From Escherichia phage SKA64: a stretch of 64,000 nt of DNA. How positions within the stretch are numbered: position 1 is the stretch's first letter; each line of letters opens with the position of its first letter. The notes under the pieces are model-generated. The model did no database searches. It was not told the DNA's origin and saw only the letters and a program-made list of their open reading frames with translations. This document shows positions 1 through 64,000 of the stretch, piece after piece. Position numbers and translations under genes: made by a program. The stretch lies in the sequence record OM362897.1. One strand, 5' to 3'.

Positions 1-23
1 GAAGCCATTTATAAGGAGGATTG

Positions 24-524
24 ATGGGTGTAGCAACAATAGCTATCGGAAGAAGCGGTATAGATGAGTGCTATCAAACGGGACTCGTAAAACCTAACGA
101 ATTTCGTCAAATTTGTGTAAACCATATTGAAAAAGAGATTGCTCTTACTTTAGAGAATATGACCCTCCGAGATAAGCTGGAAATGTTTAAATGTTGGTGT
201 CTAGGAGAAGATTGGCTTTTAAACCATTTTCAAGAACTTTCTGATAGTAAAGAAAGCTTGTTTGATTGTATAATAGGAATAGCTGGCTCCGATCCTAGCC
301 TTCTGCACATAACAGAAGAAGAGGCGAAGTTACTGTTCTTAAGTAATTTGTTTAATAAGAAAGCACTGCTTGTTCGTGATTGCAGTGATCTTCTTAATAA
401 CCCGCTCGCAACGTCTGATCAAATTTTTGTTGACAAAGAGACACTACGTGCGATAGAATACATCTGCAAATATGTGAATGGCGGGAAAGCGGTTCTTAAA
501 ACATTAACAGAGGAGGAAGAATAG
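24..524 (+). CDS. hypothetical protein
   Basis: ORF track 21..524; ATG at 24 after AGGAGG at 14-19; first gene of packed + block. Confidence 0.6.
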   Translation: MGVATIAIGRSGIDECYQTGLVKPNEFRQICVNHIEKEIALTLENMTLRDKLEMFKCWCLGEDWLLNHFQELSDSKESLFDCIIGIAGSDPSLLHITEEEAKLLFLSNLFNKKALLVRDCSDLLNNPLATSDQIFVDKETLRAIEYICKYVNGGKAVLKTLTEEEE

Positions 525-1216
525 TGACGACAATTATTGCAACCAAAAATAAGATTTTGAGTGACGGTAAGGTAACTTTTGGTGGACGTGTAGATTCTAT
601 TAATTTCAAAAAGGTCCGAAAAATTGGAGATTACCTTGTAGGTGGTGCTGGTCGTCTGACCTCCGTGCTTTCTTTCTTTCAATGGTTTGAACAAAATCTA
701 CAGTGCGAAGCAGCACGTGATGCTGTCCCTGGTTTGATGATTCACTCTGATCCAGACAAAGAAGATGAAGAGTTTATTGCACTTGTTGTTCATCCAGACG
801 GACGTATTTTCCTGCACGAGGGTAACAACCCAACACGTGCATATCCGATTGATGAAGAATATTATGCAGTAGGGAGTGGGTCAGACTTTGCTTTAGCTGC
901 TCTTGATGCAGGGGCAACACCAGAACAGGCTATGGAAGTAGCTAAAAAGCGAGATGCTTTTTCTGGTGGTGAAACATTTATTGAAGAACAAGACGAGATT
1001 ATTGAATTAACAGACGATGATTTAGAAAACTTCTCCAAAGAAGAATTGATCAATCTTTTGAAATTCGGTAATCCCTACGGTGAAGAAGAACCTCGTAACG
1101 TGGCAGGTAACGAGGCGGATACTGAAGAAAAATCTGTTGCAGAAAACAACTTGACTTCTAAATCTGAAAATATTAATCTCGTAAATGTGGCGGATTTCGA
1201 AGGAACCGCTATTTAA
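524..1216 (+). CDS. HslV / proteasome beta-subunit-like Ntn-hydrolase peptidase with acidic C-terminal extension
   Basis: GTG start overlapping upstream stop; N-terminus M-TTIIAT (Thr1 nucleophile position), KKVRK, GGAG, AVGSGSDFALAALDAG resemble HslV TTIV / KKVRR / GFAGG / AIGSGG blocks; about 70 aa Asp/Glu-rich tail. Confidence 0.65.
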   Translation: MTTIIATKNKILSDGKVTFGGRVDSINFKKVRKIGDYLVGGAGRLTSVLSFFQWFEQNLQCEAARDAVPGLMIHSDPDKEDEEFIALVVHPDGRIFLHEGNNPTRAYPIDEEYYAVGSGSDFALAALDAGATPEQAMEVAKKRDAFSGGETFIEEQDEIIELTDDDLENFSKEELINLLKFGNPYGEEEPRNVAGNEADTEEKSVAENNLTSKSENINLVNVADFEGTAI

Positions 1217-1261
1217 CAAACTGCCCCTTCGGGGGCATTTCTTAAACATAGGAGATTAATA

Positions 1262-1696
1262 ATGTTACAAGTTCCTGCTAAGTTTGTTGAAGGCGCTATC
1301 CACTCTTACCGTCAAACATGTAAGAGGGCAAGAAACTGTTTAGATGGTCTGGTGGCAAAAACCTATACTGTTGAAAAGAAGAAACGTTGGTTTGGCAAAG
1401 ATGTTTACGAAGTTAATATTTTTGGTGAACATAAACTAAACCACGATACTCCTGAAAACATGTTAGAAATATTTCTAAGAGATGACAAAATATCTCCTAT
1501 GGATTACCAACTTTTAAAATTTTATGATTCTTCTTTGGCTATTGATAAGTTTGTTGAAGATATTCTGTCTAGAAAAACAGATAAAAACACTTATCCTCTA
1601 GAAGCTGATCAAATAGGATTATTAAACGAGATTTCATCCTTTAAAGAGTTGGATAATATTACAAAAGAGGAGATTTTAGATGGCATTAGATTATGA
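1262..1696 (+). CDS. hypothetical protein
   Basis: ORF track; AGGAG upstream; same-strand packing. Confidence 0.55.
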   Translation: MLQVPAKFVEGAIHSYRQTCKRARNCLDGLVAKTYTVEKKKRWFGKDVYEVNIFGEHKLNHDTPENMLEIFLRDDKISPMDYQLLKFYDSSLAIDKFVEDILSRKTDKNTYPLEADQIGLLNEISSFKELDNITKEEILDGIRL

Positions 1697-2189
1697 TCGC
1701 CCAACGAGCGATTATTATCCAACACCGCAAAAAGCAATCAATAGTTTGTTTAGTGTTATAGATTTCAAAAATCTAAAGGAAGAAGGTTGGGTTTTTGCAG
1801 AACCTTGCAGAGGTGAAGCTGAAGCGATTTATCGCCATTTTCCTGAAGGTTCAGAATATTGCGAACTTGAAGAAGGTAAAGATTATTTTAGTCATGAATG
1901 GGAAAATCGTCCCGACATTATAATCACAAATCCTCCATTTAAGTTAGCAATGGAGTTCTTGGAAAAGAGCTTAAAAGAGGCGGATGTTTGTATTTATCTT
2001 CTTCGGTTGGGCTTCTTGGAGTCAAAGAAACGACGAGAGTTCCATCAAAAGAATCCACCAACAAACCTTATAGTCCTTTCAGAACGGCCTTCGTTTGTTG
2101 CAGGTGGAACAGATAAGACAGCATACGCTTGGTATGTATACGACCCAAAGAATCGTTTGGGCCTCTCTCAACCATTTTATTTTGTTTAA
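1680..2189 (+). CDS. short Rossmann-fold methyltransferase-like protein (NPPF motif; N6-adenine/amino-MTase-like)
   Basis: FAEPCRGEAEAI (motif I-like) then IIITNPPF (motif IV of amino-methyltransferases); only 169 aa. Confidence 0.45.
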   Translation: MALDYDRPTSDYYPTPQKAINSLFSVIDFKNLKEEGWVFAEPCRGEAEAIYRHFPEGSEYCELEEGKDYFSHEWENRPDIIITNPPFKLAMEFLEKSLKEADVCIYLLRLGFLESKKRREFHQKNPPTNLIVLSERPSFVAGGTDKTAYAWYVYDPKNRLGLSQPFYFV

Positions 2190-2201
2190 GGAGTGTGAAC
2201 T

Positions 2202-2438
2202 ATGGGTAAACTAATTATGACAGTGGCTATTGATTTTGATGAAGTAGATGAAAGCCTCAACCTTTCACTTTCTACTGACGTAGATGGCGAAATGGATAAT
2301 ATTGAAGCAGCTACTGCTCTTTTCTTCAAAAAAGCCATTGAAGTTTATGCCGAACATGCTGCAAATCAGGCAGTAGATTACGGTGGTATCGTGCGAGCTT
2401 TAGTTCACTCTACCGAGGGCAATGACTGGGAAGATTAA
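2202..2438 (+). CDS. hypothetical protein
   Basis: ORF track; GGAG RBS; acidic. Confidence 0.5.
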   Translation: MGKLIMTVAIDFDEVDESLNLSLSTDVDGEMDNIEAATALFFKKAIEVYAEHAANQAVDYGGIVRALVHSTEGNDWED

Positions 2439-2641
2439 TGGCTTACAATTATTACTGCATTTATGCACATGAAAAGAAAAAAGGTGACACTGGGACTAAC
2501 GTTTATGCGGAGTCCGAATCTCATGCAAAAGAGATTGGTGCTATCCTTTTATCACGCTGGACTGGAAATAATTACAGTGCAGAAGATATGTTTGCAGAAG
2601 TGGATTCTAGAATCCAAGAAGACAACATAACAACTACGTGA
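2438..2641 (+). CDS. hypothetical protein
   Basis: ORF track; ATGG overlap with upstream stop. Confidence 0.5.
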   Translation: MAYNYYCIYAHEKKKGDTGTNVYAESESHAKEIGAILLSRWTGNNYSAEDMFAEVDSRIQEDNITTT

Positions 2642-2650
2642 TATACTTAT

Positions 2651-2676
2651 ACTCCCTTTTCGGAGGGAGTATTTTA
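2651..2676 (+). terminator. rho-independent terminator
   Basis: hairpin actccctTTTCGgagggagt followed by ATTTT. Confidence 0.6.
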
Positions 2677-2686
2677 AGGAGGGATT

Positions 2687-2881
2687 ATGCAGAGCGGAGA
2701 AGAACTTTTAGAGAAACAATTCTCAACGCGTCAACAAGCTTTAAGTTATATGGTTTTTCTAAGCAATCTTGATGTGAATGAGATACTTTTACGGCGCGAA
2801 GGTAATTTCTGGAGCGTTAAATATCATGCAACAAGGTCTGTAATCTACCTGGAAGAGGCGGAATTCTCTTTGGTAGAATGA
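2687..2881 (+). CDS. hypothetical protein
   Basis: ORF track; AAGGAGGG RBS. Confidence 0.5.
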   Translation: MQSGEELLEKQFSTRQQALSYMVFLSNLDVNEILLRREGNFWSVKYHATRSVIYLEEAEFSLVE

Positions 2882-2895
2882 TCCGAGGAGTAGTT

Positions 2896-3468
2896 ATGCG
2901 TTCAACTTTCACTGGCAAAATAAATGCTGGTTTGATTTTTACAGCAGTAAGCATTCTTAGCAAAAAGTTTAAAGTTGTTAACTTACCTGTGTGTGTCGAT
3001 TTCGATCATGTTTTTGATCCTTCGAACCCCACTCGTTGCATAGTAAGGAGTAATGTTGAAAACCCAACAGAAAATCTTTTTTATGTAACAAAACCATCTC
3101 AAAGCATACTTAACCAGGTTGAGGCGAAATTGATACCTAACGGTAAATATTACTCCTTTTTACCTTGTAAGTCGGTTGAAGTAGAGAATAGCAATACTTT
3201 CGCTAATAACTTGTCTGTATTCGTTTTCTTTGTTTCACAGGAAGACGAAACAGATGAAATGGTAGCAACAGTGAGATCACTTTATGACTCTTTAGGGGTT
3301 GTTTATAGTCAACAAGTGTGCGAAAATAATAAAGCCTGTGTAGATTTCATTATCAACGGTATTTGTGTTTGTAGAGTAGAATCTTTTTGGCTGCACGATA
3401 CATATGTGACTGTAGCAGAGGTTATATCTGAACCAAGATTTAGTCATGCGGTTTCGTTAATAATTTGA
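2896..3468 (+). CDS. hypothetical protein
   Basis: ORF track 2878..3468; ATG at 2896 after GAGGAG chosen. Confidence 0.55.
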   Translation: MRSTFTGKINAGLIFTAVSILSKKFKVVNLPVCVDFDHVFDPSNPTRCIVRSNVENPTENLFYVTKPSQSILNQVEAKLIPNGKYYSFLPCKSVEVENSNTFANNLSVFVFFVSQEDETDEMVATVRSLYDSLGVVYSQQVCENNKACVDFIINGICVCRVESFWLHDTYVTVAEVISEPRFSHAVSLII

Positions 3469-3478
3469 GGAGGAAGGA

Positions 3479-3808
3479 ATGGAAATTACTACAGAACAAG
3501 CCCTTATCGATGAGGGTCGTAAAATCTTAGAAAAGTATTTAGGGGAGATTCATAAAACCCCTGGCTATTTGGGTTGGAGAATTGTTGAAGCTGTAGATTT
3601 CCTTCCTCGTAACAGTAAAAACGTCGAAATGCGATCTCTTTTCTTATTAGTAAAGGTGGATGGGGATACGCCTTTTAAAGATGCCGCAGAACATATTGAA
3701 AAAGTTGAAGAGAAAGCTTATGCAGAATTTGCCGATCTTGTTTTAGAACAAGAGATTGAAGGAAAGGTGAATATTTTTATTTTCTTAGATTTTGAGGAGG
3801 ATAAGTGA
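3479..3808 (+). CDS. hypothetical protein
   Basis: ORF track; GGAGGAAGGA RBS. Confidence 0.55.
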   Translation: MEITTEQALIDEGRKILEKYLGEIHKTPGYLGWRIVEAVDFLPRNSKNVEMRSLFLLVKVDGDTPFKDAAEHIEKVEEKAYAEFADLVLEQEIEGKVNIFIFLDFEEDK

Positions 3809-4548
3809 TCATACACAGAGAAATTACTGTTAAAAGCGATCAAGATCTTTTTATAATTGGAGATCTACACGGTTGTTATAATTTGTATGAAAAAGGAAAG
3901 GCAAAGTTAGGTATCCGAGATACAGATGTGGTTGTATCTCTAGGAGATCTTACTGACCGTGGAAAGCAAAACTTTCGTTGTGTTTTAGAATTTACTCGTA
4001 AACACAATCGCTACGCTATTCGTGGCAATCATGAAGACATGATGATTAAAGGTATGCTGGAAGGAGATCGTAGCTACTACGAGTGTTGGTATCAAAATGG
4101 AGGATATACGGTCTTTGAAGAATGTGGTGAAGAAGGAGCTACAGCCTTAGCAATGATGACAGAAGATTTACCTGTTGTTCTCATTGTTAACTACAGAGGC
4201 ATGAAACTTGCGTTTATTCATGGTGGGTATCCATCTTCTTTGGAATATCTCCCTGTAACAGATATTCCAGAATACATTTCGAAGATGACAAAAACACAGG
4301 AAAACCGTTTTGCTGAAGCACTTATGTGGGACAGAGATATGGTAGACTGTGCTAAAGAGGGAATGAAACTTCCTGTTGTGATGGGTGTGGATTATGTGTT
4401 TCATGGACACTCTTATGTAAAAACACCTATTATCAATGCGAATCGTGTTTATATGGATACTGGATCTGTGTTCAATAATAACTTAACATTTGCTTATTTC
4501 GATATGGACGGTGGTCTTCAATTTTATTCAACTCTTGAGGAGGATTAA
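3805..4548 (+). CDS. PPP-family Ser/Thr protein phosphatase / calcineurin-like metallophosphoesterase
   Basis: GDLHG, GDLTDRG and GNHE motifs in canonical order; 247 aa. Confidence 0.8.
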   Translation: MIIHREITVKSDQDLFIIGDLHGCYNLYEKGKAKLGIRDTDVVVSLGDLTDRGKQNFRCVLEFTRKHNRYAIRGNHEDMMIKGMLEGDRSYYECWYQNGGYTVFEECGEEGATALAMMTEDLPVVLIVNYRGMKLAFIHGGYPSSLEYLPVTDIPEYISKMTKTQENRFAEALMWDRDMVDCAKEGMKLPVVMGVDYVFHGHSYVKTPIINANRVYMDTGSVFNNNLTFAYFDMDGGLQFYSTLEED

Positions 4549-4856
4549 TGTATAAGATTACAATTATTCAAAGTGTAGGTAATATCCGTAAAGAAGTTAT
4601 CTTAGAAACAGAAGATGTTAATCTTGTTCGTGAGATTGTTCTTAAGGAAGATAACCTGCAAGCTGTAGAATCAGATGCACCGAATCTTATGGTGGATCAA
4701 GAATATTCTGAACTTCGTCGTATTTTTGAAGAGATTCAGAAGAAAGAAACACAACCGACCATAAAACCTTTTGGTCCTTATGATCCGAGCAATCCTAGCA
4801 GTCCTTGGATCATGAGAAATACGGAACCGTATACACCTTTTGAAATTACTTGTTGA
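4548..4856 (+). CDS. hypothetical protein
   Basis: ORF track; ATGA overlap with phosphatase stop. Confidence 0.5.
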   Translation: MYKITIIQSVGNIRKEVILETEDVNLVREIVLKEDNLQAVESDAPNLMVDQEYSELRRIFEEIQKKETQPTIKPFGPYDPSNPSSPWIMRNTEPYTPFEITC

Positions 4857-4863
4857 GGTGATT

Positions 4864-5445
4864 ATGGCAGAACTGTTCTATACGGGAGTTGGAAGTAGAG
4901 ACATATCCGAAGAAGAGTGGGCTTTGATGGTAGGCATAGGGAAATGGCTTTCAAACCTTGGGTTTAAATTAAGGTCTGGGAAGGCAGAGGGTAGTGATTC
5001 TGCTTTTGAAACAGGTGTCCAAGAGTCTGAAAATCCTACTAACAAGGAGATTTATGTTCCTTGGGAAAATTTCAAAGGTAATCAGATTCCAGGGGATGTT
5101 ATTGTTCTTGCAAAACCAGATACAATGAACTATGCTATCTCTGTGCAATGGATCAAAGATGTTCACCCAGCCTATGAAAAGCTTAAGCAGGGTGCTAGAA
5201 AATTGCACCAACGTAATGTGCATCAAGTGTTAGGTAGAGATTTGGAGAATCCTGCTCCATCATGTTTCTTGTTGGCTTGTGCTAATACTGATAAACATGG
5301 AGATGCAAAAGGTGGAACAGCTACGGCTTGGAAGATAGCTAAAGCCAATAATGTTCCTTGTTTAAATATTCGTGGGAAAACAAAACAAGAGATTTACGAT
5401 TTTCTACGACCTTTGGTAATGAGGGCAATAACAAGTGATTCCTAG
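4864..5445 (+). CDS. DprA/LOG-like (SLOG) Rossmann-fold protein
   Basis: ATG 4864 after GAGGTG; YTGVGSR...LSNLGFKLRSGKAEGSDSAFETG matches GSR...G..L.SG.A.G.D.A pattern of DprA/Smf/LOG fold. Confidence 0.45.
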   Translation: MAELFYTGVGSRDISEEEWALMVGIGKWLSNLGFKLRSGKAEGSDSAFETGVQESENPTNKEIYVPWENFKGNQIPGDVIVLAKPDTMNYAISVQWIKDVHPAYEKLKQGARKLHQRNVHQVLGRDLENPAPSCFLLACANTDKHGDAKGGTATAWKIAKANNVPCLNIRGKTKQEIYDFLRPLVMRAITSDS

Positions 5446-5947
5446 ACGTAAACGTGGTGAACAAAGAACAAACTTGGCAGAAATCTTAGATTACAACATG
5501 GTTAATGATGTGACAAAAGAAATTCTCCCTGTTGTAGAAGATATTCTTCGTAGAGGGTTACGATTCTGCTCGGATCGGGTGCATTTCATGTGGACACATA
5601 AAAGTGACTCCTCTTTGAATTTTTATCCTTTAGACTATACTCTGAACAATACGGAGATGAAAGATATCAACAAATATTTAATGGGATATAAAGATATAAC
5701 CGAAACTGTTCTTGGAGAATTGGCAGAAATCTTGGCTAATGATATCCTTAGAAATATTAATAAGGCTCTTGACAGAAGCCCAGCAGGAGTAGTAGTATCT
5801 TTTGCTGTGCCAGATATGGTTAAATATGAGTCTACAATACCTAATAAAGCTTATGCCTTTCTTCGGAGAGACGTTCGTGGAAATGTGTTGGAGATGGAGT
5901 CAAACTACAAGATTGAGGAGGTTTTATGGCAGAGTTCGGATCAGTAA
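5435..5947 (+). CDS. hypothetical protein
   Basis: ORF track; GTG start overlapping upstream stop; alternative ATG at about 5495. Confidence 0.45.
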   Translation: MIPRRKRGEQRTNLAEILDYNMVNDVTKEILPVVEDILRRGLRFCSDRVHFMWTHKSDSSLNFYPLDYTLNNTEMKDINKYLMGYKDITETVLGELAEILANDILRNINKALDRSPAGVVVSFAVPDMVKYESTIPNKAYAFLRRDVRGNVLEMESNYKIEEVLWQSSDQ

Positions 5948-6216
5948 CAAGTTTTGAAAGTAACTTCGTTACCGCTTGGGAAGCTTGGGATGAAATGGGT
6001 GTTGGGGAACTTTATTTTTACAATGTAACACTACGTCCAGAGTATGCTTACCTGGTACCAGAAGGAACAGTTCAAATTGGCATGTATTTGTCTTCTCAAG
6101 ACGGTGTTGTTCAATTTGAGTTTTATTCTAACACAACGGACAACGAATTTACATACCGCGCATTTCATGTCAACATGTCTTTAGGAGAGGAGAAATTTTA
6201 TGACGACCAAGTTTAA
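5926..6216 (+). CDS. hypothetical protein
   Basis: ORF track; GAGGAGG upstream. Confidence 0.45.
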   Translation: MAEFGSVTSFESNFVTAWEAWDEMGVGELYFYNVTLRPEYAYLVPEGTVQIGMYLSSQDGVVQFEFYSNTTDNEFTYRAFHVNMSLGEEKFYDDQV

Positions 6217-6397
6217 AACAGTAGAAGAAGCCGTAAAAGCAGCTTATGAGGCTTTAGCGGAAGCAGAACAGTTAGCAGACGAGACTGGTGAAGGTTTCAG
6301 TTTCTCCCCTGAATATGGGATGGGTGGTTATTATGATCCAGAAGATGAAAATGAGAATACTGGAACAAATTGGCATCCATCTTCTTTAAGTTGTTAA
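6200..6397 (+). CDS. small acidic protein, member of tandem family with C-terminal W-x-SS-x-SC
   Basis: ORF track; ends TNWHPSSLSC. Confidence 0.5.
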   Translation: MTTKFKTVEEAVKAAYEALAEAEQLADETGEGFSFSPEYGMGGYYDPEDENENTGTNWHPSSLSC

Positions 6398-6408
6398 TAG
6401 GAGGTAAA

Positions 6409-6678
6409 GTGGGAATCGAAGATATCAAAGGTTATAAACCGCATACCGATGACAAAATTGGTAAAGTGAATGCTATTAAAGATGCTGAAGTTCGATTAGG
6501 ATTAATCTTTGATGCTCTAATGTCTGAATTGTGGGCTGAACTGGATGATTGTGAAGATTTGGAAGAGTCTACCAATATATCCACCCGCCTTGACCAAATT
6601 TCAATAGCAAAGACTAAGTTGAAAGAAGCTTCTATGTGGGCCTGTCGTTCCGTTTTCCAACCAGAGGAGAAATACTAA
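6409..6678 (+). CDS. hypothetical protein
   Basis: in-frame GTG at 6409 after AGGAGG (6399-6404) preferred over track start 6370. Confidence 0.4.
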   Translation: MGIEDIKGYKPHTDDKIGKVNAIKDAEVRLGLIFDALMSELWAELDDCEDLEESTNISTRLDQISIAKTKLKEASMWACRSVFQPEEKY

Positions 6679-6896
6679 TGAGTTATCGTAATGTTGAAGA
6701 ATTAACTGAAAAAGCCCAAGCTATTATGGCTTTGGTGGACGAACTTACAAAAGAAGCTGAAGATGCTGGTTTTGGTCTTAGTTTAGAAGATGACGCAATC
6801 TGTTTTGAAGATTGGCAATCCTCTTCTTGTTATGGTGAAGGTGATGATGGTTTCGTTGTTAATTCTCAAGGCGTTTGGCACAGTAGTAGCTGTTAA
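6678..6896 (+). CDS. small acidic protein, tandem family member
   Basis: ATG 6678 after GAGGAG; ends QGVWHSSSC. Confidence 0.5.
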   Translation: MSYRNVEELTEKAQAIMALVDELTKEAEDAGFGLSLEDDAICFEDWQSSSCYGEGDDGFVVNSQGVWHSSSC

Positions 6897-6905
6897 GGAG
6901 AGATT

Positions 6906-7178
6906 GTGGAGTCTGAAGGTGAACTGCTGATAAAAAAGAAAGTTAAAGAGATGGAACAAGCACAAAGAAAGTTTCGTAAGGAAATTGAAGAACTTTGTGA
7001 ACAGTTTCAGGAACAAGCTTGGATAGGTGACTACGGTAACGGAGAAACTTATTACCCTACAGGAACGCCAGCCGCAGATCACTATATTGATTTCATTTGT
7101 GAAGATTATGGTGTAGAGTTGGATGAAAATGGTTTAACCACAAGAGGTGTTTGGATCTCTTCTTCCTCAATGTGTTAG
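6906..7178 (+). CDS. small acidic protein, tandem family member
   Basis: GTG 6906 after AAGGAGAG; ends RGVWISSSSMC. Confidence 0.5.
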   Translation: MESEGELLIKKKVKEMEQAQRKFRKEIEELCEQFQEQAWIGDYGNGETYYPTGTPAADHYIDFICEDYGVELDENGLTTRGVWISSSSMC

Positions 7179-7186
7179 TAAATAAT

Positions 7187-7210
7187 AACCCGCTTCGGCG
7201 GGTTTTTTAT
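7187..7210 (+). terminator. rho-independent terminator
   Basis: aacccgcttcggcgggtt hairpin followed by TTTTTT. Confidence 0.7.
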
Positions 7211-7238
7211 TGACAGGAATCTGGAAGCCTGATAAACT
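7210..7238 (+). promoter_or_regulatory. sigma70-like promoter
   Basis: TTGACA, 17 bp spacer, TAAACT, about 30 nt upstream of gene at 7269. Confidence 0.4.
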
Positions 7239-7268
7239 TAACCTATCAACCAATAGAGGAGAAATATT

Positions 7269-8210
7269 ATGGTGTTAATTGGTAGCCGTGCATTACAAAT
7301 TCATGCTATGGACATGGGAAAAGACTTGTATCGCCCTTGTGTAGATTTAGATTACCTGTGTACAGAACAAGAGTGGGAAGAATTATCAAAAATGTTCTCT
7401 CAAGACGAGTTTGTTGAACTTGTAGAACGTAAAGGGAGCAAAGGCCATGTCAAAATGATAGCTGGTGCACATTTGGAATACGATATTGCTTCTCAAGGAG
7501 ATAGCACAGAAGCTTTGATTAGTTATTGTGAAGATTCTGATGATGTTCGTCGAACTTACGCTGGACATGTTGTTGCTCCTTTAGATGTGCTCTACCTTCT
7601 TAAAATGAGTCATCGTTTTAAAAAGGATAGTCCTCACTTCTTTAAAACTATGAAAGATATTCATTTCATGCGGTCACTGGGCGCAAAGATCCCAGAAAAT
7701 CTTAAGAGTATTTATGAGTTGCGTGAGAAAGAAACATACACTTACTCTCATCCGAACTTAAACGTAAAAAGTAAAGAGTTCTTTAAAGGTGACGAGGTTC
7801 CGTATGTTTATGATCATGATTCTATCCATGAAGCAATCGCGTTAATGGATGCTCCAGCATATAAATCTTATATGAAAGATGGAAGTGAAGTTATGACCAG
7901 CAAAGAAAAGTTTTTTGCTCAACCAAAACATGTGCGGCTGTTAGGTGTTTATGAAGAAGCGTGTGTTTTGGCTTTGGAACGTTCACAAATTCCTTTCGGT
8001 GAAGAGATCGGAGGTCCAACCCCTAAGCAAAGTTTTATAATGGCTTTATCTAAAGTCTGCACATCCATCACTAGTGGTTGGTTTAGGGAATATGCTTGGG
8101 AAAACTTTTATGTTGTTATTAAGCTATATGAAAACATGGGCGAAAACGACTATGTTGAACGTTTTAAAGCTAATCAACATGTAGTAAAGCCTTTTGAAGG
8201 AGGTTATTAA
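7269..8210 (+). CDS. hypothetical protein (313 aa); weak minimal-nucleotidyltransferase-like N-terminus
   Basis: ORF track; AGAGGAG RBS; N-terminal LIGSRAL...VDLDYL loosely resembles GS...DxD NTase signature (spacing atypical). Confidence 0.55.
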   Translation: MVLIGSRALQIHAMDMGKDLYRPCVDLDYLCTEQEWEELSKMFSQDEFVELVERKGSKGHVKMIAGAHLEYDIASQGDSTEALISYCEDSDDVRRTYAGHVVAPLDVLYLLKMSHRFKKDSPHFFKTMKDIHFMRSLGAKIPENLKSIYELREKETYTYSHPNLNVKSKEFFKGDEVPYVYDHDSIHEAIALMDAPAYKSYMKDGSEVMTSKEKFFAQPKHVRLLGVYEEACVLALERSQIPFGEEIGGPTPKQSFIMALSKVCTSITSGWFREYAWENFYVVIKLYENMGENDYVERFKANQHVVKPFEGGY

Positions 8211-8211
8211 T

Positions 8212-8607
8212 ATGTGTGGATATCTTTCAGAAAGTTATTTCAAAGTGACGCATGAGGATTTAGAAAAAGCACGATTGAAACTGACAGCTATTATTGAATA
8301 CTCTAATACTGTTGAACACAGATTAAAGACTACTAAAGTATCTGTTCCTTGTTGGTTAGGTTTACGGCATAAAATAATGTCTCAACATGACCATGTTGTT
8401 CGAGAGATGCATGGTTGGTGTTGGTTTCACGATGTGGCTCTGCATTTTGGTTATATTACAGAAGAAGAGCATAGATTCTGTGAACTAACATATCGTATTC
8501 CAACCCTTCACGATTTAGATTTGTGGAAGAAAGCAAACGAGATTTTTCTTACAGAAAGTGATTGGCGTAAAGTTATGGCTTGTCTTGAATGGAGGGGTAA
8601 TGAGTAA
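8212..8607 (+). CDS. hypothetical protein
   Basis: ATG 8212 after GAAGGAGG preferred over TTG 8194. Confidence 0.55.
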   Translation: MCGYLSESYFKVTHEDLEKARLKLTAIIEYSNTVEHRLKTTKVSVPCWLGLRHKIMSQHDHVVREMHGWCWFHDVALHFGYITEEEHRFCELTYRIPTLHDLDLWKKANEIFLTESDWRKVMACLEWRGNE

Positions 8608-9283
8608 AACAGTTTTGTCTATGTTTGACGGATCTGGGATCATGGTGTTACGTTATGCCGAAGCAGGTCACAAGTGTTTTTGTGTAAACGCTGATGAAGG
8701 GGATCACGGTAAATACGAGGTTAGGATGGAGCACCCAAACATAACCTATGTGAATGCCTGGATAGATTCTACATTCAACCCTGAAGATCATGGGATACCT
8801 AAACCCGATATTATTTTTGGATTTCCACCTTGTACTATGTTAGCAGGTAGTGGTAGCAAACACGAACGTAGCACAGAGGAATTAGATGAAGCTTTAGCTA
8901 ATATTCGTGTAGTGGAAGCTTTGGGTAACAAATATAATGTTCCTTGGATGATTGAGAACCCAGTAGGTAAACTTTCAACCTTATGGCGTAAACCCGATTT
9001 TTACTTTGATCCTTATGAATATGGTGGGTATTTGTTTGAAGAGGAAGGAAGCTTTCATCCTAAAATGCCTACCCGTGATGGGTATACAAAGAAAACTTGT
9101 ATTTGGCACGGCAATGGTTTTGTTCAACCAGTGAAGAAACCAGTAGATCATATAGGCTGCTTCTGGGGTTGGAAAAGCTTAGGTGGAGCTAGTGCAAAAA
9201 CAAAACAACTTAGATCCCTAACCGCACGTGGTTTTGCTCGTGCCGTGTTTTTGTCTAACAATCTTCTAGATAAGGAGAAATAA
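8600..9283 (+). CDS. short C5-cytosine methyltransferase-like protein (catalytic core only)
   Basis: ATG 8600 after GGAGGGG; SMFDGSG (motif I-like), FGFPPCTMLAGSG (motif IV Pro-Cys-like), MIENPVGK (motif VI ENV-like); no obvious target-recognition domain at 228 aa. Confidence 0.45.
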   Translation: MSKTVLSMFDGSGIMVLRYAEAGHKCFCVNADEGDHGKYEVRMEHPNITYVNAWIDSTFNPEDHGIPKPDIIFGFPPCTMLAGSGSKHERSTEELDEALANIRVVEALGNKYNVPWMIENPVGKLSTLWRKPDFYFDPYEYGGYLFEEEGSFHPKMPTRDGYTKKTCIWHGNGFVQPVKKPVDHIGCFWGWKSLGGASAKTKQLRSLTARGFARAVFLSNNLLDKEK

Positions 9284-9933
9284 TGTCAAATTCAAAACCA
9301 GTAGTTGCTTATCAAGTAGATCGTAATGATGGTGAAGGAAGTGTTGTTATTTTCAGTACACACGGTCTTGAGGCTCGTCGAAAAGGTGCATATCGTTTAG
9401 AATGTGAGTTTGAAGACTGCACAAGCCACCGTGTGAAACAATTCGATCAATATGCTGATAAAGGCTTCGTCCCTATCAAAGCCTTACTGGAAGATGGTTG
9501 GTGGGTATATTCTGCTTTTGATGGTGTTAGACTCGACGAACCTGTAGGAGGTCTTGAGGCAGATTTTGACGAATGCGAAGATGGCTTGTATATTGAAGAG
9601 GATCTTGTATTTTCCCTTGACGAGAAAAGCGTGTGGAAGAACTGGGAAGAAATGGAACGTCACGCGCATTTTATCAACAATGCTTTGATTCGTAAAGCTT
9701 GGTTTATGGAGGCGGTGAAGGTAGCGTATCCGCAGTTCACCTTTACAGAGGTTTGGGGCGGTCCACACCACATCACCCATACAGCATTTTTCGACTTCCC
9801 TGGTTCACGTTACAAAGGTAATATAATGTGGGACTGGGATGAGAATAAAGTACCATCTGTTAAAGACTTTCGTTGTTATGTTTGCCAAGGCGATCAAGAA
9901 GCCCTTGACAAATACCTACAAAGTCTGGTATAG
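9283..9933 (+). CDS. hypothetical protein
   Basis: ORF track; ATGTCA overlap with upstream stop. Confidence 0.55.
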   Translation: MSNSKPVVAYQVDRNDGEGSVVIFSTHGLEARRKGAYRLECEFEDCTSHRVKQFDQYADKGFVPIKALLEDGWWVYSAFDGVRLDEPVGGLEADFDECEDGLYIEEDLVFSLDEKSVWKNWEEMERHAHFINNALIRKAWFMEAVKVAYPQFTFTEVWGGPHHITHTAFFDFPGSRYKGNIMWDWDENKVPSVKDFRCYVCQGDQEALDKYLQSLV

Positions 9934-9950
9934 TGCCAGCATCTGAACAA

Positions 9951-9980
9951 AGCCTCCTGTTTCAGGGGGCTTTTCTTTTA
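9951..9980 (+). terminator. rho-independent terminator
   Basis: agcctcctg-tttc-agggggct hairpin then TTTTCTTTT. Confidence 0.6.
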
Positions 9981-9991
9981 TGGGAGGAAAT

Positions 9992-10483
9992 ATGTTTCAA
10001 GTAGAAATTCATGTGCACAACAGTTGTTCAAATTGCGAGACTTGTGGTTACAATAGTTCAACCATGATCACTATTAGCGGAGACTTAGGAGATGCCAAGT
10101 TTGGCGAAGTCGCAAGCTGCTTCAGCGGAGAGGATGCAGATTGGCATGATATTGCACACTGGTTGGTGAGCAAACTAAAAGAAAAAGAGAAACCATTTCC
10201 TACTCTGCTTGATCGTTCTCTTGTGGAAGATGCAGGTAAAGCATATGCAGACTATGCGTATGCAGACGGGAAATATTTGGAAGATGATAAGGCTAACCAT
10301 TTGCTTTATGTTTACTATGAAGCTGAATCTGCCTACGATAATTATTACAGCATGTCCAACATTCTACGTTTGTTTGCGGAGTTTGATATTTACTTTGAAG
10401 TGAGTTATTCTCAAGACGAAGTGTACGATTTGGATGACGAAGATTATGATGATTATGAGGAGGAAGAATGCCAAGACGATTAA
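9992..10483 (+). CDS. hypothetical Cys-containing protein with acidic tail
   Basis: ATG 9992 after GGGAGG; track start 9980 lies in terminator T-tract. Confidence 0.55.
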   Translation: MFQVEIHVHNSCSNCETCGYNSSTMITISGDLGDAKFGEVASCFSGEDADWHDIAHWLVSKLKEKEKPFPTLLDRSLVEDAGKAYADYAYADGKYLEDDKANHLLYVYYEAESAYDNYYSMSNILRLFAEFDIYFEVSYSQDEVYDLDDEDYDDYEEEECQDD

Positions 10484-11268
10484 TAGTGATCAGCGGCGCG
10501 GGTCTAAGCGCCGATAGCGGTGTACGTACTTTCCGCACTGACACAGAAAGTGGCAAAGCTTTGTGGGATGAATACGACCTTTCTGAAGTGTGCGACATTT
10601 TCAACTTCCGTGCTGGATACCAACAAGAACAGTGTGTTCCTGGGGCTGTTGGCGGATTAGATGCAGAGGGATACAACCTCTACCGTAAAACTCATGACTT
10701 CTACAATAAACGTCGCGTAGAGATGGATAGTGTAACTCCTAACGCTGCGCATTACCAGATCGCGGAATGGTTCCAAGAGTACGGCTGTGATCGTGTTATC
10801 AACATCACGACAAACGTAGATGATCTTCTGGAACAAGCAGGTGTTGTTCATGAAGATGTTCTACATGTTCACGGCTTCCTGCCTGAAGTGATCGTAGACA
10901 ATAGAATCATCAAAGATGTTGGCTATGCTGCTATCGATGTGGATGATTACAAGTATGTGAAGCCCAATGTAGTGTTCTTTGGGGAGACTGCCCCATTGTA
11001 TAACGATATGTACCACATCTTAGACGGCTTGACGGCTCAAGATATGGTGATTGTAGTGGGTTGCTCTAATCAAGTTATCAATTTTAACTGGGAGCTTTTT
11101 CCTGCTCTTAACATCGGAACAAAAATGGTTGTAGTTAACCCTGGAGTTAATTACGAAGAAACACTTCTCTATGAAGATCGTGGAGTTTTTGTTTACCGAG
11201 AAAAAGCTGCAACAGCCTTCAGCAATGAAGGTTTCATTAAAATGGTCGAAGACCACTTAAACAAATAA
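10468..11268 (+). CDS. Sir2-family (sirtuin-like) NAD-binding protein
   Basis: GAGLSADSGVRTFR, TTNVDDL, LHVHG, VVFFGE sirtuin motifs; no Cx2C...Cx2C zinc module seen. Confidence 0.8.
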   Translation: MPRRLIVISGAGLSADSGVRTFRTDTESGKALWDEYDLSEVCDIFNFRAGYQQEQCVPGAVGGLDAEGYNLYRKTHDFYNKRRVEMDSVTPNAAHYQIAEWFQEYGCDRVINITTNVDDLLEQAGVVHEDVLHVHGFLPEVIVDNRIIKDVGYAAIDVDDYKYVKPNVVFFGETAPLYNDMYHILDGLTAQDMVIVVGCSNQVINFNWELFPALNIGTKMVVVNPGVNYEETLLYEDRGVFVYREKAATAFSNEGFIKMVEDHLNK

Positions 11269-11277
11269 ACCACTCAA

Positions 11278-11302
11278 GGGGCTTCGGCCCCTTTCTTATT
11301 AG
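11278..11302 (+). terminator. rho-independent terminator
   Basis: aaggggcttcggcccctt hairpin plus T-rich tail. Confidence 0.65.
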
Positions 11303-11311
11303 GAGAATAAA

Positions 11312-11584
11312 ATGACTGAAGAAATCCGTGATTACTACCTTGCACATTACGTTTACTACTTTGCCAATGCTACACAAAAAGGGGAAGGTAATCTTTACTT
11401 GGCAACAGGGCATGGAACAGGCGTTAGGAAATCAAATATTGATAACGCCTTGGCTCAAGTGGCTGCTGGGCTAGAAGATAAACTTCAAACACCTGTAGTT
11501 GTAGTGATGCAAAACATAAGTTACCTAGCAAGCTGTACTGAAACCGAATTTAACGCGTCTGAAACGCAATCTAACGAAGAATAA
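11312..11584 (+). CDS. hypothetical protein
   Basis: ORF track; AGGAG RBS. Confidence 0.5.
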   Translation: MTEEIRDYYLAHYVYYFANATQKGEGNLYLATGHGTGVRKSNIDNALAQVAAGLEDKLQTPVVVVMQNISYLASCTETEFNASETQSNEE

Positions 11585-11587
11585 AAC

Positions 11588-11619
11588 AAAGGCACCCAAG
11601 TGGGTGCCTTTTCTATTTT
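11588..11619. terminator. bidirectional terminator at convergent block boundary
   Basis: aaaggcacccaagtgggtgcctttt with A-run before and T-run after. Confidence 0.6.
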
Positions 11620-11653
11620 AGAGCGTCTCTGTTCGATTTAGGTGGGTTCTAGC

Positions 11654-11884
11654 TTACTTGTGCAGTGCTCTCTCGTATAACTCAATGATCAATTCATCCT
11701 CTACTGTAATACGCGCCATTTGATCCGTCTTGAGTATTGTTGGTTGGTAGTGGTGCATTTCACTATTGATACTACAATCCCATTCGTCATAACCTAAATA
11801 CTCTCCTACATGGACCTTAACCATAAAGGGAAACGGGTTATCTACCAAAAATGCCATACAACCTTCTTCGATTTTATTTAACAC
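11654..11884 (-). CDS. hypothetical protein
   Basis: ORF track. Confidence 0.5.
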   Translation of the reverse strand: MLNKIEEGCMAFLVDNPFPFMVKVHVGEYLGYDEWDCSINSEMHHYQPTILKTDQMARITVEDELIIELYERALHK

Positions 11885-11907
11885 ACGACCTCCTATTGCT
11901 ACAGATA

Positions 11908-11931
11908 TGAAAAAACCCGCCGAAGCGGGTT
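11908..11931 (-). terminator. rho-independent terminator (minus strand)
   Basis: acccgccgaagcgggt hairpin; U-run on minus strand after it. Confidence 0.6.
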
Positions 11932-11975
11932 CTATTGCTACGATAGGATCACTATCCTATAGTATTGTTTCTGTG

Positions 11976-12257
11976 TCAAGCCTTAGCGTAGAAAAACTTC
12001 TCATATTCAGATTTTGTTACGATTGTGGGGCAACCTTTTGTTCCATCCTCGATAACAGGGGCTTCTACCATTCTGGTGTTGAATAAGCAATAAGTTCCAC
12101 GCATGTAAATACCCAGTTTTGTTTCTACGATGTGCTCTTTACTTACGCTTGAAAACTTAATCTCACCATCGGAGTCTCTTATAGCAATAAGCGCATGTTC
12201 GGGCCAATCTTTTCCTTTTGCTCCTAAAGCATTATACAATTCTTGAACGAGTTCCAT
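11976..12257 (-). CDS. hypothetical protein
   Basis: ORF track; GGAGG RBS on minus strand. Confidence 0.5.
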   Translation of the reverse strand: MELVQELYNALGAKGKDWPEHALIAIRDSDGEIKFSSVSKEHIVETKLGIYMRGTYCLFNTRMVEAPVIEDGTKGCPTIVTKSEYEKFFYAKA

Positions 12258-12269
12258 ATGACCTCCTTA

Positions 12270-12443
12270 TTAAATAACAAATTTTTCTTCTTCTGGCTTA
12301 TCGTAATCTGGAGAATAAACATGTGCGGGATTAAAACCTTTAAAATTTCCGCGACCTTTACGTGGACAGTTGAATGTGCGAGCTTGATGATCCCCAAAAG
12401 ATTTCCCACAATGCATACATTTAAAATCAGTGCGTTTAGTCAT
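12270..12443 (-). CDS. small zinc-ribbon protein
   Basis: internal ATG (MTKRTD) with AAGGAG RBS preferred over track start; CMHCGK...NCPRKG cysteine pairs. Confidence 0.5.
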   Translation of the reverse strand: MTKRTDFKCMHCGKSFGDHQARTFNCPRKGRGNFKGFNPAHVYSPDYDKPEEEKFVI

Positions 12444-12495
12444 GCCATATCTCCTTTTAAAAGGCTGCACCTATTGAAGATGCAGCTTTGATAGA

Positions 12496-12597
12496 TTATT
12501 TAGATGAGTCTAAAATGTCTTTTACTTTTGCCGTGATAACGTCTTGATATTTGTTAATAAGATAGCCTACAACTACACCTACGATAAATGAAACCAT
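12496..12597 (-). CDS. 33 aa hydrophobic peptide (not in ORF track)
   Basis: ATG after AAGGAG; MVSFIVGVVVGYLINKYQDVITAKVKDILDSSK; fills gap between flanking genes. Confidence 0.35.
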   Translation of the reverse strand: MVSFIVGVVVGYLINKYQDVITAKVKDILDSSK

Positions 12598-12606
12598 TAT
12601 TTCTCC

Positions 12607-13215
12607 TTATTTAAGTGGTGAGAGAACAATCTCTCGGTTTTTTAAGAACCAAAGCATGTCATCTTGATCATAGTCTGATCCCTCTGTAGTAGAATTTTTG
12701 ATAGAATCAAAAAACCAACGAGGTATACCAAAACAACTTCCAGATGACTGCATGTCTTTCTGCGACATTTTAAATGTGATTGGAAAATCACAATTATCAA
12801 TCTCTCGTATATCTGCTGAAGATAAGATTGTAACTTCAACCAGTTCGTCGTTAGATGTAGTATCGTTGTCTTCCTGAATAATGTCAAATGCTTTTTGCAC
12901 ATCTTTTGCATCTAATGTTAAACCTGTGGCTTTCTGAAAAGCCGAAACAAAAATTAGAGCTTCTTCAGAGCAAGGGGCTTCCAGCAAATGAGCCATAATA
13001 GGTGACAAGCAAATGTTAAGATCTTTGTCATACCAACGAACAATCCACACAGGCGTTGCTCCGTTTTGTTTGTCACGAGCCAAAATTGTAACGTGCTGAC
13101 CTTCTTCTGGTATATGATACAAACCAGAAAAACCAGGGCCTGTAGTAGATTTTTTGACACGTGCTACGTGTCCCACTTCTAAAGGATCTTTACCATCCCA
13201 AATCTTCTCTTCCAT
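12607..13215 (-). CDS. hypothetical protein
   Basis: ORF track; GGAGG RBS. Confidence 0.55.
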   Translation of the reverse strand: MEEKIWDGKDPLEVGHVARVKKSTTGPGFSGLYHIPEEGQHVTILARDKQNGATPVWIVRWYDKDLNICLSPIMAHLLEAPCSEEALIFVSAFQKATGLTLDAKDVQKAFDIIQEDNDTTSNDELVEVTILSSADIREIDNCDFPITFKMSQKDMQSSGSCFGIPRWFFDSIKNSTTEGSDYDQDDMLWFLKNREIVLSPLK

Positions 13216-13223
13216 ATAACCTC

Positions 13224-13487
13224 CTAAATAACATCTTTGAAATAGTGAATCACTTCAATATTATGGTACAAAGTGCTTCGCTCTTTTGTGTACTCTGTTT
13301 TAGTAACAAACACTTTTGCAATACCGTACTTATGTGCTGGTAGGTTTGGATTGGTTTGCATAATTTCTTTCACTACACTTATAGTTTCGTGCTCGGATTC
13401 CCAATAAGTGAAGTAACCCTCACTATCAACGATTAAAGACTCGTTTTCAAGATCTACAAAACAGAAAAATATTGACGGATGGCTCAT
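13224..13487 (-). CDS. hypothetical protein
   Basis: ORF track. Confidence 0.5.
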   Translation of the reverse strand: MSHPSIFFCFVDLENESLIVDSEGYFTYWESEHETISVVKEIMQTNPNLPAHKYGIAKVFVTKTEYTKERSTLYHNIEVIHYFKDVI

Positions 13488-13651
13488 TCTTTTTCTTCAA
13501 CCTTCCTCAAAGCTTTTTGATCGAATATAGCGTGTTGCAACTCGCCGTTTTCATCAAACCAAGTTACTTTACAAGATTCACCATAACTTTCTATTACTGT
13601 CATTTGTTTGTTTGCACCTTTAAGACAAACCACATCACCTACTTGCATCAT
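13484..13651 (-). CDS. 55 aa small protein (not in ORF track)
   Basis: ATGA overlaps with both neighbours; AAAGGA RBS; MMQVGDVVCLKGANKQMTV... Confidence 0.4.
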   Translation of the reverse strand: MMQVGDVVCLKGANKQMTVIESYGESCKVTWFDENGELQHAIFDQKALRKVEEKE

Positions 13652-14097
13652 GATTGAGTTCCTTTTTGTTTTTCAATAGCTGCACGAATTTCTGCTAAAG
13701 GCTCTGCTACCAGATCTTCAACTTCTTGGATTTGTTCATTCATTACGTCACGAACCATTTGAATCCGCTCTTCAAGGGAAACAGCAAGTTCATCTGCATA
13801 AGCCATATTAAGAACGTGGTAGAAATTTTCTTGTGCACTTAAAGCACCAGATAACAAATAATCCTGATCTTCCTCTGGTAAAAGCATGTGTTGCTCATAT
13901 TCAGCAAAAGTGTTTTTGTTAATCTCAAGCAAAGCACCCATCATAACATCATACTGATAATCTTTATGACCAGGGTTGTTTAAAATAACATCTTCAAAGA
14001 TATTAAGAAGAATCTTAGTAACAAAAGCATTGTTTTCGGCACCTTCCATCTGACGGATTACCGTGATTACTTCTTTTTCTTTAGCGTTTTGGCTCAT
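13648..14097 (-). CDS. hypothetical protein
   Basis: ORF track; GAGGAG RBS. Confidence 0.55.
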   Translation of the reverse strand: MSQNAKEKEVITVIRQMEGAENNAFVTKILLNIFEDVILNNPGHKDYQYDVMMGALLEINKNTFAEYEQHMLLPEEDQDYLLSGALSAQENFYHVLNMAYADELAVSLEERIQMVRDVMNEQIQEVEDLVAEPLAEIRAAIEKQKGTQS

Positions 14098-14287
14098 AGT
14101 GTTTCTCCTCTGATTCTATTTGGATATAACCTGTGGTTTTGCACGGGTTACACTCGTAAATTTGACCTACATCCGCCATAACATATCCTGCACCACCACA
14201 ATAGGGGCAAGACATAGGAGGACAAGGTATGGACGTAGTGATTGTTACGACATTATCAATTTTCAACATTTTCGCCATTATTACCAT
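14081..14287 (-). CDS. small zinc-ribbon protein
   Basis: ORF track; CPYCGG...CNPCK. Confidence 0.5.
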   Translation of the reverse strand: MVIMAKMLKIDNVVTITTSIPCPPMSCPYCGGAGYVMADVGQIYECNPCKTTGYIQIESEEKHYEPKR

Positions 14288-14529
14288 TCCGCTATTAACG
14301 TCAAACCAAGTGCATCGTTAAAACGCTCAACATTTGAGTATAGGTATGGAGGGGTTATTTGCTCTAAAATTTGTGCTGCTTCCACTTGGTGCTCTATGTT
14401 TTGAGAAGTTCGGGCATAAACTAAGACACCCATTTTATTCAAAATAAAAACAGAATCAGACCCATCCAGCTTATCAACGGCTGCATACATTTTAGTCATA
14501 TCTTCTCCTGGATTACCATTCAGCAACAA
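14281..14529 (-). CDS. hypothetical protein
   Basis: ORF track. Confidence 0.5.
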   Translation of the reverse strand: MLLNGNPGEDMTKMYAAVDKLDGSDSVFILNKMGVLVYARTSQNIEHQVEAAQILEQITPPYLYSNVERFNDALGLTLIAEW

Positions 14530-14728
14530 GACTAGGATTCATAGCAAAAGCTTTGAAAGTTGTTATATCATGACTAACATTAAAACTAACACCTTTTACT
14601 TTCTCTAGTATTTGAACTTTCGTCTCTCCGTCCCACGGTAGGATGATAACACCATCTTCTGTGATCAACCACCAATGGTTCTCTCCATCTCGTGAATCTT
14701 TTGCTTTGTATAGAAAATTGGAACTCAT
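14513..14728 (-). CDS. hypothetical protein
   Basis: ORF track; GGAGGAAGA RBS. Confidence 0.5.
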   Translation of the reverse strand: MSSNFLYKAKDSRDGENHWWLITEDGVIILPWDGETKVQILEKVKGVSFNVSHDITTFKAFAMNPSLVAEW

Positions 14729-14929
14729 TCTTCCTCCTGTTCGGTATTATTCACTTGTGAGACACAATGTAACACAAGCTTTGTGAGTTTGTCAAGGATC
14801 TAATTACATTCTACAGAAGAAGAGGGTTAATAACTATAGGAATAGTCTTACTATAGGTGCAATACTAGTTAAGAGTTAGATTGATAGGTAAGATTTATCT
14901 TAAACAGATAATTGATAGGTGAATCAGCA

Positions 14930-14995
14930 TTGACTTTTTCAAAAAAATATGGTACCCTAAACATATGTTTACGAGCGATAGCGAGTAGTAGATTT
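14930..14995 (+). repeat. conserved about 65 bp element, copy 1
   Basis: TTGACTTTTTCAAAAAAATATGGTACCCTAAAC, 12 nt variable, GAGCGATAGCGAGTA; near-identical copy at 50073-50138. Confidence 0.45.
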
Positions 14996-15088
14996 CTATA
15001 TAATAATGTTTCATGTTACTCACGATAGTGAGGTATGAAACGTAAGTGAAGGTAGATAAACTATGATCATCTATCTACCATCTATTAA

Positions 15089-15298
15089 TCAATATAGATC
15101 TAATGTTAGACTAACAGTTATCCAACAAACAATAGCAGTCCATATAACAAGTAATGATCTACAAACTACATCCCATTCAAATACATTGTATGTTAACCAT
15201 TCTCCCATCACAACAGAAGAACCCAACCAACATCCAACAACAACTATAATCCAATAAAAGAATCCTACAGTAGAGTATACAGCAAAAGCTTTTAACAT
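15089..15298 (-). CDS. small hydrophobic membrane protein
   Basis: ORF track; GGAGGAAAG RBS; antisense + ORF 15063..15257 judged spurious. Confidence 0.45.
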   Translation of the reverse strand: MLKAFAVYSTVGFFYWIIVVVGCWLGSSVVMGEWLTYNVFEWDVVCRSLLVIWTAIVCWITVSLTLDLY

Positions 15299-15711
15299 CT
15301 TTCCTCCAGAAGTTGTTCAACAGTTTGACGAGTATGATTGTCCCAGTAAACCTTAGTGAAGTCAAGAGTTCCTTGTTCGTTTCTCTTAGTTTCGAAGAAG
15401 TATCCACCTTCTCTTTCTACTCTGTCTCTAATGTGCTCTATGAGATGCTTTTTACAAGGCGCTGATAAACAATAGTCATACTCCCCACGAAGCAATGCTA
15501 TAGCTGCAAGTCTGTTATCCCCAACTTGAGATATTGTCCAAGAAAGCATACTACCTTCTATACCTAAAGGTGTTTGTTTAATTGAATATCCACCATACCG
15601 ACTGATAGAAATTATGGCAAGTGGTTCTCCTGTTAGAGATCTTCCTAATGCACCTTCTGTTGGACTTCCTTCAACAATACGTTTGAAAAAAGCTTTGATC
15701 TTACCTAACAT
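15292..15711 (-). CDS. hypothetical protein
   Basis: ORF track. Confidence 0.55.
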   Translation of the reverse strand: MLGKIKAFFKRIVEGSPTEGALGRSLTGEPLAIISISRYGGYSIKQTPLGIEGSMLSWTISQVGDNRLAAIALLRGEYDYCLSAPCKKHLIEHIRDRVEREGGYFFETKRNEQGTLDFTKVYWDNHTRQTVEQLLEERC

Positions 15712-15728
15712 AAGTCCCCCTTAAAAAT

Positions 15729-15863
15729 TTACTTGTTTAAAGTATCTCTTACTTGTTCTGCTTGACGTTTAGTAATAAAAGTCCCAACCGAAACGTTAAA
15801 CTCATTGACTACAGAGAACGATCCATCACGGTTCTCACGAATATTAAACAATTTCTTACTCAT
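15729..15863 (-). CDS. 44 aa small protein (not in ORF track)
   Basis: ATG after AAGGAGG; MSKKLFNIRENRDGSFSVVNEF... Confidence 0.45.
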   Translation of the reverse strand: MSKKLFNIRENRDGSFSVVNEFNVSVGTFITKRQAEQVRDTLNK

Positions 15864-16059
15864 TTCTACCTCCTTCAATGCTTTGTGCCGTACCATCCCA
15901 AGCCATTAGAATGTTTTCCAATAGTTCACGAGGCTCTTTAAACCAAACTTCCATTTCATCAAGAATCTCGTCCGTGTCGTAAGTATAACCTGGAACACCA
16001 AGTTCACATTTCTTAAGATAGCTTTCTAACCAGCGGTGATAATTCTTAACCCCATTCAT
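15856..16059 (-). CDS. hypothetical protein
   Basis: ORF track. Confidence 0.5.
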   Translation of the reverse strand: MNGVKNYHRWLESYLKKCELGVPGYTYDTDEILDEMEVWFKEPRELLENILMAWDGTAQSIEGGRNE

Positions 16060-16432
16060 ACTGTGCTACCTTTTCTTTTACCCAATCTACACGATCTTTA
16101 TCATAATGTTGAGTGCCAAGGAAAAGACCATTGTGGAAACTTTCCTCACCGAAAGGATAAATTAGATCTAAACCATCTTCTTCAAACAACATTTTTAATC
16201 TGTTTGATGTAGATTTCTTAGTTTCTGAATTGTAGTTTGTGGTTATAAGCCAATCTTCCAAACAACGACACAAGCCTTGACGAGAATCCCAAGGAAAAAC
16301 ACAATCTCCGACAGGAGCTTGTTCCGCCCATTTCAACCAACCTTTAAAAAAGTTATACAATATGTAGTCTTCAGTGTAATACATTAGCGCCTCCTTTACA
16401 TATACAATAACACCCCGCAGAACGGGGTGCAA
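16046..16432 (-). CDS. paralog family A member
   Basis: shares F-x-K-x-WL, GLC-x-CL, PF and C-terminal WV-x-(D/E)-(K/R)-(I/V) blocks with five other ORFs. Confidence 0.55.
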   Translation of the reverse strand: MHPVLRGVIVYVKEALMYYTEDYILYNFFKGWLKWAEQAPVGDCVFPWDSRQGLCRCLEDWLITTNYNSETKKSTSNRLKMLFEEDGLDLIYPFGEESFHNGLFLGTQHYDKDRVDWVKEKVAQYEWG

Positions 16433-16435
16433 CTG

Positions 16436-17047
16436 TTATTTAATCTGTTTGAAAATTTCGTTTGGAACAGTACCGTTTAAAATACCTTCTACGATCTCCT
16501 GTGCAGACGTGTAAGAGAGTCCAAAAGAAGCTACGCCTAAAATTGCCTCCTTCAAAGGATCTGGCAGGGGTTCAAAGTTACCTGCAACAAAGCCACCTGC
16601 ACAAGCAGCGCCTTCATCATCCCAGAAAACAACTGCTACATCGTTACCATGCGAAGTCGTGCGATGTGCAATAACTTCAACTTCGGTGCCTTCTTTAGGA
16701 ACAGAATAAGAACTGTCCCAAGAATATCTTTCCAAATCAGGAACAAAGATAACCTTTTCACCTACTGGCGGCAGTTCACAACGATAATACCAAGAATTTT
16801 TTTCGTTCATTGTTTTATTTTCCTCCACGTCTTCAAAAGTAACGATCCAATCGTAGCCGTAAGAAAACGGATATTTTAGATCTAAAGAATAAGTTTGACC
16901 CAGATCGTCCTCAACAAGAACCATCCTATCAAAGTTTGCGATGTTAGGATTATGTTTAATGACAGGGTATGTTTCCCCTACAGTAAATTGTCCCAAATGG
17001 TAAAGTTCATCTCTCCAAGTAATTTGGATATGAGTGCATTGAATCAT
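16436..17047 (-). CDS. hypothetical protein
   Basis: ORF track. Confidence 0.55.
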   Translation of the reverse strand: MIQCTHIQITWRDELYHLGQFTVGETYPVIKHNPNIANFDRMVLVEDDLGQTYSLDLKYPFSYGYDWIVTFEDVEENKTMNEKNSWYYRCELPPVGEKVIFVPDLERYSWDSSYSVPKEGTEVEVIAHRTTSHGNDVAVVFWDDEGAACAGGFVAGNFEPLPDPLKEAILGVASFGLSYTSAQEIVEGILNGTVPNEIFKQIK

Positions 17048-17051
17048 AAAA

Positions 17052-17324
17052 TCACCCCCAAGAAATATTTATATATCTTACAATGTTTGCACTGTCTAAA
17101 GCCATGTTTGCACCACACCCACGCTCGCGCCAGTAACTAACAATACCTTCACAGATACTCTCTTGTATCTTCTTATCACTTGGCATTTCTAGTATAAGAT
17201 TTGGGTTATGGATGTTTATGTTATAATATCCTTCCTCTGCGGCTTGAGCTACCAATTTACTTACTTTTTCAAAGTACGGGGAATTAGTGGCATCTGCTAT
17301 TGTTTTTAAGGTTTGTCTATCCAT
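17052..17324 (-). CDS. hypothetical protein
   Basis: ORF track. Confidence 0.5.
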   Translation of the reverse strand: MDRQTLKTIADATNSPYFEKVSKLVAQAAEEGYYNINIHNPNLILEMPSDKKIQESICEGIVSYWRERGCGANMALDSANIVRYINISWG

Positions 17325-17722
17325 TATTCTGCCTCATCATAGAAGAAATCCAACTCTTGTTCCAGTTGTTTAACTCGATCCTTAACCCACTGTACACGTT
17401 TTTCATTAAACATGCAACGTTTTTCCTTACACTCTTGCTCAAAAGATTTTGCTGTGTTAAATGGGAAAGTTGTATCTAAGCCAGCGTTTTCAAAACTGGC
17501 TAATTGCATACCATAAACAGAATATGCTAAAGAATGCTCGGCCCGAAATTCATCACTTATATACATACGTAGACCTCGGCATAAGCCAACATCAGCGTAA
17601 CCACTTTCTCTTGGAAAGAGACGGAGGTGTTCTAACCAATTATTATAGAAATCTAAAAGAATCCTCTTACACTTCAAATCGATTGTCATAAAAAGTTTCT
17701 CCTTCATCGAACAAGTTGGCAA
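17324..17722 (-). CDS. paralog family A member
   Basis: LLDFYNNWL...GLCRGL...FPFN...VQWVKDRV. Confidence 0.55.
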   Translation of the reverse strand: MPTCSMKEKLFMTIDLKCKRILLDFYNNWLEHLRLFPRESGYADVGLCRGLRMYISDEFRAEHSLAYSVYGMQLASFENAGLDTTFPFNTAKSFEQECKEKRCMFNEKRVQWVKDRVKQLEQELDFFYDEAE

Positions 17723-18089
17723 GATTGTTCACGGCAATCTGGGTGGAAAGAAGACAACTGTTTGCAGACACATAAGCACGAGCTATTTTGTAAACATAGG
17801 CTTTCGTATTACAATTGTCTAGGATCGGAAGACTTTCGTCGATAGCATCTATAACACTAAACATCACATCTAAAACTTTAATGGTGAGTGTTGTATTTGT
17901 ATCTTCGTAACCTTTTTCAATCCGACCTGAATAGAAAGCATAGTCCTCAACAGTTCGTCGTTTAAACTGGCGCATAAAATCGGAACCATCTGTAGCAGAA
18001 TTGAACAAATTTTCAAAAAATACGTCCCATCCGGCAAAAAGGGCTGACAGCATGATTAAGTGATCTACAGATTCATTTTCTTGTTTCAT
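17667..18089 (-). CDS. hypothetical protein
   Basis: ORF track; GGAGAGGA RBS. Confidence 0.5.
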   Translation of the reverse strand: MKQENESVDHLIMLSALFAGWDVFFENLFNSATDGSDFMRQFKRRTVEDYAFYSGRIEKGYEDTNTTLTIKVLDVMFSVIDAIDESLPILDNCNTKAYVYKIARAYVSANSCLLSTQIAVNNLANLFDEGETFYDNRFEV

Positions 18090-18097
18090 ATCCTCTC

Positions 18098-18775
18098 CTA
18101 TTTAATGTTCAGTCTGGCACACAAACGAGAAACAGTTTTAGCATCCCATTTACCACCACGTGCTGTTGCTATTTTCTTACTATTGAATTTTTCAGCAATA
18201 GTTTTGTAAGGTGTATTTAAATCTCTAAGGATCTCCAAGCGTTCACGGAATGTCTCTGCAAAAGCGTCTGCTTTAACAGAGTTGTATTCCATTTTTCCTT
18301 TTCTACGTGCAGCGGCAGTTTTAGGATTAGCACTGCCTAATAAAACACCTTTGCTTTTTGCTACAGCAAGACCCTTTTTAATACGATCAGCAATACCTCT
18401 AACTTCTTGTTCAGCCAGAACAGACAGAAGCTGTATAACCATTTTATCTGCGTCTGGCATAATGGCTATCTTAACATCGATCATTTCTAGAAGAGTTGCT
18501 ACGGAGGCGTTATTACGACCCAAGCGGTCAACTTTAGCTACCAATAAAGTTGCTCCGGTAGCTTTACACATTTCAACCGCTTTAACCAGTTCCTTACGTT
18601 GCTTCCAATCGCCCTTACCCGAATAGTATTCAGAAAATTGACCAATAACTTCCGCATCAGGCACAGAGTCTAAGAAGTAACGGATATCATTCTCTTGGCT
18701 CTCCATACCATATTGTGCCTCACCTTTTTTCTGTTTAGAAAGACGACTGTAAACAACAAACTTTTTCATAACCAC
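18098..18775 (-). CDS. small serine recombinase (resolvase/invertase family)
   Basis: YSRLS catalytic-Ser context, LLVAKVDRLGRN, E-x-E...I-x-x-RIKKGL blocks; 225 aa, no large-integrase extension. Confidence 0.7.
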   Translation of the reverse strand: MVMKKFVVYSRLSKQKKGEAQYGMESQENDIRYFLDSVPDAEVIGQFSEYYSGKGDWKQRKELVKAVEMCKATGATLLVAKVDRLGRNNASVATLLEMIDVKIAIMPDADKMVIQLLSVLAEQEVRGIADRIKKGLAVAKSKGVLLGSANPKTAAARRKGKMEYNSVKADAFAETFRERLEILRDLNTPYKTIAEKFNSKKIATARGGKWDAKTVSRLCARLNIK

Positions 18776-18839
18776 TCCTAAACCATTGCTGTATTCTCAC
18801 TTTACAAAACGAATAAACACTTGTCAAGGTATTTATTAT

Positions 18840-19052
18840 TTACAGCCATTCTACTCTTAAGCAGTATTCCTCGACATGTTGTTTACGCTTGTTTTTGTCT
18901 ATGTAAGTGTATTCAACAAATGTCCCAAGATAGTCCTTGTCTACAGTGTGTGGGCTATTGATTGGACATTTAGTACGACAAACCCGTTGCCACTGACGAA
19001 GAATTACGGCTTTGTTTTTAGGATCAAATGGATGAGGGTAATGTACCTTCAT
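18840..19052 (-). CDS. hypothetical protein
   Basis: ORF track. Confidence 0.45.
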   Translation of the reverse strand: MKVHYPHPFDPKNKAVILRQWQRVCRTKCPINSPHTVDKDYLGTFVEYTYIDKNKRKQHVEEYCLRVEWL

Positions 19053-19376
19053 TCACGCCCCCTGTTTTAGTCGAAAAATATTTTGAATAACTAGAGATGT
19101 ATAGTTATCACCTAGTCCCATAAGTTCTACTTCCAAGTTTCTAATATCTTCCACCGTAGGAGGATATGTTGGTAAAAATGCTTGAGCATTGCCAGATCCA
19201 ACCTCATTGCTGTAAGCAGTTGTAAAATTGTAAGATACAAAACATGAAACACCTTTTTGTCGGTACCCGATTAATCGACGAATACACCAGATAAGAGCTA
19301 AACCTATGAGAACACCTCCTAAACCAGCTAACAAGAAGGATAAGTTCATAATAGCTTCGTTAACAACTGCTTGCAT
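19053..19376 (-). CDS. membrane-anchored protein
   Basis: ORF track; hydrophobic LSFLLAGLGGVLIGLALIW segment. Confidence 0.5.
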   Translation of the reverse strand: MQAVVNEAIMNLSFLLAGLGGVLIGLALIWCIRRLIGYRQKGVSCFVSYNFTTAYSNEVGSGNAQAFLPTYPPTVEDIRNLEVELMGLGDNYTSLVIQNIFRLKQGA

Positions 19377-19386
19377 TCTTTTCTCC

Positions 19387-19740
19387 TTAGTTATGTAAAC
19401 CCAAATGCGCTACAACTTCCCTACGATAAGATAACTGCATAGCGATTTTATAGCCAGGATGAAAACCATTTACATCAATGTCATCAAACCAAACCTCAAA
19501 CGAACCGTGCTTAAGGGTCATTAAGTTGATATACCATTCGATAGTATAATGATCGTTAGCAATACCTTCGATGTAAAACTCTCGGCAACAATGAGATAAA
19601 TCTTCACTTGTTTCACGTTTCCAGTCTTTGATAGCACCCTTCTCTTTAGCTTTATTCAGAATGTGGATCAGGTCTTCAACTTGCATATTCTCTCCTTTAG
19701 TTCCAACTAATAATGATGTGTTTGATAATCCCAAAAACAC
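19387..19740 (-). CDS. hypothetical protein
   Basis: ORF track. Confidence 0.5.
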   Translation of the reverse strand: MFLGLSNTSLLVGTKGENMQVEDLIHILNKAKEKGAIKDWKRETSEDLSHCCREFYIEGIANDHYTIEWYINLMTLKHGSFEVWFDDIDVNGFHPGYKIAMQLSYRREVVAHLGLHN

Positions 19741-20251
19741 TGTGCTCTGCGGTTGCCAATGTTACATCCAAACCTTTTGCACGTAGCATTGTAGCTACAA
19801 CATTTGCCCCTCTTTTCTGCTCACTTATCTGTTCATAAGAAGAAGGGTTATTGCACAAACCAAAACTGGAAGGTTCAAAGTATTTTTCAAACTTCCCTTG
19901 TTCCGCACAATCTTCAATCTCTAATAGAACGGCGTCTACCATTTCAGTAAAATGGGAATTTGCTTGCAGTGCTTTATTACGCAGTTTATCACGTAAACTT
20001 CCCGTAGATTCTTCCTGCTCTTCTGTCTGTCCATCTTCACAGAAAGGATGAAGTTCAGCCCAGTCCCAAGCATCTCCTTCTAAAGCAAATGGAGTGTTGT
20101 AATTGAAGAAAGTGCAGCGCGGATATTCCCCGTTGAAAGAATCTTTCAGCAGAATATATTTCTTACCGTTTGCATGGAAGAGTTCTCCTTTGATAACCTT
20201 ACCTACAAGGATATCACTGTTAGTGGAACGGGTGCAAATAAATTTTTTCAT
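19697..20251 (-). CDS. hypothetical protein
   Basis: ORF track; GAGGAGAA RBS. Confidence 0.55.
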   Translation of the reverse strand: MKKFICTRSTNSDILVGKVIKGELFHANGKKYILLKDSFNGEYPRCTFFNYNTPFALEGDAWDWAELHPFCEDGQTEEQEESTGSLRDKLRNKALQANSHFTEMVDAVLLEIEDCAEQGKFEKYFEPSSFGLCNNPSSYEQISEQKRGANVVATMLRAKGLDVTLATAEHSVFGIIKHIIISWN

Positions 20252-20313
20252 GATTTTCTCCTCTTTGTTTCGATGAGATGATTATGACAAAGACAGATCC
20301 TTCTGTCAACTAT

Positions 20314-20535
20314 TTATTTCCATTCCCCTTGGTGTTCTTTGATCTCATAAGAGTAGTATTCGAACATGCTCATACAAACCACACCAGACATTTCTAAACA
20401 AAGAGGTTTACTATTATAAAAGGCACTTATCATTCTTCCAGCTTTATCTGCTGACTCTTTAGTATCACATCCGCAAACTGTTCTCACCCAAGGATTAGGG
20501 CCATCATACTTAAGACGCACAATCCACATGATCAT
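20314..20535 (-). CDS. hypothetical protein
   Basis: ORF track. Confidence 0.45.
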   Translation of the reverse strand: MIMWIVRLKYDGPNPWVRTVCGCDTKESADKAGRMISAFYNSKPLCLEMSGVVCMSMFEYYSYEIKEHQGEWK

Positions 20536-20759
20536 TCTTCCATCTCAAACCATTCAGGGAACACTTTGCGGAAGACCCGCGTGTTTTCTAAGAGAAATTC
20601 CAACTCTTTTTCCAAATCTGCGTTCCAACCGTTTATTTTAACACGGATTGCCAATGCACTTGCACGGCGACTCAATTCTTGACAGATTGGATCACGCAGA
20701 ACTATTGAGTCATAAAACTGACAAACAGCCTCAAGTTCATACCAGTTATAATCTGACAT
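20532..20759 (-). CDS. hypothetical protein
   Basis: ORF track; ATGA overlap. Confidence 0.45.
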   Translation of the reverse strand: MSDYNWYELEAVCQFYDSIVLRDPICQELSRRASALAIRVKINGWNADLEKELEFLLENTRVFRKVFPEWFEMEE

Positions 20760-21085
20760 TATTCATCCTCCTCTGCAATACGATCTCTTACCCAATTAAT
20801 CCTGTCCACGTTCAGGTGACATACCTCTGCATCTGATTCTAAGACATATGCATCGTAGTTCTCATTGAAAGGGAGTGCTTGACTCAACCCTTTATAGTGG
20901 AACTGCGCGTGCATTTCATCTGATAAGGTCGTTATAATGGGGTTGTAATTGCCTCTGTGCACATAGTCGAATAAGTTGGCACACAAACCGCAATCCCGCC
21001 GAAAAGGTTTACCATCAGGAGCACCAACATCAATCCATGCTAGATAAATTTTATAAAACTCTATCAACCTTGCGCTTGTTTTCAT
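20759..21085 (-). CDS. paralog family A member
   Basis: FYKIYLAWI...GLCANL...PFN...INWVRDRI. Confidence 0.55.
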   Translation of the reverse strand: MKTSARLIEFYKIYLAWIDVGAPDGKPFRRDCGLCANLFDYVHRGNYNPIITTLSDEMHAQFHYKGLSQALPFNENYDAYVLESDAEVCHLNVDRINWVRDRIAEEDE

Positions 21086-21323
21086 TTAGCCACCTCGTTA
21101 GTTTTTCTTGCTCTTTGTTTGCGCGTTCTAAGCTTCTGAACTTTAAACAGAGGGAACGAGAATCCCTACCCATGCACAAGCTTTCATCTAAGCTGTGCTC
21201 CCCAACCAACCAAAGAGAGTATGTTTGAACATCTAACCCATAGTTTCTGTCTTTCCATAATCTCACCCCAAGAACATCAAAAGGAGCTTCCGTGACTAAA
21301 GAAAGAAACCGATCTTTATTCAT
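21051..21323 (-). CDS. hypothetical protein
   Basis: ORF track. Confidence 0.45.
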   Translation of the reverse strand: MNKDRFLSLVTEAPFDVLGVRLWKDRNYGLDVQTYSLWLVGEHSLDESLCMGRDSRSLCLKFRSLERANKEQEKLTRWLNENKRKVDRVL

Positions 21324-21385
21324 ATTACACCACCTTACTCACGTTGATAATGTATGTATACCATACATAAAATAAATGTCAAGGC

Positions 21386-21586
21386 TTATCGACACAGATA
21401 GTTGTAACGATCTGCTTTATCCTCTGCTTCAGCAAAGTCAGCAATCAAGGAAGTTTTAAGTTCTTCCAACTCTTTCACCCAAGAGTCGTAATCGTCCTGT
21501 GTTTCTCCAATAGTTTGGAGAAAACAATCGTCGTAGCCAATAGACATGGCTAACTCGATAATACGTTCCAGTTTTTCTTCCATCAC
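21386..21586 (-). CDS. hypothetical protein
   Basis: ORF track. Confidence 0.45.
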   Translation of the reverse strand: MMEEKLERIIELAMSIGYDDCFLQTIGETQDDYDSWVKELEELKTSLIADFAEAEDKADRYNYLCR

Positions 21587-21945
21587 TTCTCTCCTTCTAC
21601 AGACTTCTGTTTAACATAAAAGTAAGCACCACGGGCAAGATACAAATCATGTTCAATATCGCTCACAGGAAAACCATCTGGATTTTTAAAACCATCTTCT
21701 ACAGCCAAAATGAGAGATCGTAAACTGATAGCTAACAACTCCATTTGATCTTGTAGTTTTCTATTTTCTGCGTAAAGGTTTTTGCATTTTTGTTCTGCAT
21801 TTTTCCATTGTTCTAATGCATGATCATAGCGGTGCATAAGAATAGCTTTTTCTTGTTCACGCTTAAAAGTTTCTTCGCAAATGAAACCTGTGCCTAAACC
21901 AGTTTCTTCGTCTTTGACAAACACTTCAACAAAATCTTTAGACAT
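21583..21945 (-). CDS. hypothetical protein
   Basis: internal ATG (MSKDF) with AGGAGA RBS preferred so as not to overlap neighbour. Confidence 0.5.
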   Translation of the reverse strand: MSKDFVEVFVKDEETGLGTGFICEETFKREQEKAILMHRYDHALEQWKNAEQKCKNLYAENRKLQDQMELLAISLRSLILAVEDGFKNPDGFPVSDIEHDLYLARGAYFYVKQKSVEGEK

Positions 21946-21946
21946 A

Positions 21947-22210
21947 TTATCTCCTATTTGCTTTCGGATACTCCCAACCCTCTGGGAGATCTTCTTTACA
22001 CATCCACTCAAAAGGCCAGCGACAATAACTGTGCCACTTTCCATTGAGATACAAACAATCTTCATCTATTGGTCCACAAGGGTTGATAACTACAACACAC
22101 CCTTTTGCTCGCCAATATTGAACTATTTCAGGGTAAAAACAAGAAACGTCGGTCCACTCCCAAATACGTTCATCATTCAAACGGTATGCTGCTGGCAATG
22201 TCTCTTTCAT
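21947..22210 (-). CDS. Cys/Trp-rich small protein
   Basis: ORF track. Confidence 0.45.
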   Translation of the reverse strand: MKETLPAAYRLNDERIWEWTDVSCFYPEIVQYWRAKGCVVVINPCGPIDEDCLYLNGKWHSYCRWPFEWMCKEDLPEGWEYPKANRR

Positions 22211-22214
22211 ATTA

Positions 22215-22661
22215 TTAAACCTCTGTCAAAGAGAAACGCCAATCCTTACTACTACCTACGCCAAGGAAGATATAGTCTCCGGTACTAACGGAAATACGCC
22301 AAGCGGGAATCCAATCAGGAATCTCTGGCTTATGGCTGTAACCATAACGATCACCATCCGAGTCTGTTGCAATATAATTAACAAATTCAGGAACATCTAA
22401 AGTTTCACCTTGATACTCTACACGCTTGAAGCCATCTTCCACTTCTTTCTCACCTTCTACCAGACAAGCAAGAAGTTTGATGTGAGGGCAAGTGAAATCT
22501 TGTCCTGGATAACGTGAACGGATATCGGTTAACAATGCGATCACAGCATCCGATAACTCTTTATAATCCTCATATCTTACAAATGTGCCTTCTGTCGGAT
22601 CATCAGGACACAAACGCCAAGCATCGTTGCAGTTTACAGCATAATGTCTCACTTTAGTCAT
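22215..22661 (-). CDS. hypothetical protein
   Basis: ORF track. Confidence 0.5.
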   Translation of the reverse strand: MTKVRHYAVNCNDAWRLCPDDPTEGTFVRYEDYKELSDAVIALLTDIRSRYPGQDFTCPHIKLLACLVEGEKEVEDGFKRVEYQGETLDVPEFVNYIATDSDGDRYGYSHKPEIPDWIPAWRISVSTGDYIFLGVGSSKDWRFSLTEV

Positions 22662-22670
22662 AAATCCCCC

Positions 22671-23069
22671 TTATCGTTGCGTACAATCAGCTTCTAGAGT
22701 AAGAACATTCGTTATTGTTTTATCATTTTTTAGAAATGCAAACCAAGCTAAAGTGTCTCGATACTCTGTGCGCATCATCACAACTTCAGTAGTGCCAATA
22801 AACTGTTGTGAACCGTACATAGCACTACCATCTTTACTTTTTTCTCCTGTGTGTTGCAGAATGCCACTCATCAAAGCACCACCTGAATTTTTAAGGATAA
22901 AGGAGTTATCTTTATTAATGACAACAGAAGCCATTTTCTTAGGACCAGAAATAACTTCACCTTTCAGATTTTTAACAACCACATCTGACACACACTCATA
23001 AACTTGAGACGCATTTGCTGTTCCAAGTGATGCAATGAGTAACAATAAACCTACGATGATCTTTTTCAT
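22671..23069 (-). CDS. secreted protein with Sec signal peptide
   Basis: MKKIIVGLLLLIASLGTANA-SQ signal peptide; AGAGGAG RBS. Confidence 0.55.
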   Translation of the reverse strand: MKKIIVGLLLLIASLGTANASQVYECVSDVVVKNLKGEVISGPKKMASVVINKDNSFILKNSGGALMSGILQHTGEKSKDGSAMYGSQQFIGTTEVVMMRTEYRDTLAWFAFLKNDKTITNVLTLEADCTQR

Positions 23070-23164
23070 ATAAACTCTCCTCTTTATTTACCCGACGCGC
23101 CCCTGTTGGGCGGAAAGGGTTGTACGCAAAATTTTTAGCTCCAATCGTCGGGTGTCCCGACTCC

Positions 23165-23371
23165 TTACGCTTTTAATGTTTTAACAGAATGACAAGCTTT
23201 GCAAACCATAACCGGAACAAGTTCGTCTCCACTATCCGCATAAATCACTGTTTTCTTCATTCTGCCACCACATGAACAATACTCTGTATGATCCACTGGA
23301 ATATTAAATATTCCGTAATCACTTTCATACTGTTTCTTACATATGGACACTGCTTTTGTAAAACAAGACAT
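23165..23371 (-). CDS. small zinc-ribbon protein
   Basis: ORF track; C-x-C...C-x2-C. Confidence 0.5.
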   Translation of the reverse strand: MSCFTKAVSICKKQYESDYGIFNIPVDHTEYCSCGGRMKKTVIYADSGDELVPVMVCKACHSVKTLKA

Positions 23372-23373
23372 AC

Positions 23374-23595
23374 CTACTCCGAAAGAACATTCACTTCATC
23401 AGAGAAAAATACGTAATCACAACCTTCCCAAACATCTTCTTCAAACCACTCCCATCCCTCAACTTTGGACATTTCTTCTATCGTAACAAAGAATGTTGTC
23501 ATGTCATCGCTAACAAGATGTGCTTCAACAACAAAAGGAATCTGAACATTCTCAAAACCAACATAACCCAATACATCACAAACTCTAATTTTCAT
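23374..23595 (-). CDS. paralog family B member
   Basis: shares W-x-WF-x-E...EG-x-DYVFF with 26970..27200. Confidence 0.5.
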   Translation of the reverse strand: MKIRVCDVLGYVGFENVQIPFVVEAHLVSDDMTTFFVTIEEMSKVEGWEWFEEDVWEGCDYVFFSDEVNVLSE

Positions 23596-23596
23596 A

Positions 23597-23797
23597 TTAT
23601 GCTCCTTTGTAGATTATGTTGGTGCGTTCACACTCTGCTACCAGCAAGCGATTAGCAATGTTATCCATAGGAACATTAATCTCTACACTCCAGGCATTGA
23701 TACACACTTCTTCAATCTTTGCTCCCAACATTTGTGCGATCAGGGCAACAGCCCCAGCATATTCAAGTTTAATCTCAATTACCATTTTGCACCTCAA
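23597..23797 (-). CDS. hypothetical protein
   Basis: ORF track. Confidence 0.45.
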   Translation of the reverse strand: MRCKMVIEIKLEYAGAVALIAQMLGAKIEEVCINAWSVEINVPMDNIANRLLVAECERTNIIYKGA

Positions 23798-23799
23798 GG

Positions 23800-24036
23800 T
23801 TATTTATCTTGCTTGTATCTTACAAGGCGATCACACTCTAGGTCAAGAAATTTCTCCGCATTTCGTTCATGTTTGAGCACAATACATTGTTCTTTCCAGT
23901 CTGTAGCTCTTTGCTGCGCTGCTCCTGGGTCAAAATCCCAAAGCCATGCCGCGAAAAGAACAACCATAACAATCACTAAGAAACTAAACACTATTGGCAT
24001 TGCACATCCTCCTGTGTAGCATGGTCTTTTACCCAT
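23800..24036 (-). CDS. small membrane protein
   Basis: ORF track; PIVFSFLVIVMVVLFAAWLW hydrophobic helix. Confidence 0.45.
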   Translation of the reverse strand: MGKRPCYTGGCAMPIVFSFLVIVMVVLFAAWLWDFDPGAAQQRATDWKEQCIVLKHERNAEKFLDLECDRLVRYKQDK

Positions 24037-24305
24037 TTTATACGGGCAGCATTCAAATGCAATAGCCCGTTTCTTTGTGCAAAATCATATTTAAACCAGT
24101 CTCCGTCATCAAACGGGTATTCTTCAGACAATCCTGCCTCACGGAATTGCATTTGCATTTCATAATTTAGATCATCATAACCTCCAGTCCAAAGGTAGAG
24201 GCAACTACATAATCCTTTATCATGCCAGAAAGGATTATTATCTGGAGCACCAGCTAACAGCCAGTTATGATATGCTTGATAAAATTCTTTAAGTTCTTCT
24301 GACAT
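23991..24305 (-). CDS. paralog family A member
   Basis: FYQAYHNWL...GLCSCL...IKWVKDH. Confidence 0.55.
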   Translation of the reverse strand: MSEELKEFYQAYHNWLLAGAPDNNPFWHDKGLCSCLYLWTGGYDDLNYEMQMQFREAGLSEEYPFDDGDWFKYDFAQRNGLLHLNAARIKWVKDHATQEDVQCQ

Positions 24306-24482
24306 TTAACCTCCTGTGTACAGGGTTGAAAGATACACAGCAAAAGCATTCTCGGCTGTTTTCACCTCCTCTTCAAGATCTTCACGCTCTGCTGGCGTTA
24401 ATGCATTCCGCACAGCAGCGTCTGCTTCTCGGATTTTTCTTACTAAACGTGAAACATCTTTCAATTGTTGAAAAGTAGCCAT
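24306..24482 (-). CDS. 58 aa small protein (not in ORF track)
   Basis: ATG after GGAGAAAG; MATFQQLKDVSRLVRKIREADAAVRNALTPAER... Confidence 0.4.
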   Translation of the reverse strand: MATFQQLKDVSRLVRKIREADAAVRNALTPAEREDLEEEVKTAENAFAVYLSTLYTGG

Positions 24483-24497
24483 AATCTTTCTCCTGTT

Positions 24498-24782
24498 TTA
24501 GTGAGTATCACGCCATTCGGCAATCTCTTCGGCTAAACGATCACAAGAATCGAAAGCCACTTTACCTTTAGTCTGATTTTCATATCGCACTTCCTTCAAT
24601 GCGAGTAATGCATTCACCAGATTATCAACACCTTGATCATCCAGTGCGATAACATCGAAGTTAAACCCTGTGTCAGTTGGGACTTTACGTTTTATGGTGT
24701 AATAGTCCCCTTCATGACGTTCAACATACACGTATGGGTAACTGCTGTTCGGATCATGTTTTACGCGAATAGATGTTTTCAT
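24498..24782 (-). CDS. hypothetical protein
   Basis: ORF track; GGAGAACAAAAC RBS. Confidence 0.5.
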   Translation of the reverse strand: MKTSIRVKHDPNSSYPYVYVERHEGDYYTIKRKVPTDTGFNFDVIALDDQGVDNLVNALLALKEVRYENQTKGKVAFDSCDRLAEEIAEWRDTH

Positions 24783-24797
24783 GTTTTGTTCTCCTCT

Positions 24798-25049
24798 TTA
24801 GTCAAACCAGTTGTATTCAGAAGGGTAACGAGCGTAGTTTGGCTTATACCCCAACCTTTTCATCTTAACAGACATACGAGTGAAGCCAAAGGTTGTTTTG
24901 CCCTTAGACATAAACTTCTTCCCGCTCTTCATTGGCTTCTTAGGGTTTTTGATCGTCTGGTGTAACGCTCGCGCAAGCCACAAAGTGTATGCGCTCGGCA
25001 CTTGATTAACTTTCATCTTGTTACCTTTCATCATTTCACCTCGGACCAA
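24798..25049 (-). CDS. small basic protein
   Basis: ORF track; Lys/Arg rich. Confidence 0.45.
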   Translation of the reverse strand: MVRGEMMKGNKMKVNQVPSAYTLWLARALHQTIKNPKKPMKSGKKFMSKGKTTFGFTRMSVKMKRLGYKPNYARYPSEYNWFD

Positions 25050-25330
25050 TCAATAGTGATCCACTCGTATGCCCCGTTCAGATCCATTTCTTTATAAACA
25101 ATAAGCCCACGCTCACGAAGAATTGCTACTGCTTCATCCATCCACTTCACCTGATTGTAGATCTGCTCTGGGTGGGTGGGAGAATTATTCAGACCAAAAT
25201 CAGATGGCGTGAAATTTCTTGAAGAGTTTCCCGCTCGTGCTTCAGCAAAACATGTCTCGATCACTTCTTCAACAGGGAAGTTGAAGGAAGCTTCTTTTGC
25301 AATACGGCGTAACTGTTCGGTCAGATTCAT
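25031..25330 (-). CDS. hypothetical protein
   Basis: ORF track; AAGGAGAA RBS. Confidence 0.5.
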   Translation of the reverse strand: MNLTEQLRRIAKEASFNFPVEEVIETCFAEARAGNSSRNFTPSDFGLNNSPTHPEQIYNQVKWMDEAVAILRERGLIVYKEMDLNGAYEWITIDWSEVK

Positions 25331-25357
25331 CTTATTCTCCTTTCGTTGTGCGAAACA

Positions 25358-25861
25358 TTATAACAGATCTAATGCTTTCAACTCTTCTTTCAATGATTCA
25401 GGCAGGTCACATTCAATGTCAATCAGAGATAACAAGTGACCAACAATGCCTTCCAGATGTTGATACTCACTATAACTTATAAATTCAGAATTGTAAACAG
25501 AAACATCCTTAGTTTCTTTCACAACTTCCCCCGCAGACACGCACATAAAAAAGTTACGCTCTCCGCGAGCTAACAATATCTCCCAACTCCTGAACGGATA
25601 CTGTCCAGCTTCAATAATATCCCCGCTGTCCAATAAAGTCAATGAGCAAACAGACCCTGATTCACTAACATCCTCGACGCGGAAACAAGACCCTTCAATC
25701 AAAGCTGCCATTTTGAAATTTTCATCAGAGATCATAGAGAAAGCTTCACAGGCAGCTTTACTTTTGAAACAATAAACAGCATTAACTTTAAACATAACAT
25801 TCCCCTTTTTAAACAAAAGATACGCCGATGGTAGCAACAACCAAACGTTTATAAACTTCAA
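25358..25861 (-). CDS. hypothetical protein
   Basis: ORF track. Confidence 0.5.
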   Translation of the reverse strand: MKFINVWLLLPSAYLLFKKGNVMFKVNAVYCFKSKAACEAFSMISDENFKMAALIEGSCFRVEDVSESGSVCSLTLLDSGDIIEAGQYPFRSWEILLARGERNFFMCVSAGEVVKETKDVSVYNSEFISYSEYQHLEGIVGHLLSLIDIECDLPESLKEELKALDLL

Positions 25862-26267
25862 CCTCTTCTGTAGGATTAGACATTTTATGCTCTGCTGCCT
25901 CTTTCAAAGCTTCTTCATAACTTTCAAATCCAGAAATACAGGTGTCATCAGTCATTACAACATACCACTCTTCTTTTGTTGTATCAACAGGTTCTTCTTG
26001 TGGTTTTCCACGACCACCACGAACACCACCGTCAACAAAATAATCTATATGAGCAGAATTGATTATGTAACGATCCCCATCACCAGCAGTGATAATACCG
26101 TCTCTCATACCTATTACAACCATTGACAAGATATTACCATTTGCATCAGTGCTCAACACCTCGAAAAAATTCTCTCCAATGATAGCAGCAATACTGTTAT
26201 CAAAGGTAGAATATAATCGCATATAATCCTCATCCTGGAAACGGTAGACATGACCTTCTTTAAACAT
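25809..26267 (-). CDS. hypothetical protein
   Basis: ORF track. Confidence 0.5.
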   Translation of the reverse strand: MFKEGHVYRFQDEDYMRLYSTFDNSIAAIIGENFFEVLSTDANGNILSMVVIGMRDGIITAGDGDRYIINSAHIDYFVDGGVRGGRGKPQEEPVDTTKEEWYVVMTDDTCISGFESYEEALKEAAEHKMSNPTEEVEVYKRLVVATIGVSFV

Positions 26268-26721
26268 TGTTCTCTCCTCCTAACTCATCATACCATTTCA
26301 AAGCGTCTTTTGGAAGCATACCAAAATCTTCTTTTAGTTCTTTTTCAATCTCTTCTTGCATTTCCATCAGCGTTTTCAGTTGACGGACTTTTTTGTGCAT
26401 AGCCACATTCCTTTCATTAAGGTTTGTCACTACATTATTTGCACGACTCGGTGGAAATGACAAAGGTTTCACGGGAAGATAATCTTCGATATTATCTAGT
26501 GCGTTACGAAAATTATGATCCAAGAAACGCACATCTACACGATTGTAATCGGCAGCTACAACAGTGAACACTTTAAACGGCACATTGGATAAAGTATGTT
26601 GCACATAGACAGTACCCATATTGCCTTCAATTTTACTATTAACTTCCAGCAAACCTGTATGAGCACTAACATAATCGTGAACACATTGCACATAAGCTGC
26701 CAGTATAGTGAATTGTCTCAT
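26260..26721 (-). CDS. hypothetical protein
   Basis: ORF track. Confidence 0.5.
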   Translation of the reverse strand: MRQFTILAAYVQCVHDYVSAHTGLLEVNSKIEGNMGTVYVQHTLSNVPFKVFTVVAADYNRVDVRFLDHNFRNALDNIEDYLPVKPLSFPPSRANNVVTNLNERNVAMHKKVRQLKTLMEMQEEIEKELKEDFGMLPKDALKWYDELGGENNV

Positions 26722-26957
26722 TTTCTACCTCCCCATAATGCTAACATTTTATTGAAAATGGAAACGCGTCGTGCGCGAGATGCCATATCATAATTCATTC
26801 TTTCCGTCCCTGCAAGAAATTGATCTACTGTAATCAACGCTTTTGTCTTCTCTTTCAGAGTTTGCATATTCATCCATTCACATTCAGAGTACCAATTATC
26901 GAAATACAAACTATCAAGAAGATCCATTGCTGCTTCGTTCTGCTGTGGTGTGATCAT
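26718..26957 (-). CDS. hypothetical protein
   Basis: ORF track. Confidence 0.45.
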   Translation of the reverse strand: MITPQQNEAAMDLLDSLYFDNWYSECEWMNMQTLKEKTKALITVDQFLAGTERMNYDMASRARRVSIFNKMLALWGGRK

Positions 26958-26969
26958 TGCACACTACCT

Positions 26970-27200
26970 TTAATAGACAATGTTATATTCGTGAGGAAAG
27001 AAAACATAATCTTCCCCTTCTCGTGCATCTATCTCGTCCCAAAACCATTCCTGCACTTCCATCATCTTCGAGAATCGCACATGAGCAAGCCCACTGTATT
27101 CCACCGTAGCTTCCAGCACAAGTGGAAATTTTGCATGTGCCAATCCTTTATAACCACCATCATTCTCAATACGAATTTTCATGCGTTTCATATTATGCAT
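26970..27200 (-). CDS. paralog family B member
   Basis: MEVQEWFWDEIDAREGEDYVFF matches 23374..23595. Confidence 0.5.
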   Translation of the reverse strand: MHNMKRMKIRIENDGGYKGLAHAKFPLVLEATVEYSGLAHVRFSKMMEVQEWFWDEIDAREGEDYVFFPHEYNIVY

Positions 27201-27402
27201 CCTTCAAACCCTTAATAAAGTAACGACCAACCGGATTCCCTCGGAAGTATTCGTTAATGAAATCGATAACACACGTTTCACTGCCTGTCACAACGGACGG
27301 TGCGAAGTTTCGGAACTGCACGAGTACACGACTTGCGTTAGCAAGGGTGTGCACACGATCAGTGTTAGCTAAATACAAGGATACAGTTTTCATATTTGAC
27401 AT
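27193..27402 (-). CDS. hypothetical protein
   Basis: ORF track; GAGGAGA RBS. Confidence 0.45.
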   Translation of the reverse strand: MSNMKTVSLYLANTDRVHTLANASRVLVQFRNFAPSVVTGSETCVIDFINEYFRGNPVGRYFIKGLKDA

Positions 27403-27461
27403 TTCAATCTCCTCATTGGCTATCTGTTATGCGCGGTATGCAAACCACTATACAGACATTT

Positions 27462-27830
27462 TTATTCAATGCAAGCATTATTTGCATCTTCAATTCTGTC
27501 TTTCACCCATTGAAGACGTAACGTGTTGGTATGACACGCCAAGTTTATACACTCTGAAAGGTAATCCATGCAATCTGCATTGAACGGAAGATTGTAGTCC
27601 AGCCCTGCACATGTAAATTGTTTCCTCATTTCATATTTCAAGCGGTCCAACAAACTATCCCGCCATCTTCTATCTTCTTCTCTAGTTGTCTCACCAACAA
27701 AATCATTTACATAATCTACCAGACAACCACATAAGCCACTCGTTGTGCGATTCATTGCAGGATAGTTGGCAATCCATGCTTTATAGAAGCGAAGCAATGT
27801 TGCACTGCTCAACGGAATACTATTTGTCAT
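27462..27830 (-). CDS. paralog family A member
   Basis: FYKAWIANY...GLCGCL...PFN...LQWVKDRI. Confidence 0.55.
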   Translation of the reverse strand: MTNSIPLSSATLLRFYKAWIANYPAMNRTTSGLCGCLVDYVNDFVGETTREEDRRWRDSLLDRLKYEMRKQFTCAGLDYNLPFNADCMDYLSECINLACHTNTLRLQWVKDRIEDANNACIE

Positions 27831-28164
27831 TTTTCTCTCCTTCGTAATCTTGAATTCTATCTAGCACCCATTGTATACGATGTTTGTTTTTATGGCAAAT
27901 ATGTTTTTTATGTTCGAAGGTGTATTCTTCATAACCACCTTCATTAAACGGGAAATTGTAATCCAATCCTGCACCAATAAACTGTGATTTCATCTCCTGT
28001 TGTAGACGAGGTAACAGTTCATCAGGATATGTTCCCTCTACATACTTAATCAAACATATACACAAGCCACTCGTTGTGTGACCTTCTACCTCACCAGCAA
28101 GCCAAGCTTTGTAAAACTTCATTAGACGTAAACTACTCAACGGAACATTTTTACTCTCTTGCAT
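27820..28164 (-). CDS. paralog family A member
   Basis: FYKAWLAGE...GLCICL...FPFN...IQWVLDRI; adjacent to previous member. Confidence 0.55.
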   Translation of the reverse strand: MQESKNVPLSSLRLMKFYKAWLAGEVEGHTTSGLCICLIKYVEGTYPDELLPRLQQEMKSQFIGAGLDYNFPFNEGGYEEYTFEHKKHICHKNKHRIQWVLDRIQDYEGEKNDK

Positions 28165-28891
28165 GATAATCTCCTCTCATCGTTAGCCATCTTTCATGGC
28201 AATCATCAATCACCAACATCATACGATCAATCTTAGGGAATTACAATCGAATTATCATAGGGGATTCCTATCAATTATCCCATATATACCGATTATTTTT
28301 GACACCCCACTCTTGTATAAAAAGTAACCCAAAATATCTACGGGGAGAGATTATTTCGGGACACCCTGTTTCATGGCAATCATGGCAAGAATATCTAATA
28401 GAATCAATATCATATGGCAAAAATCATGGCGCATACGTAAGAAGTGCTTAACGCGAATTTTCGGGCCGTCAGGTCCACGCAGCGACAATTCCCAAATATC
28501 ATGAGAATGAGAATAATTATCATTCGTATTCAATGACTTATGCAAGGCTTATGCCAACGTAGCGACAAGGTGGGCCACTTGATTATAAATCACACAAACA
28601 CTTATTTATCAATGGTTTGGCAACCTCATCATATGACGGAACAATGTCAACTGATCCCGCTCATGACAAGCAGACTATTATTTATATGAGAATGATTATT
28701 ATTTAAACGTTTATTAGCATAAAAACTAAAATAAATCAAGAATTTTCTGATTTTATTTACGTTTAAGAGAAGATGCTCAACATATCGCTACGCGATAGTA
28801 TTCGCCCCCGAAAGATTAGCCTTTATTTTCTTGTATGTTTATACGCTATGTGCACACTATGCAACCTGTCGCTATTCGCTCATGTTGCTAC

Positions 28892-29167
28892 GTGCTAATA
28901 CTTCACCGTGCTAATGATCTTTGAGCGATAGCGATTATTTCATCTTGTAATTACCACAATGATTATTGTTATTGCGCTAATGTTATGATCTTGGTAATTA
29001 CATATAATGCTAATAATAAGCCAGCGCAATAAGTGTAAGCGTATTACGCTTGCAATTATTGCAAGCTACGCAGTAACAAGAAATAACCATCACCGATGGT
29101 TATGATTGTTGGGGTGTAGTTGGCTTATTATTAGCTCGCTATGTGTCCGGCATAGCGTGCTAATGAT
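28892..29167. repeat. iteron-like direct repeats (C)GTGCTAATGAT plus palindromes
   Basis: GTGCTAAT-type copies at about 28892, 28908, 28974, 29008, 29157; palindromes AAGCGTAtTACGCTT (about 29037-29051), TTGCAATtATTGCAA (29050-29064), AACCATCaccGATGGTT (29085-29101). Confidence 0.5.
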
Positions 29168-29684
29168 GACTCTGTGAATGATTCGTTTTGTAATGATTTC
29201 ATTTAGTCACTATTATGGCAATAGTTATTATTTTAATGGTTTCGTTTGTTATTGTTCGTTAGTTGGTTGTTTTGTCGTGTTATCGTTATCTTGCTTAGTA
29301 TTCATCATGGTTTGATTGTTTGTTGTTATCAATCATCTTGCTATTATTCCTTTGATTATGATTAGTTTGCTTATTGTTTTATGTTGTTTGTTGGTTAGTT
29401 GTTGCGAACTATTATCAACATTATAGTTATGCACTTATATTGCATAGATAAACATGGATAGATGATAATGGTTATCATTGCACTAGAAAGGAGGTAAAAG
29501 GGTGTTTTTGATGGTTTGTTGTTGGTTGTTGATCGATTTTAACCGCTTTAAATGGCTCTCTAACAGCCTGTTACCCTGGGAGGTATGGTTATTCATTTAA
29601 TGGTTGATTAGCTCGATACCGCGATCTATTCAGTTTTGTTCTGTGTCGGTTTTTCATAGGCGGAATCTATCAACATTATTCAGG

Positions 29685-29720
29685 CAAAAAGAAAGGGCGC
29701 TTAGTGCGCCCCTTGTTTTG
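29685..29720. terminator. bidirectional terminator
   Basis: GGGCGCttagtGCGCCC hairpin flanked by A-run and T-run; same hairpin recurs at about 30260 and 36052. Confidence 0.6.
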
Positions 29721-29727
29721 TTGTCAA

Positions 29728-30147
29728 TTATAACGCTTCATAGATTGAGTAGATCCGGTTCGCCAGGTCATTACGAAAGCGGAATTTTTCATCACGTTTA
29801 ATCATCAGATCCTTAAAACCGCATTCTTTCAAGGCTTCATTAACTTTACTGCGGCATACTTTCATATTGTCCTGCGCGTCACCAATAAACTTATTGCTAT
29901 GATGCATTGCTTTGATCTCTTCCTCTAATACCAGGGCAACTACACGGACCGGATCAAGCTGATATGCGGTAACATCCATGCGGCATTGTAAACGGCTTTT
30001 AACATCGTTTACCGGATATACTGCAACCTCTTCCCCGTCAACGTTCACGATAACCAATTTACCATCGATTTCGAAGCCTTTGGCGGCGCTACCGTGACAA
30101 AAAGCGTTATCGAAGGAGTAAGCTGGATTATTTGATTTAATGTTCAT
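29728..30147 (-). CDS. hypothetical protein
   Basis: ORF track; AAGGACAACATC RBS. Confidence 0.55.
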   Translation of the reverse strand: MNIKSNNPAYSFDNAFCHGSAAKGFEIDGKLVIVNVDGEEVAVYPVNDVKSRLQCRMDVTAYQLDPVRVVALVLEEEIKAMHHSNKFIGDAQDNMKVCRSKVNEALKECGFKDLMIKRDEKFRFRNDLANRIYSIYEAL

Positions 30148-30287
30148 GATGTTGTCCTTTGTTTCGTTTCGTTGTTTGCTGCCAGTGAGTTAAATATAAT
30201 ATAACGCCGATCCCCTGTCAATAGGGGATAGCGCATTATTTACATTTCTTTACGTTAAAGGGCGCTTAGTGCGCCCCTTGTATAATC

Positions 30288-30656
30288 TTACTTTGTGCGG
30301 TTGTGAACGTTATCGCGTTCAACCATCAAGGCAAGGCGGATCAGTTGATCAGTTGTATCGCGTAAATTGTCGGGCCATGTTTTACTGTTCCAGCTATCCA
30401 TGTTTGATTGTATATAGGTTTCAATGGCTTGATCCATATTATCAAACAAGTTTTCCTCCAGGCTCTCGGCTGTTTCACACTGGAAAGCATTAGCGACACT
30501 ATTAATCAATAAGCAAGCCAGTAAATCAGCATTACGCCAATTTTTACGGATAGTTTCATCTTCCAGATAAGCTACCAAATTAATATTTGCGCCAGTGGTT
30601 GACGTTGCGATCACTTCTTGCGCTTTTTCAACTGCTTTAATTGCCGATTTGCTCAT
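30288..30656 (-). CDS. hypothetical protein
   Basis: internal ATG (MSKSAIKAV) after AAAGAGGAAAAG; track N-terminal extension runs through the promoter hairpin. Confidence 0.55.
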   Translation of the reverse strand: MSKSAIKAVEKAQEVIATSTTGANINLVAYLEDETIRKNWRNADLLACLLINSVANAFQCETAESLEENLFDNMDQAIETYIQSNMDSWNSKTWPDNLRDTTDQLIRLALMVERDNVHNRTK

Positions 30657-30673
30657 CTTCTTTTCCTCTTTGT

Positions 30674-30734
30674 GGGCTTGCTGTATTGCTCGCCCTACGT
30701 GATAAATAATAATAGAAAGGTGATCCGGTGTCAA
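30674..30734 (-). promoter_or_regulatory. promoter + leader hairpin cassette (variant)
   Basis: minus strand TTGACA...TATTAT-like -10, CACGTAGGGCG then weaker hairpin; upstream of 30288..30656. Confidence 0.45.
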
Positions 30735-30864
30735 TAGGTAGAATTGTAAAGATTCGATAGTTTATCTCTTTGATGTTTTGTTGTTTGATAGGTGTTAGCT
30801 ATCAATATATAGCGGGGTCGTCCGGTGATTACCTCCCCCGTTGCCAGTGCCGCCCGTTGAATAA

Positions 30865-30905
30865 GCATAACAAAAAACAGGACAAAAGCAAGCCCTGTTT
30901 TTGTA
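30865..30905 (-). terminator. rho-independent terminator (minus strand)
   Basis: aaacagg...cctgttt hairpin with U-run on minus strand after gene ending 30910. Confidence 0.45.
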
Positions 30906-30909
30906 AAGA

Positions 30910-31113
30910 TTAGATGATTTGCATATCCTCCACGATAATTTCTAATTTCCAAACAAGATGATCTAAGCTCCCTGATAAAAATGATTCCGATACATAACCG
31001 CCATCGGACACCGTAGCAAGGATCTCGCCATTTGCTTGCTCTTTGATTTGAACATCCAGGCGGTTAGCCTTTGCTTTGTTCAGGACGGCGATCAGGCGGT
31101 TAGCTGTAGTCAT
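30910..31113 (-). CDS. hypothetical protein
   Basis: ORF track; GGAAGGA RBS. Confidence 0.55.
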   Translation of the reverse strand: MTTANRLIAVLNKAKANRLDVQIKEQANGEILATVSDGGYVSESFLSGSLDHLVWKLEIIVEDMQII

Positions 31114-31135
31114 GGTGTTTTCCTTCCAGTTGTGA

Positions 31136-31191
31136 GCGGCACCATTGCCGCCCTACGTGATACATCTTACACTATCAGATACATTGTGCAA
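31136..31191 (-). promoter_or_regulatory. promoter + leader hairpin cassette
   Basis: minus strand TTGCAC, 16-17 bp, TAAGAT, then GTAGGG + hairpin gcggcaccattgccgc. Confidence 0.5.
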
Positions 31192-31197
31192 GCTATT

Positions 31198-31389
31198 TTA
31201 GATCTCGTCACCTATATAATCAGATCTGTTCTTCTCTGTCATACGTTTAAACAATTCTTGCATATGGCTGATAGCTTGCAATGTGTCTTCTTCCAGGCTT
31301 GAATCGAGATAATCAGGATCATTCTTTACCTTGCTATGGTTGTGATACCGCAACGCTGCTAATACCTTTCTAACTTGTTCTGCATTCAT
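31198..31389 (-). CDS. hypothetical protein
   Basis: ORF track; AAGGAG RBS. Confidence 0.55.
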   Translation of the reverse strand: MNAEQVRKVLAALRYHNHSKVKNDPDYLDSSLEEDTLQAISHMQELFKRMTEKNRSDYIGDEI

Positions 31390-31401
31390 TTTTATTACTC
31401 C

Positions 31402-31536
31402 TTAAAACCAGGTGCCAACCGTTTCCAATAGGTCACTGACTACCAGAACAACATTGATTAGCACATATTTAATCAGGAAGGGGATAAGCGCCAGCGTCGC
31501 TACTATGATCCCCATTGTGATGATTACCTTTCTCAT
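31402..31536 (-). CDS. 44 aa membrane peptide (not in ORF track)
   Basis: ATG 2 nt after upstream stop; MRKVIITMGIIVATLALIPFLIKYVLINVVLVV... Confidence 0.4.
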   Translation of the reverse strand: MRKVIITMGIIVATLALIPFLIKYVLINVVLVVSDLLETVGTWF

Positions 31537-31538
31537 CG

Positions 31539-31823
31539 TTAGCGGTTTACGTAAGCTTTACCGTTTACGGTCATCGGTATGGCTTCAAGGTCTGGATCTT
31601 CCTTAAGGTCGCGTGCAAGCTCACCGCACCGGACACCCTCGAATCCGTGGTATTCTGTTTCCCCGTCCTTAAAAGTTTTAGCGGCAAGGCATAGGCGATA
31701 ATTAACACCGATCCGGTTTACTGCGTTGATATCGGTTAACGTGATCGATTCCGGCAAATCGTTAGCCATGACAGGCGCGTTAATACCAACAACCAGGGCA
31801 ACTACTGCGATCATCTTTTTCAT
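31539..31823 (-). CDS. secreted protein with Sec signal peptide
   Basis: MKKMIAVVALVVGINAPVMA-ND; GAAGAGGA RBS. Confidence 0.55.
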   Translation of the reverse strand: MKKMIAVVALVVGINAPVMANDLPESITLTDINAVNRIGVNYRLCLAAKTFKDGETEYHGFEGVRCGELARDLKEDPDLEAIPMTVNGKAYVNR

Positions 31824-31858
31824 GTGTCTATCCTCTTCCTATTGCGTTTAATGGGGCG

Positions 31859-32095
31859 TTATTGATTGATGTTATGATGAAAGTTATTTTCTTCAACGGC
31901 TTTTAAAATAAAGGCTGTTACCGCTTTCGTGTCTACTTGTTCGAACGTATCAGAATAAGCCCAATAATGATCATCCCCTACTTTCGGCGGGTAAACCTGG
32001 ACAAGGAGATCGCCACCTGGTTGATCTATAAGCTCAACATGCAAGCCGGATGATTCGGCGGTTTTAACGGCGGTTAATACTGTTGCAATACTCAT
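31859..32095 (-). CDS. hypothetical protein
   Basis: ORF track. Confidence 0.5.
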   Translation of the reverse strand: MSIATVLTAVKTAESSGLHVELIDQPGGDLLVQVYPPKVGDDHYWAYSDTFEQVDTKAVTAFILKAVEENNFHHNINQ

Positions 32096-32140
32096 AATCT
32101 TTTCCCTTCCTGATGTGGGGCGTTGCCGCCCCTTTGTTGA

Positions 32141-32440
32141 TTAGATCGCTGTTTCCAGTAGTTCGGCTAACGTCTTACCGCCTGATAGTTGGTCTAACGT
32201 TTGCTCTTCTGGCAAGAAATTAGCGGATATTAAACCGACCTGGTTCCCTTTGTGCCAGTTAGCCTGACGGGTGATTCCATCCTTCAAGGATTTTACCGCC
32301 ATTGTGCAACCATCGCCAAATGATTCATTTTTATGGTCCATCACTTCATAAGCGCCCAGCTTGCTGCTGTTAGGCACCATTAACGCAAATACATCACCAA
32401 CAACCAGTTTTTCTACGGTAACAATAGCGATAGTTTCCAT
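32141..32440 (-). CDS. hypothetical protein
   Basis: ORF track; GAGGAAAA RBS. Confidence 0.55.
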   Translation of the reverse strand: METIAIVTVEKLVVGDVFALMVPNSSKLGAYEVMDHKNESFGDGCTMAVKSLKDGITRQANWHKGNQVGLISANFLPEEQTLDQLSGGKTLAELLETAI

Positions 32441-32459
32441 TTTGTTTTCCTCATTATCG

Positions 32460-32515
32460 GCGGCACCATTGCCGCCCTACGCATTAAATATAAATTATCT
32501 AAGAGATTAGATCAA
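32460..32515 (-). promoter_or_regulatory. promoter + leader hairpin cassette
   Basis: minus strand TTGATC ... TATTTA ... GCGTAGGG + gcggcaccattgccgc. Confidence 0.45.
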
Positions 32516-32518
32516 GGA

Positions 32519-32710
32519 TTATTTTGTAAAGATTACAGCTTCATCAAAATTTTCAACATAGTAAGCAAGTTTTTCATTTGCTGCAACCAGTTGTAAAAGT
32601 TGGTCGTAAGATAATCCATTGATCCCCTCTTCGTTGTTTAAAGCCTCGATGATTTCATCAACGGGCGCAAAAAACATGTTATTCGATTCCAGGTAGGTGA
32701 TAGTTTTCAT
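32519..32710 (-). CDS. hypothetical protein
   Basis: ORF track; AAAAGGTAAAAC RBS. Confidence 0.55.
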   Translation of the reverse strand: MKTITYLESNNMFFAPVDEIIEALNNEEGINGLSYDQLLQLVAANEKLAYYVENFDEAVIFTK

Positions 32711-32732
32711 AATGTTTTACCTTTTTCGGGGA

Positions 32733-32788
32733 GCGGCACCATTGCCGCCCTACGTGGTAAATATTAGCACACTGGCGATCTGTGTCAA
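32733..32788 (-). promoter_or_regulatory. promoter + leader hairpin cassette
   Basis: minus strand TTGACA, 16 bp, TAATAT, TTACCACGTAGGG + gcggcaccattgccgc. Confidence 0.55.
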
Positions 32789-32794
32789 TACTTT

Positions 32795-33181
32795 TTATTC
32801 AATATAAATCAAATTATCTTCACCAATGTAAGCCGACACGTTCGGCATAAACTTAGCTGCATTGGTTAGGCGGTTCGCCGTGTTAGTGGTGTATATTTCA
32901 GGGCGATCCCAAAAGCCTACGCCGTGACCGTTACGGGTAAAATGTAAATCATTCCCGATCTGGTTGGCTGTTGCGCCGTCGCTCATTGCCTCAGAGATAG
33001 CGGCAAGATTAGCATTAATAAAGGCTGTTACATCCTGGGCGATCCGTTCGTCCGCGCTAGGAGAAAAATCATAATCGTCTAAGTTATCAATAAAATTACC
33101 TTCATGATCCCTTGCTGATTCAGCAAAAATAAAGGCTTCTTTATAGCCGTTGATGATTTCAATAATGATTTCTGTTTTCAT
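32795..33181 (-). CDS. hypothetical protein
   Basis: ORF track; AAGAGAGA RBS. Confidence 0.55.
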   Translation of the reverse strand: MKTEIIIEIINGYKEAFIFAESARDHEGNFIDNLDDYDFSPSADERIAQDVTAFINANLAAISEAMSDGATANQIGNDLHFTRNGHGVGFWDRPEIYTTNTANRLTNAAKFMPNVSAYIGEDNLIYIE

Positions 33182-33195
33182 GTTGTGTCTCTCTT

Positions 33196-33300
33196 TTAGC
33201 CGATACCGTGGGAAGATAGGATCATGTTAGCCATAGTTGCAACCACTCCAACCGATAACGCCAGGCCCACTACTACGACCGTGAAAATTTTCTCTAACAT
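33196..33300 (-). CDS. 34 aa hydrophobic peptide (not in ORF track)
   Basis: MLEKIFTVVVVGLALSVGVVATMANMILSSHGIG between hairpin cassette and next gene. Confidence 0.4.
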   Translation of the reverse strand: MLEKIFTVVVVGLALSVGVVATMANMILSSHGIG

Positions 33301-33318
33301 GATTCTACCCTCATTAAT

Positions 33319-33380
33319 GGGCGTTGCCTTATTGCCCCGCCCTACGAAATACATTCTACCCGATTTATAATTGTTGTCAA
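33319..33380 (-). promoter_or_regulatory. promoter + leader hairpin cassette (variant stem)
   Basis: minus strand TTGACA ... TCGTAGGGCGGGG ... GC stem. Confidence 0.45.
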
Positions 33381-33381
33381 A

Positions 33382-33651
33382 TTATTTTTTCAAGCTTGAC
33401 CACTCAAAACACGGGGCGATCTCGTTAAAACTTGTGCCCTGTAAAGCACATAATTTTTTAGCAATAGCCGCCGTGACCTGGCGCTGTACGCGCGGATCTG
33501 CTACTGATTGGAGAAAGTAGGCGGCTTTATATGTGATCATGCTTTCACCTGTTTCCTTGTTAACATGATGCACTATTTTAGCCTTATCATCTTTTACCAG
33601 GATGTAACCGGATTCGATGGCCTTGATTGCAACGTCTAATGATATTTTCAT
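33382..33651 (-). CDS. hypothetical protein
   Basis: ORF track; intergenic hairpin ggcgggggagtattccccgcc upstream without promoter. Confidence 0.55.
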   Translation of the reverse strand: MKISLDVAIKAIESGYILVKDDKAKIVHHVNKETGESMITYKAAYFLQSVADPRVQRQVTAAIAKKLCALQGTSFNEIAPCFEWSSLKK

Positions 33652-33698
33652 GATTTACCTCTTTATTGACGGCGGGGAATACTCCCCCGCCTCATTAA

Positions 33699-33869
33699 TT
33701 ATTCTTCATCGTCGCCGTTATAGTATTCAATGCCATTTTCATCGGTTACGGTGATGTTAACGCCACCGATAGCAACACGATCACGGGCAAACGTCATAGC
33801 TTCATTTAAATCTTCAGACCAAAAAATATTGTGACCTTTGCGCGATACATAAAACATAGTCGGGATCAT
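33699..33869 (-). CDS. hypothetical protein (56 aa)
   Basis: internal ATG (MIPTMFY) after AGAAGAGAAAC; track extension covers hairpin. Confidence 0.5.
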   Translation of the reverse strand: MIPTMFYVSRKGHNIFWSEDLNEAMTFARDRVAIGGVNITVTDENGIEYYNGDDEE

Positions 33870-33890
33870 GATTTGTTTCTCTTCTGTTGT

Positions 33891-33953
33891 GAGCGGTGGA
33901 CCATTCCGCCGCTCTATGTAATAAACTTTACTACGTTGTTTGCCTACTGTCAA
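33891..33953 (-). promoter_or_regulatory. promoter + leader hairpin cassette
   Basis: minus strand TTGACA, 17 bp, TAAAGT, ACATAGAGCGG + gagcggtggaccattccgccgctc. Confidence 0.5.
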
Positions 33954-33954
33954 A

Positions 33955-34239
33955 TTATTTTTTAATGTTTTGCCCTACAAAATTGATCACTTCCTTAAGC
34001 TGTCTCTCTGTCATGATCGTACCTGGTAACTCTTCTTTAATTTCTTCTGGTAAATAGATATTACCGCGCCAGGTTAACAAACAACCGTTTTGATCTTCGC
34101 AGATAGAATAAGAAAACATCCACTCGCAATCATTCTCAAGCTCCCAAAAACACAAAAAGTCTTCTTTCCCTAAGTTTTCAACGGTTAAGCATAATCCGCG
34201 ACGTGCTGCATAATTAGTTAGGCTTTTTGTAATTTTCAT
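33955..34239 (-). CDS. hypothetical protein
   Basis: internal ATG (MKITKSL) after AAGAGAGAAAAATC. Confidence 0.55.
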   Translation of the reverse strand: MKITKSLTNYAARRGLCLTVENLGKEDFLCFWELENDCEWMFSYSICEDQNGCLLTWRGNIYLPEEIKEELPGTIMTERQLKEVINFVGQNIKK

Positions 34240-34260
34240 GATTTTTCTCTCTTCTTGTGA

Positions 34261-34316
34261 GCGGCACCATTGCCGCCCTACAAGATACATATTATCAGAC
34301 TACGCGGACTTGTCAA
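34261..34316 (-). promoter_or_regulatory. promoter + leader hairpin cassette
   Basis: minus strand TTGACA, 16 bp, TAATAT, CTTGTAGGG + gcggcaccattgccgc. Confidence 0.55.
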
Positions 34317-34317
34317 A

Positions 34318-34428
34318 CTATTTTTTCTTTTTCTTTGCTTCCAACCGTCTAAGGTTACGGCTTGACTTATTGCGCAAGGCGCTTAGATCGTCGTACCCTT
34401 TCCATGCTTGCATATCTTTCGGATTCAT
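34318..34428 (-). CDS. 36 aa basic small protein
   Basis: internal ATG of track ORF 34318..34590 after GGGGGATAAC; MNPKDMQAWKGYDDLSALRNKSSRNLRRLEAKKKKK. Confidence 0.4.
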   Translation of the reverse strand: MNPKDMQAWKGYDDLSALRNKSSRNLRRLEAKKKKK

Positions 34429-34438
34429 GTTATCCCCC

Positions 34439-34717
34439 TTAACGATTATAAACATTATGGATGGCTTCAAAGGCAAGATGACCATAAGCCGCCAAATCGG
34501 GATTGATCCAAGCGTTATCCAACATCGTTTCAAGGACTGTGGAATCATCGTATAAAGCATCATAGAAATCTGCACGGATGATCGTTTCAATGTCGTCCGG
34601 TGTTAGTTTGTCGTTCAACTTGCACACTGTTTCAACGTCAACACCAATTTTCCAATTTTGTAAATTAGTGGTTAACATTGTTTTCATTTCTTCGGTTGTT
34701 AATTTAACGATGGTCAT
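34439..34717 (-). CDS. hypothetical protein
   Basis: ORF track; AGAAGAGAGAAAAAATC RBS. Confidence 0.55.
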   Translation of the reverse strand: MTIVKLTTEEMKTMLTTNLQNWKIGVDVETVCKLNDKLTPDDIETIIRADFYDALYDDSTVLETMLDNAWINPDLAAYGHLAFEAIHNVYNR

Positions 34718-34738
34718 GATTTTTTCTCTCTTCTGTTA

Positions 34739-34796
34739 GGCGGGGCGCTTGTCGCCCCTATGTGATACATCTTATCAGGTTGATTCAGCTTGTCAA
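34739..34796 (-). promoter_or_regulatory. promoter + leader hairpin cassette
   Basis: minus strand TTGACA, 16 bp, TAAGAT, CACATAGGGG + ggcggggcgcttgtcgcccc. Confidence 0.55.
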
Positions 34797-34797
34797 A

Positions 34798-34959
34798 CTA
34801 TTTGTTAGCCGGATTATATGCCAGGACCGCGCCGCTTGCTTTCACACTTTCCGCTTCATAGTTGCGCAGATCGTTTTCTGTAAGATTGAGCGCGATCACT
34901 TCCTCGACTTCAACGCCAGCGACAAGGGCGATCTCTTTGATAATGTCTGTTATTTTCAT
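34798..34959 (-). CDS. hypothetical protein (53 aa)
   Basis: internal ATG (MKITDII) after TAAGGTG. Confidence 0.5.
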   Translation of the reverse strand: MKITDIIKEIALVAGVEVEEVIALNLTENDLRNYEAESVKASGAVLAYNPANK

Positions 34960-34969
34960 GGTGTGCACC

Positions 34970-35089
34970 TTATAAGATGATTGATAAGATAGTGACAACG
35001 AAAGCGATTATACTGATGGCAAATGTCATCTTTTTACCTTCGGATACTGCCGGATTCTCTACCGTGTATTCTACTGTGTACTTGCTCAT
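34970..35089 (-). CDS. 39 aa membrane peptide (not in ORF track)
   Basis: ATG after GAGAGGA; MSKYTVEYTVENPAVSEGKKMTFAISIIAFVVTILSIIL. Confidence 0.4.
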   Translation of the reverse strand: MSKYTVEYTVENPAVSEGKKMTFAISIIAFVVTILSIIL

Positions 35090-35112
35090 CGTGTAATCCT
35101 CTCGTTTGCTTT

Positions 35113-35169
35113 GGGAACTATTCCCGCCGCCCTATGAATTAAATATACACTATCTCAAAATGATTGCAA
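35113..35169 (-). promoter_or_regulatory. promoter + leader hairpin cassette
   Basis: minus strand TTGCAA, 17 bp, TATATT, TCATAGGGCGGCGGG + gggaactattccc. Confidence 0.5.
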
Positions 35170-35186
35170 GCCTTTTTCTAAATTAT

Positions 35187-35471
35187 TTATGCAGTAAACA
35201 AACCATCATTTACAACGGCGGCGATGATCTCCCGTGCCATTGATTCAGGGAAAGGGGCGCTATAGTCCTGGCTTGTCTCATCGGTATCAGTGATCCAATG
35301 ATAAGCTAACGAGTAAAAGCCTTTACTAACTGTTTTCAGTGAGATGATGATCACTCGGTCAAGCTTATTGGTGAATGTTGCCGTTAATGTGTTACCATCC
35401 TGCGTCATGTTGGACAAGTAAGCGGGATCATTAATCAGGGAAAACATTAGCACGGTGTTAGCTTTACTCAT
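35187..35471 (-). CDS. hypothetical protein
   Basis: internal ATG (MSKANTV) after TTGAGGA. Confidence 0.55.
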   Translation of the reverse strand: MSKANTVLMFSLINDPAYLSNMTQDGNTLTATFTNKLDRVIIISLKTVSKGFYSLAYHWITDTDETSQDYSAPFPESMAREIIAAVVNDGLFTA

Positions 35472-35492
35472 GATTGCATCCTCAAAGGGGCG

Positions 35493-35546
35493 CGGCACCA
35501 TTGCCGCCCTACACGATAACTATAACACAATATAAAACAGGATCAA
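35493..35546 (-). promoter_or_regulatory. promoter + leader hairpin cassette
   Basis: minus strand TTGATC ... TATAGT ... GTGTAGGG + gcggcaccattgccgc. Confidence 0.45.
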
Positions 35547-35749
35547 CCTTTATTTTTCCACGGTGTCAGCTTGTTAATCATTGGTGATAAATAGCGTTTA
35601 CCAACGTAAAACAGCACGCCAACTGATGCAACGGCGGCGATCTCATGCATAGCCGACGGGAAACGGGTATCATAATAAGATCCAATAATAGCAATAGCGG
35701 CAACGGCTGCAACGTCGATAATGATTTTTTCTTGTTTTGCGGTGATCAT
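35543..35749 (-). CDS. small membrane protein (68 aa)
   Basis: internal ATG (MITAKQEK) after AAAAAGGTAAA; hydrophobic AAVAAIAIIGSYY. Confidence 0.5.
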   Translation of the reverse strand: MITAKQEKIIIDVAAVAAIAIIGSYYDTRFPSAMHEIAAVASVGVLFYVGKRYLSPMINKLTPWKNKG

Positions 35750-35770
35750 AATATTTACCTTTTTGTATGG

Positions 35771-35829
35771 TGGGGGAACTATTCCCCGCCTGATGTAATA
35801 CAGTTTAACAGGTCCGGTTATGGTGTCAA
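35771..35829 (-). promoter_or_regulatory. promoter + leader hairpin cassette
   Basis: minus strand TTGACA, 16 bp, TAAACT, + ggcggggaatagttccccca hairpin. Confidence 0.5.
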
Positions 35830-35835
35830 CCACTT

Positions 35836-36021
35836 TTAAAGATATTTTATACTGATAACGTTTTCCGGTTTAACCTTGTTGTGATGTGCATCAACATAGA
35901 TCAAACCATCGTCAGAAAAGCCCAGGATCACGCCCTGCGCGATAAAACCGTATTCGTCACGGTAACGCACGGCTATTTTTAATGTTGCGTTGTAGGCTGT
36001 TTTAAGCTCGTTTAAAGTCAT
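35836..36021 (-). CDS. hypothetical protein
   Basis: ORF track. Confidence 0.5.
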   Translation of the reverse strand: MTLNELKTAYNATLKIAVRYRDEYGFIAQGVILGFSDDGLIYVDAHHNKVKPENVISIKYL

Positions 36022-36039
36022 TTTTGTTTATCCTCTACA

Positions 36040-36070
36040 TGTAAAAAGAAAGGGCGCTTGGTGCGCCCTT
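36040..36070 (-). terminator. rho-independent terminator (minus strand)
   Basis: GGGCGCaccaaGCGCCC hairpin followed on minus strand by UUUCUUUUU. Confidence 0.6.
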
Positions 36071-36076
36071 GTTATG

Positions 36077-36223
36077 TTAATTCTCTAAATCCATCCAATT
36101 ATATTTGTCACTCTTCCCGCGCTTTGTTTTATTGCGCTTGTCGCCTTTGCGGATCACTTCCTCATTCCAGGCCTTGCGGATCTTGGAAGATTGAATTTTT
36201 TCTGCACGATTAGATGTATTCAT
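36077..36223 (-). CDS. 48 aa basic small protein (not in ORF track)
   Basis: ATG after AAAGAGGAAAC; MNTSNRAEKIQSSKIRKAWNEEVIRKGDKRNKTKRGKSDKYNWMDLEN. Confidence 0.45.
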   Translation of the reverse strand: MNTSNRAEKIQSSKIRKAWNEEVIRKGDKRNKTKRGKSDKYNWMDLEN

Positions 36224-36243
36224 TTTGTTTCCTCTTTATATGA

Positions 36244-36296
36244 GCGGCACCATTGCCGCTATATTATTAATTTAAACTGTTTTGTAAAATTGTCAA
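36244..36296 (-). promoter_or_regulatory. promoter + leader hairpin cassette
   Basis: minus strand TTGACA ... TAAATT ... gcggcaatggtgccgc. Confidence 0.5.
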
Positions 36297-36302
36297 GGTT
36301 TA

Positions 36303-36656
36303 TCATTCATAAGAGCAAGCAAGGATCACGCCTGCAATATAAAGCCAATAATTTTCCCTTTCTCGTTGGATTTTATCATCGCTGCTATTCTCTTTAATGT
36401 ATCCCCAGGATGTTAACAAGCGATCAATTTCCCAATATTCGAAAGCGATATTAATATCTGATGGCAAACCTTGTAACCATGATGCTATTGCTCTGATAAT
36501 GTTATGATCGTAACGTTTTTGGTTATCGGTATACCAATACTCGGATTTAAAACAGCGCATCAATTCCGCGATCTTCTCTTTATCTTCTGTGATGCCATAC
36601 TTGCTATAATCAATTGAGGCCAGAATATAAAGTTTAATTGCATTTTGTGCTTTCAT
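36303..36656 (-). CDS. hypothetical protein
   Basis: ORF track; AGAGAGACACC RBS. Confidence 0.55.
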   Translation of the reverse strand: MKAQNAIKLYILASIDYSKYGITEDKEKIAELMRCFKSEYWYTDNQKRYDHNIIRAIASWLQGLPSDINIAFEYWEIDRLLTSWGYIKENSSDDKIQRERENYWLYIAGVILACSYE

Positions 36657-36676
36657 GGTGTCTCTCTTCTGTTGTT

Positions 36677-36733
36677 GGCGGCACCATTGCCGCCCTACTT
36701 GTTACATCTTACTGGATTTTTAAAACTTGTCAA
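36677..36733 (-). promoter_or_regulatory. promoter + leader hairpin cassette
   Basis: minus strand TTGACA, 16 bp, TAAGAT, AACAAGTAGGG + ggcggcaatggtgccgcc. Confidence 0.55.
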
Positions 36734-36955
36734 TCATTTTTCTACTATCATTTGATACCCTGTTTCAACGTTAGAAAACACTGTTATCCCGTCCTGGCGT
36801 TCACTCATTAACATACAAGGCGCTAACATCCTTTCTACTGCCTTGCACTCGTTGTAAACGGCGGTTATATCTCCTGCTGCCTTGTCTTCTGTAGTAAATG
36901 TCTCATTTACGTAAACTTGACCAGCGACAACGGCGACAATAGCGAAAGTGATCAT
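36734..36955 (-). CDS. hypothetical protein
   Basis: ORF track; AAGGAAAC RBS; shares first codons ATGATCACTTTCGCTA with gene starting 37196. Confidence 0.55.
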   Translation of the reverse strand: MITFAIVAVVAGQVYVNETFTTEDKAAGDITAVYNECKAVERMLAPCMLMSERQDGITVFSNVETGYQMIVEK

Positions 36956-36989
36956 GATGTTTCCTTGTTAGTAGTGGTTTCTCTTCTCT

Positions 36990-37025
36990 ATAGCGCCCAT
37001 TATAGGCGCTATAACGAAAAGTCAA
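36990..37025 (-). promoter_or_regulatory. promoter + hairpin cassette (variant; -10 inside stem)
   Basis: minus strand TTGACT then atagcgccTATAATgggcgctat palindrome. Confidence 0.4.
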
Positions 37026-37028
37026 CTA

Positions 37029-37196
37029 TTATTTTTTAAGGCTTAAAGTGCCTAGCTTATCAGCGTGACGCAGACCAGGGAAGATCCATTTTCCTGATTC
37101 ATCTTTCACCGGGGCTTTAAAAGTAGCGCCCAGGTTGGCGGCGTTAACTTTACGTGCAACGTTGCGAGCGGCTTCACGGGTAGCGAAAGTGATCAT
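37029..37196 (-). CDS. 55 aa small protein (not in ORF track)
   Basis: ATG after GAGGAAAATATC; MITFATREAARNVARKVNAANLGATFKAPVKDESGKW... Confidence 0.45.
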   Translation of the reverse strand: MITFATREAARNVARKVNAANLGATFKAPVKDESGKWIFPGLRHADKLGTLSLKK

Positions 37197-37220
37197 GATA
37201 TTTTCCTCTTCTCTTTGTTA

Positions 37221-37282
37221 GGCGGTGGACCATTCCGCCGCCTTGATGTAATACAGTTTACTTTATTTTTGCAGTATTGCAA
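37221..37282 (-). promoter_or_regulatory. promoter + leader hairpin cassette
   Basis: minus strand TTGCAA ... hairpin ggcggcggaatggtccaccgcc. Confidence 0.4.
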
Positions 37283-37288
37283 GCGGTT

Positions 37289-37504
37289 TTATGAAATAAA
37301 TGTCAAAGTAAAATCATAATCTTTTGACAGTTTATATTGCACCTTGTTACCGTATATGTCACCTTTACGTAAAGATCCACGGATACCGATAACATCCTTC
37401 ACGTCTTTTAAATTTTTCACGCCTGTAATGTCTTTGTTGAAATACTCGTCATCTGAAAATAAAACTTGCTTTGCATTTTTTAACAAGGTGCGGATATTAG
37501 CCAT
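37289..37504 (-). CDS. hypothetical protein
   Basis: internal ATG (MANIRTLL) after AAGAGAGATTATC. Confidence 0.5.
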   Translation of the reverse strand: MANIRTLLKNAKQVLFSDDEYFNKDITGVKNLKDVKDVIGIRGSLRKGDIYGNKVQYKLSKDYDFTLTFIS

Positions 37505-37526
37505 TTTGATAATCTCTCTTACTAGG

Positions 37527-37584
37527 GGCGGCAATAGTGCCGCCCTATGAATTACATTTTACTAATTTTAGTTGTCTTGTCAAT
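37527..37584 (-). promoter_or_regulatory. promoter + leader hairpin cassette
   Basis: minus strand TTGACA, 16 bp, TAAAAT, TCATAGGG + ggcggcactattgccgcc. Confidence 0.55.
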
Positions 37585-37591
37585 ATTATTT

Positions 37592-37819
37592 TTAGTTTAA
37601 TTGATCCAGGCATAACAGACGATCAACGTTGAGATCGGTCAGGCTAATCGTTGGCACCTGGTAGGATTCGATGTACTCAACGCTCGACCATTGCCCAAAG
37701 TTAGCGACCGCCCAGCTATTCAATGAGGAGTGAAGATCATCCCCTTTCTTCTCGGTGATAACTGCTACTACCTGGGAGATTCCAACCGTGCCGGATACGC
37801 GAACAATAACGATAGCCAT
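37592..37819 (-). CDS. hypothetical protein
   Basis: ORF track; AAAGAAAGGTTATC RBS. Confidence 0.5.
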   Translation of the reverse strand: MAIVIVRVSGTVGISQVVAVITEKKGDDLHSSLNSWAVANFGQWSSVEYIESYQVPTISLTDLNVDRLLCLDQLN

Positions 37820-37841
37820 AATGATAACCTTTCTTTGATTT

Positions 37842-37902
37842 GGCGGGAAACCATTTCCCGCCCTATGCGATAAACTACACCAGATTAAAAAACGTTGTCA
37901 AC
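37842..37902 (-). promoter_or_regulatory. promoter + leader hairpin cassette
   Basis: minus strand TTGACA ... GCATAGGG + ggcgggaaatggtttcccgcc. Confidence 0.5.
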
Positions 37903-37910
37903 TGCTTTTA

Positions 37911-38150
37911 TTACATTCCTACCATAGCGGCACGGATTGCAGTTTTACTATACTTGAAACCATCAGGTGTATGAGTGATTCCATCCTGTTTTAATCTGTA
38001 GCACATCAGATCCGCCGCTTTATCTTTATTGCCGCACTCATTTATTAAACCTACAGCGTATAAGTATAACGATTCATCATTATTAATCCAAAGGCTTACA
38101 TTCCAATGAGTTTTATTTTTGTGACCGTTGTACATTTTAGATTTAGCCAT
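37911..38150 (-). CDS. hypothetical protein
   Basis: ORF track; AAAGAGATTAAC RBS. Confidence 0.5.
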   Translation of the reverse strand: MAKSKMYNGHKNKTHWNVSLWINNDESLYLYAVGLINECGNKDKAADLMCYRLKQDGITHTPDGFKYSKTAIRAAMVGM

Positions 38151-38174
38151 GATGTTAATCTCTTTTTCAGTGAG

Positions 38175-38232
38175 GCGGGAACTATTCCCGCTCTCGATAT
38201 AAGTATTATATGCTTTTTATTCGTGCTGTCAA
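38175..38232 (-). promoter_or_regulatory. promoter + leader hairpin cassette
   Basis: minus strand TTGACA ... TAATAC ... gcgggaatagttcccgc. Confidence 0.5.
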
Positions 38233-38238
38233 TGCTTT

Positions 38239-38604
38239 TTATAAATCTTTTTTACGTTTTACATCGCTTGCATGACTGTATACAGCGATCCCATTATCAC
38301 GGCAAAAGCGGGAAAGGTAGGCATAATTTGAAAACTCTTTACCTTCCAGGTTGATAACCTTGCTAAACTCTTCTAGGGCGACGGTATCAAAATGATCACC
38401 ATAGCCATATTGAAACGGAACGTTAACCACCTCGATCAGTTTACCGCCGATCTCAACGTCAACCATTAAAGAAAAATATGTATTACCGTAGGACCGTTGA
38501 AACCAGCGACGGGCGCTAATATGCACCGCCTCAATGCTGGATAATTCAATTTTAGCCGTGTTAGCCAGGGTAGCATAAGCGGAAACATTAATATTAATAG
38601 CCAT
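38239..38604 (-). CDS. hypothetical protein
   Basis: internal ATG (MAININ) preferred. Confidence 0.5.
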   Translation of the reverse strand: MAININVSAYATLANTAKIELSSIEAVHISARRWFQRSYGNTYFSLMVDVEIGGKLIEVVNVPFQYGYGDHFDTVALEEFSKVINLEGKEFSNYAYLSRFCRDNGIAVYSHASDVKRKKDL

Positions 38605-38636
38605 GATGATAACCTTTTTCATTGTTGGCGGGAAAC

Positions 38637-38696
38637 CACTTCCCGCCCTATGTGGTAAACTATACTAGAATTTTAAACAATGTCAACCGTTTTTAT
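38637..38696 (-). promoter_or_regulatory. promoter + leader hairpin cassette
   Basis: minus strand TTGACA ... TAGTTT ... CACATAGGG + ggcgggaagtggtttcccgcc. Confidence 0.5.
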
Positions 38697-39055
38697 TCGT
38701 AAATTTTACCGCTTTCAGCCCATACCATAACGCGGCGCATACTATCCCAAGTGTTTTGATCCAGGTTTAAGCCGTGCAACTCTTCGGTACTTTCCAGACC
38801 AGGTACCGCCTTGTTGTAAGTCGCATATAAGCGCCCTTGATACTCATACGCCAGAGTAAGATCCGTTTGAATCATCTTTTTAAGCATAGCATTAAGCATC
38901 ATATTAGCGGCATGTTGATCACGTTTTAGCGGTAACATATCAATAAAGGCGCGATAAGCTGAAACATGAATATCAACCGTTTCACGTGGTAAATTTTTCA
39001 TGTCATCGCGGAAAGATACCAGATTAAACATGATAGTATTGATTTGCTTGCTCAT
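38693..39055 (-). CDS. hypothetical protein
   Basis: internal ATG (MSKQINTI) preferred; track extension covers hairpin. Confidence 0.5.
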   Translation of the reverse strand: MSKQINTIMFNLVSFRDDMKNLPRETVDIHVSAYRAFIDMLPLKRDQHAANMMLNAMLKKMIQTDLTLAYEYQGRLYATYNKAVPGLESTEELHGLNLDQNTWDSMRRVMVWAESGKIYE

Positions 39056-39076
39056 TGTGTTACCCTTTTTTGTTTT

Positions 39077-39138
39077 GGCGGGGAAGTATTCCACCGCCCT
39101 ATGTGTTACATCTTATCAGATTAAAAAACGTTGTCAAG
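39077..39138 (-). promoter_or_regulatory. promoter + leader hairpin cassette
   Basis: minus strand TTGACA, 16-17 bp, TAAGAT, ACACATAGGG + ggcggtggaatacttccccgcc. Confidence 0.55.
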
Positions 39139-39155
39139 AATATTTTTAGATAATT

Positions 39156-39437
39156 TTAACTGTATGATCCACATCGTTCGCAGTAGTGATCATCGTCGTC
39201 ATCAGCTACCTGGCTGATAAAGTGATCTACTTTTGCTTTTAGGTTATTATAATTATTTTCTACTTCCTTTAATCGCTCCTGATAGTATCCCAGGGCTTCA
39301 ATATACGCCGCCTCTTCTGTTTTTTCACGCATGGCTAAATTCATGCCGCGCGTATCATCATACAGCCAAAAACCATCGGTGCACTCACTCATTGAAAGGG
39401 TAGGGCTTAACTCTTTATGATTAATTACCTTGCTCAT
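39156..39437 (-). CDS. hypothetical protein
   Basis: internal ATG (MSKVINHK); C-terminal CERCGS. Confidence 0.5.
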   Translation of the reverse strand: MSKVINHKELSPTLSMSECTDGFWLYDDTRGMNLAMREKTEEAAYIEALGYYQERLKEVENNYNNLKAKVDHFISQVADDDDDHYCERCGSYS

Positions 39438-39447
39438 AGTGTGCGCC

Positions 39448-39552
39448 TTATAGAATGATTGAAACAACAATTGCTACAGTGATCCACACTGGAACGGCTA
39501 ACAAAATAGCGTTAATCGTTCCAACCGTCAAACTATTTTCTTTATTAATCAT
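39448..39552 (-). CDS. 34 aa membrane peptide (not in ORF track)
   Basis: MINKENSLTVGTINAILLAVPVWITVAIVVSIIL directly downstream of a cassette. Confidence 0.4.
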   Translation of the reverse strand: MINKENSLTVGTINAILLAVPVWITVAIVVSIIL

Positions 39553-39581
39553 TGTAAGCCTCTTGCATAATTTCACTATGA

Positions 39582-39638
39582 GCGGCACCATTGCCGCCCT
39601 ACGTGGTAAATATTATGCCAGTGGCGGCGATATGTCAA
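39582..39638 (-). promoter_or_regulatory. promoter + leader hairpin cassette
   Basis: minus strand TTGACA ... TAATAT, TTACCACGTAGGG + gcggcaatggtgccgc. Confidence 0.55.
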
Positions 39639-40201
39639 AGACTATTTTCAAAGTTTTCTAGTGCGATCCTTTTTTCTTCCTCTGTTGGCTGATAATCAGG
39701 AAAAGCATCAACACACAACAACGGCGGGATCTCTTCGTACTCTTCCTCTTCCGTTGTCTCCTCGTCTTCCTCCTGGGCTATGGCTGCAATTTTGGCTAAT
39801 TTTCTTTCAGCTTGAATCAATTTACCATCAAGTACGTTTTTTGCCATATTGTAAGCGGTCCAGGTTATGCGCTTACTTTCTAATGCTTCCTCAAGCGCCG
39901 CTATCTTGCTGGGGTATTCATCCAGGACACGAAAAGCCGGATCAACTTTGTACAAAGGATTATCTTTCGCGCCGTCGCTCGCATCTTCCGCACTGGATAA
40001 ATCAGCGTTACCATTTGCCAGCCAGCCAGGGCGCACATAACGCGCTTTTACGTTGCCGTTACTACGTGCTAATCTGTTACCTATTTGCTCACCGCTATAT
40101 CCCGTGGATTCATCGATAAGATGATCGGTAATGATGCGCGGATCATCTGCTTCATGTTTTACCCAAGACTGGATCACATATTCGCGGCCCATATTAACCA
40201 C
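39635..40201 (-). CDS. hypothetical protein with acidic C-terminal region
   Basis: ORF track; AAAAGGTGG RBS. Confidence 0.55.
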   Translation of the reverse strand: MVNMGREYVIQSWVKHEADDPRIITDHLIDESTGYSGEQIGNRLARSNGNVKARYVRPGWLANGNADLSSAEDASDGAKDNPLYKVDPAFRVLDEYPSKIAALEEALESKRITWTAYNMAKNVLDGKLIQAERKLAKIAAIAQEEDEETTEEEEYEEIPPLLCVDAFPDYQPTEEEKRIALENFENSL

Positions 40202-40451
40202 CTTTTTTCAACAATTGGCATACTTTAAAAAGACTTGCTGAATCCTTGCAAGGGTAGAAAGATGTACGATAGTCACGTACGCCAACCTTGCGGATCTCGA
40301 TGTTCTCGCATGTTGTTTGATCAAAGATATTTATTTCATCATGCCCCCTTATATAAACATAGTGGGGATGTATTAACGCATATTTTGCTAATCTGTAAAA
40401 AGCGTTATCTTTGAACGCGATCACGTGACCTTTTAATTTGATGTAAAACAT
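40194..40451 (-). CDS. hypothetical protein
   Basis: ORF track; AAGGTGG RBS. Confidence 0.5.
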   Translation of the reverse strand: MFYIKLKGHVIAFKDNAFYRLAKYALIHPHYVYIRGHDEINIFDQTTCENIEIRKVGVRDYRTSFYPCKDSASLFKVCQLLKKGG

Positions 40452-40468
40452 TCTACCACCTTACAAAT

Positions 40469-40523
40469 AGCGGGAACTATTCCCGCTTTATGTAACATAT
40501 TAACAAATTATTCGTTAATGTCA
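40469..40523 (-). promoter_or_regulatory. promoter + leader hairpin cassette
   Basis: minus strand TTGACA ... TAATAT ... gcgggaatagttcccgc. Confidence 0.5.
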
Positions 40524-40527
40524 AGCC

Positions 40528-40800
40528 TTAAAGCAAAAACGCTACATCTTGCGCTTTTAGTGTAGTATCAACCATTTTCGGGCTTTTATAATCAACAAAG
40601 CGCGCGGTTTTTTCAATAGCGAAACCGAGATAATCTTGTTTATTGAATTTACATTCTTTCTTAAATGTTTCCCGCGCCACGGTGATCGCTGCGTCCAGGG
40701 ATAAACGCCCGTCAATGTTGATATTTGCGAAAGATCCGCCACCGCTCATAGGTTTACCAGTGGTGCCAGTTACGATCATTGTTGCGCTATATGATGCCAT
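40528..40800 (-). CDS. hypothetical protein
   Basis: ORF track; AGAAGAGAGAAATC RBS. Confidence 0.55.
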   Translation of the reverse strand: MASYSATMIVTGTTGKPMSGGGSFANINIDGRLSLDAAITVARETFKKECKFNKQDYLGFAIEKTARFVDYKSPKMVDTTLKAQDVAFLL

Positions 40801-40821
40801 GATGATTTCTCTCTTCTGTTA

Positions 40822-40879
40822 GGCGGGGCGCTTGTCGCCCCTATGTGATACATCTTATCAGGTTGTGGCTTGTTGTCAA
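40822..40879 (-). promoter_or_regulatory. promoter + leader hairpin cassette
   Basis: minus strand TTGACA ... TAAGAT, CACATAGGGG + ggggcgacaagcgccccgcc. Confidence 0.55.
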
Positions 40880-40884
40880 GACTT

Positions 40885-41082
40885 TTATTCTATTCCTGCA
40901 ATCTGCTTAACGCGCTTGCATTTTGCAGTATGCTGATCTTCTGTAATTACTCCCATTTCTAACAGTGAATCAATGAAAGATAAAACCGTTTCATGATCAT
41001 CTTGGGGATGACTGAACTCAGTAAAACCGTTTACTATTACGTTGATTTGTCCAGCTTTCGCCACAATGTGCAATGTTGCCAT
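40885..41082 (-). CDS. hypothetical protein (65 aa)
   Basis: internal ATG (MATLHIV) after GGAG. Confidence 0.5.
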   Translation of the reverse strand: MATLHIVAKAGQINVIVNGFTEFSHPQDDHETVLSFIDSLLEMGVITEDQHTAKCKRVKQIAGIE

Positions 41083-41103
41083 GATCTTAACTCCAAATAG
41101 TGA

Positions 41104-41160
41104 GCGGCACCATTGCCGCCCTACGTGGTAAATATTATGCCGCCACCTGGCGAACGTCAA
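41104..41160 (-). promoter_or_regulatory. promoter + leader hairpin cassette
   Basis: minus strand TTGACG ... TAATAT, TTACCACGTAGGG + gcggcaatggtgccgc. Confidence 0.5.
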
Positions 41161-41268
41161 CCACTTTTTCAATCTTTTTATTTTCTTTTTGCTTGCTATA
41201 TATAAAGGAAAGGGCTATCATCTTTCTACCGCGCCAACCAGGGCGCACAACAAAGAAAGGGCGACACC

Positions 41269-41535
41269 ATGACAAATACTACATTACACCTTATGCACTC
41301 ATTGGGCTGGCAAGGCGGCACGGTGCACCAGGTAGCAAGCGCAACGGGCTTAAAGGTTGAAACCGTTCTCAACCTATCAGATTATAAGGTCGAGGATAGT
41401 TATCAATTACAAAGTTACACGGGCGGTTTTACCTGGGCGCGTGAAGGTGGGAAAGAAAGCAATATACCACATTGGGGAAAAGGTGATATTCATTTTTGGC
41501 TAGGTGTCCTGACCTGGCAAGAAAACAAAAAATAA
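41269..41535 (+). CDS. hypothetical protein (lone + strand gene inside - block)
   Basis: ORF track; AAAGGG upstream; no clear promoter assigned. Confidence 0.45.
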   Translation: MTNTTLHLMHSLGWQGGTVHQVASATGLKVETVLNLSDYKVEDSYQLQSYTGGFTWAREGGKESNIPHWGKGDIHFWLGVLTWQENKK

Positions 41536-41537
41536 TC

Positions 41538-41566
41538 TTGACAAGCCCAGGGATCGGGCTTATACT
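41538..41566 (+). promoter_or_regulatory. sigma70-like promoter (alternatively part of a weak terminator)
   Basis: TTGACA, 17 bp, TATACT; spacer itself is a small hairpin agccc...gggct. Confidence 0.35.
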
Positions 41567-41572
41567 GTTTTA

Positions 41573-41680
41573 CATACAGAAGAGGAAGCGCCACCCCACG
41601 GCGTAAAGGCGGGGCTAACATACCAGGGGCACTGGTTGGAAGGTTGATCGCCGGTAGGCTGGGCGCTATATATTTGTAAA
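41573..41680 (+). ncRNA. candidate structured small RNA
   Basis: GC-rich non-coding segment after promoter; closing stem AGCGCC (about 41587-41592) with GGCGCT (about 41662-41667), internal CCCC/GGGG and CCAG/CTGG stems, then AUAUAUUUG. Confidence 0.3.
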
Positions 41681-41785
41681 GAAATGTAAAGATAAAATAA
41701 TCGCTTGCTTTCCTGGGTGGATCTGTTATTCTTATTACATGGCGAGGGGACACGGGAGCGCGAGACAAACACCGCCCCTGCGCGT

Positions 41786-41903
41786 CATTCTCTAAATGAG
41801 AATGATTATCATTTACCTTATCAAATAAGAATCAATCTCATTTATAAACCTAAATGCGAATCATTATCATTTGCATTTCCATATGAGAACTCTTCTCATT
41901 CCC
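41786..41903. promoter_or_regulatory. cluster of Fur-box-like AT-rich operator motifs
   Basis: GAGAATGATTATCATTTAC (41798-41816; 15 of 19 matches to GATAATGATAATCATTATC), GCGAATCATTATCATTTGC (41856-41874), palindromes CATTCTCtaaatGAGAATG and ATGAGAActcTTCTCAT. Confidence 0.35.
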
Positions 41904-41921
41904 ATCTGCATAAATTTTTGT

Positions 41922-42098
41922 AAACTTTAAATTTTGCTTTTGTACTTTCATTTTTGTAAAAGCAAAAAAACTTTAAATACTGTGGGCGCGCAAAATTTTT
42001 AAAATTTTCCTTGATTTTTGAGTTTTGTTTTGTATCTGACATTTTAAGATAATTTTCCTAAACTTTAAATTTTGGTTTTCAACTTTCACTTTTGTAAA
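41922..42098. repeat. AT-rich 39 bp direct repeat pair
   Basis: AAACTTTAAATTTTGCTTTTGTACTTTCATTTTTGTAAA (41922-41960) vs AAACTTTAAATTTTGGTTTTCAACTTTCACTTTTGTAAA (42060-42098). Confidence 0.5.
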
Positions 42099-42261
42099 TT
42101 CTTAAAAAGTTTAAATAATTTGAGGGATTTTTGAGATAATAGGTAATGGGAATTTGAGATAACCTTTAATCTTATTGGCAGACCTTCAGGAACCCACTCA
42201 GATCGAATCCTAGTGATGCAAACTGAAAAAGACAAGGGTTTGTATAGGACAAAATAATAGG

Positions 42262-42290
42262 CTCTCTACGGTGCTGTAGGAGCCTTATTT
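42262..42290 (-). terminator. rho-independent terminator (bidirectional-capable)
   Basis: ggctctctacggtgctgtaggagcc hairpin with T/U-rich tracts on both sides; downstream of minus gene ending 42341. Confidence 0.55.
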
Positions 42291-42340
42291 CTGTGCTACA
42301 AAGTGACGCCTTTGTTCTAAAAATGAAAAAAGTTAAAATA

Positions 42341-42883
42341 TCACAAATATCGTCTTTGCGGTATTTTGTCTGGGAAAAGTATTTCGATCAGTTTGTTATG
42401 ATATTTACCTAAAAGATTTTGCCCTTTCCAGTTGACCGGATTTAGCACCCCTGGTTCATACATTCCCATTCCAATACCGTAAACCTTATCGTAAGGACTT
42501 GCTTCAACAAACGTTTTGTATTGGTAAAGGTGTAAGTCTGCATACAAATCTGGATTCTGTACATATTTCAAGCATAAACCTCGCATAACAATACGCTCAC
42601 GGTTCTCTTCCCATACATTGTTATCAAAATCCGACACTGCCCTACCCATACGTTTGTAATAAGCCTGGATCTTCTCATCTTTCCGTATCAAACTATGAGT
42701 CAGAATAGCCTGTGCAGTGTTGTGATCATTAAAAAGCAAAGCTTTACGCCACATCATGTATTGTTCGACACAATTAAATGTCTGATTGTAACCTGGTTCG
42801 GTTTCTGTAAAGGGTGCAATATACCAATTACTAAAAACATCTTTATGTGAAAAGAAGAATACATAATCATCAGTTATTCGCAT
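42341..42883 (-). CDS. NADAR (YbiA-like) domain protein
   Basis: FFFSHKDVFSNWYIAPF, VEQYMMWRKAL, LCLKYVQNPDLYADLHLY, FVEASPYDKVYGIGMG match YbiA/NADAR blocks. Confidence 0.8.
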   Translation of the reverse strand: MRITDDYVFFFSHKDVFSNWYIAPFTETEPGYNQTFNCVEQYMMWRKALLFNDHNTAQAILTHSLIRKDEKIQAYYKRMGRAVSDFDNNVWEENRERIVMRGLCLKYVQNPDLYADLHLYQYKTFVEASPYDKVYGIGMGMYEPGVLNPVNWKGQNLLGKYHNKLIEILFPDKIPQRRYL

Positions 42884-43094
42884 TTTTCATACTCTCCAAA
42901 ATTTCACGTTGCCCTTGCTGATAGGCTTTCATCAGAACTACTTTAAGGTTTGTCTCCAAGAGGTCTTCATTGTAATTATACCGCTCCACAACATATGTCA
43001 ATTCATCATAAAGATCAAGAACGGGGTAGAATACAGGGTTATCTGCTAAACGTGCCATAGTTTCTCCTTTGTTAATCCATCCACCAGTAGCCAT
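42870..43094 (-). CDS. hypothetical protein
   Basis: ORF track. Confidence 0.5.
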   Translation of the reverse strand: MATGGWINKGETMARLADNPVFYPVLDLYDELTYVVERYNYNEDLLETNLKVVLMKAYQQGQREILESMKNANN

Positions 43095-43437
43095 AAACTG
43101 CGTCTGCGTCGATGAGTTTGTGTTTGTTGTTCCGCATGTAGTCTAAGATAAGTAGACGTTTATTGTATCTGGAGAGATTATGACCCTCTTTTCCGCCATA
43201 GTCAAAATATTTTGCAAGATCTTTGCACTCAAACAAAATTAGTTCGGGAGTTTCTTCACACTGGTCTGTCTGGTACACTTGACGAATGATCATGTATACA
43301 TCATCGTCTTCCGCTAAATGCTCTACTGGTCCACATCCAGCAGGAACAAATTCATAGTCCCATCTGATCAGATGTTTCTCTACTGCTTCAAAGAAGTCCA
43401 TTCTTTCGTTGCGCATAATTTGAACGTCAACTAACAT
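43072..43437 (-). CDS. hypothetical protein
   Basis: ORF track. Confidence 0.5.
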   Translation of the reverse strand: MLVDVQIMRNERMDFFEAVEKHLIRWDYEFVPAGCGPVEHLAEDDDVYMIIRQVYQTDQCEETPELILFECKDLAKYFDYGGKEGHNLSRYNKRLLILDYMRNNKHKLIDADAVYGYWWMD

Positions 43438-44411
43438 GTTTCCTCCTGTAATATTCCACCATAAAGTTTATAAATGTTTTGTATTGATGCCATGCAAGAT
43501 AACTCTACTGTTTCTGTGTAGCCATCTGGCATAGCATATTTGCTCACTGCTTCCGTATCAAGAATACGCTTACAACGACTCTCTGCATCTTTGCACTGCT
43601 TAACAGTAGGGAAGTGCCACACTTGGTGTTGTTTCATAGTTAACACATTATGGCTATTTTGTTCTTTAATACGCCTATCGCTATCTTTAGTAATGCCAAA
43701 TTTCAAGGCACAGAGAACACCTTGTTCATCATAGACATAGTTAATGTAACATTGCTGTTGATTTTTGTTAGCACAATGCGGACAACCTTGACCCAGGTTT
43801 AATAAGCTATTAGCACTCCCTATATGCTCCCCGTGATCCTTACACCCATATTTAAACTTCCCTATTGATGAGGGTTTACTGATCCACTCTATCCAGATAT
43901 ATCCTTTACTTTCTAAACCTTTTCTCACTTTGTAGGTGATTTGTTCGTCTGTATAATGATAATTTTTAGAACAACGGCAAGGGAGACTCCCTCTTTTAAG
44001 GTTATTCCCTTGTGCATAAAACCTGCCATCACAGACGTGAGCTTGCACATATTCATCATGGGAACATTTAGGACATTCAACCATCCAGATAATACTCTTC
44101 CCTTTACGTTTGCCTGTATTGGTGAAGATAGTTCCAGGCTTAAACTTCCCTGTACTTATGAAATTTTGTATGTGCTGATTGTCTGGAATAGCTTTTGCTT
44201 TACTTATTTTATCATACACACAGGTAGGGCAACCAGTACCCCGTTTAAAGTTATAAAAACAGCATGTATTCCATTCATGACCATGACTACAACGTAGGAT
44301 CATCTTCGTATGCGCACCTTTAAACGGCTCTACGATACCTATAATGGTAATCCCCTTAGTTTCCGCTATTGGTTTACATTCTTCCATGTACTGTTCTAAC
44401 GTCTTTGCCAT
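43431..44411 (-). CDS. multi-zinc-ribbon protein
   Basis: three C-x-H/C...C-x2-C modules (CSHGHEW...CPTC; CPKCSHDEY; CKDHGEH...CPHCANKN). Confidence 0.55.
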   Translation of the reverse strand: MAKTLEQYMEECKPIAETKGITIIGIVEPFKGAHTKMILRCSHGHEWNTCCFYNFKRGTGCPTCVYDKISKAKAIPDNQHIQNFISTGKFKPGTIFTNTGKRKGKSIIWMVECPKCSHDEYVQAHVCDGRFYAQGNNLKRGSLPCRCSKNYHYTDEQITYKVRKGLESKGYIWIEWISKPSSIGKFKYGCKDHGEHIGSANSLLNLGQGCPHCANKNQQQCYINYVYDEQGVLCALKFGITKDSDRRIKEQNSHNVLTMKQHQVWHFPTVKQCKDAESRCKRILDTEAVSKYAMPDGYTETVELSCMASIQNIYKLYGGILQEETC

Positions 44412-44439
44412 CTCTAACGATCCTCTCTCTCTATTAAAC

Positions 44440-44475
44440 TAAAATCAATATAACAAAACCCGCCGAAGCGGGTTT
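44440..44475 (-). terminator. rho-independent terminator (minus strand)
   Basis: aaacccgccgaagcgggttt hairpin with U-rich tail on minus strand. Confidence 0.55.
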
Positions 44476-44491
44476 AATAAATCTCAACTTA

Positions 44492-45631
44492 TTAGAACAC
44501 GCTACCTAATGTGGTGGAACGTTGTGTTACAGGCTCCAGCACCACTCGCAGAGTGTTTCCTGGTGTAGTGCTCATCACCAGAATCTTACCACCTTCAATC
44601 AGATCACAAGTTAGACCATCAGCAGTTGCACATAGATCAATATGTGGATCACCATCTTCATCCAGGATAACATAACTGTTGGTTTCCATTGCTTCCACTT
44701 CATCATCTTTCAAACTTTGTAGATAGATGTTCAGGGAACAAGCACCCGACAAAAACTTAGTAGGGGTGAAGTCGTGCCAGTTATTGATCCAATTCACCTT
44801 CAAGGTTTTGCCATTAGCTACGATAGAAGCCACATTCCATTTAGCATCGTTCCCTAAAGAAATACCCATCATTTCAAGACATTCTTTAAAAGTCATTTTT
44901 GGATAGAAATTCAATTCTTCTACAATGCCTTGAATAACATCGAAAGACAACTCTGTGCTAACATCCCATAAACGTTGGAAGTTATCTACGTGCTTTTTAT
45001 TTACCAAGTTCTTATCCAAGTAATCTAACATAGTTTCACTAGACAGTTTATCGTAATTGAAACTGTAGTAGATACGACTAGGACGGTTTACAAAATATTC
45101 CGAGATATAGCCACTATTTTTAGTGAGGATGTAAAGTTTATTTCCACTTCCTGTTCCATCCAACAAGGTCAACAGTGCTTCCTGATCTTCTTTCTTAGCG
45201 TACACTTTATCAAACTCGTCAAATAAAACAACAGCACGATCTGTAATTTTACTCATAAATTCTAAGAATCCAGCGTCTGTGTAAGGCTGTGTCACCAAAA
45301 TGGTTGGAATACCTAAACCTTCTGTGGACATTAGGGACATGCTAATCAGTTTAGCTAACATCGTCTTACCACTGCCCTTTGTCCCTGTCAGTAACACCCC
45401 AGTATTTTTACCTTCTTTACTACGACGAGCAAATGTTTTAATAACATGTGCGGCGCGGTCTTTAGTTTCCCCATAAAGAGTGTTCGGAAGAGAGAAACTT
45501 TCGCCACGCACTAAAGAGTAGTTACCGTGCGGATCGCAGTTGACAACCCAAACTCCAGCAGGAAGTTTATTAGCTTCAACACCATATTCCTTATTTACAA
45601 CAGCCACATCTCCAAAAATAGTGTATTTCAT
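44492..45631 (-). CDS. AAA+ family ATPase
   Basis: Walker A GTKGSGKT, Walker B VVLFDEFD. Confidence 0.7.
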   Translation of the reverse strand: MKYTIFGDVAVVNKEYGVEANKLPAGVWVVNCDPHGNYSLVRGESFSLPNTLYGETKDRAAHVIKTFARRSKEGKNTGVLLTGTKGSGKTMLAKLISMSLMSTEGLGIPTILVTQPYTDAGFLEFMSKITDRAVVLFDEFDKVYAKKEDQEALLTLLDGTGSGNKLYILTKNSGYISEYFVNRPSRIYYSFNYDKLSSETMLDYLDKNLVNKKHVDNFQRLWDVSTELSFDVIQGIVEELNFYPKMTFKECLEMMGISLGNDAKWNVASIVANGKTLKVNWINNWHDFTPTKFLSGACSLNIYLQSLKDDEVEAMETNSYVILDEDGDPHIDLCATADGLTCDLIEGGKILVMSTTPGNTLRVVLEPVTQRSTTLGSVF

Positions 45632-45987
45632 TAGAACGTTTCTCCTTTTAAAATAATTACTGTAAACTTTGCAGTTTTTTCACTCTTAATATTCTTGATT
45701 AATAAGTACTCTCCTCCAGGTGCATCTTTGTATTGTTTAATAGCTACTATTTCATTTTTGCAAGTAGCTATAATCGAATAAAAAGGACGTTCCGTGTTAT
45801 CTTCTTTTCCTGTATATGCCTCAACATCTTTGCACTCTTCTAGAACACCATTCCCAGGTGTATAGTAAAACTTGTTGCCTGTGATCACAACATCTTTACC
45901 AATATCCGTTTTAACTGCTACAAATTTTTGAGCATAAGTGGTGAAGCTTACGGTAGCCAGCAATGTGGCTAAGATTAATTTTTTCAT
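45631..45987 (-). CDS. secreted protein with Sec signal peptide
   Basis: internal ATG (MKKLILATLLATVSFTTYA-QK) after AGGAGGGAAG. Confidence 0.55.
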   Translation of the reverse strand: MKKLILATLLATVSFTTYAQKFVAVKTDIGKDVVITGNKFYYTPGNGVLEECKDVEAYTGKEDNTERPFYSIIATCKNEIVAIKQYKDAPGGEYLLIKNIKSEKTAKFTVIILKGETF

Positions 45988-45998
45988 AAACTTCCCTC

Positions 45999-46163
45999 CT
46001 ATTCCCACAACATACAAATCGCAGCGACAAACATATTAGCAATAGCCGCACCAAGAACTATAAACATCGCCAGTTCAGAACAATATTCACCAACCAGAGG
46101 GGATACTATTGCACAGAGTAATCCCAATGTCAAACACAAGTTGATGATGAAGTTTAAAATCAT
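45999..46163 (-). CDS. 54 aa membrane protein (not in ORF track)
   Basis: ATG after TAAGGAGAGAAT; MILNFIINLCLTLGLLCAIVSPLVGEYCSELAMFIVLGAAIANMFVAAICMLWE. Confidence 0.4.
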   Translation of the reverse strand: MILNFIINLCLTLGLLCAIVSPLVGEYCSELAMFIVLGAAIANMFVAAICMLWE

Positions 46164-46172
46164 ATTCTCTCC

Positions 46173-46364
46173 TTACAACCAACCTTTTGCCTGATAGCCT
46201 TTAGAAAATCCATCTTCCCATTCTTCGAATTCCTTTTTGTGTGTCATTGGACAATATGGATTTACTTTATTAAACATACCAAACTTGAACCCTGCGGTAT
46301 ACCCCTTCTTAAAAGCTATTGATTCTAAAGAGATCATATTCTTTCTCCTCTTAGAACTCGACAA
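46173..46364 (-). CDS. hypothetical protein
   Basis: ORF track; GAGGAGAAAG RBS. Confidence 0.5.
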   Translation of the reverse strand: MSSSKRRKNMISLESIAFKKGYTAGFKFGMFNKVNPYCPMTHKKEFEEWEDGFSKGYQAKGWL

Positions 46365-46602
46365 TGATTTTGTCTAAGTGTTCTGCTTCAACTTGGGATA
46401 ATGTTAACACCTGCACCAAACCTCTGTCAATACCAATTTTAATGACTTGCAAATAATTACCAAAAAGATCTGATAAAGAAATAGCATGTTCCGTAACTAC
46501 AATAACTTCATTACCTTTAGTGTATTCTTTCCACACCCGACCACATTTATAAATGTAATCTTTTTGATCTTCAGTAATCATTTTAGGTTTGATACTTAAC
46601 AT
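46351..46602 (-). CDS. hypothetical protein
   Basis: ORF track. Confidence 0.5.
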   Translation of the reverse strand: MLSIKPKMITEDQKDYIYKCGRVWKEYTKGNEVIVVTEHAISLSDLFGNYLQVIKIGIDRGLVQVLTLSQVEAEHLDKIIVEF

Positions 46603-46958
46603 TACATACTCCCGTATTCTGGTTCAATATTATGTTTACGACAAATGGTATCCCAACGTTCATTACCAAAACTTCTTCCATGTAGAGCGTTAAATGCGAA
46701 ATGCTCTGCCAACCACAATACTACATCATCAGGATCTGTGTCAAGAGGAATTCTAAACTCTCGATCATAACGCATACGCAGAATAAAATCCTTATCATCT
46801 TCAAGGAGATACATGTGACTTTTAGCCCGTGATGCCAAATCAAAGAAAGGAGGCTCATCTTTCCAAATGTGACGCTCAACTTCAACACCATGATCAACTA
46901 CCAGAGTAGCGATCACCTCTCTCATTTCTTTACTAAACATATTACCTCCATTAACCAA
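46602..46958 (-). CDS. hypothetical protein
   Basis: ORF track; GGAGG RBS. Confidence 0.5.
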   Translation of the reverse strand: MVNGGNMFSKEMREVIATLVVDHGVEVERHIWKDEPPFFDLASRAKSHMYLLEDDKDFILRMRYDREFRIPLDTDPDDVVLWLAEHFAFNALHGRSFGNERWDTICRKHNIEPEYGSM

Positions 46959-47139
46959 TTAGTTCAACCGATTTGCAAATGTAAATCCAAACTGGAGTGA
47001 GCATAAGAGCTATACCGAATACACAATTCCACTTAATTCCCATTTCCTCTATTAGAGACATGATTAAGCCAACAGCACTAATAATCAGATAGATCCCTAA
47101 GAAAGCCATTGTGAAGAATTCAGACATATTTAGCTCCAA
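46951..47139 (-). CDS. small membrane protein
   Basis: ORF track; two hydrophobic helices. Confidence 0.5.
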   Translation of the reverse strand: MELNMSEFFTMAFLGIYLIISAVGLIMSLIEEMGIKWNCVFGIALMLTPVWIYICKSVELIG

Positions 47140-47486
47140 AGATTATCAAAATAACTAGCGAATAAAAGACGGCCCTCTAATCGTGCCTTCCTTTGATCTT
47201 CAGCATACACGATTTCTGGATTACCACTATCAATAAAAGCATTCTCCATCTTTTCTAAAATATTTAACCACTCTCTTCTACCTGTCTCCTCTTCTTCATC
47301 TGTATACGGCGCACTTCTATTTGGATACAAAACACGCATCAGTTTAGTGGGGATCATGACAAACGTGCTATTGTTTGCCTTCTCACGGAAGGCTTTAATT
47401 CCTGCATAGATTACCTTCCCCAAAGCTGCATCCAAATCCATCAGGTCACTTTCTTCTATTTGAATTTCATCGTGTACAATTTTCAT
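47130..47486 (-). CDS. hypothetical protein
   Basis: ORF track. Confidence 0.5.
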   Translation of the reverse strand: MKIVHDEIQIEESDLMDLDAALGKVIYAGIKAFREKANNSTFVMIPTKLMRVLYPNRSAPYTDEEEETGRREWLNILEKMENAFIDSGNPEIVYAEDQRKARLEGRLLFASYFDNLWS

Positions 47487-47869
47487 CGTGCCTTCTCCCG
47501 ATCTGCATCTAATTTCAACAAGAAAGCTGTATACTCTTCCGAACCTTGGTGTAAAAACATGCGATAAGAGCTTACCAGTTTCTTGGTCGTTGTATAACGT
47601 TCCATTTCCCCAACAACACCTCCACCTAGTGTGTAGAGCACAATACCTTCAACTCCAACATGGGTTACTACTTCAACCAAGTCTGTGTTATCCCAATGAT
47701 AGTTAGGTGACACAATAAGATCGCCAACTGCCAGTTTAATGTTTGCTACTTCATTTTGTGAATAATACATTTGGTCCTCCTCTCTTAATTGATGGAAGTA
47801 GTATACCTTACCACATAATCTCGCGCAACTCTTTTTCTTCTTTAAAATTACGTAAGTTTTCCAGTGCAC
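47483..47869 (-). CDS. hypothetical protein
   Basis: ORF track. Confidence 0.5.
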   Translation of the reverse strand: MHWKTYVILKKKKSCARLCGKVYYFHQLREEDQMYYSQNEVANIKLAVGDLIVSPNYHWDNTDLVEVVTHVGVEGIVLYTLGGGVVGEMERYTTTKKLVSSYRMFLHQGSEEYTAFLLKLDADREKAR

Positions 47870-48299
47870 GATTTAGGTCTTCTTCCGTCTCTGCTTTCTG
47901 GACTTTTTCCATCATTTTCGCAACAATATTTTTCTTAACTTGCAAATCTGGAACAGGTATACGTTTTTCCATTTCATAAGCTTCTCGTTTATGACGTTCC
48001 TCCATCTCTGCTTTTTCTTTCACCCAATCCGCCTCGTCCATTGCACCTTTGCAGACACAAGTGTAACCTTTAATAGTATAATCACCATGTTCAATACCAG
48101 GTTGAAGAGCTAAGGCTTCATTACCACAATACGCGCACAACGGACGACCTGGCATTTTCAAAGTTTTGGTAGCCTTAGCGCCACATTGACTATCCCAGCT
48201 TGTTTTATAACTGGAACCGTTGTCTCCGTGAGAACGACCAACCAAGAAGTTACGGAAGAAACCCATAGCACGTTCGTCAATGTAATCAGGGTAAGCCAT
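47808..48299 (-). CDS. hypothetical Cys-containing protein
   Basis: ORF track; CAYCGN...CVCKG. Confidence 0.5.
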   Translation of the reverse strand: MAYPDYIDERAMGFFRNFLVGRSHGDNGSSYKTSWDSQCGAKATKTLKMPGRPLCAYCGNEALALQPGIEHGDYTIKGYTCVCKGAMDEADWVKEKAEMEERHKREAYEMEKRIPVPDLQVKKNIVAKMMEKVQKAETEEDLNRALENLRNFKEEKELREIMW

Positions 48300-48311
48300 T
48301 ATATTCTCCTT

Positions 48312-48605
48312 TCACATTAAGACACGTTTTGTGTCGATGGGTGCATTATCAAACATGTTAAGAACATTGTCAAGCAGTTTTACTAATTCATTTGTAATTT
48401 GTTCTTTTGAACGGGAGGAAGTGAGCACTTTGCTTTCACCAACGATATGCATAACTTTTATAGGAGCGTCTAAAATGATGTTGTGTTGACGATCCTCTTC
48501 AAAAGAAGCCAACCATTTCTCATTGTTACCGTGCAAGGCTACAATCACACCAAAACCGTTAATTGTTTCAGAAATATTCTTAGTTGCTAAAGTAATGTTC
48601 ATCAT
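48312..48605 (-). CDS. hypothetical protein
   Basis: ORF track; first gene of - block after divergent region. Confidence 0.5.
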   Translation of the reverse strand: MMNITLATKNISETINGFGVIVALHGNNEKWLASFEEDRQHNIILDAPIKVMHIVGESKVLTSSRSKEQITNELVKLLDNVLNMFDNAPIDTKRVLM

Positions 48606-48661
48606 CTACCTCTCTTGTTAATGTTCATACATGATACCTGAAAATAATTTCAGATCAAGTG

Positions 48662-48689
48662 TTGACATGCTTTTTAGTCCTGTTAAGAT
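48662..48689 (+). promoter_or_regulatory. sigma70-like promoter in divergent region
   Basis: TTGACA, 16 bp, TAAGAT, about 30 nt upstream of ATG 48720. Confidence 0.5.
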
Positions 48690-48719
48690 CAACTCATACA
48701 AAACGAGAGGAGAAAACAA

Positions 48720-49148
48720 ATGCAAAACATGACTTGGACCGAAGCTAAAGAAGCGATGCAGAATGGCAAACGTGTGAAGCACGAATACTTCTGTAGTGAT
48801 GAGTGGTTTGAGATGCAATACGGTGTTATTCTGGATGAGCATGGCTACAATATGTCAAACTGGTTCCGAGGGGAAGCTTGGCAAGAACAGGGTTGGTTTG
48901 TAATTGAAAAAGAAGACAGTAAGGAAGAAGGCGTGTTGTCTAATGTAGAACGCGAGATGAGGGAAACAAAGATACCTGCTTTGGATTTTGTATACCTGGA
49001 AGAACTTGTGGCAGCATCTTTTGTAGCAGGAAACCTTTGGAATACACCTGTTAGCCGACTGGAGAACCAAAATAACCCGTCTGCTCGTAATCACAAGCTT
49101 TATAAGGGTAAAGGTCACAACAAATTAAAGAAAGGAAAGAAGAAATGA
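48720..49148 (+). CDS. hypothetical protein
   Basis: ORF track; GAGAGGAGAAAAC RBS. Confidence 0.55.
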   Translation: MQNMTWTEAKEAMQNGKRVKHEYFCSDEWFEMQYGVILDEHGYNMSNWFRGEAWQEQGWFVIEKEDSKEEGVLSNVEREMRETKIPALDFVYLEELVAASFVAGNLWNTPVSRLENQNNPSARNHKLYKGKGHNKLKKGKKK

Positions 49149-49294
49149 TCTACAAAAACAAGTTCACTGGTTGTCTCCGTAAATTTATCGATAAGAAAGG
49201 GTTTGTTTCTCTTGACAAGGGTGTTACGTGGGTGCAAAATGGCACTTCAGAACAACTGATCAAGGCTTTACCTTACTATGAGGAGGTTTTATGA
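49145..49294 (+). CDS. 49 aa small protein (not in ORF track)
   Basis: ATGA overlaps on both ends; MIYKNKFTGCLRKFIDKKGFVSLDKG... Confidence 0.4.
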   Translation: MIYKNKFTGCLRKFIDKKGFVSLDKGVTWVQNGTSEQLIKALPYYEEVL

Positions 49295-49551
49295 CACTTT
49301 ATCACGTAACTACAGAAGGCGACTGTGAAGGCCGCACTACAAAAGATTTGGGGTATGTTGAAGCAGATTCACCTGAACATGCTATCAAATACCTGCATTC
49401 CATCGGGAAGTATGCGGGTTATGAGTATACTATCTACGAGGTTGAAATTATTAACCTTATACAAGTGGCAACTCCTATGGCAGAGTTGAAACATCTTAAG
49501 GCAAAAGTAAGACCTGGTGTAGTGTCCGATTACAAAGGGGAAGTAAAGTGA
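49291..49551 (+). CDS. hypothetical protein
   Basis: ORF track; GAGGAGG RBS. Confidence 0.5.
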   Translation: MTLYHVTTEGDCEGRTTKDLGYVEADSPEHAIKYLHSIGKYAGYEYTIYEVEIINLIQVATPMAELKHLKAKVRPGVVSDYKGEVK

Positions 49552-49760
49552 GTGGATGGATTAAAGTATCTGGTACCGAGAATGTTCCTATCGGAGAGTG
49601 GCTTGTAATCATGGCAAACGGCAAGAAGGGATTCTGTGAAGTTAACAAAACACGCAATGGCACGATAGCTGTTATCAATGGTCATTTTTATTTTGACTTG
49701 GCACCTGTGATCGCATACCATGCACTACCAACATATGAAGAGGAGATTAACAATGGCTAA
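49548..49760 (+). CDS. hypothetical protein
   Basis: ORF track. Confidence 0.5.
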   Translation: MSGWIKVSGTENVPIGEWLVIMANGKKGFCEVNKTRNGTIAVINGHFYFDLAPVIAYHALPTYEEEINNG

Positions 49761-50076
49761 CAAAGAACCACACGTATATACTGCACTGGTAAAGCACTTG
49801 AACAAAGAACGTAACAGGATCATTGCAGATTATCGTAAATTTAAACGTAGTAGTCTAAATCGTAAATACATGCCACATGCAGCTTTTGACGCTACACGTG
49901 CAGTATTTCGTGCAAAGATTGCGGAAATGGATAATCTGCTTAAGCTTGCACGATTATCTATTCAGGCATCCAAAGTAACAGGGGTCACTCACTTCTTTGA
50001 CTTCGATACTAAAGCACTATATGCACCAGAAGCAGGTGAACAATTGATTTATCTACTTACCAAAAATAAGTGTTGA
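49753..50076 (+). CDS. hypothetical basic protein
   Basis: ATG 49753 after AGGAG preferred over track start 49720. Confidence 0.5.
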   Translation: MANKEPHVYTALVKHLNKERNRIIADYRKFKRSSLNRKYMPHAAFDATRAVFRAKIAEMDNLLKLARLSIQASKVTGVTHFFDFDTKALYAPEAGEQLIYLLTKNKC

Positions 50077-50138
50077 CTTTTTTCAAAAAATATGCTACCC
50101 TAACCCCGAAGGGTCGAGCGATAGCGAGTATAGATTAT
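50073..50138 (+). repeat. conserved about 65 bp element, copy 2
   Basis: TTGACTTTTTTCAAAAAATATGCTACCCTAAC, 12 nt variable (ccccgaagggtc hairpin), GAGCGATAGCGAGTA; same spacing as copy 1. Confidence 0.45.
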
Positions 50139-50245
50139 GTAATAGATTAATCTCTATCGTTAGATGTTCGAAGAATAGAGATTTAAGTACTTGTTCTTAT
50201 CGGTAGATGATCGTAAGATCAAGAACAATAATAGGAGAGTATGTT

Positions 50246-50443
50246 ATGTTAGTCAGTGAAATACTACCTGACTCTAATGGTAATCAGATCACTGTTGATT
50301 GGTTTCCTGGTACTGGTACACTAGATCTAACTGCTGAATGGTCTGGTGATATTTATGGAGAAGGTGTATTATCATTGTCTACAGAACAAATGATCATCCT
50401 TCGTGACTTCTTAATTAGTTTAGATCTAGGAGAAAACAAATGA
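50246..50443 (+). CDS. hypothetical protein
   Basis: ATG 50246 after AGGAGAG preferred over track start 50207. Confidence 0.5.
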   Translation: MLVSEILPDSNGNQITVDWFPGTGTLDLTAEWSGDIYGEGVLSLSTEQMIILRDFLISLDLGENK

Positions 50444-50709
50444 GTAAAACTTCTGTTGAGTTTATCGAGAAATCCCCTGTTCCAAAGTTATACCGTTTAT
50501 CTGAAATTGAACCTATGTCTGTTTTCTACTACTACGATTCAGAAGTAAGTGAACAAGAACGGGACTACTACTTAGCTACAGATACAGGTGCAGTGTGCTT
50601 AACAGGTTCTCGTGCAGGAGAATACATTGTGACTAGTCGTTTTAATGAAGCAGATTACTGTTGGGCTAAGGTTGAAACTAAGATTGTCATCAACATCACT
50701 AATCATTAA
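50440..50709 (+). CDS. hypothetical protein
   Basis: ORF track; ATGA overlap. Confidence 0.5.
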   Translation: MSKTSVEFIEKSPVPKLYRLSEIEPMSVFYYYDSEVSEQERDYYLATDTGAVCLTGSRAGEYIVTSRFNEADYCWAKVETKIVINITNH

Positions 50710-50791
50710 GACTAATCTGACAAAGAGTTACTTGACATGTGCAAAGCTCTTTGTGTAGAATAAAGATTCACTTACTAAGGAGATTTTATAA

Positions 50792-50989
50792 ATGGCTACA
50801 AAGAAACAGAAAATGAAATGTCTTACTCTCACTGAACTGGGTCAAGCTTCCAACTGCGTTACTGTTGGTAAGATTTATTCTACAGTTCTTGATAAAGACA
50901 ACAACAGTTTTACTTTCAAAGATGATAACGGAAACCCTCAAGTTGGAATCTACCCTTCCTGTGCTTTTGGTACTTGGGAAAAAGTGTAA
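50792..50989 (+). CDS. hypothetical protein
   Basis: ORF track; AAGGAGAT RBS. Confidence 0.5.
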   Translation: MATKKQKMKCLTLTELGQASNCVTVGKIYSTVLDKDNNSFTFKDDNGNPQVGIYPSCAFGTWEKV

Positions 50990-51032
50990 CTAATTAGAGG
51001 GTATACTTGTAAACAAGATTAAGGAGGCATTT

Positions 51033-51206
51033 ATGGGAGATAAACAAAGTAACATCCGTTACGCGCTTTATGGAAGAATGGGTGCAGATTGTGAATGGAT
51101 GCTTCTGTCGCAACGTATACCCTCTTACAAAGAGGCTCTTGAAAAAAGAGACTATTATAAACAAACATGGCGTTTTGTCATTTGTAAACACTATTTGGAG
51201 GCGTGA
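51033..51206 (+). CDS. 57 aa small protein (not in ORF track)
   Basis: ATG after AAGGAGG; MGDKQSNIRYALYGRMGADCEWMLLSQ...; track ORF 51070..51294 is alternate frame. Confidence 0.4.
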   Translation: MGDKQSNIRYALYGRMGADCEWMLLSQRIPSYKEALEKRDYYKQTWRFVICKHYLEA

Positions 51207-51514
51207 TGAGTACATTATCATTAGCAGTTACGGTGCACCAGTATTACGAAGAAGCTGTAAAAGATTCAGAAAACCCATCTACATTAGTATTTGAAGATCG
51301 GACTGGTCTTAAATGGGTAGAATATGGGGATGAACTCTACTTTTGGTATCCACAAGGTTGCACAAGTAATTCTAATTTGTATAGTTATGAACTGGAGTAT
51401 CGTGCGCCTGTAGACGAAGATGACAATTACATCATGTATTATGTTAATAATGGTTGCGGTGAAACGTTTAATGTAGTATTCTCTAAAGCCTTGAAGTCCG
51501 ACGAGGAGATGTAA
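51203..51514 (+). CDS. tandem paralog 1
   Basis: TLSLAV..H..Y...VKD...P...F, YELEYRAPVDEDDNYIMYYV shared with next gene. Confidence 0.5.
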   Translation: MMSTLSLAVTVHQYYEEAVKDSENPSTLVFEDRTGLKWVEYGDELYFWYPQGCTSNSNLYSYELEYRAPVDEDDNYIMYYVNNGCGETFNVVFSKALKSDEEM

Positions 51515-51819
51515 TGCAGCACAATACGACTTTAAGTTTGGCAGTTGCAGCCCACATGCTGTACAATGATTCTGTGAAGGATGAGTTGTCGCCTGTGAGT
51601 TTAGCTTTCTATCTGATAGACAGGGATTGGATGTTCTCTGGTGAGGATGAAATCTACTACGTAAATTCACGCGGTTTTATTGAAAGTTTTGAACTTGAAC
51701 ATCGTGCACCAACAGCAGAAGATGATCGTTTTATTATGTTTTGTGTAAAAGATGGTTACGGAGAGGTATATGACGTAGTATTCTTCAAAAACCGACAGAA
51801 GACTGAAGAGGAATTCTAA
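51514..51819 (+). CDS. tandem paralog 2
   Basis: TLSLAVAAHMLYNDSVKDE, FELEHRAPTAEDDRFIMFCV. Confidence 0.5.
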   Translation: MQHNTTLSLAVAAHMLYNDSVKDELSPVSLAFYLIDRDWMFSGEDEIYYVNSRGFIESFELEHRAPTAEDDRFIMFCVKDGYGEVYDVVFFKNRQKTEEEF

Positions 51820-52182
51820 ATGAAAAGGCTACTTTGTGTCCTGATGTTGATGATTGCCACCAATGCTACAGCCGCCCGTGATGGTTTCAAGATTGGGGTG
51901 GAAGGTAGCCAATTCTTCACTTGGTATGGTGGTGAAGCTGTCTACCAAGTGGATGATAAAAAGTATAACTGCAAGTTTGATCGTATAGATCGTGGAGTGG
52001 ATAATTGGGGTGACGCTTACAAAGCCACAGGTTTCTATTGCACAAAAGATTTATATATTACAGTCAAAGAACCACAAGACAATAGAAAGGTGTTGTTCAT
52101 TGTGGTAAACCCTGCTAAATTTGAAGAACGTAAAGCTTACTATGCAGATATGTTCATTGAATACAAAAAGGAGGAAAAATGA
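51820..52182 (+). CDS. secreted protein with Sec signal peptide
   Basis: MKRLLCVLMLMIATNATA-AR. Confidence 0.55.
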   Translation: MKRLLCVLMLMIATNATAARDGFKIGVEGSQFFTWYGGEAVYQVDDKKYNCKFDRIDRGVDNWGDAYKATGFYCTKDLYITVKEPQDNRKVLFIVVNPAKFEERKAYYADMFIEYKKEEK

Positions 52183-52541
52183 GAGAAACAATCGTAGATG
52201 TTGTTATTAATGGTCAACGTTATGTGCCTGTTGTAGAGAAAGCTGAACCAGATGCTTTAGATGTTGTTTTTGAAGACGATGATCTTGGCACTGTTACTGT
52301 ACGTGAATATTTCAGACGACTGCTCTCTACGCTTTGGGAAGAAGAAGATAGTTTCAGTGGAAAACGCCCTTTCGGTAACTCTTGCTGGCAGTTCGATTTG
52401 ATTATTGGTTTGATCGATGCTGGGTACCTGGAAGGTAAAGTTTATCGTGACGAAGATGGTGGTATAGAAGATACCGACTATGATCGTGAAGAAGCAGATA
52501 AGCTCATCCAGGGTCTGATCGCACGTATGTGTTTAGGTTAA
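52179..52541 (+). CDS. hypothetical protein
   Basis: ORF track; AAGGAGGAAAA RBS. Confidence 0.5.
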   Translation: MRETIVDVVINGQRYVPVVEKAEPDALDVVFEDDDLGTVTVREYFRRLLSTLWEEEDSFSGKRPFGNSCWQFDLIIGLIDAGYLEGKVYRDEDGGIEDTDYDREEADKLIQGLIARMCLG

Positions 52542-52542
52542 T

Positions 52543-52911
52543 ATGAAGGTATTAAACTTTTACCATTTAGGCAAAACAATCCCAGAAGGTGCTGTTTATA
52601 TTGGTAGAGCAATGCCACACATGGGGCTAAAAGCCTCCAAGTTTGCAAACCCTTTTAAGTTAAAAGATGATGAACCACGAGGATCAACTATACAAAGGTA
52701 TAAAGAGTGGTTGTGGGAGCAAATTCGTTGTGGTAAGATCACTCTTGAAGATTTATTAGAGTTAGAAGGGAAAGATTTAGTTTGCTTCTGCTCACCTCAA
52801 CCTTGTCATGGAGATGTATTGGTAGCAGCCGTAGCTTGGGCTAGAAAAGAGTGGGACAAAAGGCATCCTACTTATGTAGACAATTATTGGATTTGGGAGG
52901 AGAATTTTTGA
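52543..52911 (+). CDS. DUF4326-like protein (conserved FANPF and C-x-C...CHGD motifs)
   Basis: GRAMPHMGLKASKFANPF...LVCFCSPQPCHGDVL; family assignment from memory of the CHG signature. Confidence 0.45.
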   Translation: MKVLNFYHLGKTIPEGAVYIGRAMPHMGLKASKFANPFKLKDDEPRGSTIQRYKEWLWEQIRCGKITLEDLLELEGKDLVCFCSPQPCHGDVLVAAVAWARKEWDKRHPTYVDNYWIWEENF

Positions 52912-53261
52912 AAAATATTATTGATGTGGATGTGTTTGGTATCACAACACTACAAGACAAACAAGCAACATTGTATTATCATAAAAAAGAGGACCAAGCT
53001 TACATCTACATCGGGGCAGAAAAGTTTGGTGTCGGAGATATGGTTTTAAATGTTGAAGGAGATCTTCCTTTAGAACAAAAGTTGAAAGTTTTTCGTTTCA
53101 CAGGAGATGTTAAACTAGACGGCGTTATCGCAATCCTACAAGAAGACCATTATTATATGGTAACTTTCGTTACTCCTGCTTTCTCTGGCCTTAATGGAGA
53201 AGAAGCTCTTAATGATGTTATTATCTTAAAGATTGGTAATGCTTTAAACGATGTAAACTAA
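52851..53261 (+). CDS. hypothetical protein (start uncertain)
   Basis: ORF track; 5' end overlaps upstream gene, real start may be TTG near 52909. Confidence 0.4.
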   Translation: MGQKASYLCRQLLDLGGEFLKNIIDVDVFGITTLQDKQATLYYHKKEDQAYIYIGAEKFGVGDMVLNVEGDLPLEQKLKVFRFTGDVKLDGVIAILQEDHYYMVTFVTPAFSGLNGEEALNDVIILKIGNALNDVN

Positions 53262-53269
53262 AGGAGGGA

Positions 53270-53785
53270 GTGAGTATGTTCTTTGATGCAAATTCTCTTT
53301 TTGTATCTACAGCAGGGCAGTCTGCTGTTAATGCAGAATTTGAGGAAAGAGAAGAATGGATTGATAATCACAACTACGATCCAAGTAATTTAAACTGGTG
53401 CAGTTTGGATGTTGGTAATCTTAGTAGAGATAATGCACTTAGAGCATACTACTCTGTATATACTGTTGACAATCTTTATCAATACTACGTGTTTCGTAGT
53501 CTTATTGTTAATCTTAATTTAGCTGGACGTTTAAAGAACAATAAGGCATTCACATTGGGACATTATATTCCCTTCCGTAAAGGTGGTGTGCATTTCCCAT
53601 GTAATTGGATTATTCAAACACGAAAAGAAAACAGTTTAGCAGGAGACACCATGCCAAGATTTAAAGATAAGTGGACATGGGAAAAACAAATGGGGTACAT
53701 TAATGCACATTTGCCACCTAATCTAAAAGAACCTTACGCCAGCAGAGCTAAGGAAATGATGAGGATTGTCAAGAGTTTTTATTAA
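53270..53785 (+). CDS. hypothetical protein; weak HNH-like motif
   Basis: GHYIPFRKGGVHFPCNWIIQTRKEN resembles H-N-N core of HNH nucleases. Confidence 0.45.
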   Translation: MSMFFDANSLFVSTAGQSAVNAEFEEREEWIDNHNYDPSNLNWCSLDVGNLSRDNALRAYYSVYTVDNLYQYYVFRSLIVNLNLAGRLKNNKAFTLGHYIPFRKGGVHFPCNWIIQTRKENSLAGDTMPRFKDKWTWEKQMGYINAHLPPNLKEPYASRAKEMMRIVKSFY

Positions 53786-53799
53786 GAGAGGAGAAATAC

Positions 53800-55392
53800 G
53801 TGTCTACACAATTGAGTTTTACACCTACTGATGAACAATACGCTATTGAAAGCGGGTATAAAGAAAATCGTTTCGTTACAATTCAAGCTAAATCTGGATC
53901 AGGTAAAACGTCAACACTGTATATGTTGGCTAATGGCACAAATGATAGTATTCTATATTTGGCATTTAACAAAAGTATGGCAGAGGAAGCTCGACGTAAA
54001 ATGCCACCCAATGTTATGTGCCGAACGCTACATTCTATCTGTTACCAACGTCTTCCACAAAACCTTCGACACAAATTGTCTCGTCCAGAAGGTCAATATG
54101 TTAACGTAGCTGGAACTGGTAGCGAGATTGCCAAAAAATTCAAGATTCAGAACTTGATTGATAAGAATGGTAAAGTGCTACTGACTCGTGCAATGATCGG
54201 GTTAATGGTAAAACAAACTTTAGCTAAATATGAGTTTTCTGACGATGAACATATTGGACATAAACATTTTCCTAAAGTGCATATGTCAGATCTTAAACGT
54301 AAGAACATCAACGAACAAAAACTTATTAACGAAGTTGTTAAATATGCGAAGCAACTTTGGCGTGAGCGTATCGATCCTAAATCAGAAACCATTATGACTC
54401 ATGACACCTATGTGAAACTCTTTGAATTGAGCAAAGAAGACTTAGGATACGATATTATTTTTGGAGATGAATTCCAAGATGTTAACCCTGCATTCCTGTC
54501 TATCCTTCGCAATGCTAAATCGGCTAAACGTATTGTTGTTGTGGGTGATGAATTTCAGAGTATTTATCAGTTCCGTGGAAGCCAGAACATGATGAAGCAA
54601 ACGGCTACATATGGGGTTGAGTTGCCTCTGACAGCTTGTTTTCGCTTTGGTCCTAAAGTTGCGGACATTGCTAATGCGATCCTTTCTGATCGTTCACCTC
54701 TGAAGCATCCGCTGGTAGGCAAAGGTTATGATACTGTCACTGGAAGTTTTCATTCTGATGTGGTAGATTATAGTAAACCTTACACCATTATTTTCCGTAA
54801 GAATTTGACTCTGTTGCTCGAAGCTATGGACCGAATCGCTAACGGAGAAGAGATTATTATTAACGTAGATACCAAAGATTTCATTTCTATGGTTGATAGT
54901 GTTAATGCTTTACGTAGAGGCGATTTGGACAAAGTTAAGCATGAGACAGTTCTCCCTTACACTTCTTGGGAAGAATTTGTAGAGTGTGCAGAATCAGATC
55001 CTGATGCAAAAAGACTTTTAAACATTGTTGTTTCTGGTAAAGCTAATAATATTGCATACACTTTACGTATGCACCGTAACTCTCCAACAGCTAAAGTTAC
55101 TTTAACTACAGCCCACAAATCAAAAGGTTTGGAGTGGGATCAGGTTATTGTTGCAAATGACTTCCCTTCCAATTATGATAAGAAGGGTGAGTGGGTAGGT
55201 CTTGAAGAATCAGAACGAAATCTTCTGTATGTTGCACATACACGTTGTATTAAATGTCTGCAATGGAACCGGACTGTTCAAGAGATTTTAGACATGCATC
55301 GTTTAGGTAAGAGCACGGCTCCTGTATCCGAAGAAGATAAGCTTATAGCTGCCCTTGCTCGTAAGATTAATCAAATCAGAGAGGATCGTTAA
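53800..55392 (+). CDS. UvrD/Rep-like superfamily 1 DNA helicase
   Basis: GTG start after GAGAGGAG; Walker A QAKSGSGKTS, motif II FGDEFQD, motif III VVVGDEFQSIYQFRG, motif VI TAHKSKGLEWDQVIV. Confidence 0.8.
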   Translation: MSTQLSFTPTDEQYAIESGYKENRFVTIQAKSGSGKTSTLYMLANGTNDSILYLAFNKSMAEEARRKMPPNVMCRTLHSICYQRLPQNLRHKLSRPEGQYVNVAGTGSEIAKKFKIQNLIDKNGKVLLTRAMIGLMVKQTLAKYEFSDDEHIGHKHFPKVHMSDLKRKNINEQKLINEVVKYAKQLWRERIDPKSETIMTHDTYVKLFELSKEDLGYDIIFGDEFQDVNPAFLSILRNAKSAKRIVVVGDEFQSIYQFRGSQNMMKQTATYGVELPLTACFRFGPKVADIANAILSDRSPLKHPLVGKGYDTVTGSFHSDVVDYSKPYTIIFRKNLTLLLEAMDRIANGEEIIINVDTKDFISMVDSVNALRRGDLDKVKHETVLPYTSWEEFVECAESDPDAKRLLNIVVSGKANNIAYTLRMHRNSPTAKVTLTTAHKSKGLEWDQVIVANDFPSNYDKKGEWVGLEESERNLLYVAHTRCIKCLQWNRTVQEILDMHRLGKSTAPVSEEDKLIAALARKINQIREDR

Positions 55393-55644
55393 ATGGCGGG
55401 GTATCACATAACAGACATTAAGAAACAACCTTATGGCAGCATAGAAAAGATTAAAGAGGAAGTAGAAGAACTTTTTGATGCTGTTGAGCAGGATTGCAAA
55501 ATAATGCAACTTGTTGAATTGTCAGATATTATAGGTGCTGTCGAGGGAGTTTTAGAACAACAGTTCCCAGATATGACTTTACAAGATTTAATCATTATGT
55601 CCAACATTACTAAACGTGCGTTTCGCACAGGAGGAAGGTCATGA
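55393..55644 (+). CDS. small acidic helical protein (possibly MazG-like NTP pyrophosphohydrolase)
   Basis: EKIKEEVEELFDAVEQD...ELSDIIGAVEGVLEQ Glu-rich helical pattern; weak. Confidence 0.3.
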   Translation: MAGYHITDIKKQPYGSIEKIKEEVEELFDAVEQDCKIMQLVELSDIIGAVEGVLEQQFPDMTLQDLIIMSNITKRAFRTGGRS

Positions 55645-56198
55645 ATACAGGTGTGATTGCCGAAGCCATCCAGAGTTATGGACGCTTTGCTGAAATGTTA
55701 GATGTTCCTTATTTAGTGGATGCAGATATTTTGGCATTCACACTGCCACCTGGCAAAGAAGATGCTCCTTTGGGGCATCCTAATGGGAAGTTTTATGTTG
55801 CCAGTGCCGAGCAATCATTCTTGCAAATGGAAAAGGATGGCTACGAGTTTATCGCTGGTCATCCCTACATGGCCCTGACACCATGTTACCGCACAGAGGA
55901 AGTGTTGGATGATTTTCACTTCAACATCTTCTTGAAGCTGGAGTTGATTGAGTTCTATCCCAGCTTTGGTGAAGTGAAAGAGTATGCCGAAGAAATGCGA
56001 TACTTCTTCTGGACCTACTACAAAGTCCAAACAAGAATTGTAGAAACAGAAATAGGGCTTGACGTGGAAGACATGAATGGTTTAGAATTAGGGTCATTCG
56101 GAACAAGATTGTCCCCACAAGGTCATCCATATATTTATGCAACAGCCATAGCCGAACCTCGTGCATCTATGGCAATTAACAGGAGGAATCATGATTAA
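55641..56198 (+). CDS. hypothetical protein with three GHP motifs
   Basis: ORF track; LGHPNGKFY, AGHPYMALT, QGHPYIYAT. Confidence 0.5.
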   Translation: MNTGVIAEAIQSYGRFAEMLDVPYLVDADILAFTLPPGKEDAPLGHPNGKFYVASAEQSFLQMEKDGYEFIAGHPYMALTPCYRTEEVLDDFHFNIFLKLELIEFYPSFGEVKEYAEEMRYFFWTYYKVQTRIVETEIGLDVEDMNGLELGSFGTRLSPQGHPYIYATAIAEPRASMAINRRNHD

Positions 56199-57579
56199 TA
56201 AATTTGCCCGTAAACAGGAAGTTGCTGAAGCAGCACGTCGCGCTGGTGTGTATGACAAATTGTGTGAAGGTATTGTGAAGGTGTATGGCTGGGAGGGAGA
56301 AGATGATCCAACCTGTTCAGGTGATTTTGCAATGAACGATATGACCTTCCCATATATTTCCTACAATGCCTCCACTGGTGAAATAAACGGTGTAACCAGC
56401 ACCAGTGTTGATCGTTATCCAGACGCAGAACAAACCACAGGAGGTTACATGTTAGATCTGATTCTTAAGAAATCAGGGTTATTGGGAATCGAAGACGTTT
56501 TCGTAGATGCAGATAGTTTATCATTAGGAGATGTTGTTAAACTACTGGTAGACTTTAGATTTGCAACAGGTAAAAGCTTCTGGAAGCCAGAAGATGCTGA
56601 ACGTTTGAAGACAATCGATCCAAGTATGTATGAACTGCCACAATATAAAGATAAACAATTCCGCAAGGTTATCTTCTTTGATCGTCAAGCAGGCTTAGAT
56701 GCAATGCATATTGAAGTTGGGGATTTACCACGCCCACACTCTGCTGCTACTGGTGATCGCGGCCTTGTAGAAGTCACGGCTCAAGAATTTAAAAATATGT
56801 TTGCTGCGAAATACGATGAAGCTGCGCCTGTGCCAAGTATTGAGGAGCAAGAGGAAGAACAGTTTGTAGCGGAAGATACTGCATTTGAATATCTGCCGAA
56901 CACAGGTGTTATGCCTTCAGAAGATTTCGTGCAGGTTCGCTTCAACAATGGTCAAACAGATGTTGCTAAGGGAACAGTATTCACTTGGAATATCGACAAT
57001 CTGGAAGAGTGGGCGATTAAAGAATACTTCATTCTCCCGCGCACGGCAAAATACAACTATAATAATGGTGGACACCGCCCTTGTGGTGGTCACGTAGAAG
57101 TTCTCTTTCGTGACGGAACTACGGATAGTGGATCGGCTACGCATTTCACTTGGGGTCATGTTGGATATGATCGGGATATTGTTGGTTGGCTTCCAACTAA
57201 CAACCCTAAACCACGTTACCGTAAGCCTCGTAAGAAGCCTCCGGTAGGTAAGAAGAGTGTCGTTCGTGTCCTCTACACTACACAACAGACATACACATTT
57301 AAAAATGTGGTTGATGTGCAAGTAACCGAGGAGCGGGTTTATATTCAATATGATCGTGAAGTTACAGAGGGTATCAAAGAATCGGTTACTACCGAAATTG
57401 AAAATAAGCTTGTTATGGCTATCATTGTGGAAGAAAGTAAAGTAGAGAACGGTAAAGCCTATACTGTTCGTGATAGCTTCTTGCGTAATATCGATGGAAC
57501 TTGGGATTATAATGGACACGATGGGACCGCTGTAAAGAACGGTAAGATCATGGGAAGACAATTCCTCTCCAAACGATAA
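56191..57579 (+). CDS. hypothetical protein (462 aa)
   Basis: ATG 56191 after AGGAGG preferred over track start 56161. Confidence 0.55.
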   Translation: MINKFARKQEVAEAARRAGVYDKLCEGIVKVYGWEGEDDPTCSGDFAMNDMTFPYISYNASTGEINGVTSTSVDRYPDAEQTTGGYMLDLILKKSGLLGIEDVFVDADSLSLGDVVKLLVDFRFATGKSFWKPEDAERLKTIDPSMYELPQYKDKQFRKVIFFDRQAGLDAMHIEVGDLPRPHSAATGDRGLVEVTAQEFKNMFAAKYDEAAPVPSIEEQEEEQFVAEDTAFEYLPNTGVMPSEDFVQVRFNNGQTDVAKGTVFTWNIDNLEEWAIKEYFILPRTAKYNYNNGGHRPCGGHVEVLFRDGTTDSGSATHFTWGHVGYDRDIVGWLPTNNPKPRYRKPRKKPPVGKKSVVRVLYTTQQTYTFKNVVDVQVTEERVYIQYDREVTEGIKESVTTEIENKLVMAIIVEESKVENGKAYTVRDSFLRNIDGTWDYNGHDGTAVKNGKIMGRQFLSKR

Positions 57580-57587
57580 AACTTAAA

Positions 57588-57609
57588 GGCGCACTTTGCG
57601 CCTTTTTTG
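57588..57609 (+). terminator. rho-independent terminator
   Basis: GGCGCA-ctt-TGCGCC hairpin followed by TTTTTT. Confidence 0.75.
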
Positions 57610-57679
57610 ATTTTCCTCAAAGCTTTTTTCGGTTGGAAGAGGTAGAATAATAGTTCTACTCACAAAATAAGGATTAATA

Positions 57680-59494
57680 ATGAAAGATTTGTACCAAGAT
57701 GTTTTTTCTTTTTTAGATCGCACTTCAGAAACATACACTAGAGAGAATGCAAACAAACCTTCCCACCTCGTTAACACACATAGGGATCTCTTGGCGGGGA
57801 TTTTAAGCAAACATATGGCAATGACACAGATACTGCCAAAAAACTTGTCAGAATGGCATACAGAAGGTTTTGGACATATTCACGACTTGGATTATCTGCT
57901 CTCTCCTCTTACAAACTGTTGTCTTGTTAATTATCAAGATATGTTAGAAAATGGTTTTAAGATCGGTGCCGCACAAATAGAAAAACCAAAATCTATTGGA
58001 GTAGCTACCACAGTGCTAACTCAAATCATCCAAGCTGTTGCCTCCAGTCAGTATGGAGGTCAGACGTGTGCGCACATTGATAAAGGTCTTAGTCCTTATG
58101 TTGAAGCTAGTTTCCTTAAAAACATGGAGATAACCAAACGTCGCTACGGTTGTTATGCAAGGAAAGAAGCCCTAGAAATGACCGAACAAGATGTATACGA
58201 TGCTATGCAAACTCTCTTGTATCAGGTTAATACTTTAATGAGTGTTAATGGACAATCTCCTTTTATTACAATCAGTATGGGTCTGGATACCTCTGTTTTT
58301 GGCAGAATGATCACAGCTAACTATCTTAAAGTGCATAGTAATGGTCTAGGCAAAGATCATGTAACGCCTGTATTCCCTAAAGTTATTTTCTTTTTACAAG
58401 AAGGTGTTAACATGAAACCTAGTGATCCTAACTATGACCTTAAGCAACAAGCTTTGGCATGTTGTGCTGATCGTATTTATCCAGATTTTATTTCTGTTCC
58501 TTTGAACAAAGAAGTTACGGGATCAGCAGATGGCACTGTTACGAGTATGGGTTGTCGTTCCTTTTTGTCGTACTATGCCACCGAACAAGGAGAAAAATAC
58601 GATGGACGATTCAACCTTGGAGTAGTTTCTATCAACTTACCTCTGATCGCTGCGGAAGCGAGAAGTAAAGGAGAATCTTTCACCGATCTTCTTAATAAAC
58701 ATATGGAGATAGCCTACGATGCTCACATGCTACGTGTAAACCGTATCAGACATACCAAAGCATCTGAAAACCCTATTCTTTTCATGGAAGGGGCTTTAGC
58801 TCGTTTAAATGCCAACGATGAAATTGGTGTTTTGTTTGAAGGTGGTTATGCTTCTATTAGTATTGGTTATGTAGGTCTTGCCGAAGCTTTGGAAATCCTT
58901 TATCCAGAAGAAAAAGATAAAAAGGAACTTGGTAAAAACATTCTGCAACATATGAAAGATGTGTGTGCTGTGTTTAAAGAACGATCTAATTTGGCGTTTA
59001 GTCTCTATGGAACTCCAGCAGAATCTTTGTGCTATAAGTTTGCAACAGCTTTAAATGAAAAATACCCAGGTTTGGTAGAAAGAGACTATCTTACTAACTC
59101 TTTTCATCAACCTGTGTGGTTGGTAACAAACCCTTTTGAAAAATGGGATTATGAAGCAGGTTTTGCACAGATTAGTAATGGTGGTAACATAAGTTATGTC
59201 GAAACACCAAACTTAAAGAATAACTTAGAAGCTTTGGAGACTTTAGTAGACTACGCTTATGAACATATTCACTATTTTGGTATTAATCAGCCCGTGGATC
59301 AATGCTTTAAGTGTGGTTTTCATGGGGAATTTAAGGCAACGGCTAAAGGGTTTGAGTGTCCTGATTGTGGCAACCATGAAGAAGAAACTATTTCTGTAGT
59401 TAGACGTGTGTCAGGGTATCTTTCTGCCCCTAACTCACGCCCTTACAACAAAGGTAAAATGCAGGAAGTTTTGCAAAGGGAGAAACATCTTTGA
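57680..59494 (+). CDS. nrdD: anaerobic ribonucleoside-triphosphate reductase (class III) NrdD
   Basis: 604 aa; C-terminal glycyl-radical motif RVSGYLSAPNSRPYNKGK; AAQIEKPKSIGVAT...QYGGQT blocks. Confidence 0.9.
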   Translation: MKDLYQDVFSFLDRTSETYTRENANKPSHLVNTHRDLLAGILSKHMAMTQILPKNLSEWHTEGFGHIHDLDYLLSPLTNCCLVNYQDMLENGFKIGAAQIEKPKSIGVATTVLTQIIQAVASSQYGGQTCAHIDKGLSPYVEASFLKNMEITKRRYGCYARKEALEMTEQDVYDAMQTLLYQVNTLMSVNGQSPFITISMGLDTSVFGRMITANYLKVHSNGLGKDHVTPVFPKVIFFLQEGVNMKPSDPNYDLKQQALACCADRIYPDFISVPLNKEVTGSADGTVTSMGCRSFLSYYATEQGEKYDGRFNLGVVSINLPLIAAEARSKGESFTDLLNKHMEIAYDAHMLRVNRIRHTKASENPILFMEGALARLNANDEIGVLFEGGYASISIGYVGLAEALEILYPEEKDKKELGKNILQHMKDVCAVFKERSNLAFSLYGTPAESLCYKFATALNEKYPGLVERDYLTNSFHQPVWLVTNPFEKWDYEAGFAQISNGGNISYVETPNLKNNLEALETLVDYAYEHIHYFGINQPVDQCFKCGFHGEFKATAKGFECPDCGNHEEETISVVRRVSGYLSAPNSRPYNKGKMQEVLQREKHL

Positions 59495-59961
59495 ATTTTG
59501 CAGGATATGAACCTGTAGATCTTATTAATGGCGAGGGAGTTAGGTGCTCCCTCTGGGTTAGTGGTTGTAGCCACGGTTGTCGTGGCTGTTTTAACCAAAA
59601 AGCCTGGTCTTATTCTTATGGGAAACCGTTCACTCACGAAAATGTAGAGCAAGTTTTAAAAGATTTGTCAAGACCGTTTGTAAAAGGTTTAACAATTTTA
59701 GGAGGAGAGCCATTAGATCCACAGAATATTTACAATGTTAAAAACCTTATAGAAAAGGTTAGAGACGTTTATGGGTCAAGCAAAGATATAATGGTGTATA
59801 CAGGGTATACTTTTGAGGAAGTGCCTTTGTATATTAAAAATCTTGTTGACATTATTGTAGACGGAAAGTATGAAATAAACAATCCAACTACAAAACCTTT
59901 CAGAGGGTCAGATAATCAAAGATTATGGACCAAAACGGCAAGTGGTTGGCAATCAGATTAA
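59491..59961 (+). CDS. nrdG: anaerobic RNR activating protein NrdG (radical SAM)
   Basis: TTGA overlap with nrdD stop; CSHGCRGC C-x3-C-x2-C cluster; 156 aa. Confidence 0.8.
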   Translation: MNFAGYEPVDLINGEGVRCSLWVSGCSHGCRGCFNQKAWSYSYGKPFTHENVEQVLKDLSRPFVKGLTILGGEPLDPQNIYNVKNLIEKVRDVYGSSKDIMVYTGYTFEEVPLYIKNLVDIIVDGKYEINNPTTKPFRGSDNQRLWTKTASGWQSD

Positions 59962-59974
59962 CTTAGGAGGTTTC

Positions 59975-60166
59975 ATGGTTACATATTTTGCTGTAGGAGA
60001 TAGAGTAGGGACGGCAGGAGAACTTTTGAAGAACAGTGATCGGGACGTTAAGGACATTCTTGCAACCCTTGTGGATATTTTACAAAGAAAAGAGTTGCTT
60101 TCTGATCGAGATGTTGCTAAATTACTTGATATCGGAGGAGATGAACTTCAAAGACTTCCATTTTAA
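59975..60166 (+). CDS. hypothetical protein (64 aa)
   Basis: ATG 59975 after TAGGAGG preferred over track start 59942. Confidence 0.5.
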   Translation: MVTYFAVGDRVGTAGELLKNSDRDVKDILATLVDILQRKELLSDRDVAKLLDIGGDELQRLPF

Positions 60167-60181
60167 GTGAGGAGATAAGTA

Positions 60182-60787
60182 ATGCAACATAGTGTAGTAG
60201 TCAACATGCCGAATAGTGGGGATAAATCTTTTGGTGTCCCTGCTAAAAAAGTGTGGAAAGCCCATTTTCATCTTACTTTATCTAACGTTAGTTCTGAAGA
60301 GTTGATGAAAGCAGCTAAGATTATTGGTGCCAAATGCACAACAATTGATTTACATCGGGATACAAAGTCTCAACGTGATCGTATGTTAACAAAGTATCAA
60401 AGCGATCTCGACACTACTTTAATGTTGCAGTGTGTAGAAAAACTTGAGAATGCAGGTTTCAATGTTGTTCGTTACAAACTGGAACGAATGTTTAAACATG
60501 TTGCCTGTGTTCTTTTCATGGATCTAAGTAAAGAAAATTACGGAGAAGTTCACATTAAGACTTCAGCAAGTGATCCCGAAGTAGAAACAAACTTCTTCCG
60601 TATTTCTTCTAATGCTGAAGAAATTGATTACCGATTTTATAATGCTCGCTTATATTCCGCAGAAGATAAGTTGCGTTTCAATGAAGCGTATGATATGCTC
60701 TTGAACAGTGGGATACAGATAAAAGGCTACCACATAGAACAAGTGGTAGTGGACAGTAATCTTAACTTAGACGCATGGTGGGCTTAA
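60182..60787 (+). CDS. hypothetical protein
   Basis: ORF track; GAGGAGATAAG RBS. Confidence 0.55.
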   Translation: MQHSVVVNMPNSGDKSFGVPAKKVWKAHFHLTLSNVSSEELMKAAKIIGAKCTTIDLHRDTKSQRDRMLTKYQSDLDTTLMLQCVEKLENAGFNVVRYKLERMFKHVACVLFMDLSKENYGEVHIKTSASDPEVETNFFRISSNAEEIDYRFYNARLYSAEDKLRFNEAYDMLLNSGIQIKGYHIEQVVVDSNLNLDAWWA

Positions 60788-60788
60788 T

Positions 60789-61445
60789 ATGACTATTAAA
60801 CATATCTCTTTTGATGTATGGAACACACTGATCACAGCAAACTCCAATTACGCAGACATGCGAGCCTGGACTATCGCAAAATATGGAGATATTACGGAAG
60901 TTGAAGCAAGAGCAGCTTATAAAAAGATCAAAAAGGAACTGGATAATGCAGCACTTCAAGGCAAAGCCGAGTGTGCAGCATACGCCTGGGAAAGACTTGG
61001 TTCTGAACTTGGGATAACGCCTTGGAAGTCTGCAAAGCTTCGTTTCGAGTGTGAACAGTGGTTCCTTAAGTTTCCACCACACGTAGCCGTAGATCTGCCG
61101 ATGTACTTGCTGTATCTTTCTGGGCGTTATGATTTGAGTATTAAGAGCAATACCAACTTCATATCAGGGGATATTCTGCGTCGTGCTTGTAAGTTTGATA
61201 GTTGGAATTGTTTTGAGTTCACCCATTTCTCGGATGAAGCTTTACTTTGTAAACCAGATCCGCGATTCTTTGCTCGCACGCTCACGTATTCTCCGATCCC
61301 TCTGTTAGGGCACGAAGTGTTGCACGTAGGCGATAGTGAAGAATATGATGGAAAATGTGTTGACTTAGGGTTTAACTTCTGTCATATTAAGAACCCTAAC
61401 GACTTACTAGAGAAACTTAAAAGAGGAGAAATTGTAAATGCGTAA
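60789..61445 (+). CDS. HAD-superfamily hydrolase-like protein
   Basis: ISFDVWNTLI (motif I with Asp nucleophile position), SIKSNTN, HVGDSEEYDGK (motif IV-like). Confidence 0.6.
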   Translation: MTIKHISFDVWNTLITANSNYADMRAWTIAKYGDITEVEARAAYKKIKKELDNAALQGKAECAAYAWERLGSELGITPWKSAKLRFECEQWFLKFPPHVAVDLPMYLLYLSGRYDLSIKSNTNFISGDILRRACKFDSWNCFEFTHFSDEALLCKPDPRFFARTLTYSPIPLLGHEVLHVGDSEEYDGKCVDLGFNFCHIKNPNDLLEKLKRGEIVNA

Positions 61446-62265
61446 TCAAACTCAAATTTTTGCAAATAAATTTGATGACCTGGAAACTGCTACTTTTGAT
61501 ATCCAAGATTATTCAAAATTGAAATTTGGTAGTAACCAAGCTGCGCGTCGTATGGGTAAAGAATTGGCACTTCAGTTTTTTGCTCAAGTGGCAATGAAAC
61601 ATATTGGGGAACAATTTGTTATCATTCCTTCTCCTTACAACCATGTGCATAATGCTGCAACAATGATGACAGATCATTTTATTAATTACTTCAATATGTT
61701 GCAAGCACAATATGATCAAGGTCGTTCAGCAGAACTGGACATTATTCATCGTAAAGTTAGCTATATCAACGATTATGGTTTCTTGGATAAAGCTAGTCGT
61801 AAGAAACTTATTGATGGGGATACATTCTACTGTAACAAAGAATTCTGGGGTGATAAGAAGCTTGTGTTTATTGATGATGTAAATATCACTGGAACTCATG
61901 AAGACAAACTGATTGAGATCCTTGATGAAAATCAAGTTAAAAATGATGTTTACTTCTTGTATTTTGCAAAATACGAAGGTAATCAAGCAGATACCGAAGC
62001 TAAACTGAATTTTAATTATATTAATACACCAGAAGCGTTTGTTAAAATGATTAATGAAGAACGTGATGCACAGTGTCTTGTTCGTCCTATTAAGTATCTT
62101 ATGGGCCAAAATCACGAAGACTTCAAAATCATTCTTAGCCAATTACCACACTACTATGTAGAGCAACTTTTCTTCGGATGTTTGGGAGAAGGTTACAACC
62201 GAATTTCAAAGTATGCCGAAAACTTTGAATTCTTGGATCGTTACACAAAACAACACATTCTGTAA
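61438..62265 (+). CDS. type I phosphoribosyltransferase-fold protein
   Basis: KLVFIDDVNITGTHE matches PRPP-binding loop; overlaps HAD gene stop. Confidence 0.6.
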   Translation: MRNQTQIFANKFDDLETATFDIQDYSKLKFGSNQAARRMGKELALQFFAQVAMKHIGEQFVIIPSPYNHVHNAATMMTDHFINYFNMLQAQYDQGRSAELDIIHRKVSYINDYGFLDKASRKKLIDGDTFYCNKEFWGDKKLVFIDDVNITGTHEDKLIEILDENQVKNDVYFLYFAKYEGNQADTEAKLNFNYINTPEAFVKMINEERDAQCLVRPIKYLMGQNHEDFKIILSQLPHYYVEQLFFGCLGEGYNRISKYAENFEFLDRYTKQHIL

Positions 62266-62278
62266 TAAGGAGCTAAAA

Positions 62279-62752
62279 ATGCTTAAAATGAAAACAGGTA
62301 ATCTTATTGATGCCGCTAAAGCAGGTGAAGTAACTGTTATTGCTCATTGTTGCAATTGTATGTGTAATATGGGGGCAGGTATTGCCCCACAAATCAAACG
62401 AGCATTTCCTTACGCATATGCAGCAGACTTAGACACAATGGCTGGTGATCAAAGTAAACTAGGTTGTTTTAGTTTAGGGGTGCCAGACGAACAATCAGAT
62501 CCTTTGGTATATAATCTATACGGGCAGTATCGTTATGGATACAATGCTAAAGGTCGTCAGTTGGACTATGATGCACTTTACGATGCACTAATAGCTATGG
62601 CTAACGATTTGCTTCTCCGTGACCAAAAATGTAAGATCGGCTTACCTATGATTGGCGCTGGATATGCTGGAGGTAATTGGGCTATCATCCAAGTGATGAT
62701 TGAAGAAACTTTAGTAAAAACAGGTCACGATGTGACTATTTATAAACTTTAA
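62279..62752 (+). CDS. macro domain protein
   Basis: ATG after TAAGGAG; VTVIAHCCNCMCNMGAGIAPQI and IGLPMIGAGYAGGNW macro-like blocks. Confidence 0.7.
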   Translation: MLKMKTGNLIDAAKAGEVTVIAHCCNCMCNMGAGIAPQIKRAFPYAYAADLDTMAGDQSKLGCFSLGVPDEQSDPLVYNLYGQYRYGYNAKGRQLDYDALYDALIAMANDLLLRDQKCKIGLPMIGAGYAGGNWAIIQVMIEETLVKTGHDVTIYKL

Positions 62753-62764
62753 GAGGAGATTAGT

Positions 62765-62986
62765 ATGGGTGTTTTTGCAGGTATTGTTGCAGTGGTAAGC
62801 TTTTTTGTTATTGCTTTTATGCTTAGTTTGATTCCAGCTTGGTTACTGTTGCTGGCTTACAACTATGTTGCTGAAGTTATGGGTCATGCAGATATCACTG
62901 TCCCAGTAACCTTCTGGACCGTGGTTTGTGTTTCGTTTATTCTGGCTGTATTACGAGGAATCTTTTCCTCTCATTCAACAAAATAA
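62765..62986 (+). CDS. small membrane protein
   Basis: ORF track; GAGGAGATTAGT RBS; two hydrophobic helices. Confidence 0.5.
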   Translation: MGVFAGIVAVVSFFVIAFMLSLIPAWLLLLAYNYVAEVMGHADITVPVTFWTVVCVSFILAVLRGIFSSHSTK

Positions 62987-62989
62987 GTG

Positions 62990-63048
62990 TTGACATAGTT
63001 CTTAAAAAGAGTAAGATATATCACATGAAGCGGGGAATAGTTCCCCGC
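62990..63048 (+). promoter_or_regulatory. promoter + leader hairpin cassette (only + strand copy)
   Basis: TTGACA, 16 bp, TAAGAT, then gcggggaatagttccccgc hairpin, then GAGAGGAGAAAAG RBS and ATG 63066. Confidence 0.55.
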
Positions 63049-63065
63049 AAAGAGAGGAGAAAAGA

Positions 63066-64000
63066 ATGCAACTTGGTTTCCCCATTATTGATGTAGTTGT
63101 TTTAGTTGGTATTTTAGCATTGTCTATTGGTATCGATTTCTTTGGTCACAAAGAAAATAAAGAAATTTCATTCAAATCCGCAGTTGATTGGTCGATCTTT
63201 TGGATTGGTGTATCATTAGCTTATTATGGTTTTGTATACTTCCAACATGGTGCCGATTTTGCTAACTTGTTTTTAAGTGGATATGTGTTGGAAAAATCTT
63301 TGTCGGTAGATAACTTAGTAGTATTTGTAGCAGTATTCGCAAGTTTTGGTATTAAAAGCACACACTTGCAGCACAAGATTCTACTTTGGGGTATTGCAGG
63401 TGCGATTGTCTTCCGAGGTGTGTTTGTAGCAGTAGGCACTTACTTGTTAAGTTTGGGCTGGTATGTTAATATCTTCTTCGGTGCGGTCATCCTTTTCTGT
63501 GCAGCTAAAATGGTATTTGCTGGAGATAATGACGCAGAAGTTGATTACTCTAAACACTGGGCTACCCGTATTGTTCGTAAACTGTTCCCTGTATCTAATA
63601 AAATGGATGGGGAGAAGTTCTTCACAATCGAAAATGGTGTTCGTGTAGCAACTCCAGCTTTGGTTTGCGTATTCGTGATGGAAATGGTGGATGTAATCTT
63701 TGCAGTAGATTCGGTTCCAGCGGTGATCGCAGTGACACAAGAACCCCTACTTGTATTCTCTTCGATGTTATGTGCAATCTTAGGTCTACGTGCTCTGTTC
63801 TTTGTTCTTAGTGTCGCACTGAAGTATCTGGTTCACTTGGAGAAAGCAGTTATTGTGGTTCTGGTGTTTGTAGGCGTTAAACTGATGTATCACCCGTTTG
63901 CAGAAACATTGCATGAGAAAATGAGTTTCCTGCCAGCACATATTGATCCAACTATTAGTATGTATATCGTGCTTGGTACTTTGGCCCTTGGTGTTATTGC
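63066..64000 (+). CDS. TerC-family integral membrane protein (partial, runs off window end)
   Basis: open frame from ATG 63066 with no stop to 64000 (absent from track because incomplete); EKSLSVDNL and DVIFAVDSVPAVIAV motifs; multiple TM helices. Confidence 0.75.
   Translation, partial: MQLGFPIIDVVVLVGILALSIGIDFFGHKENKEISFKSAVDWSIFWIGVSLAYYGFVYFQHGADFANLFLSGYVLEKSLSVDNLVVFVAVFASFGIKSTHLQHKILLWGIAGAIVFRGVFVAVGTYLLSLGWYVNIFFGAVILFCAAKMVFAGDNDAEVDYSKHWATRIVRKLFPVSNKMDGEKFFTIENGVRVATPALVCVFVMEMVDVIFAVDSVPAVIAVTQEPLLVFSSMLCAILGLRALFFVLSVALKYLVHLEKAVIVVLVFVGVKLMYHPFAETLHEKMSFLPAHIDPTISMYIVLGTLALGVI

Follow-up and report, generated by a model that had tools for sequence, protein, structure and literature searches.

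A probable compact Dcm-like DNA cytosine-C5 methyltransferase of the PHROG 757 family in Escherichia phage SKA64

Results

The methyltransferase gene and its surroundings

The DNA analyzed here, referred to as the window, is a 64-kb stretch from Escherichia phage SKA64. An ORF on its plus strand (8600–9283) comprises 227 codons and a stop, with ATG at 8600 and TAA at 9281–9283 (Table 1). The start codon, a Shine-Dalgarno sequence and the stop codon were all found, which establishes the gene placed here by the initial annotation as real; the length of 228 residues given there included the stop, and the protein has 227. A longer form proposed by the ORF finder, starting from GTG at 8558, is unlikely because homologs start at the equivalent of M1 and it is ATG 8600 that follows the ribosome-binding site. 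The stop codon of the upstream ORF (8194–8607; TAA at 8605–8607) is overlapped by the start of the methyltransferase gene, and the start of the downstream ORF (9283–9933) is overlapped by its stop. This tight packing on the same strand is a typical phage arrangement.

Two genes upstream of the methyltransferase, a 313-aa protein containing DUF7277 and DUF7275 is encoded at 7269–8210 (+; E 1.8e-13 and 1.2e-75, respectively; PHROG 2141), and three genes downstream lies the gene for a Sir2-family protein (10468–11268, +; Pfam SIR2 E 6.5e-20; PHROG 2162). Three neighboring proteins match only uncharacterized PHROGs. A second unusually small methyltransferase-like ORF of 169 aa is located at 1680–2189 (+) and contains an NPPF motif (IIITNPPFKLAMEF), which is typical of amino (N6A/N4C) methyltransferases. 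It matched PHROG 799 'DNA methyltransferase' only over profile positions 206–373 of 458 (E 2.8e-59), and the name 'DNA methyltransferase' is also given to its phAPEC8 ortholog, gp177.

Table 1. Features of the methyltransferase gene and its product in the window
Feature	Position	Strand	Basis
CDS, compact Dcm-like DNA cytosine-C5 methyltransferase (probable), 227 aa	8600..9283	+	ORF, translation, PHROG 757, C5-MTase fold
Shine-Dalgarno GGAGGGG, five bases 5' of ATG 8600	8591..8597	+	sequence read directly
Motif I, F9-D-G-S-G13, AdoMet-binding loop after strand beta1	8624..8638	+	aligns with M.HaeIII motif I
Motif IV, F75-P-P-C78-T79, predicted catalytic nucleophile Cys78	8822..8836	+	C78 invariant 77/77
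Motif VI, E119-N-P-V122, ENV-type, Glu would protonate cytosine N3	8954..8965	+	E119, P121 invariant 77/77
Motif VIII-like Y162-T-K164-K165-T166, placed at QxRxR position	9083..9097	+	Y162 invariant; K164, T166 in 76/77
Variable loop aa 176-200, only candidate target-recognition element (miniature TRD)	9125..9199	+	most variable between VIII-like motif and C-terminal block
C-terminal conserved block T201-K-Q-L-R205-S-L-T-A-R-G211-F-A-R-A215-V...N220, motif IX/X-like helices	9200..9259	+	R205, G211, A215 nearly invariant

Family membership

The protein belongs to PHROG 757 'DNA methyltransferase', with residues 1–225 matching profile positions 13–223 of 247 (E 1.8e-84). A tblastn search identified homologs in 1487 phage records, 1466 of which covered at least 80% of the query. 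The phages harboring them include Drexlerviridae (among them Webervirus), Kagunavirus, Vequintavirus, Vibrio phages and the P1-like phage D6, and identity to the PHROG 757 members in these groups was 32–65%. The homologs are usually annotated as 'Dcm-like C5 cytosine methyltransferase', 'C-5 cytosine DNA methylase' or 'DNA methyltransferase'. Additionally, an exhaustive HMMER scan of 1.84 billion cluster representatives (50% identity) identified 965 clusters with E≤1e-3, of which 380 reach E≤1e-10. Among the full-length cluster matches listed, most are 200–260 aa; the short length is therefore the norm of the family, and a reading of the ORF as a pseudogene or truncation was rejected.

DNA of this region is 96–97% identical to that of phAPEC8-like coliphages (Phapecoctavirus, Stephanstirmvirinae), and ORFs in Escherichia phages BI-EHEC and vB_EcoM_DE16 encode a protein with 100% identity to that of the window. 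Its positional ortholog in phAPEC8, whose genome is ~96.5% identical over the region, is gp194 (YP_007348443.1), a 'DNA methyltransferase' in RefSeq, and the BASEL phage PaulSarasin encodes a 61% identical 'Dcm-like C5 cytosine methyltransferase' (bas09_0053). No substantive difference separates the window protein from PHROG 757, gp194 or the PaulSarasin protein. The ORF is still labeled 'hypothetical protein' in BI-EHEC, TSP7_1 and the original phAPEC8 GenBank record.

Conserved motifs

Conservation was analyzed in a close alignment of 43 homologs and a distant alignment of 77 homologs that are 31–57% identical to the window protein. The three motifs named in the initial annotation are present exactly in the protein (SMFDGSG at residues 7–13, FGFPPCTM at 73–80 and MIENPVGK at 117–124), and they do follow one another as motifs I, IV and VI do in C5-methyltransferases, with FDGSG at 9–13, FPPCT at 75–79 and ENPV at 119–122. 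In the 43 close homologs, D10-G-S-G13, F75, P76, C78, T79, E119-N-P121, K164, R205, G211 and N220 are invariant. The 77 distant homologs share invariant C78, E119, P121, Y162, W169 and P177 and nearly invariant P76, N120 (each kept in 74 of 77), K164, T166, R205, G211 and A215. Because key residues are invariant or nearly so across homologs this divergent, the motifs are not a product of chance. The most variable stretches of the protein are residues 56–70, 146–150 and 181–200.

The F-x-G-x-G motif I loop of C5-MTases is present in the window protein and its close subfamily, where DGSG is invariant, and takes the form [FYC]-D-x-[ST]-G in the wider family. At position 11 of the 77-homolog alignment, the central glycine of this loop is replaced in wider-family members by a bulky Y, R, K, F or H, with Cys78 and Glu119 staying invariant where it is lost. 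For a C5-MTase clade, such a variant of the AdoMet loop is unusual.

The motif harboring the predicted nucleophile, Cys78, aligns with C82 of K42-type Dcm, a homolog described below; in M.HaeIII and E. coli Dcm, its counterpart in the alignment is the PC motif. The residue directly preceding Cys78, position 77, can be P, D, S, V or E, with P in 59 of the 77 homologs and D or S common in the close subfamily. Similarly, Glu119 of motif VI aligns with E128 of K42-type Dcm, and ENPV aligns with the ENV of E. coli Dcm. The QxRxR of motif VIII is absent from the window protein. On the basis of sequence order, YTKKT is its likely equivalent, and the lysines of this motif correspond to K175 and K176, which are mutated in an inactive K42 Dcm.

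Predicted fold and relation to canonical C5-methyltransferases

The structure predicted by AlphaFold2 from the alignment of 43 sequences (mean pLDDT 87.4, pTM 0.87) contains the AdoMet-dependent MTase Rossmann fold with C5-MTase-specific topology. Only residues 82–86, right after the predicted catalytic cysteine, were modeled below pLDDT 50; in canonical C5-MTases, this position is occupied by a mobile catalytic loop. In a Foldseek search of the PDB, the best 50 matches listed were all methyltransferase or catalytic-domain structures of the DNMT3 family (3A/3B/3C), the best with E ~1e-7. The best structural matches of the model are DNA enzymes, namely DNMT3B, M.HhaI and M.HaeIII. In BFVD, the viral proteins that match best come from Vibrio, Escherichia and Shigella phages and are named DNA-cytosine methylases. 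Structure had been proposed as a check on the C5-methyltransferase assignment, which the absence of the fold would have refuted; the predicted fold is that of a DNA C5-methyltransferase.

Sequence comparisons place the protein far from the canonical enzymes. Pfam PF00145 scored 11.6 bits against a gathering cut-off of 22 (E 0.18, residues 4–92 only), and at E≤0.01 this model recognized only 2 of the 77 family members. HMMER searches of Pfam, NCBIfam and the PDB, run both with the protein itself and with a profile of the 77 members, gave nothing significant; the only matches were sub-threshold ones to M.HaeIII and DNMT2, which the profile reached in the PDB with E 0.14 and 0.39, both over motifs I–IV. 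Alignment of the family to E. coli Dcm by hhalign gave E 0.064 over 66 columns, pairing PC with PC and ENV with ENP. Orthology to the 472-aa host Dcm was rejected on the basis of this weak and short alignment. Given the weak scores against PF00145, the PDB and E. coli Dcm, we class the window protein in a strongly diverged branch of the C5-MTase superfamily that by score lies outside PF00145. Its homology to the canonical C5-MTases is supported by fold, motif order and a characterized homolog, not by sequence statistics.

Compared to M.HhaI, M.HaeIII and E. coli Dcm, the window protein is shorter by ~100 or more residues and differs in motif detail, with PCQ changed to PCT, ENV to ENP and, at the putative motif VIII position, QxRxR to YTKKT. 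The DNMT3A and DNMT3B catalytic domains are only 14–17% identical to it. DNMT3 enzymes act in dimeric or tetrameric assemblies with DNMT3L and also possess domains that read chromatin.

A short loop in place of the recognition domain

Canonical type II C5-MTases carry a large target-recognition domain (TRD), whereas the window protein has ~25 variable residues instead. No separate target-recognition domain is present between motifs VIII and IX in the AF2 model, and only ~35 residues separate K165 from T201, of which ~25 form the variable loop at residues 176–200. The description of the protein as a C5-MTase core without a proper recognition domain was thus anatomically right, with the usual TRD of 80–100 or more residues cut to ~25. 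The loop (QPVKKPVDHIGCFWGWKSLGGASAK), which differs from that of K42-type Dcm, holds the highest entropy between the VIII-like motif and the C-terminal block, was modeled at pLDDT 77–97 and is where other family members have as many as 16 and 9 inserted residues. The C-terminal block, which forms helices at 199–205 and 210–219 in the AF2 model, probably represents motifs IX/X.

Neighboring genes in other lineages

In order to identify a possible partner, all ORFs of window positions 5600–12300 were compared with the ORFs located up to 3 kb from the homolog (less at record ends) in seven other phage lineages. Besides the methyltransferase, no gene common to the window locus and the seven lineages was found. 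Dependence on a partner was rejected, as no neighbor within this range is conserved across the eight lineages and the neighbors lack informative domains.

A helicase or primase gene adjoins the methyltransferase gene in several other lineages, which fits a role on replicating DNA, but does not amount to a conserved partnership. The mini C5-MTase fold also occurs within larger phage proteins, since two of the BFVD matches, A0A6J5SE15 and A0A6J5NPY6, carry it fused in proteins of 1397 and 1126 aa, respectively, the former annotated as helicase/UvrB. Together, the fusions and the helicase/primase adjacency hint at methylation coupled to replication.

Two other loci harbor additional methyltransferase genes. 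One is that of the P1-like phage D6, whose mini C5-MTase gene (2971–3651) overlaps the start of a methyltransferase gene resembling the C-terminal half of Dmt (3644–4549), and in the JLBYU41 locus a short ORF named 'putative cytosine DNA methylase' (1–176) lies immediately upstream of the dcm gene. These arrangements indicate that methyltransferase genes cluster in some lineages.

A characterized homolog, K42 Dcm

Escape mutants of phage K42 from retron Ec86 (Eco1) map to a 711-bp gene named 'dcm' (bioRxiv 10.1101/2023.08.16.553469). The BASEL phage KarlJaspers (Bas06) shares 95% identity with K42 (10.1101/2023.08.16.553469). Expressed alone in E. coli, K42 dcm is toxic when retron Ec86 is present, and its product alone triggers this retron and raises C5-methylcytosine (5mC) in purified msDNA as measured by LC-MS (10.1101/2023.08.16.553469). 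The C82A/E128A/K175A/K176A mutant of K42 Dcm leaves 5mC at the low empty-vector level and served as the inactive control in plating assays (10.1101/2023.08.16.553469). Later retron papers accept the K42 Dcm result as established.

The K42-type ortholog was recognized through the Hanrivervirus protein JLBYU41_1 by matching residue numbering, as this gene is 711 bp long and encodes 236 aa with C82, E128, K175 and K176 exactly as in K42 Dcm. JLBYU41_1, which represents the K42/KarlJaspers-type Dcm, is 49.8% identical to the 227-aa window protein over 95% of length, and the four catalytic positions align with C78, E119, K164 and K165. The two proteins come from different phages, a Drexlerviridae siphovirus and a Stephanstirmvirinae myovirus, respectively, and the K42-type protein has five additional residues between motifs IV and VI and a different loop at 176–200. 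Because this variable loop is unlike that of the K42 type, neither the target sequence nor retron triggering can be transferred to the window protein.

The activity of K42 Dcm on its own indicates that a member of this family is a C5 DNA methyltransferase that requires no phage partner. Two options offered by the initial annotation consequently lose their ground. A partner-dependent methylase is not supported, given this autonomy, the lack of a flanking gene conserved in the seven other lineages and the family-wide shortness; nor is a different pyrimidine-C5 enzyme, given the 5mC product of a 50%-identical homolog that needs its Cys, Glu and Lys-Lys residues. We infer that the window protein is likewise active.

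Site frequencies and candidate specificity

The K42 study took CCWGG as the target from the name 'Dcm' and backed it with three msDNA stem mutants and no methylome; mutation of CCTGG in the msDNA stem led to loss of retron triggering (10.1101/2023.08.16.553469). In the window, neither CCWGG (89 observed, 82 expected) nor GATC (342 observed, 312 expected) is avoided. GTAC (66/186), CTAG (56/137), GGCC (25/87) and CCGG (28/78) are avoided two- to three-fold (observed/expected), and GGATCC, CGATCG, CTGCAG and GGCGCC do not occur at all. This pattern suggests selection by restriction systems, except at sites under Dam- or Dcm-type methylation. The normal CCWGG count is compatible with CCWGG protection as circumstantial evidence, and CCWGG is no more than a candidate target of the window enzyme. 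Literature searches on Phapecoctavirus methylomes and on the biochemical specificity of the family returned only genome annotations.

Discussion

On the basis of its fold, its motifs, its family and the K42 homolog, the gene very probably specifies a DNA cytosine-C5 methyltransferase that uses AdoMet, acts autonomously and belongs to the compact phage 'Dcm-like' family PHROG 757. Following the established C5-MTase mechanism, Cys78 of motif IV would attack C6 of a flipped-out cytosine, Glu119 of motif VI would protonate N3, and Lys164 and Lys165 may stand in for the motif VIII arginines, holding the base or a phosphate. AdoMet bound on the F-D-G-S-G loop would then give its methyl group to yield 5-methylcytosine. 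The loop of ~25 residues at 176–200 would replace the large recognition domain and supply any sequence preference. The gene lies in the early DNA-metabolism region, and post-replicative methylation of phage and host DNA is the most likely role of its product. Protection from restriction is the likely benefit, with the possible side effect that the methylation can be sensed by retron Ec86/Eco1.

Among the alternatives, the one that survives best concerns the substrate, which could be something other than site-defined duplex DNA, such as single-stranded or hairpin DNA, RNA or tRNA (as for DNMT2), or DNA methylated in a relaxed manner at replication forks. The only demonstrated substrate of the family is the retron msDNA stem-loop, and in dcm+ MG1655 without the phage gene msDNA methylation is low (10.1101/2023.08.16.553469). 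Host Dcm thus leaves msDNA largely unmethylated, and the phage enzyme therefore does something that host Dcm does not. A recognition element of only ~25 residues would suit a non-duplex or relaxed substrate, DNMT2 is found among the weak sequence and fold matches, and action at the fork would agree with the helicase/primase adjacency and with the fusion to the helicase-annotated 1397-aa protein. However, the best structural matches, DNMT3B, M.HhaI and M.HaeIII, act on DNA, and the loss of triggering upon CCTGG mutation in the msDNA stem indicates some sequence dependence. We consider a substrate of this kind unlikely.

An active C5 enzyme might instead transfer something other than a methyl group, such as the carboxymethyl of carboxy-AdoMet, or perform the first step of a cytosine hypermodification. 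This is considerably less probable still, as the K42 homolog gives 5mC by LC-MS and the score of 8yf3 was no better than those of ordinary methyltransferases. The five genes scanned at 7269–11584 encode DUF proteins, unknowns and a Sir2-like protein, with no TET/JBP-type dioxygenase or glycosyltransferase, and neither type of enzyme is named among the RefSeq products of the phAPEC8 stretches examined. Finally, the score below the Pfam threshold, the altered motif VIII and the degenerate motif I of the wider family could point to an inactive or decoy methyltransferase-like protein, one that binds DNA or a host defence factor and leaves DNA unmodified, but this is extremely improbable, as the Cys, the motif VI Glu and Pro, and Lys164 are invariant or nearly so in 77 divergent members, the pattern expected from selection for catalysis, and the phenotype of the K42 homolog needs the catalytic residues.

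The protein falls in a family that is already known, annotated, widespread in phages and partly characterized, and the finding is real but ordinary. Its practical outcome is an annotation fix, since several near-identical Phapecoctavirus genomes label this Dcm-like C5-methyltransferase ORF 'hypothetical'. The modest scientific point is which sequence such a miniature enzyme recognizes, and how. It is conceivable, although rather doubtful, that enzymes of 200–260 aa are the smallest autonomous DNA C5-methyltransferases, with a mode of recognition unlike that of classical type II enzymes. If so, they may act on a very short or relaxed motif, on hairpin or replicating DNA, or through the DNA-binding surface of a DNMT3-like homodimer. 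The specificity of the window protein would then differ from CCWGG, and methylation of msDNA by the phage enzyme but not by host Dcm would be explained.

For phAPEC8-like therapeutic phages, the presence of this gene means that their DNA may carry 5mC. Such phages may thereby evade some restriction systems, and the gene may expose them to detection by retron Ec86/Eco1 or 5mC-dependent restriction enzymes.

Follow-up and report, generated by a model that had tools for sequence, protein, structure and literature searches.

What does a sirtuin do in a virulent phage? The window analysed here (64,000 nucleotides of Escherichia phage SKA64, record OM362897.1) contains a gene for a Sir2-like protein whose NAD-binding and catalytic core is apparently intact and in which no zinc site is recognisable, and it is the probable function of this protein that we tried to define. 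The phage belongs to the phAPEC8-like Escherichia phages (Phapecoctavirus), and its sir2 locus is 97% identical to that of phAPEC8.

Sirtuin motifs of the phage protein

The sir2-like open reading frame begins with an ATG codon preceded by GAGGAGG (Table 1). Similarity of its product to sirtuins is far beyond chance: the Pfam SIR2 model PF02146 gave E = 6.5e-20 and 72.3 bits at a cutoff of 24, and in the PHROG 2162 “Sir2” profile (E = 1.1e-101) residues 2–266 occupied profile positions 10–271 of 277. All the motifs quoted in the original prediction, namely GAGLSADSGVRTFR, TTNVDDL, HVHG and VVFFGE, were found in this frame.

Conservation was estimated in a family alignment of 43 sequences with 52–100% identity and in a wider set of 144 representatives taken at 50% identity. 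Invariant in the 43 sequences are G10, A11, G12, S14, S17, F22 and R23 of the NAD-binding loop; F78, Y79, R82 and R83; the entire stretch T114, T115, N116, V117 and D118, in which Thr115 takes the place of the canonical Gln; H135 and G136; and F170, F171 and E173, together with K165, P166 and N167 directly upstream of their motif. Very few of the 144 representatives lack the Y79/R82 dyad. In the counterpart of the canonical GTSxxVxP and the helix behind it, residues G198, S200, V203, I204, F206, F211 and P212 are invariant, N205, W208 and E209 are conserved in at least 90% of the members, and it is the Pro of VxP that is replaced by Asn205 in the phage protein; profile alignments to CobB stop at V203/I204. 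The NAD-binding and catalytic motifs GAGxS..FR, Y79/R82, N116/D118, H135, FFGE and GxS..V are thus kept without exception in 43 homologues, and the same set of residues was retained through the 144 representatives. The protein is strongly acidic (pI 4.63, net charge −19; the median pI of the family is about 5, and pI of KptA is 9.37).

Table 1. Features of the sir2 locus and of the two distant genes considered with it (positions in the window)
Feature	Position	Strand	Basis
Terminator-like hairpin preceding the two-gene unit (ORF 9980 and sir2)	9949..9973	+	11-bp stem, 6 GC pairs, T-run
167-aa ORF, overlaps the sir2 start by 16 nt	9980..10483	+	ORF list
sir2-like gene, 266 aa, PHROG 2162 member	10468..11268	+	ORF list, Pfam SIR2, PHROG, AF2
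NAD-binding loop GAGLSADSGVRTFR, aa 10–23	10495..10536	+	aligns with CobB GAGISAESGIRTFR
FYNKRR, aa 78–83, class III Tyr-x-x-Arg dyad Y79/R82	10699..10716	+	aligns with CobB FYNARR
TTNVDDL, aa 114–120, predicted catalytic Asn116/Asp118	10807..10827	+	alignment
HVHG, aa 133–136, predicted catalytic His135	10864..10875	+	aligns with CobB HMHG
Cys-free beta-hairpin and loop, aa 137–165, at the position of the Cys4 zinc ribbon	10876..10962	+	AF2, alignment
VVFFGE, aa 168–173, FGE substrate/NAD loop	10969..10986	+	alignment
GCSNQVINFNWELFP, aa 198–212, counterpart of canonical GTSxxVxP, then clade-specific conserved helix	11059..11103	+	alignment with CobB and Vibrio-phage homologues
Terminator-like hairpin, 8 nt past the sir2 stop codon	11276..11293	+	AAGGGGCTTCGGCCCCTT then TCTTATT
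NADAR-domain gene (context only)	42341..42883	-	PF08719 1.8e-35, 123 bits; 31 kb from sir2
Macro-domain gene, borderline (context only)	62213..62752	+	PF01661 8.9e-05, 22.9 bits at a cutoff of 22; 51 kb from sir2

The zinc-ribbon region

Cysteines are found in the phage protein only at positions 42, 56, 107 and 199, and not a single CxxC is formed by them, which agrees with the initial observation that Cx2C...Cx2C pairs are missing. In the alignment of 43 sequences C42 is the sole invariant Cys, and within the segment 136–165, where a zinc ribbon should be located, none of these sequences has any. The segment bearing the CHCC knuckle in E. coli CobB corresponds to a deletion in the phage protein. 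Structure prediction, proposed in the original prediction as a check of the zinc site, placed there a Cys-free beta-hairpin, whose strands 136–143 and 147–150 were modelled by AlphaFold2 (AF2) with pLDDT of 94–95. At most two Cys in the zinc region were registered in 48 of the 144 representatives, and 42 of these 48 have a residue other than Gln, mostly Thr, at the TQNID position. Judging from these alignments, loss of the zinc module co-varies with the Q-to-T change across the representatives and is an ancient trait of the whole clade rather than an oddity of a single case. Absence of the zinc site in KVP40-type homologues was reported as early as 2016 (PMC5107563). A precedent for an active zinc-less deacylase (Sir2La) was sought in the literature and not confirmed.

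Relation to deacylases and to defence proteins

The AF2 model of phage Sir2 (pLDDT 90.9, pTM 0.88) has the Rossmann large domain and the small domain matched by Foldseek to CobB, which was the best structure in the PDB (E = 4.5e-18, TM 0.72/0.85, probability 1.00); further top matches were Sir2Af1 and SIRT5, complexes with acyl peptides among them. The sequence search against the PDB also placed CobB (1s5p) first, with 2e-15 for the single sequence and 1.1e-24 for the family profile, and then Sir2Af and SIRT5. By sequence and by the confident AlphaFold model the structures nearest to the protein are those of class III deacylases CobB/SIRT5, and not of defence NADases. The NAD loop, Tyr-x-x-Arg dyad, Asn/Asp pair, catalytic His, FGE and GxS motifs are common to them and to phage Sir2, whereas their Cys4 zinc ribbon is deleted in the phage protein, Gln of TQNID is changed to Thr, and VYP is changed to VIN, which is followed by the conserved NFNWELFP helix. 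Identity to CobB/SIRT5 is about 27–32%, and the phage family is more acidic. Best scores with the NCBIfam equivalog and subfamily models of CobB were well below the cutoffs (98 at a cutoff of 243 and 80.4 at a cutoff of 320).

With defence SIR2 NADases (ThsA, DSR1/2, SIR2-HerA, SIR2-APAZ) phage Sir2 has in common a sirtuin-type Rossmann fold free of the zinc ribbon and an involvement in the phage–host conflict, but it is encoded by the phage and carries neither fused sensor nor partner domains. It is a stand-alone domain of 266 aa, having no fusion or operon with SLOG, HerA, pAgo or the DSR C-terminal domain. Search with PADLOC models gave nothing significant, the sole match being a 39-residue stretch to PDC-S65 with E = 3e-4. 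Since a significant PADLOC match is absent and deacylases have the most similar fold, a defence-type SIR2 NADase was rejected, and the link to immune NADases drawn in the original prediction is not supported: the nearest structures are those of CobB, Sir2Af1 and SIRT5.

Distribution and gene neighbourhoods

Among deposited phage proteins there are ones with 100% identity to the 266-aa product. PHROG 2162-type homologues were found in 978 phage records, including T5-like, rV5-like, Mydo, KVP40-like and jumbo phages, and in total phage Sir2 is present in about 2% of sequenced phage records, among them those of T5, a model phage, and of many candidates for therapy. Length, motifs and the absence of zinc Cys are alike in all compared members of PHROG 2162 (“T5.102 Sir2-like protein” of T5, proteins of rV5 and Mydo, gp197 of phAPEC8 and Sir2/CobB of KVP40), from which the protein studied here differs in nothing essential. 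The Phapecoctavirus subgroup is distinguished from other members by about 20 additional residues (aa 50–70) inserted in the helical small domain, by its own upstream partner ORF and by the lack of RNA-repair neighbours seen in other lineages. The gene, the family, the absence of zinc and the functional prediction are all on record already, and the sequence feature as such adds nothing new. In the literature searched we found no experimental study, biochemical or genetic, of any phage Sir2. These proteins are among the most widespread role-unassigned enzymes of large virulent enterobacterial and Vibrio phages. The Q-to-T change that accompanies the loss of zinc throughout the clade, and the class III dyad, which is intact, offer clear experimental handles on their function.

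In the window sir2 forms a two-gene unit with the overlapping upstream ORF (Table 1). The product of this ORF carries C47, a CETCG motif that is conserved, and a strongly acidic tail at the C-terminus; its Pfam search returned no match, and only in Phapecoctavirus and its close relatives do its homologues immediately precede sir2. A promoter-like site at 9905–9934 was rejected as not exceeding chance, with 15 such sites found in the region and 12.9 expected. A conserved partner ORF was rejected as well: small ORFs flanking sir2 in 24 lineages have no detectable mutual homology. The DUF7277/DUF7275 protein (7269..8210), which also occurs near sir2 in KVP40-like phages, was discarded as a functional partner specific to sir2 because 734 phage records contain it, those of RB69 and other T4-like phages among them; no PDB relative was found for it, and PDB sequence searches with the neighbours 9283..9933 and 4840..5445 gave no matches.

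An RNA-repair role was predicted in 2022 for exactly this phage Sir2 clade by Iyer, Burroughs, Anantharaman and Aravind, who named rV5, Mydo, T5-like SP15 and jumbo phages (PMC9503650, section 3.7.3). The gene orders were reproduced in our analysis. In the rV5-like phage PNK and phosphoesterase are followed by RNA ligase, then by a small ORF and finally by Sir2; in Mydo the order is phosphoesterase, RNA ligase, Sir2, DNA ligase; in the T5-like phage Sir2 precedes a small ORF, after which comes an “RNA repair protein”; jumbo phage PHA46 has 2H, Sir2, a small ORF and Nudix; and a marine contig contains HAD_SAK_2 near Sir2. Pfam census of three ORFs on each side of Sir2 registered cREC_REC (4), HAD_SAK_2 (2), 2H (2), Nudix (2), PIN (1) and kinases (3). 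By blastp an RNA-end-processing gene was found within 5 kb of Sir2 in 8 of 24 clusters; thus, two thirds of the clusters have no such association, and clusters 13, 3, 5 and 7 contain no RNA-repair gene near Sir2. One more observation concerns single homologues, of which one overlaps the gene of PTH2 peptidyl-tRNA hydrolase and another adjoins SmpB.

In order to trace these partners in the phAPEC8-type lineage, RNA ligase, PNK, phosphoesterase, a probable cREC ORF, the HAD “RNA repair protein”, 2H and Nudix sequences of relatives were used as tblastn queries against the window and the rest of phAPEC8. In the approximately 150 kb examined no homologues of RNA ligase, PNK, HAD_SAK, 2H or Nudix were detected. 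The only matches were the small neighbour ORF of rV5/Mydo (gp134 of phAPEC8, likely cREC), a probable MazG-type ORF and, weakly, phosphoesterase; all three cluster beside the gene of DNA ligase, at a distance of about 30 kb from sir2. No neighbourhood of the type described by Iyer et al. was found around sir2 in the phAPEC8-type genome.

Possible functions of phage Sir2

As the best explanation we consider phage Sir2 an NAD+-dependent protein deacylase, with a probability of about 0.45. What is established in it is the fold, the set of motifs and the loss of zinc throughout the clade. According to this explanation, the protein would be a folded and catalytically intact sirtuin belonging to a large catalogued phage Sir2 clade, which may have descended from class III (CobB/SIRT5-type) deacylases and probably replaced their Cys4 zinc ribbon with a short Cys-free beta-hairpin. 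NAD+ would be held in the Rossmann cleft, and acyl-lysine of some host or phage protein would enter through the conserved hydrophobic tunnel formed by F22, H135, F171 and V203. The acyl oxygen would then attack C1' of the nicotinamide ribose with release of nicotinamide, and the ribose 2'-OH, activated by His135, would take the acyl group off as O-acyl-ADP-ribose. Judging from the invariant Tyr79-x-x-Arg82 dyad, the enzyme may accept not only acetyl but also acidic acyl groups (succinyl, malonyl). A very acidic enzyme would suit basic, lysine-rich targets, and its low pI, as compared to that of KptA, fits a protein substrate better than RNA. Loss of the zinc module, the Gln-to-Thr and Pro-to-Asn205 changes and the NFNWELFP helix speak against this explanation, as the substrate groove may be remodelled by them. 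The biological role might consist in re-setting the protein acylation state during infection. Preservation of the gene in a genome without detectable RNA ligase, PNK, 2H, HAD_SAK or Nudix partners is in favour of the deacylase, as are the invariant catalytic and NAD-binding residues, the closest sequence and structure matches (CobB and SIRT5) and the lack of matches to defence systems. Scores far under the curated CobB cutoffs and the presence of CobB in the host argue against it, and so do the RNA-end-processing neighbours and the overlap with a peptidyl-tRNA hydrolase gene, since these contexts point to RNA/tRNA biology over general protein deacylation.

There is also a small chance that the enzyme is an ADP-ribosyltransferase or NAD+ glycohydrolase serving host takeover or counter-defence, which either ADP-ribosylates host proteins or consumes NAD+ or NAD-derived signals, its products being trimmed by the NADAR and macro proteins. 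Some sirtuins (SirTM, SIRT4/6) do ADP-ribosylate, and the NAD-cleaving residues of phage Sir2 are intact. The genome encodes a NADAR and a macro protein as well, a NADAR homologue is located about 6 kb from Sir2 in Mydo, and 5 of 24 clusters have NAD+ salvage genes (NAMPT, NMNAT) no more than 5 kb away from Sir2, which would agree with an activity that consumes NAD+ and requires its replenishment. However, an operon link is absent: the two genes lie 31 kb (NADAR) and 51 kb (macro) from sir2, on other strands or in other units, no macro domain was found among the sir2 neighbours 7269..11584, and the macro gene adjoins genes of a ComF-like PRTase and a HAD hydrolase. As in SirTM systems, one genome encodes both a sirtuin and a macro-domain protein, but at such distances a SirTM-like sirtuin–macro operon was ruled out. 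From the ADP-ribose/NAD theme suggested in the original prediction one can thus keep the existence of the NADAR gene and of the borderline macro gene, and their remote position in other transcription units makes the theme weak. Phage Sir2 shows no similarity to models of defence NADases, its nearest relatives are efficient deacylases, and it retains the catalytic His typical of deacylation; a free NADase would, moreover, be self-defeating, because depletion of NAD+ harms phages (NARP papers). It is still far less credible that a degenerate, non-catalytic sirtuin fold was kept as a binding or scaffold protein. The lost zinc module is normally needed for sirtuin stability, and TQNID and VxP are substituted, but not one catalytic or NAD-binding residue varies among hundreds of divergent homologues, the predicted fold is confident, and the zinc-less state is ancient and common to the clade.

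The RNA-repair function, the main rival of the deacylase, which we regard as possible though rather doubtful, would consist in taking the 2'-phosphate off RNA ends or junctions at the expense of NAD+, in the manner of Tpt1/KptA. The phosphate oxygen would attack C1'' of NAD+ and His135 would activate 2''-OH, yielding ADP-ribose 1'',2''-cyclic phosphate and RNA with 2'-OH, perhaps as the last step in mending tRNAs or mRNAs that metal-independent nucleases of the host have cleaved. The fold of Tpt1/KptA is unrelated to that of phage Sir2, and their likeness is a proposed functional analogy: both may remove a group in two NAD+-dependent steps, so that sirtuin chemistry would be formally analogous to that of Tpt1. 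Besides the missing partners in the phAPEC8-type lineage and the two thirds of Sir2 clusters devoid of such genes, this function is disfavoured by the strong acidity of phage Sir2 as compared to basic KptA, by the presence of KptA in the host, and by invariance of the narrow hydrophobic acyl-lysine tunnel and of the class III Tyr/Arg dyad, neither of which is needed for a ribose-2'-phosphate substrate; the idea itself is a purely genomic prediction. In a broader form, which is speculative and on balance unlikely, the zinc-less Thr-type clade would represent the first nucleic-acid-directed sirtuin, being either a non-homologous replacement of Tpt1/KptA or a deacylase of N-acylated aminoacyl-tRNAs made by toxins of the host. 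If so, it would serve phages in saving tRNAs and translation from defences that target RNA. Nucleic-acid substrates are kept in play by the RNA-repair neighbourhoods, the overlap with PTH2 and the adjacency to SmpB.

The Sir2 gene and its family

The sirtuin motifs claimed for the 266-residue Sir2 protein by the original prediction were all recovered, and the claimed lack of CxxC pairs was confirmed, as the protein has only four cysteines (residues 42, 56, 107 and 199) and CxxC is absent from its whole length. Pfam SIR2 matches it at 6.5e-20 (72 bits against a cutoff of 24), and PHROG 2162, 'Sir2 (NAD-dependent deacetylase)', matches it over the full length at 1.1e-101. The 6 kb around the gene share 97–98% identity with phAPEC8, an Escherichia phage, and with related phages (Phapecoctavirus, Stephanstirmvirinae), and in their records the gene is annotated as Sir2-like; deposited proteins 100% identical to the Sir2 protein exist. 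Homologues were registered by tblastn in 978 of 50,697 phage records, with identities of 52–61% in T5-like, 58% in Mydo-like and 49% in rV5-like phages, and of 35–37% in KVP40-like Vibrio phages and 32–41% in jumbo phages, and 3,027 relatives (E 1e-5 or better) came from a protein database of metagenome scale. Sir2 is a genuine phage gene, well conserved and annotated before; its sequence is ordinary, and it represents a very widespread phage enzyme. A literature search turned up no experiments on phage Sir2 proteins.

Features of the window discussed in the text (nucleotide positions; aa, residues of Sir2)
Feature	Position	Strand	Remarks
HslV/proteasome-like peptidase	524..1216	+	weak Pfam match, 1.1e-05
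Calcineurin-like phosphoesterase	3805..4548	+	2.7e-13
DUF7277+DUF7275 protein	7269..8210	+	313 aa, 254 bits
Short protein	8558..9283	+	241 aa; FDGSG and GFPPC, typical of C5-cytosine methyltransferases
Terminator-like hairpin	9949-9973		5' flank of the ORF/Sir2 pair
ORF upstream of Sir2	9980..10483	+	167 aa; overlaps Sir2 start by 16 nt, translationally coupled
Sir2 ORF	10468..11268	+	266 aa; ATG start, GAGGAGG 5' of ATG
Motif GAGLSADSGVRTFR	aa 10-23
Motif TTNVDDL	aa 114-120
Motif HVHG	aa 133-136
Motif VVFFGE	aa 168-173
Terminator-like hairpin	11276-11293		3' flank of the ORF/Sir2 pair
Serine recombinase	18098..18775	-	Resolvase N-terminal domain, 5.3e-18
NADAR gene	42341..42883	-
325-aa protein	43431..44411	-	CapR, treble-clef zinc-finger, T5orf172/MUG113 (GIY-YIG-like) domains
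AAA/STAND-like ATPase	44492..45631	-	378 aa
Macro gene	62213..62752	+	borderline

Loss of the zinc module

In an alignment of 43 family sequences C42 is the sole invariant cysteine and no member has a cysteine between HG and KPNVVFFGE, while the stretch bearing the CHCC knuckle in the E. coli deacylase CobB is deleted in Sir2. Structure prediction, proposed earlier for the zinc site, gave a confident AlphaFold2 model (pLDDT 90.9, pTM 0.88) with a beta-hairpin (strands 136–143 and 147–150) and a loop instead of the usual zinc ribbon. When 1.84 billion representative proteins were searched with a profile, 144 top matches could be aligned; of these, 79 combined the canonical Gln of TQNID with at least three cysteines in the zinc region, 42 had another residue (mostly Thr) and no more than two cysteines, and the mixed classes numbered 6 and 17 (Fisher p 2.8e-16, without correction for phylogeny). 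These results mark zinc loss as an old trait that defines the clade and is coupled to Q115T, not as a peculiarity of the window gene. Both the zinc-less state and a functional hypothesis for the clade are already published: a zinc ligand was reported missing from the KVP40 and phiSt2 homologues in 2016 (PMC5107563), and Iyer et al. 2022 proposed that this 'distinct clade' of viral sirtuins strips RNA 2'-phosphates in the manner of KptA, an RNA 2'-phosphotransferase (PMC9503650).

Relation to class III deacylases and possible functions

In sequence, the solved proteins nearest to Sir2 are CobB (2e-15, or 1.1e-24 when the family profile is used), Sir2Af1/2 and SIRT5, and by structure Foldseek also placed CobB on top (E 4.5e-18, TM 0.72/0.85), with Sir2Af1 and SIRT5 next. 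Across the family alignment the class III Tyr-x-x-Arg dyad (Y79 and R82 in FYNKRR; FYNARR in CobB) is invariant, as are N116, D118, H135, F170/F171/E173 and G198/S200/V203. The canonical GTSxxVxP reads GCSNQVIN in Sir2, a clade-specific conserved helix NFNWELFP comes next, and profile alignments to CobB end in this region. Scores against the curated CobB models lie far under their cutoffs. By these comparisons Sir2 is a divergent offshoot of class III deacylases and not a defence-type NADase; the suggested tie to NADase immunity found no support in similarity, as a PADLOC search of Sir2 gave no meaningful match and the closest relatives are deacylases.

From the observed motifs, fold and genomic contexts we infer chemistry and substrates, and favour, with a probability of about 0.45, an NAD+-dependent protein lysine deacylase that would probably accept acidic acyl groups. 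It is preferred because there is no variation in the NAD-binding and catalytic residues, in those of the hydrophobic acyl-lysine tunnel or in the Tyr/Arg dyad, because deacylases are the closest structures, and because Sir2 is strongly acidic (pI 4.63, net charge -19; family median pI about 5), in contrast to the RNA enzyme KptA with its pI of 9.37. Removal of RNA 2'-phosphates, which gains neighbourhood support in one third of lineages, is weakened by this charge, by the conserved lysine tunnel and by the lack of partners in the window's lineage, and seems less probable. An ADP-ribosyltransferase or NADase role is still less probable, and a non-catalytic one is hardly credible.

Genomic neighbourhoods

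The neighbourhoods described by Iyer et al. 2022 (PMC9503650) were reproduced. The gene order is PNK with phosphoesterase, RNA ligase, small ORF and Sir2, with DNA ligase beyond, in rV5-like phages; phosphoesterase, RNA ligase, Sir2 and DNA ligase, with NAMPT close by, in Mydo; Sir2, small ORF and 'RNA repair protein' in T5-like phages; and NMNAT, NAMPT, 2H, Sir2, small ORF and Nudix in jumbo phage PHA46. A Pfam census of three ORFs on either side in 24 Sir2 clusters (70% identity) from IMG/VR registered cREC_REC, DNA ligase and NrdD (4 each), PhoH and kinases (3 each), NAMPT, HAD_SAK_2, 2H and Nudix (2 each) and PIN (1). Blastp placed homologues of RNA-end-processing genes no more than 5 kb from Sir2 in 8 of the 24 clusters, and NAD-salvage genes in 5 of them; on one contig a NadR-like NMNAT adjoins Sir2, with HAD_SAK_2 nearby. 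Two single cases point towards tRNA and translation rescue: the stop of the zinc-less homologue P0131 (metagenomic phage-like contig L095, 5001..6100) overlaps the start of a PTH2-type peptidyl-tRNA hydrolase gene, and SmpB adjoins the homologue P0128 (contig L011).

None of these partners lies near Sir2 in the window's own lineage, and a search of roughly 150 kb of phAPEC8-type genome showed no homologue of RNA ligase, PNK, 2H, HAD_SAK or Nudix. The only neighbourhood homologues that it found, chiefly gp134 of phAPEC8, which corresponds to the small ORF near Sir2 in rV5 and Mydo and is probably a cREC, adjoin the DNA ligase gene at a distance of about 30 kb from Sir2.

Sir2 stands last but one in a long block of plus-strand genes in the window, which includes nrdAB, rml genes, phoH, an hslV-like gene, a calcineurin-like phosphatase and a putative C5-methyltransferase. 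The ORF coupled to Sir2 is restricted to Phapecoctavirus-like phages; its CETCG motif is invariant, and it also has C47 and ends in a poly-acidic tail. The DUF7277+DUF7275 protein, for which no PDB relative was found, has an N-terminus that resembles, by its GS...DxD pattern, a minimal nucleotidyltransferase; 734 phage records contain it, T4-like RB69 and CC31 among them, and in KVP40-like Vibrio phages, too, its gene is located 2–3 kb upstream of Sir2. The 241-aa protein gave no Pfam match, is annotated in relatives as 'Dcm' or 'DNA methyltransferase', and is kept near Sir2 in four related lineages. In related lineages the calcineurin-like phosphoesterase remains about 5 kb or less from Sir2, also where its orientation differs.

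Other loci of the window

The NADAR and macro genes, which the original prediction joined with Sir2 in one NAD theme, are real, yet neither is linked to it. The former lies on the minus strand, and the latter adjoins a ComF-like phosphoribosyltransferase and a HAD hydrolase. A four-gene run (60182..62752, plus strand) beside anaerobic ribonucleotide reductase genes comprises a 201-aa ORF, a weak HAD hydrolase, the ComF-like phosphoribosyltransferase (PRTase_3, 7.7e-42) and the borderline macro domain; the last three might process ADP-ribose or NAD-derived molecules. At 42341..45631 (minus strand) the NADAR gene stands downstream of the 325-aa protein and the ATPase; the latter two, an ATPase and nuclease pair carried by a virulent phage, resemble a conflict system. 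The serine recombinase lies within the early-gene block of this virulent myovirus.

What the first reader, a model, noticed from the sequence alone, without database searches (positions are those of the whole stretch)
12496..46163. At least six short hydrophobic peptides absent from the ORF track
Six 33-54 aa reading frames (12496..12597, 31402..31536, 33196..33300, 34970..35089, 39448..39552, 45999..46163) have RBS-ATG, exactly fill intergenic gaps and encode one or two predicted transmembrane helices. Small membrane peptides of this kind are common as phage modulators of host membrane proteins, and three other short non-hydrophobic frames were found the same way. They are invisible to a 60 aa ORF cutoff.
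Basis: seen in the sequence. Interest (0 to 1): 0.4.

Follow-up and report, generated by a model that had tools for sequence, protein, structure and literature searches.

The report
Small membrane-peptide genes, already catalogued
The six short frames are real, conserved early genes of a phAPEC8-like coliphage that encode tiny membrane peptides, but relatives' GenBank records and the PHROGs families already list them as proteins of unknown function, so the finding mostly reflects the 60-aa ORF cutoff.

Summary
The window is a Phapecoctavirus-like (phAPEC8/tuntematon-type) coliphage.

**What is there**
- All six frames exist on the minus (coding) strand, run from ATG to a stop, and fill gaps between genes.
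- Five have a Shine-Dalgarno site. F2 has none; its ATG lies 2 nt after the stop of an upstream secreted-protein gene.
- Hydrophobic helices are clear for F2–F6. F6 is a two-helix hairpin, F2 a single long helix, and F4 and F5 are C-terminally anchored. F1's 14-residue stretch is borderline.

**Evidence they are genes**
- They stand far above chance: 4 ORFs with both a Shine-Dalgarno site and a hydrophobic segment versus 0.016 in shuffles.
- They stay intact in relatives down to about 75% DNA identity; for F6, about 40–50% protein identity.
- Pooled pN/pS is 0.27, the lowest of all six reading frames.
- F3, F4 and F5 are the first cistrons of a promoter–hairpin–RBS cassette repeated about 20 times.

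**Novelty**
- They are not new. Five match PHROG families end to end, and five exact sequences are already in public databases, some labelled "membrane protein".
- Annotation is patchy, most clearly for F2, F3 and F5.
- At least ten further genes under 60 aa are hidden by the cutoff.

**Function**
Untested. Early inner-membrane peptides acting on envelope proteins is plausible, not shown. The finding is ordinary and of low novelty.

The parts
12496..12597 (-). F1, 33 aa: short N-terminal apolar stretch (MVSFIVGVVVGYLI) followed by a charged amphipathic tail. SD AGGAG is 5 nt upstream. Borderline membrane anchor.
   Evidence: phrog_11666 E=1e-12. Found in 70 phage records. Exact sequence equals AFU62841.1 of phAPEC8. 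pN/pS 0.15 against phiWec179/PsgM04F.
31402..31536 (-). F2, 44 aa: MRK followed by one long hydrophobic helix. No SD; the ATG lies 2 nt after the TAA of the upstream secreted-protein gene, which indicates translational coupling.
   Evidence: phrog_16005 E=5e-27. Found in 153 records including Vequintavirinae. Intact in 8 of 8 relatives, pN/pS 0.22-0.47. AF2 single helix 2-43, pLDDT 92. M1 and R2 invariant.
31539..31823 (-). 94-aa gene with an N-terminal signal peptide (MKKMIAVVALVVGINAPVMA|ND). It is the conserved upstream partner of F2.
   Evidence: Translation. phrog_9845, function unknown. The same stop+2nt+ATG junction occurs in all relatives, including Vequintavirus.
33196..33300 (-). F3, 34 aa: a single central TM helix. 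First cistron of an early cassette.
   Evidence: phrog_14631 E=2e-22. Found in 156 records. The exact peptide is shared with 11 Vequintavirus entries. pN/pS 0.07-0.17.
33353..33380 (-). Sigma-70-like promoter TTGACA-16-TAGAAT that drives F3. A GC hairpin follows at about 33319-33342.
34970..35089 (-). F4, 39 aa: polar N-terminal 20 residues ending in KK, then a TM helix that runs to the C-terminus (tail-anchored). First cistron of a cassette with a weaker -35 element (TTGCAA, promoter 35142-35169).
   Evidence: phrog_10979 'membrane protein' E=6e-23. Equals phAPEC8_004 and RefSeq 'membrane protein' entries.
39448..39552 (-). F5, 34 aa: conserved polar N-terminus (MINKENSLTVGTIN), then a TM helix running to the C-terminus. 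First cistron of a cassette.
   Evidence: No PHROG match. Found in 107 records; unannotated in phi92, annotated as bas62_0109 and nepoznato_153. pN/pS 0.11-0.29.
39610..39638 (-). Sigma-70-like promoter TTGACA-17-TAATAT that drives F5. A hairpin GGGCGGCAATGGTGCCGC follows at about 39580-39599.
45999..46163 (-). F6, 54 aa: two-helix transmembrane hairpin with an SPxxGE turn and a VAAxCMLWE end. SD AGGAG is 5 nt upstream.
   Evidence: phrog_27459 E=1e-38. Found in 64 records. Syntenic homologues at 40-50% identity keep the length and motifs. AF2 helices 2-27 and 30-53, pLDDT 91.
45631..45987 (-). 118-aa gene with a signal peptide (MKKLILATLLATVSFTTYA|QK), starting 11 nt after the F6 stop.
   Evidence: phrog_5474, function unknown.
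46951..47127 (-). A further two-TM peptide, 58 aa from its ATG with SD GGAG. It is not in the finding because the 60-aa track shows it as a 62-aa TTG ORF.
   Evidence: phrog_22639 E=2.5e-42.

Best explanation
The six frames are genuine small genes of a lytic Phapecoctavirus-like coliphage, and they are already catalogued elsewhere.

What they encode:
- F2, F3, F4 and F5 encode single-helix inner-membrane peptides. F4 and F5 are anchored by a C-terminal helix.
- F6 encodes a two-helix hairpin.
- F1 carries a short N-terminal anchor and is borderline.

How they are expressed:
- F3, F4 and F5 are the first cistrons of host-type (sigma-70) promoter, 5' hairpin, RBS cassettes. By inference they are among the first products made after infection.
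- F2 is translated by coupling to a secreted 94-aa protein.
- F1 and F6 sit in tightly packed operons and have strong SD sites.

Shown here: the frames exist, they are under purifying selection, their context has gene-like signals, and their helices are predicted with high confidence.

Inferred, about 0.4: the peptides insert into the host inner membrane early in infection and act by binding host or phage envelope proteins, for host takeover, superinfection exclusion or envelope remodelling. F2 and F6 possibly work with their adjacent periplasmic partner proteins.
For: - Existence and signals.
- Above chance: 4 observed versus 0.016 expected.
- Intact in 2-8 fetched relatives per frame (the fewest for F6), down to 74-81% DNA identity.
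- F6 homologues at 40-50% protein identity keep length and motifs.
- Pooled pN/pS is 0.27 in the sense frame, the lowest of six frames. Variable sites by codon position total 56, 25 and 86.
- Full-length PHROG matches for five frames.
- Presence in 60-156 phage records, mostly annotated as CDS.
- Exact sequences already deposited for five.
- Cassette architecture shared with about 20 neighbouring genes whose first cistrons range from 34 to 139 aa.
- AF2 helices with pLDDT 91-92.
- Signal peptides in the partner genes.
- Absent from 5,426 complete E. coli genomes, so they are phage-specific.
Against: - There is no expression, localisation or phenotype data.
- No similarity to any characterised protein was found.
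- The third-position-aligned antisense frame also shows a low pN/pS (0.35), so substitution patterns alone do not fix the strand.
- F4 has few substitutions and pN/pS of 0.43-1.1.
- F1's apolar run is too short for a canonical TM helix.
- The overall count of promoter-like hits is barely above shuffles: 61 versus 50.
Confidence: 0.8

Rival explanations
1. Toxin-like host shut-off peptides. The peptides would behave like bacterial type I toxins (TisB, ShoB, Hok, Ldr type), oligomerising in the inner membrane and dissipating the proton-motive force early in infection.
For: The size, the single helix, and the polar-head plus C-terminal-helix layout of F4 and F5 resemble such toxins (the comparison is from my own knowledge). 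They are expressed from strong host-type promoters.
Against: No Pfam hit to Hok/Gef, Ldr, TisB or any other toxin family. The N-terminal polar segment of F5 and the C-terminal tail of F2 are the most conserved parts, which fits specific binding better than generic pore formation. Early depolarisation would hurt a phage with a roughly 150-kb genome to replicate (inference).
Confidence: 0.12
2. Upstream or leader ORFs whose translation, not their product, matters. F3, F4 and F5 would serve to open the 5' UTR or deliver ribosomes to the downstream gene, whose ATG lies 10-14 nt after their stop.
For: They are the first cistrons of their cassettes. In F4 and F5 the stop codon abuts the next gene's weak SD-like sequence (TAAGGTG/TAAGGCG).
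Against: The amino-acid sequence is under purifying selection (pN/pS 0.07-0.3 for F3 and F5). F3 is amino-acid-identical across subfamilies although its downstream neighbour differs between phages. Hydrophobic character and length are preserved where the sequence diverges.
Confidence: 0.05
3. Non-functional chance ORFs, or shadows of genes on the other strand such as 31412-31606(+), 39455-39661(+) and 34762-34980(+).
For: ORFs of about 33 codons are common by chance: 8 per shuffle in the gap set. The antisense frame stays largely open and has a low pN/pS of 0.35.
Against: The whole 12.6-49.1 kb block is transcribed leftward. The antisense ORFs lack ATG+SD signals. antiF2 acquires stops in three Vequintavirus loci. 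antiF5's start region is not conserved, and its C-terminal half is the reverse complement of the promoter/hairpin cassette. The sense frame has the lowest pN/pS. ORFs with SD plus a hydrophobic segment number 4 versus 0.016 expected, and 0 on the opposite strand.
Confidence: 0.03

Closest known systems
PHROG families phrog_11666, 16005, 14631, 10979 ('membrane protein', host-takeover/moron category) and 27459, and the corresponding GenBank CDSs (phAPEC8_004, phAPEC8_0015, FV3_00157, A512_96, JR325_gp056 and others)
   Same: Full-length matches with E-values from 1e-12 to 1e-38. Five exact peptide sequences are already deposited. The syntenic position is the same.
   Different: F5 has no PHROG family. 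F2's exact sequence is not in the collection (closest relative 93% identical). None of these entries has an experimentally tested function.
Bacterial small inner-membrane regulatory proteins (AcrZ, MgrB, MgtS, KdpF, CydX) - own knowledge
   Same: They are 30-50 aa, have a single helix, and act by binding a larger membrane protein.
   Different: There is no sequence similarity: the best hit is YbgT_YccB at E=0.45. The frames are phage-encoded and absent from E. coli genomes. No partner is known.
T4 superinfection-exclusion pair Imm (membrane) and Spackle (early periplasmic protein; PMC7677548)
   Same: Both involve early expression and pair a small membrane protein with a small signal-peptide protein. 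Here F2 pairs with the 94-aa protein and F6 with the 118-aa protein.
   Different: There is no detectable homology. The peptides are half the size of Imm. No exclusion phenotype has been tested.
Type I toxin peptides (TisB, ShoB, Hok, Ldr) and phage holins/pinholins - own knowledge
   Same: Small hydrophobic helical peptides of similar size.
   Different: No family hit; the only holin match is phrog_24402 at E=0.09 for F1. The frames sit in an early-promoter context rather than a lysis cassette. No antisense RNA is evident.

Membership tests
Annotated Phapecoctavirus/Vequintavirus small hypothetical-protein families (PHROGs) | Full-length profile match to the family HMM | tested here: met
   F1, F2, F3, F4 and F6 match at E=1e-12 to 1e-38 over the whole peptide. 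F5 has no PHROG family but clusters with nepoznato_153/YP_009986007.1.
Annotated Phapecoctavirus/Vequintavirus small hypothetical-protein families (PHROGs) | Same syntenic position in related genomes | tested here: met
   and local mapping.
Protein-coding gene (generic) | ORF integrity and purifying selection across diverged relatives | tested here: met
   For F4 and F6 the DNA-level sample is small. F6 is backed by homologues at 40-50% identity.
Integral membrane peptide | Apolar helix of at least about 17-19 residues | tested here: met
   F2-F6 have apolar runs of 17-20 residues, with AF2 helices for F2 and F6. F1 has only 14 residues, which is inconclusive for that one frame. Membrane insertion itself cannot be tested here.
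Holin / pinholin | Sequence family match and location in a late lysis cassette next to an endolysin | tested here: not met
   The only match is a non-significant phrog_24402 hit for F1, E=0.09. The frames lie in early sigma-70 cassettes or among early operon genes of unknown function.
Type I toxin-antitoxin peptide | Match to a toxin family (Hok/Gef, Ldr, TisB, Ibs/Sho, Fst) | tested here: not met
   No such Pfam hit at E<=1.
Type I toxin-antitoxin peptide | Overlapping antisense RNA and toxicity on expression | not testable with these tools
   A plus-strand promoter-like site at 39392-39421 faces F5, but promoter-like hits overall are near chance level (61 versus 50).
Bacterial small membrane regulators (AcrZ, MgrB, MgtS, KdpF, CydX/YbgT) | Sequence family match | tested here: not met
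   Best hit is YbgT_YccB at E=0.45 for F3. No DNA match in E. coli genomes.
T4 Imm/Sp-type superinfection exclusion | Homology to Imm or Spackle, and an exclusion phenotype | tested here: not met
   No Pfam, PHROG or PDB match for the peptides or their signal-peptide partners. The phenotype cannot be tested here.

The most novel reading that the evidence does not exclude
The early cassette array would be a toolkit of independently promoted micro-effectors. Each small TM peptide (F2-F6, plus 46951-47127) would bind a different host inner-membrane protein within minutes of infection. F2 and F6 would act as membrane anchors or chaperones for their adjacent secreted partners in a new superinfection-exclusion or envelope-remodelling system. 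F3 is amino-acid-identical across two phage subfamilies, which would mark it as hitting a highly conserved host target.
Probability: 0.25. Interest if true: 0.45.

Novelty: already known. Interest (0 to 1): 0.17.

Why it matters
The main lesson is practical. A 60-aa ORF cutoff hides at least 15 real genes in this 64-kb phage window, and public annotation of the same genes is inconsistent: F2 and F3 are missing in tuntematon, F3 in phAPEC8, and F5 in phi92. Biologically, the peptides form a compact, well-conserved set of early phage products with membrane-type sequences and no known function. They are cheap to synthesise and test. Identifying their targets could reveal new ways phages manipulate the E. 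coli envelope, but nothing here shows that they do anything unusual.

Tried and rejected
- Pfam scan of the six peptides: only noise, with E>=0.016 and all hits below the gathering thresholds.
- Pfam, PHROG and PDB-sequence searches of ten neighbouring genes to borrow a function: all unknown except the AAA ATPase and a DUF1033-like hit.
- Large-database protein searches for F6 and F2, plus an exhaustive HMMER search for F6: only the same phage lineage, with no functional names.
- Rfam scan of the whole window, to test RNA-level explanations: no hits. Tandem-repeat scan: nothing relevant.
- E. coli complete-genome search for host or prophage copies: none.
- Five literature searches for functional data on phAPEC8/rV5 early small proteins: nothing specific found.
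- F4/F5 paralogy, suggested by the shared ...SIIL* end and similar downstream junction: considered, but the similarity is too short and hydrophobic to support it, so it is not claimed.
- Antisense ORFs as the real genes: rejected.
- That script picks the first ATG at least 35 nt downstream, so it mis-assigns the F3 and F5 starts to short out-of-frame ATGs. The true distances were read.
Full report
**Identity of the window**

Megablast places the window among Phapecoctavirus-type coliphages (Stephanstirmvirinae).
- Region 11–30 kb is 97–98% identical to Ro121c4YLVW, phAPEC8 and their relatives.
- Region 30–47 kb is about 93% identical to tuntematon.

GC skew and the ORF map show one long leftward-transcribed block of small genes from about 12.6 to 49.1 kb. 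There are no tRNAs and no Rfam families.

**Checking the observation**

All six coordinate pairs are exact minus-strand ORFs running from ATG to a stop:

| Frame | Coordinates | Length | Peptide |
|---|---|---|---|
| F1 | 12496–12597 | 33 aa | MVSFIVGVVVGYLINKYQDVITAKVKDILDSSK |
| F2 | 31402–31536 | 44 aa | MRKVIITMGIIVATLALIPFLIKYVLINVVLVVSDLLETVGTWF |
| F3 | 33196–33300 | 34 aa | MLEKIFTVVVVGLALSVGVVATMANMILSSHGIG |
| F4 | 34970–35089 | 39 aa | MSKYTVEYTVENPAVSEGKKMTFAISIIAFVVTILSIIL |
| F5 | 39448–39552 | 34 aa | MINKENSLTVGTINAILLAVPVWITVAIVVSIIL |
| F6 | 45999–46163 | 54 aa | MILNFIINLCLTLGLLCAIVSPLVGEYCSELAMFIVLGAAIANMFVAAICMLWE |

Translation signals:
- F1 and F6 have AGGAG 5 nt upstream of the ATG.
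- F3, F4 and F5 have four-base SD cores (GAGG or AGGA) at 6–8 nt.
- F2 has no SD. Its ATG follows the TAA of the upstream gene by two bases.

With correct neighbour starts, each frame fills its gap to within 2–14 nt. The apparent overlaps in the 60-aa track come from spurious TTG or GTG extensions of the downstream genes.

Chance expectation: in 22 gap segments of the leftward block I counted ATG ORFs of at least 33 aa.

| Class | Coding strand | Mean of 500 dinucleotide shuffles | Opposite strand |
|---|---|---|---|
| All | 19 | 8.0 | 12 |
| With an SD site | 10 | 0.53 | 1 |
| With a hydrophobic 15-mer | 7 | 0.32 | 3 |
| With both | 4 | 0.016 | 0 |

An open frame of this length is therefore unremarkable on its own, but the combination of features is far beyond chance.

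**Are they coding?**

I fetched syntenic DNA from 14 relatives in three genera.
- In every relative where the start aligns, the frame begins with ATG and stays open. Lengths are identical, except that F5 varies between 31 and 35 aa at its C-terminal end.
- Replacements are conservative, for example V/I/L/A/F swaps inside the helices.
- Variable sites fall at codon positions 1, 2 and 3 as 56, 25 and 86 when summed over the six frames. Pairwise pN/pS is mostly 0.07–0.47.
- Pooled pN/pS by reading frame is 0.27 for the sense frame and 0.35 for the antisense frame whose third positions coincide. The other four frames give 0.86–1.54.
- F6 has syntenic counterparts in phiWec179 and PsgM04F that are only about 40–50% identical. 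They keep 53–54 residues, the SPxxGE turn and the VAAxCML(W/L/F)(E/D) end.

Longer plus-strand ORFs overlap F2, F4 and F5 (31412–31606, 34762–34980, 39455–39661). They are antisense shadows rather than genes:
- antiF2 acquires stops in three Vequintavirus loci.
- antiF5's start region is not conserved.
- The C-terminal half of antiF5 is the reverse complement of a promoter/hairpin cassette.

**Expression context**

Between 30.1 and 40.9 kb the minus strand carries about 20 copies of one module:
- TTGACA (occasionally TTGCAA), then 16–18 nt, then TAnnnT;
- about 8–10 nt further on, a GC-rich hairpin (typically GGGCGG…CCGCC, ΔG −11 to −21 kcal/mol);
- then a purine-rich RBS and an ATG, 36–58 nt after the −10 element.

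First cistrons of these modules range continuously from 34 to 139 aa. F3 (promoter 33353–33380), F5 (39610–39638) and F4 (35142–35169, with the weaker −35 element) are first cistrons of such modules, exactly like their larger neighbours. That is independent evidence that they are genes. By inference, host RNA polymerase transcribes them immediately after infection.

The phAPEC8 record marks the hairpin part as a "putative promoter determined with PHIRE" and places one directly upstream of phAPEC8_004, which is F4.

F2 is different. It is the distal partner of a 94-aa protein with a clear signal peptide (MKKMIAVVALVVGINAPVMA|ND). The stop+2-nt+ATG junction is conserved in all relatives, including Vequintavirus. 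Eleven nucleotides after F6 comes a 118-aa protein that also has a signal peptide.

**Peptide anatomy**

Apolar runs and layouts:
- F2: residues 4–22, after an invariant MR(K) and followed by an invariant VLVVSD segment.
- F3: residues 5–24.
- F4: residues 21–39, preceded by KK.
- F5: residues 15–34.
- F6: two runs separated by GEYCSE.
- F4 and F5 end exactly at the end of the helix, so they are tail-anchored with a probable cytoplasmic N-terminus. That topology is inferred from the positive-inside rule.
- F1: only 14 apolar residues (12 in phiWec179) followed by an amphipathic charged tail, so it is at best a short anchor.

AlphaFold2 predicts F2 as one continuous helix (residues 2–43, pLDDT 92) and F6 as a hairpin (residues 2–27 and 30–53, pLDDT 91). 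"One or two TM helices" therefore holds for F2–F6 and is doubtful for F1.

**Already known?**

Yes.
- Five peptides match PHROG families over their full length. F4's family is labelled "membrane protein".
- BLASTN finds the loci in 70, 153, 156, 60, 107 and 64 phage records for F1 to F6.
- F2 and F3 also occur in Vequintavirinae (rV5-like phages). F5 also occurs in Justusliebigvirus.
- The exact sequences of F1, F3, F4, F5 and F6 are already in public protein collections, for example AFU62841.1 and RefSeq "membrane protein" entries. F3 is identical to a protein shared by 11 Vequintavirus entries. Only F2's exact sequence is absent, and relatives at 93% identity exist.
- Annotation is patchy. 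F2 and F3 are unannotated in tuntematon, F3 in phAPEC8 and F5 in phi92. Gene callers give F2 three different starts.
- No match exists in 5,426 complete E. coli genomes.
- The F6 family comprises just two 50%-identity clusters among 1.84 billion representatives.

**More hidden genes**

Nine of ten further short frames with ATG+SD match PHROG families:
- 13484–13651
- 15729–15863
- 24306–24482
- 36077–36223
- 37029–37196
- 34318–34455
- 12270–12443
- 49145–49294 (+)
- 51033–51206 (+)

In addition, 46173–46337 (54 aa), 34798–34959 (53 aa) and a second two-TM peptide at 46951–47127 (58 aa) are masked in the track as TTG-extended ORFs of at least 60 aa.

**Function**

No sequence-based link to any characterised protein was found for the peptides or their neighbours. 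Literature searches gave no functional data.

My best mechanistic guess, at about 0.4, is early inner-membrane peptides that bind host or phage envelope proteins. The closest analogy is the T4 pair of a membrane protein and an early periplasmic protein (Spackle; PMC7677548) for F2 and F6 with their secreted partners. The alternatives are toxin-like depolarisers (about 0.12), leader ORFs (about 0.05), and non-functional or antisense artefacts (about 0.03).

**Verdict**

They are ordinary, already catalogued orphan genes of this phage lineage, and the proposed role is an untested generality.

Noticed in passing
window 28506-28524, 28685-28703, 29461-29479; 41795-41813, 41824-41842, 41853-41871: A 19-nt palindrome (AATGAGAATGATTATCATT, up to 3 mismatches) occurs at six distinct sites, only in the two gene-free stretches that bracket the early cassette array (9 strand matches versus 0.06 expected). 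The three copies at 41.8 kb are spaced 29 nt apart. It resembles the E. coli Fur box (GATAATGATAATCATTATC, from my own knowledge), so it could be an operator or iteron array for a host or phage DNA-binding protein.
   Followed up: partly
window 30150-40880, minus strand: About 20 repeated early transcription cassettes, each with a near-consensus sigma-70 promoter, a 5'-terminal GC hairpin (GGGCGG..CCGCC, dG -11 to -21), an RBS and an ATG. The hairpin part is what the phAPEC8 record calls 'PHIRE' promoters. It may instead be an mRNA-stabilising or regulatory 5' stem-loop.
   Followed up: partly
window 28546-29727 and 41769-42340: Two stretches (1.2 kb and 0.57 kb) have no credible ORF on either strand. 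They are AT-rich and carry direct and inverted repeats, including 72-nt direct repeats at 41913-41984 and 42051-42122. Tuntematon annotates a repeat_region at the equivalent of the second stretch. They are candidate origin or control regions.
   Followed up: partly
window 12464-12486, minus strand: A hairpin (GCTGCA, 11-nt loop, TGCAGC) followed by CTTTT lies immediately after the F1 stop and before the next gene (12270-12443, a 57-aa CxxC-containing protein, phrog_10623). It is a possible weak terminator or RNA-processing site.
   Followed up: no
window 46951-47127 (-), 46173-46337 (-), 34798-34959 (-): Three genes whose real products are 58, 54 and 53 aa appear in a 60-aa ORF track only because of spurious upstream TTG starts. 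The first is another two-TM peptide (phrog_22639), of the same class as F6.
   Followed up: yes
window 49145-49294 (+) and 51033-51206 (+): Two short genes (49 and 57 aa) both match phrog_2381, so they are likely paralogues within the rightward early block.
   Followed up: no
L012 (Vequintavirus A51.2) versus window 31543-33394; L013 (phi92) versus window 39094-41797: Cassette order is mosaic between subfamilies. A51.2 has F3, a 216-nt gene, the 94-aa secreted protein and F2 contiguous, whereas the window has four extra genes in between. In phi92, F5 is the first gene next to the divergent control region. The F3 ORF (94-96% identity) is more conserved than its flanks (about 80-86%).
   Followed up: partly
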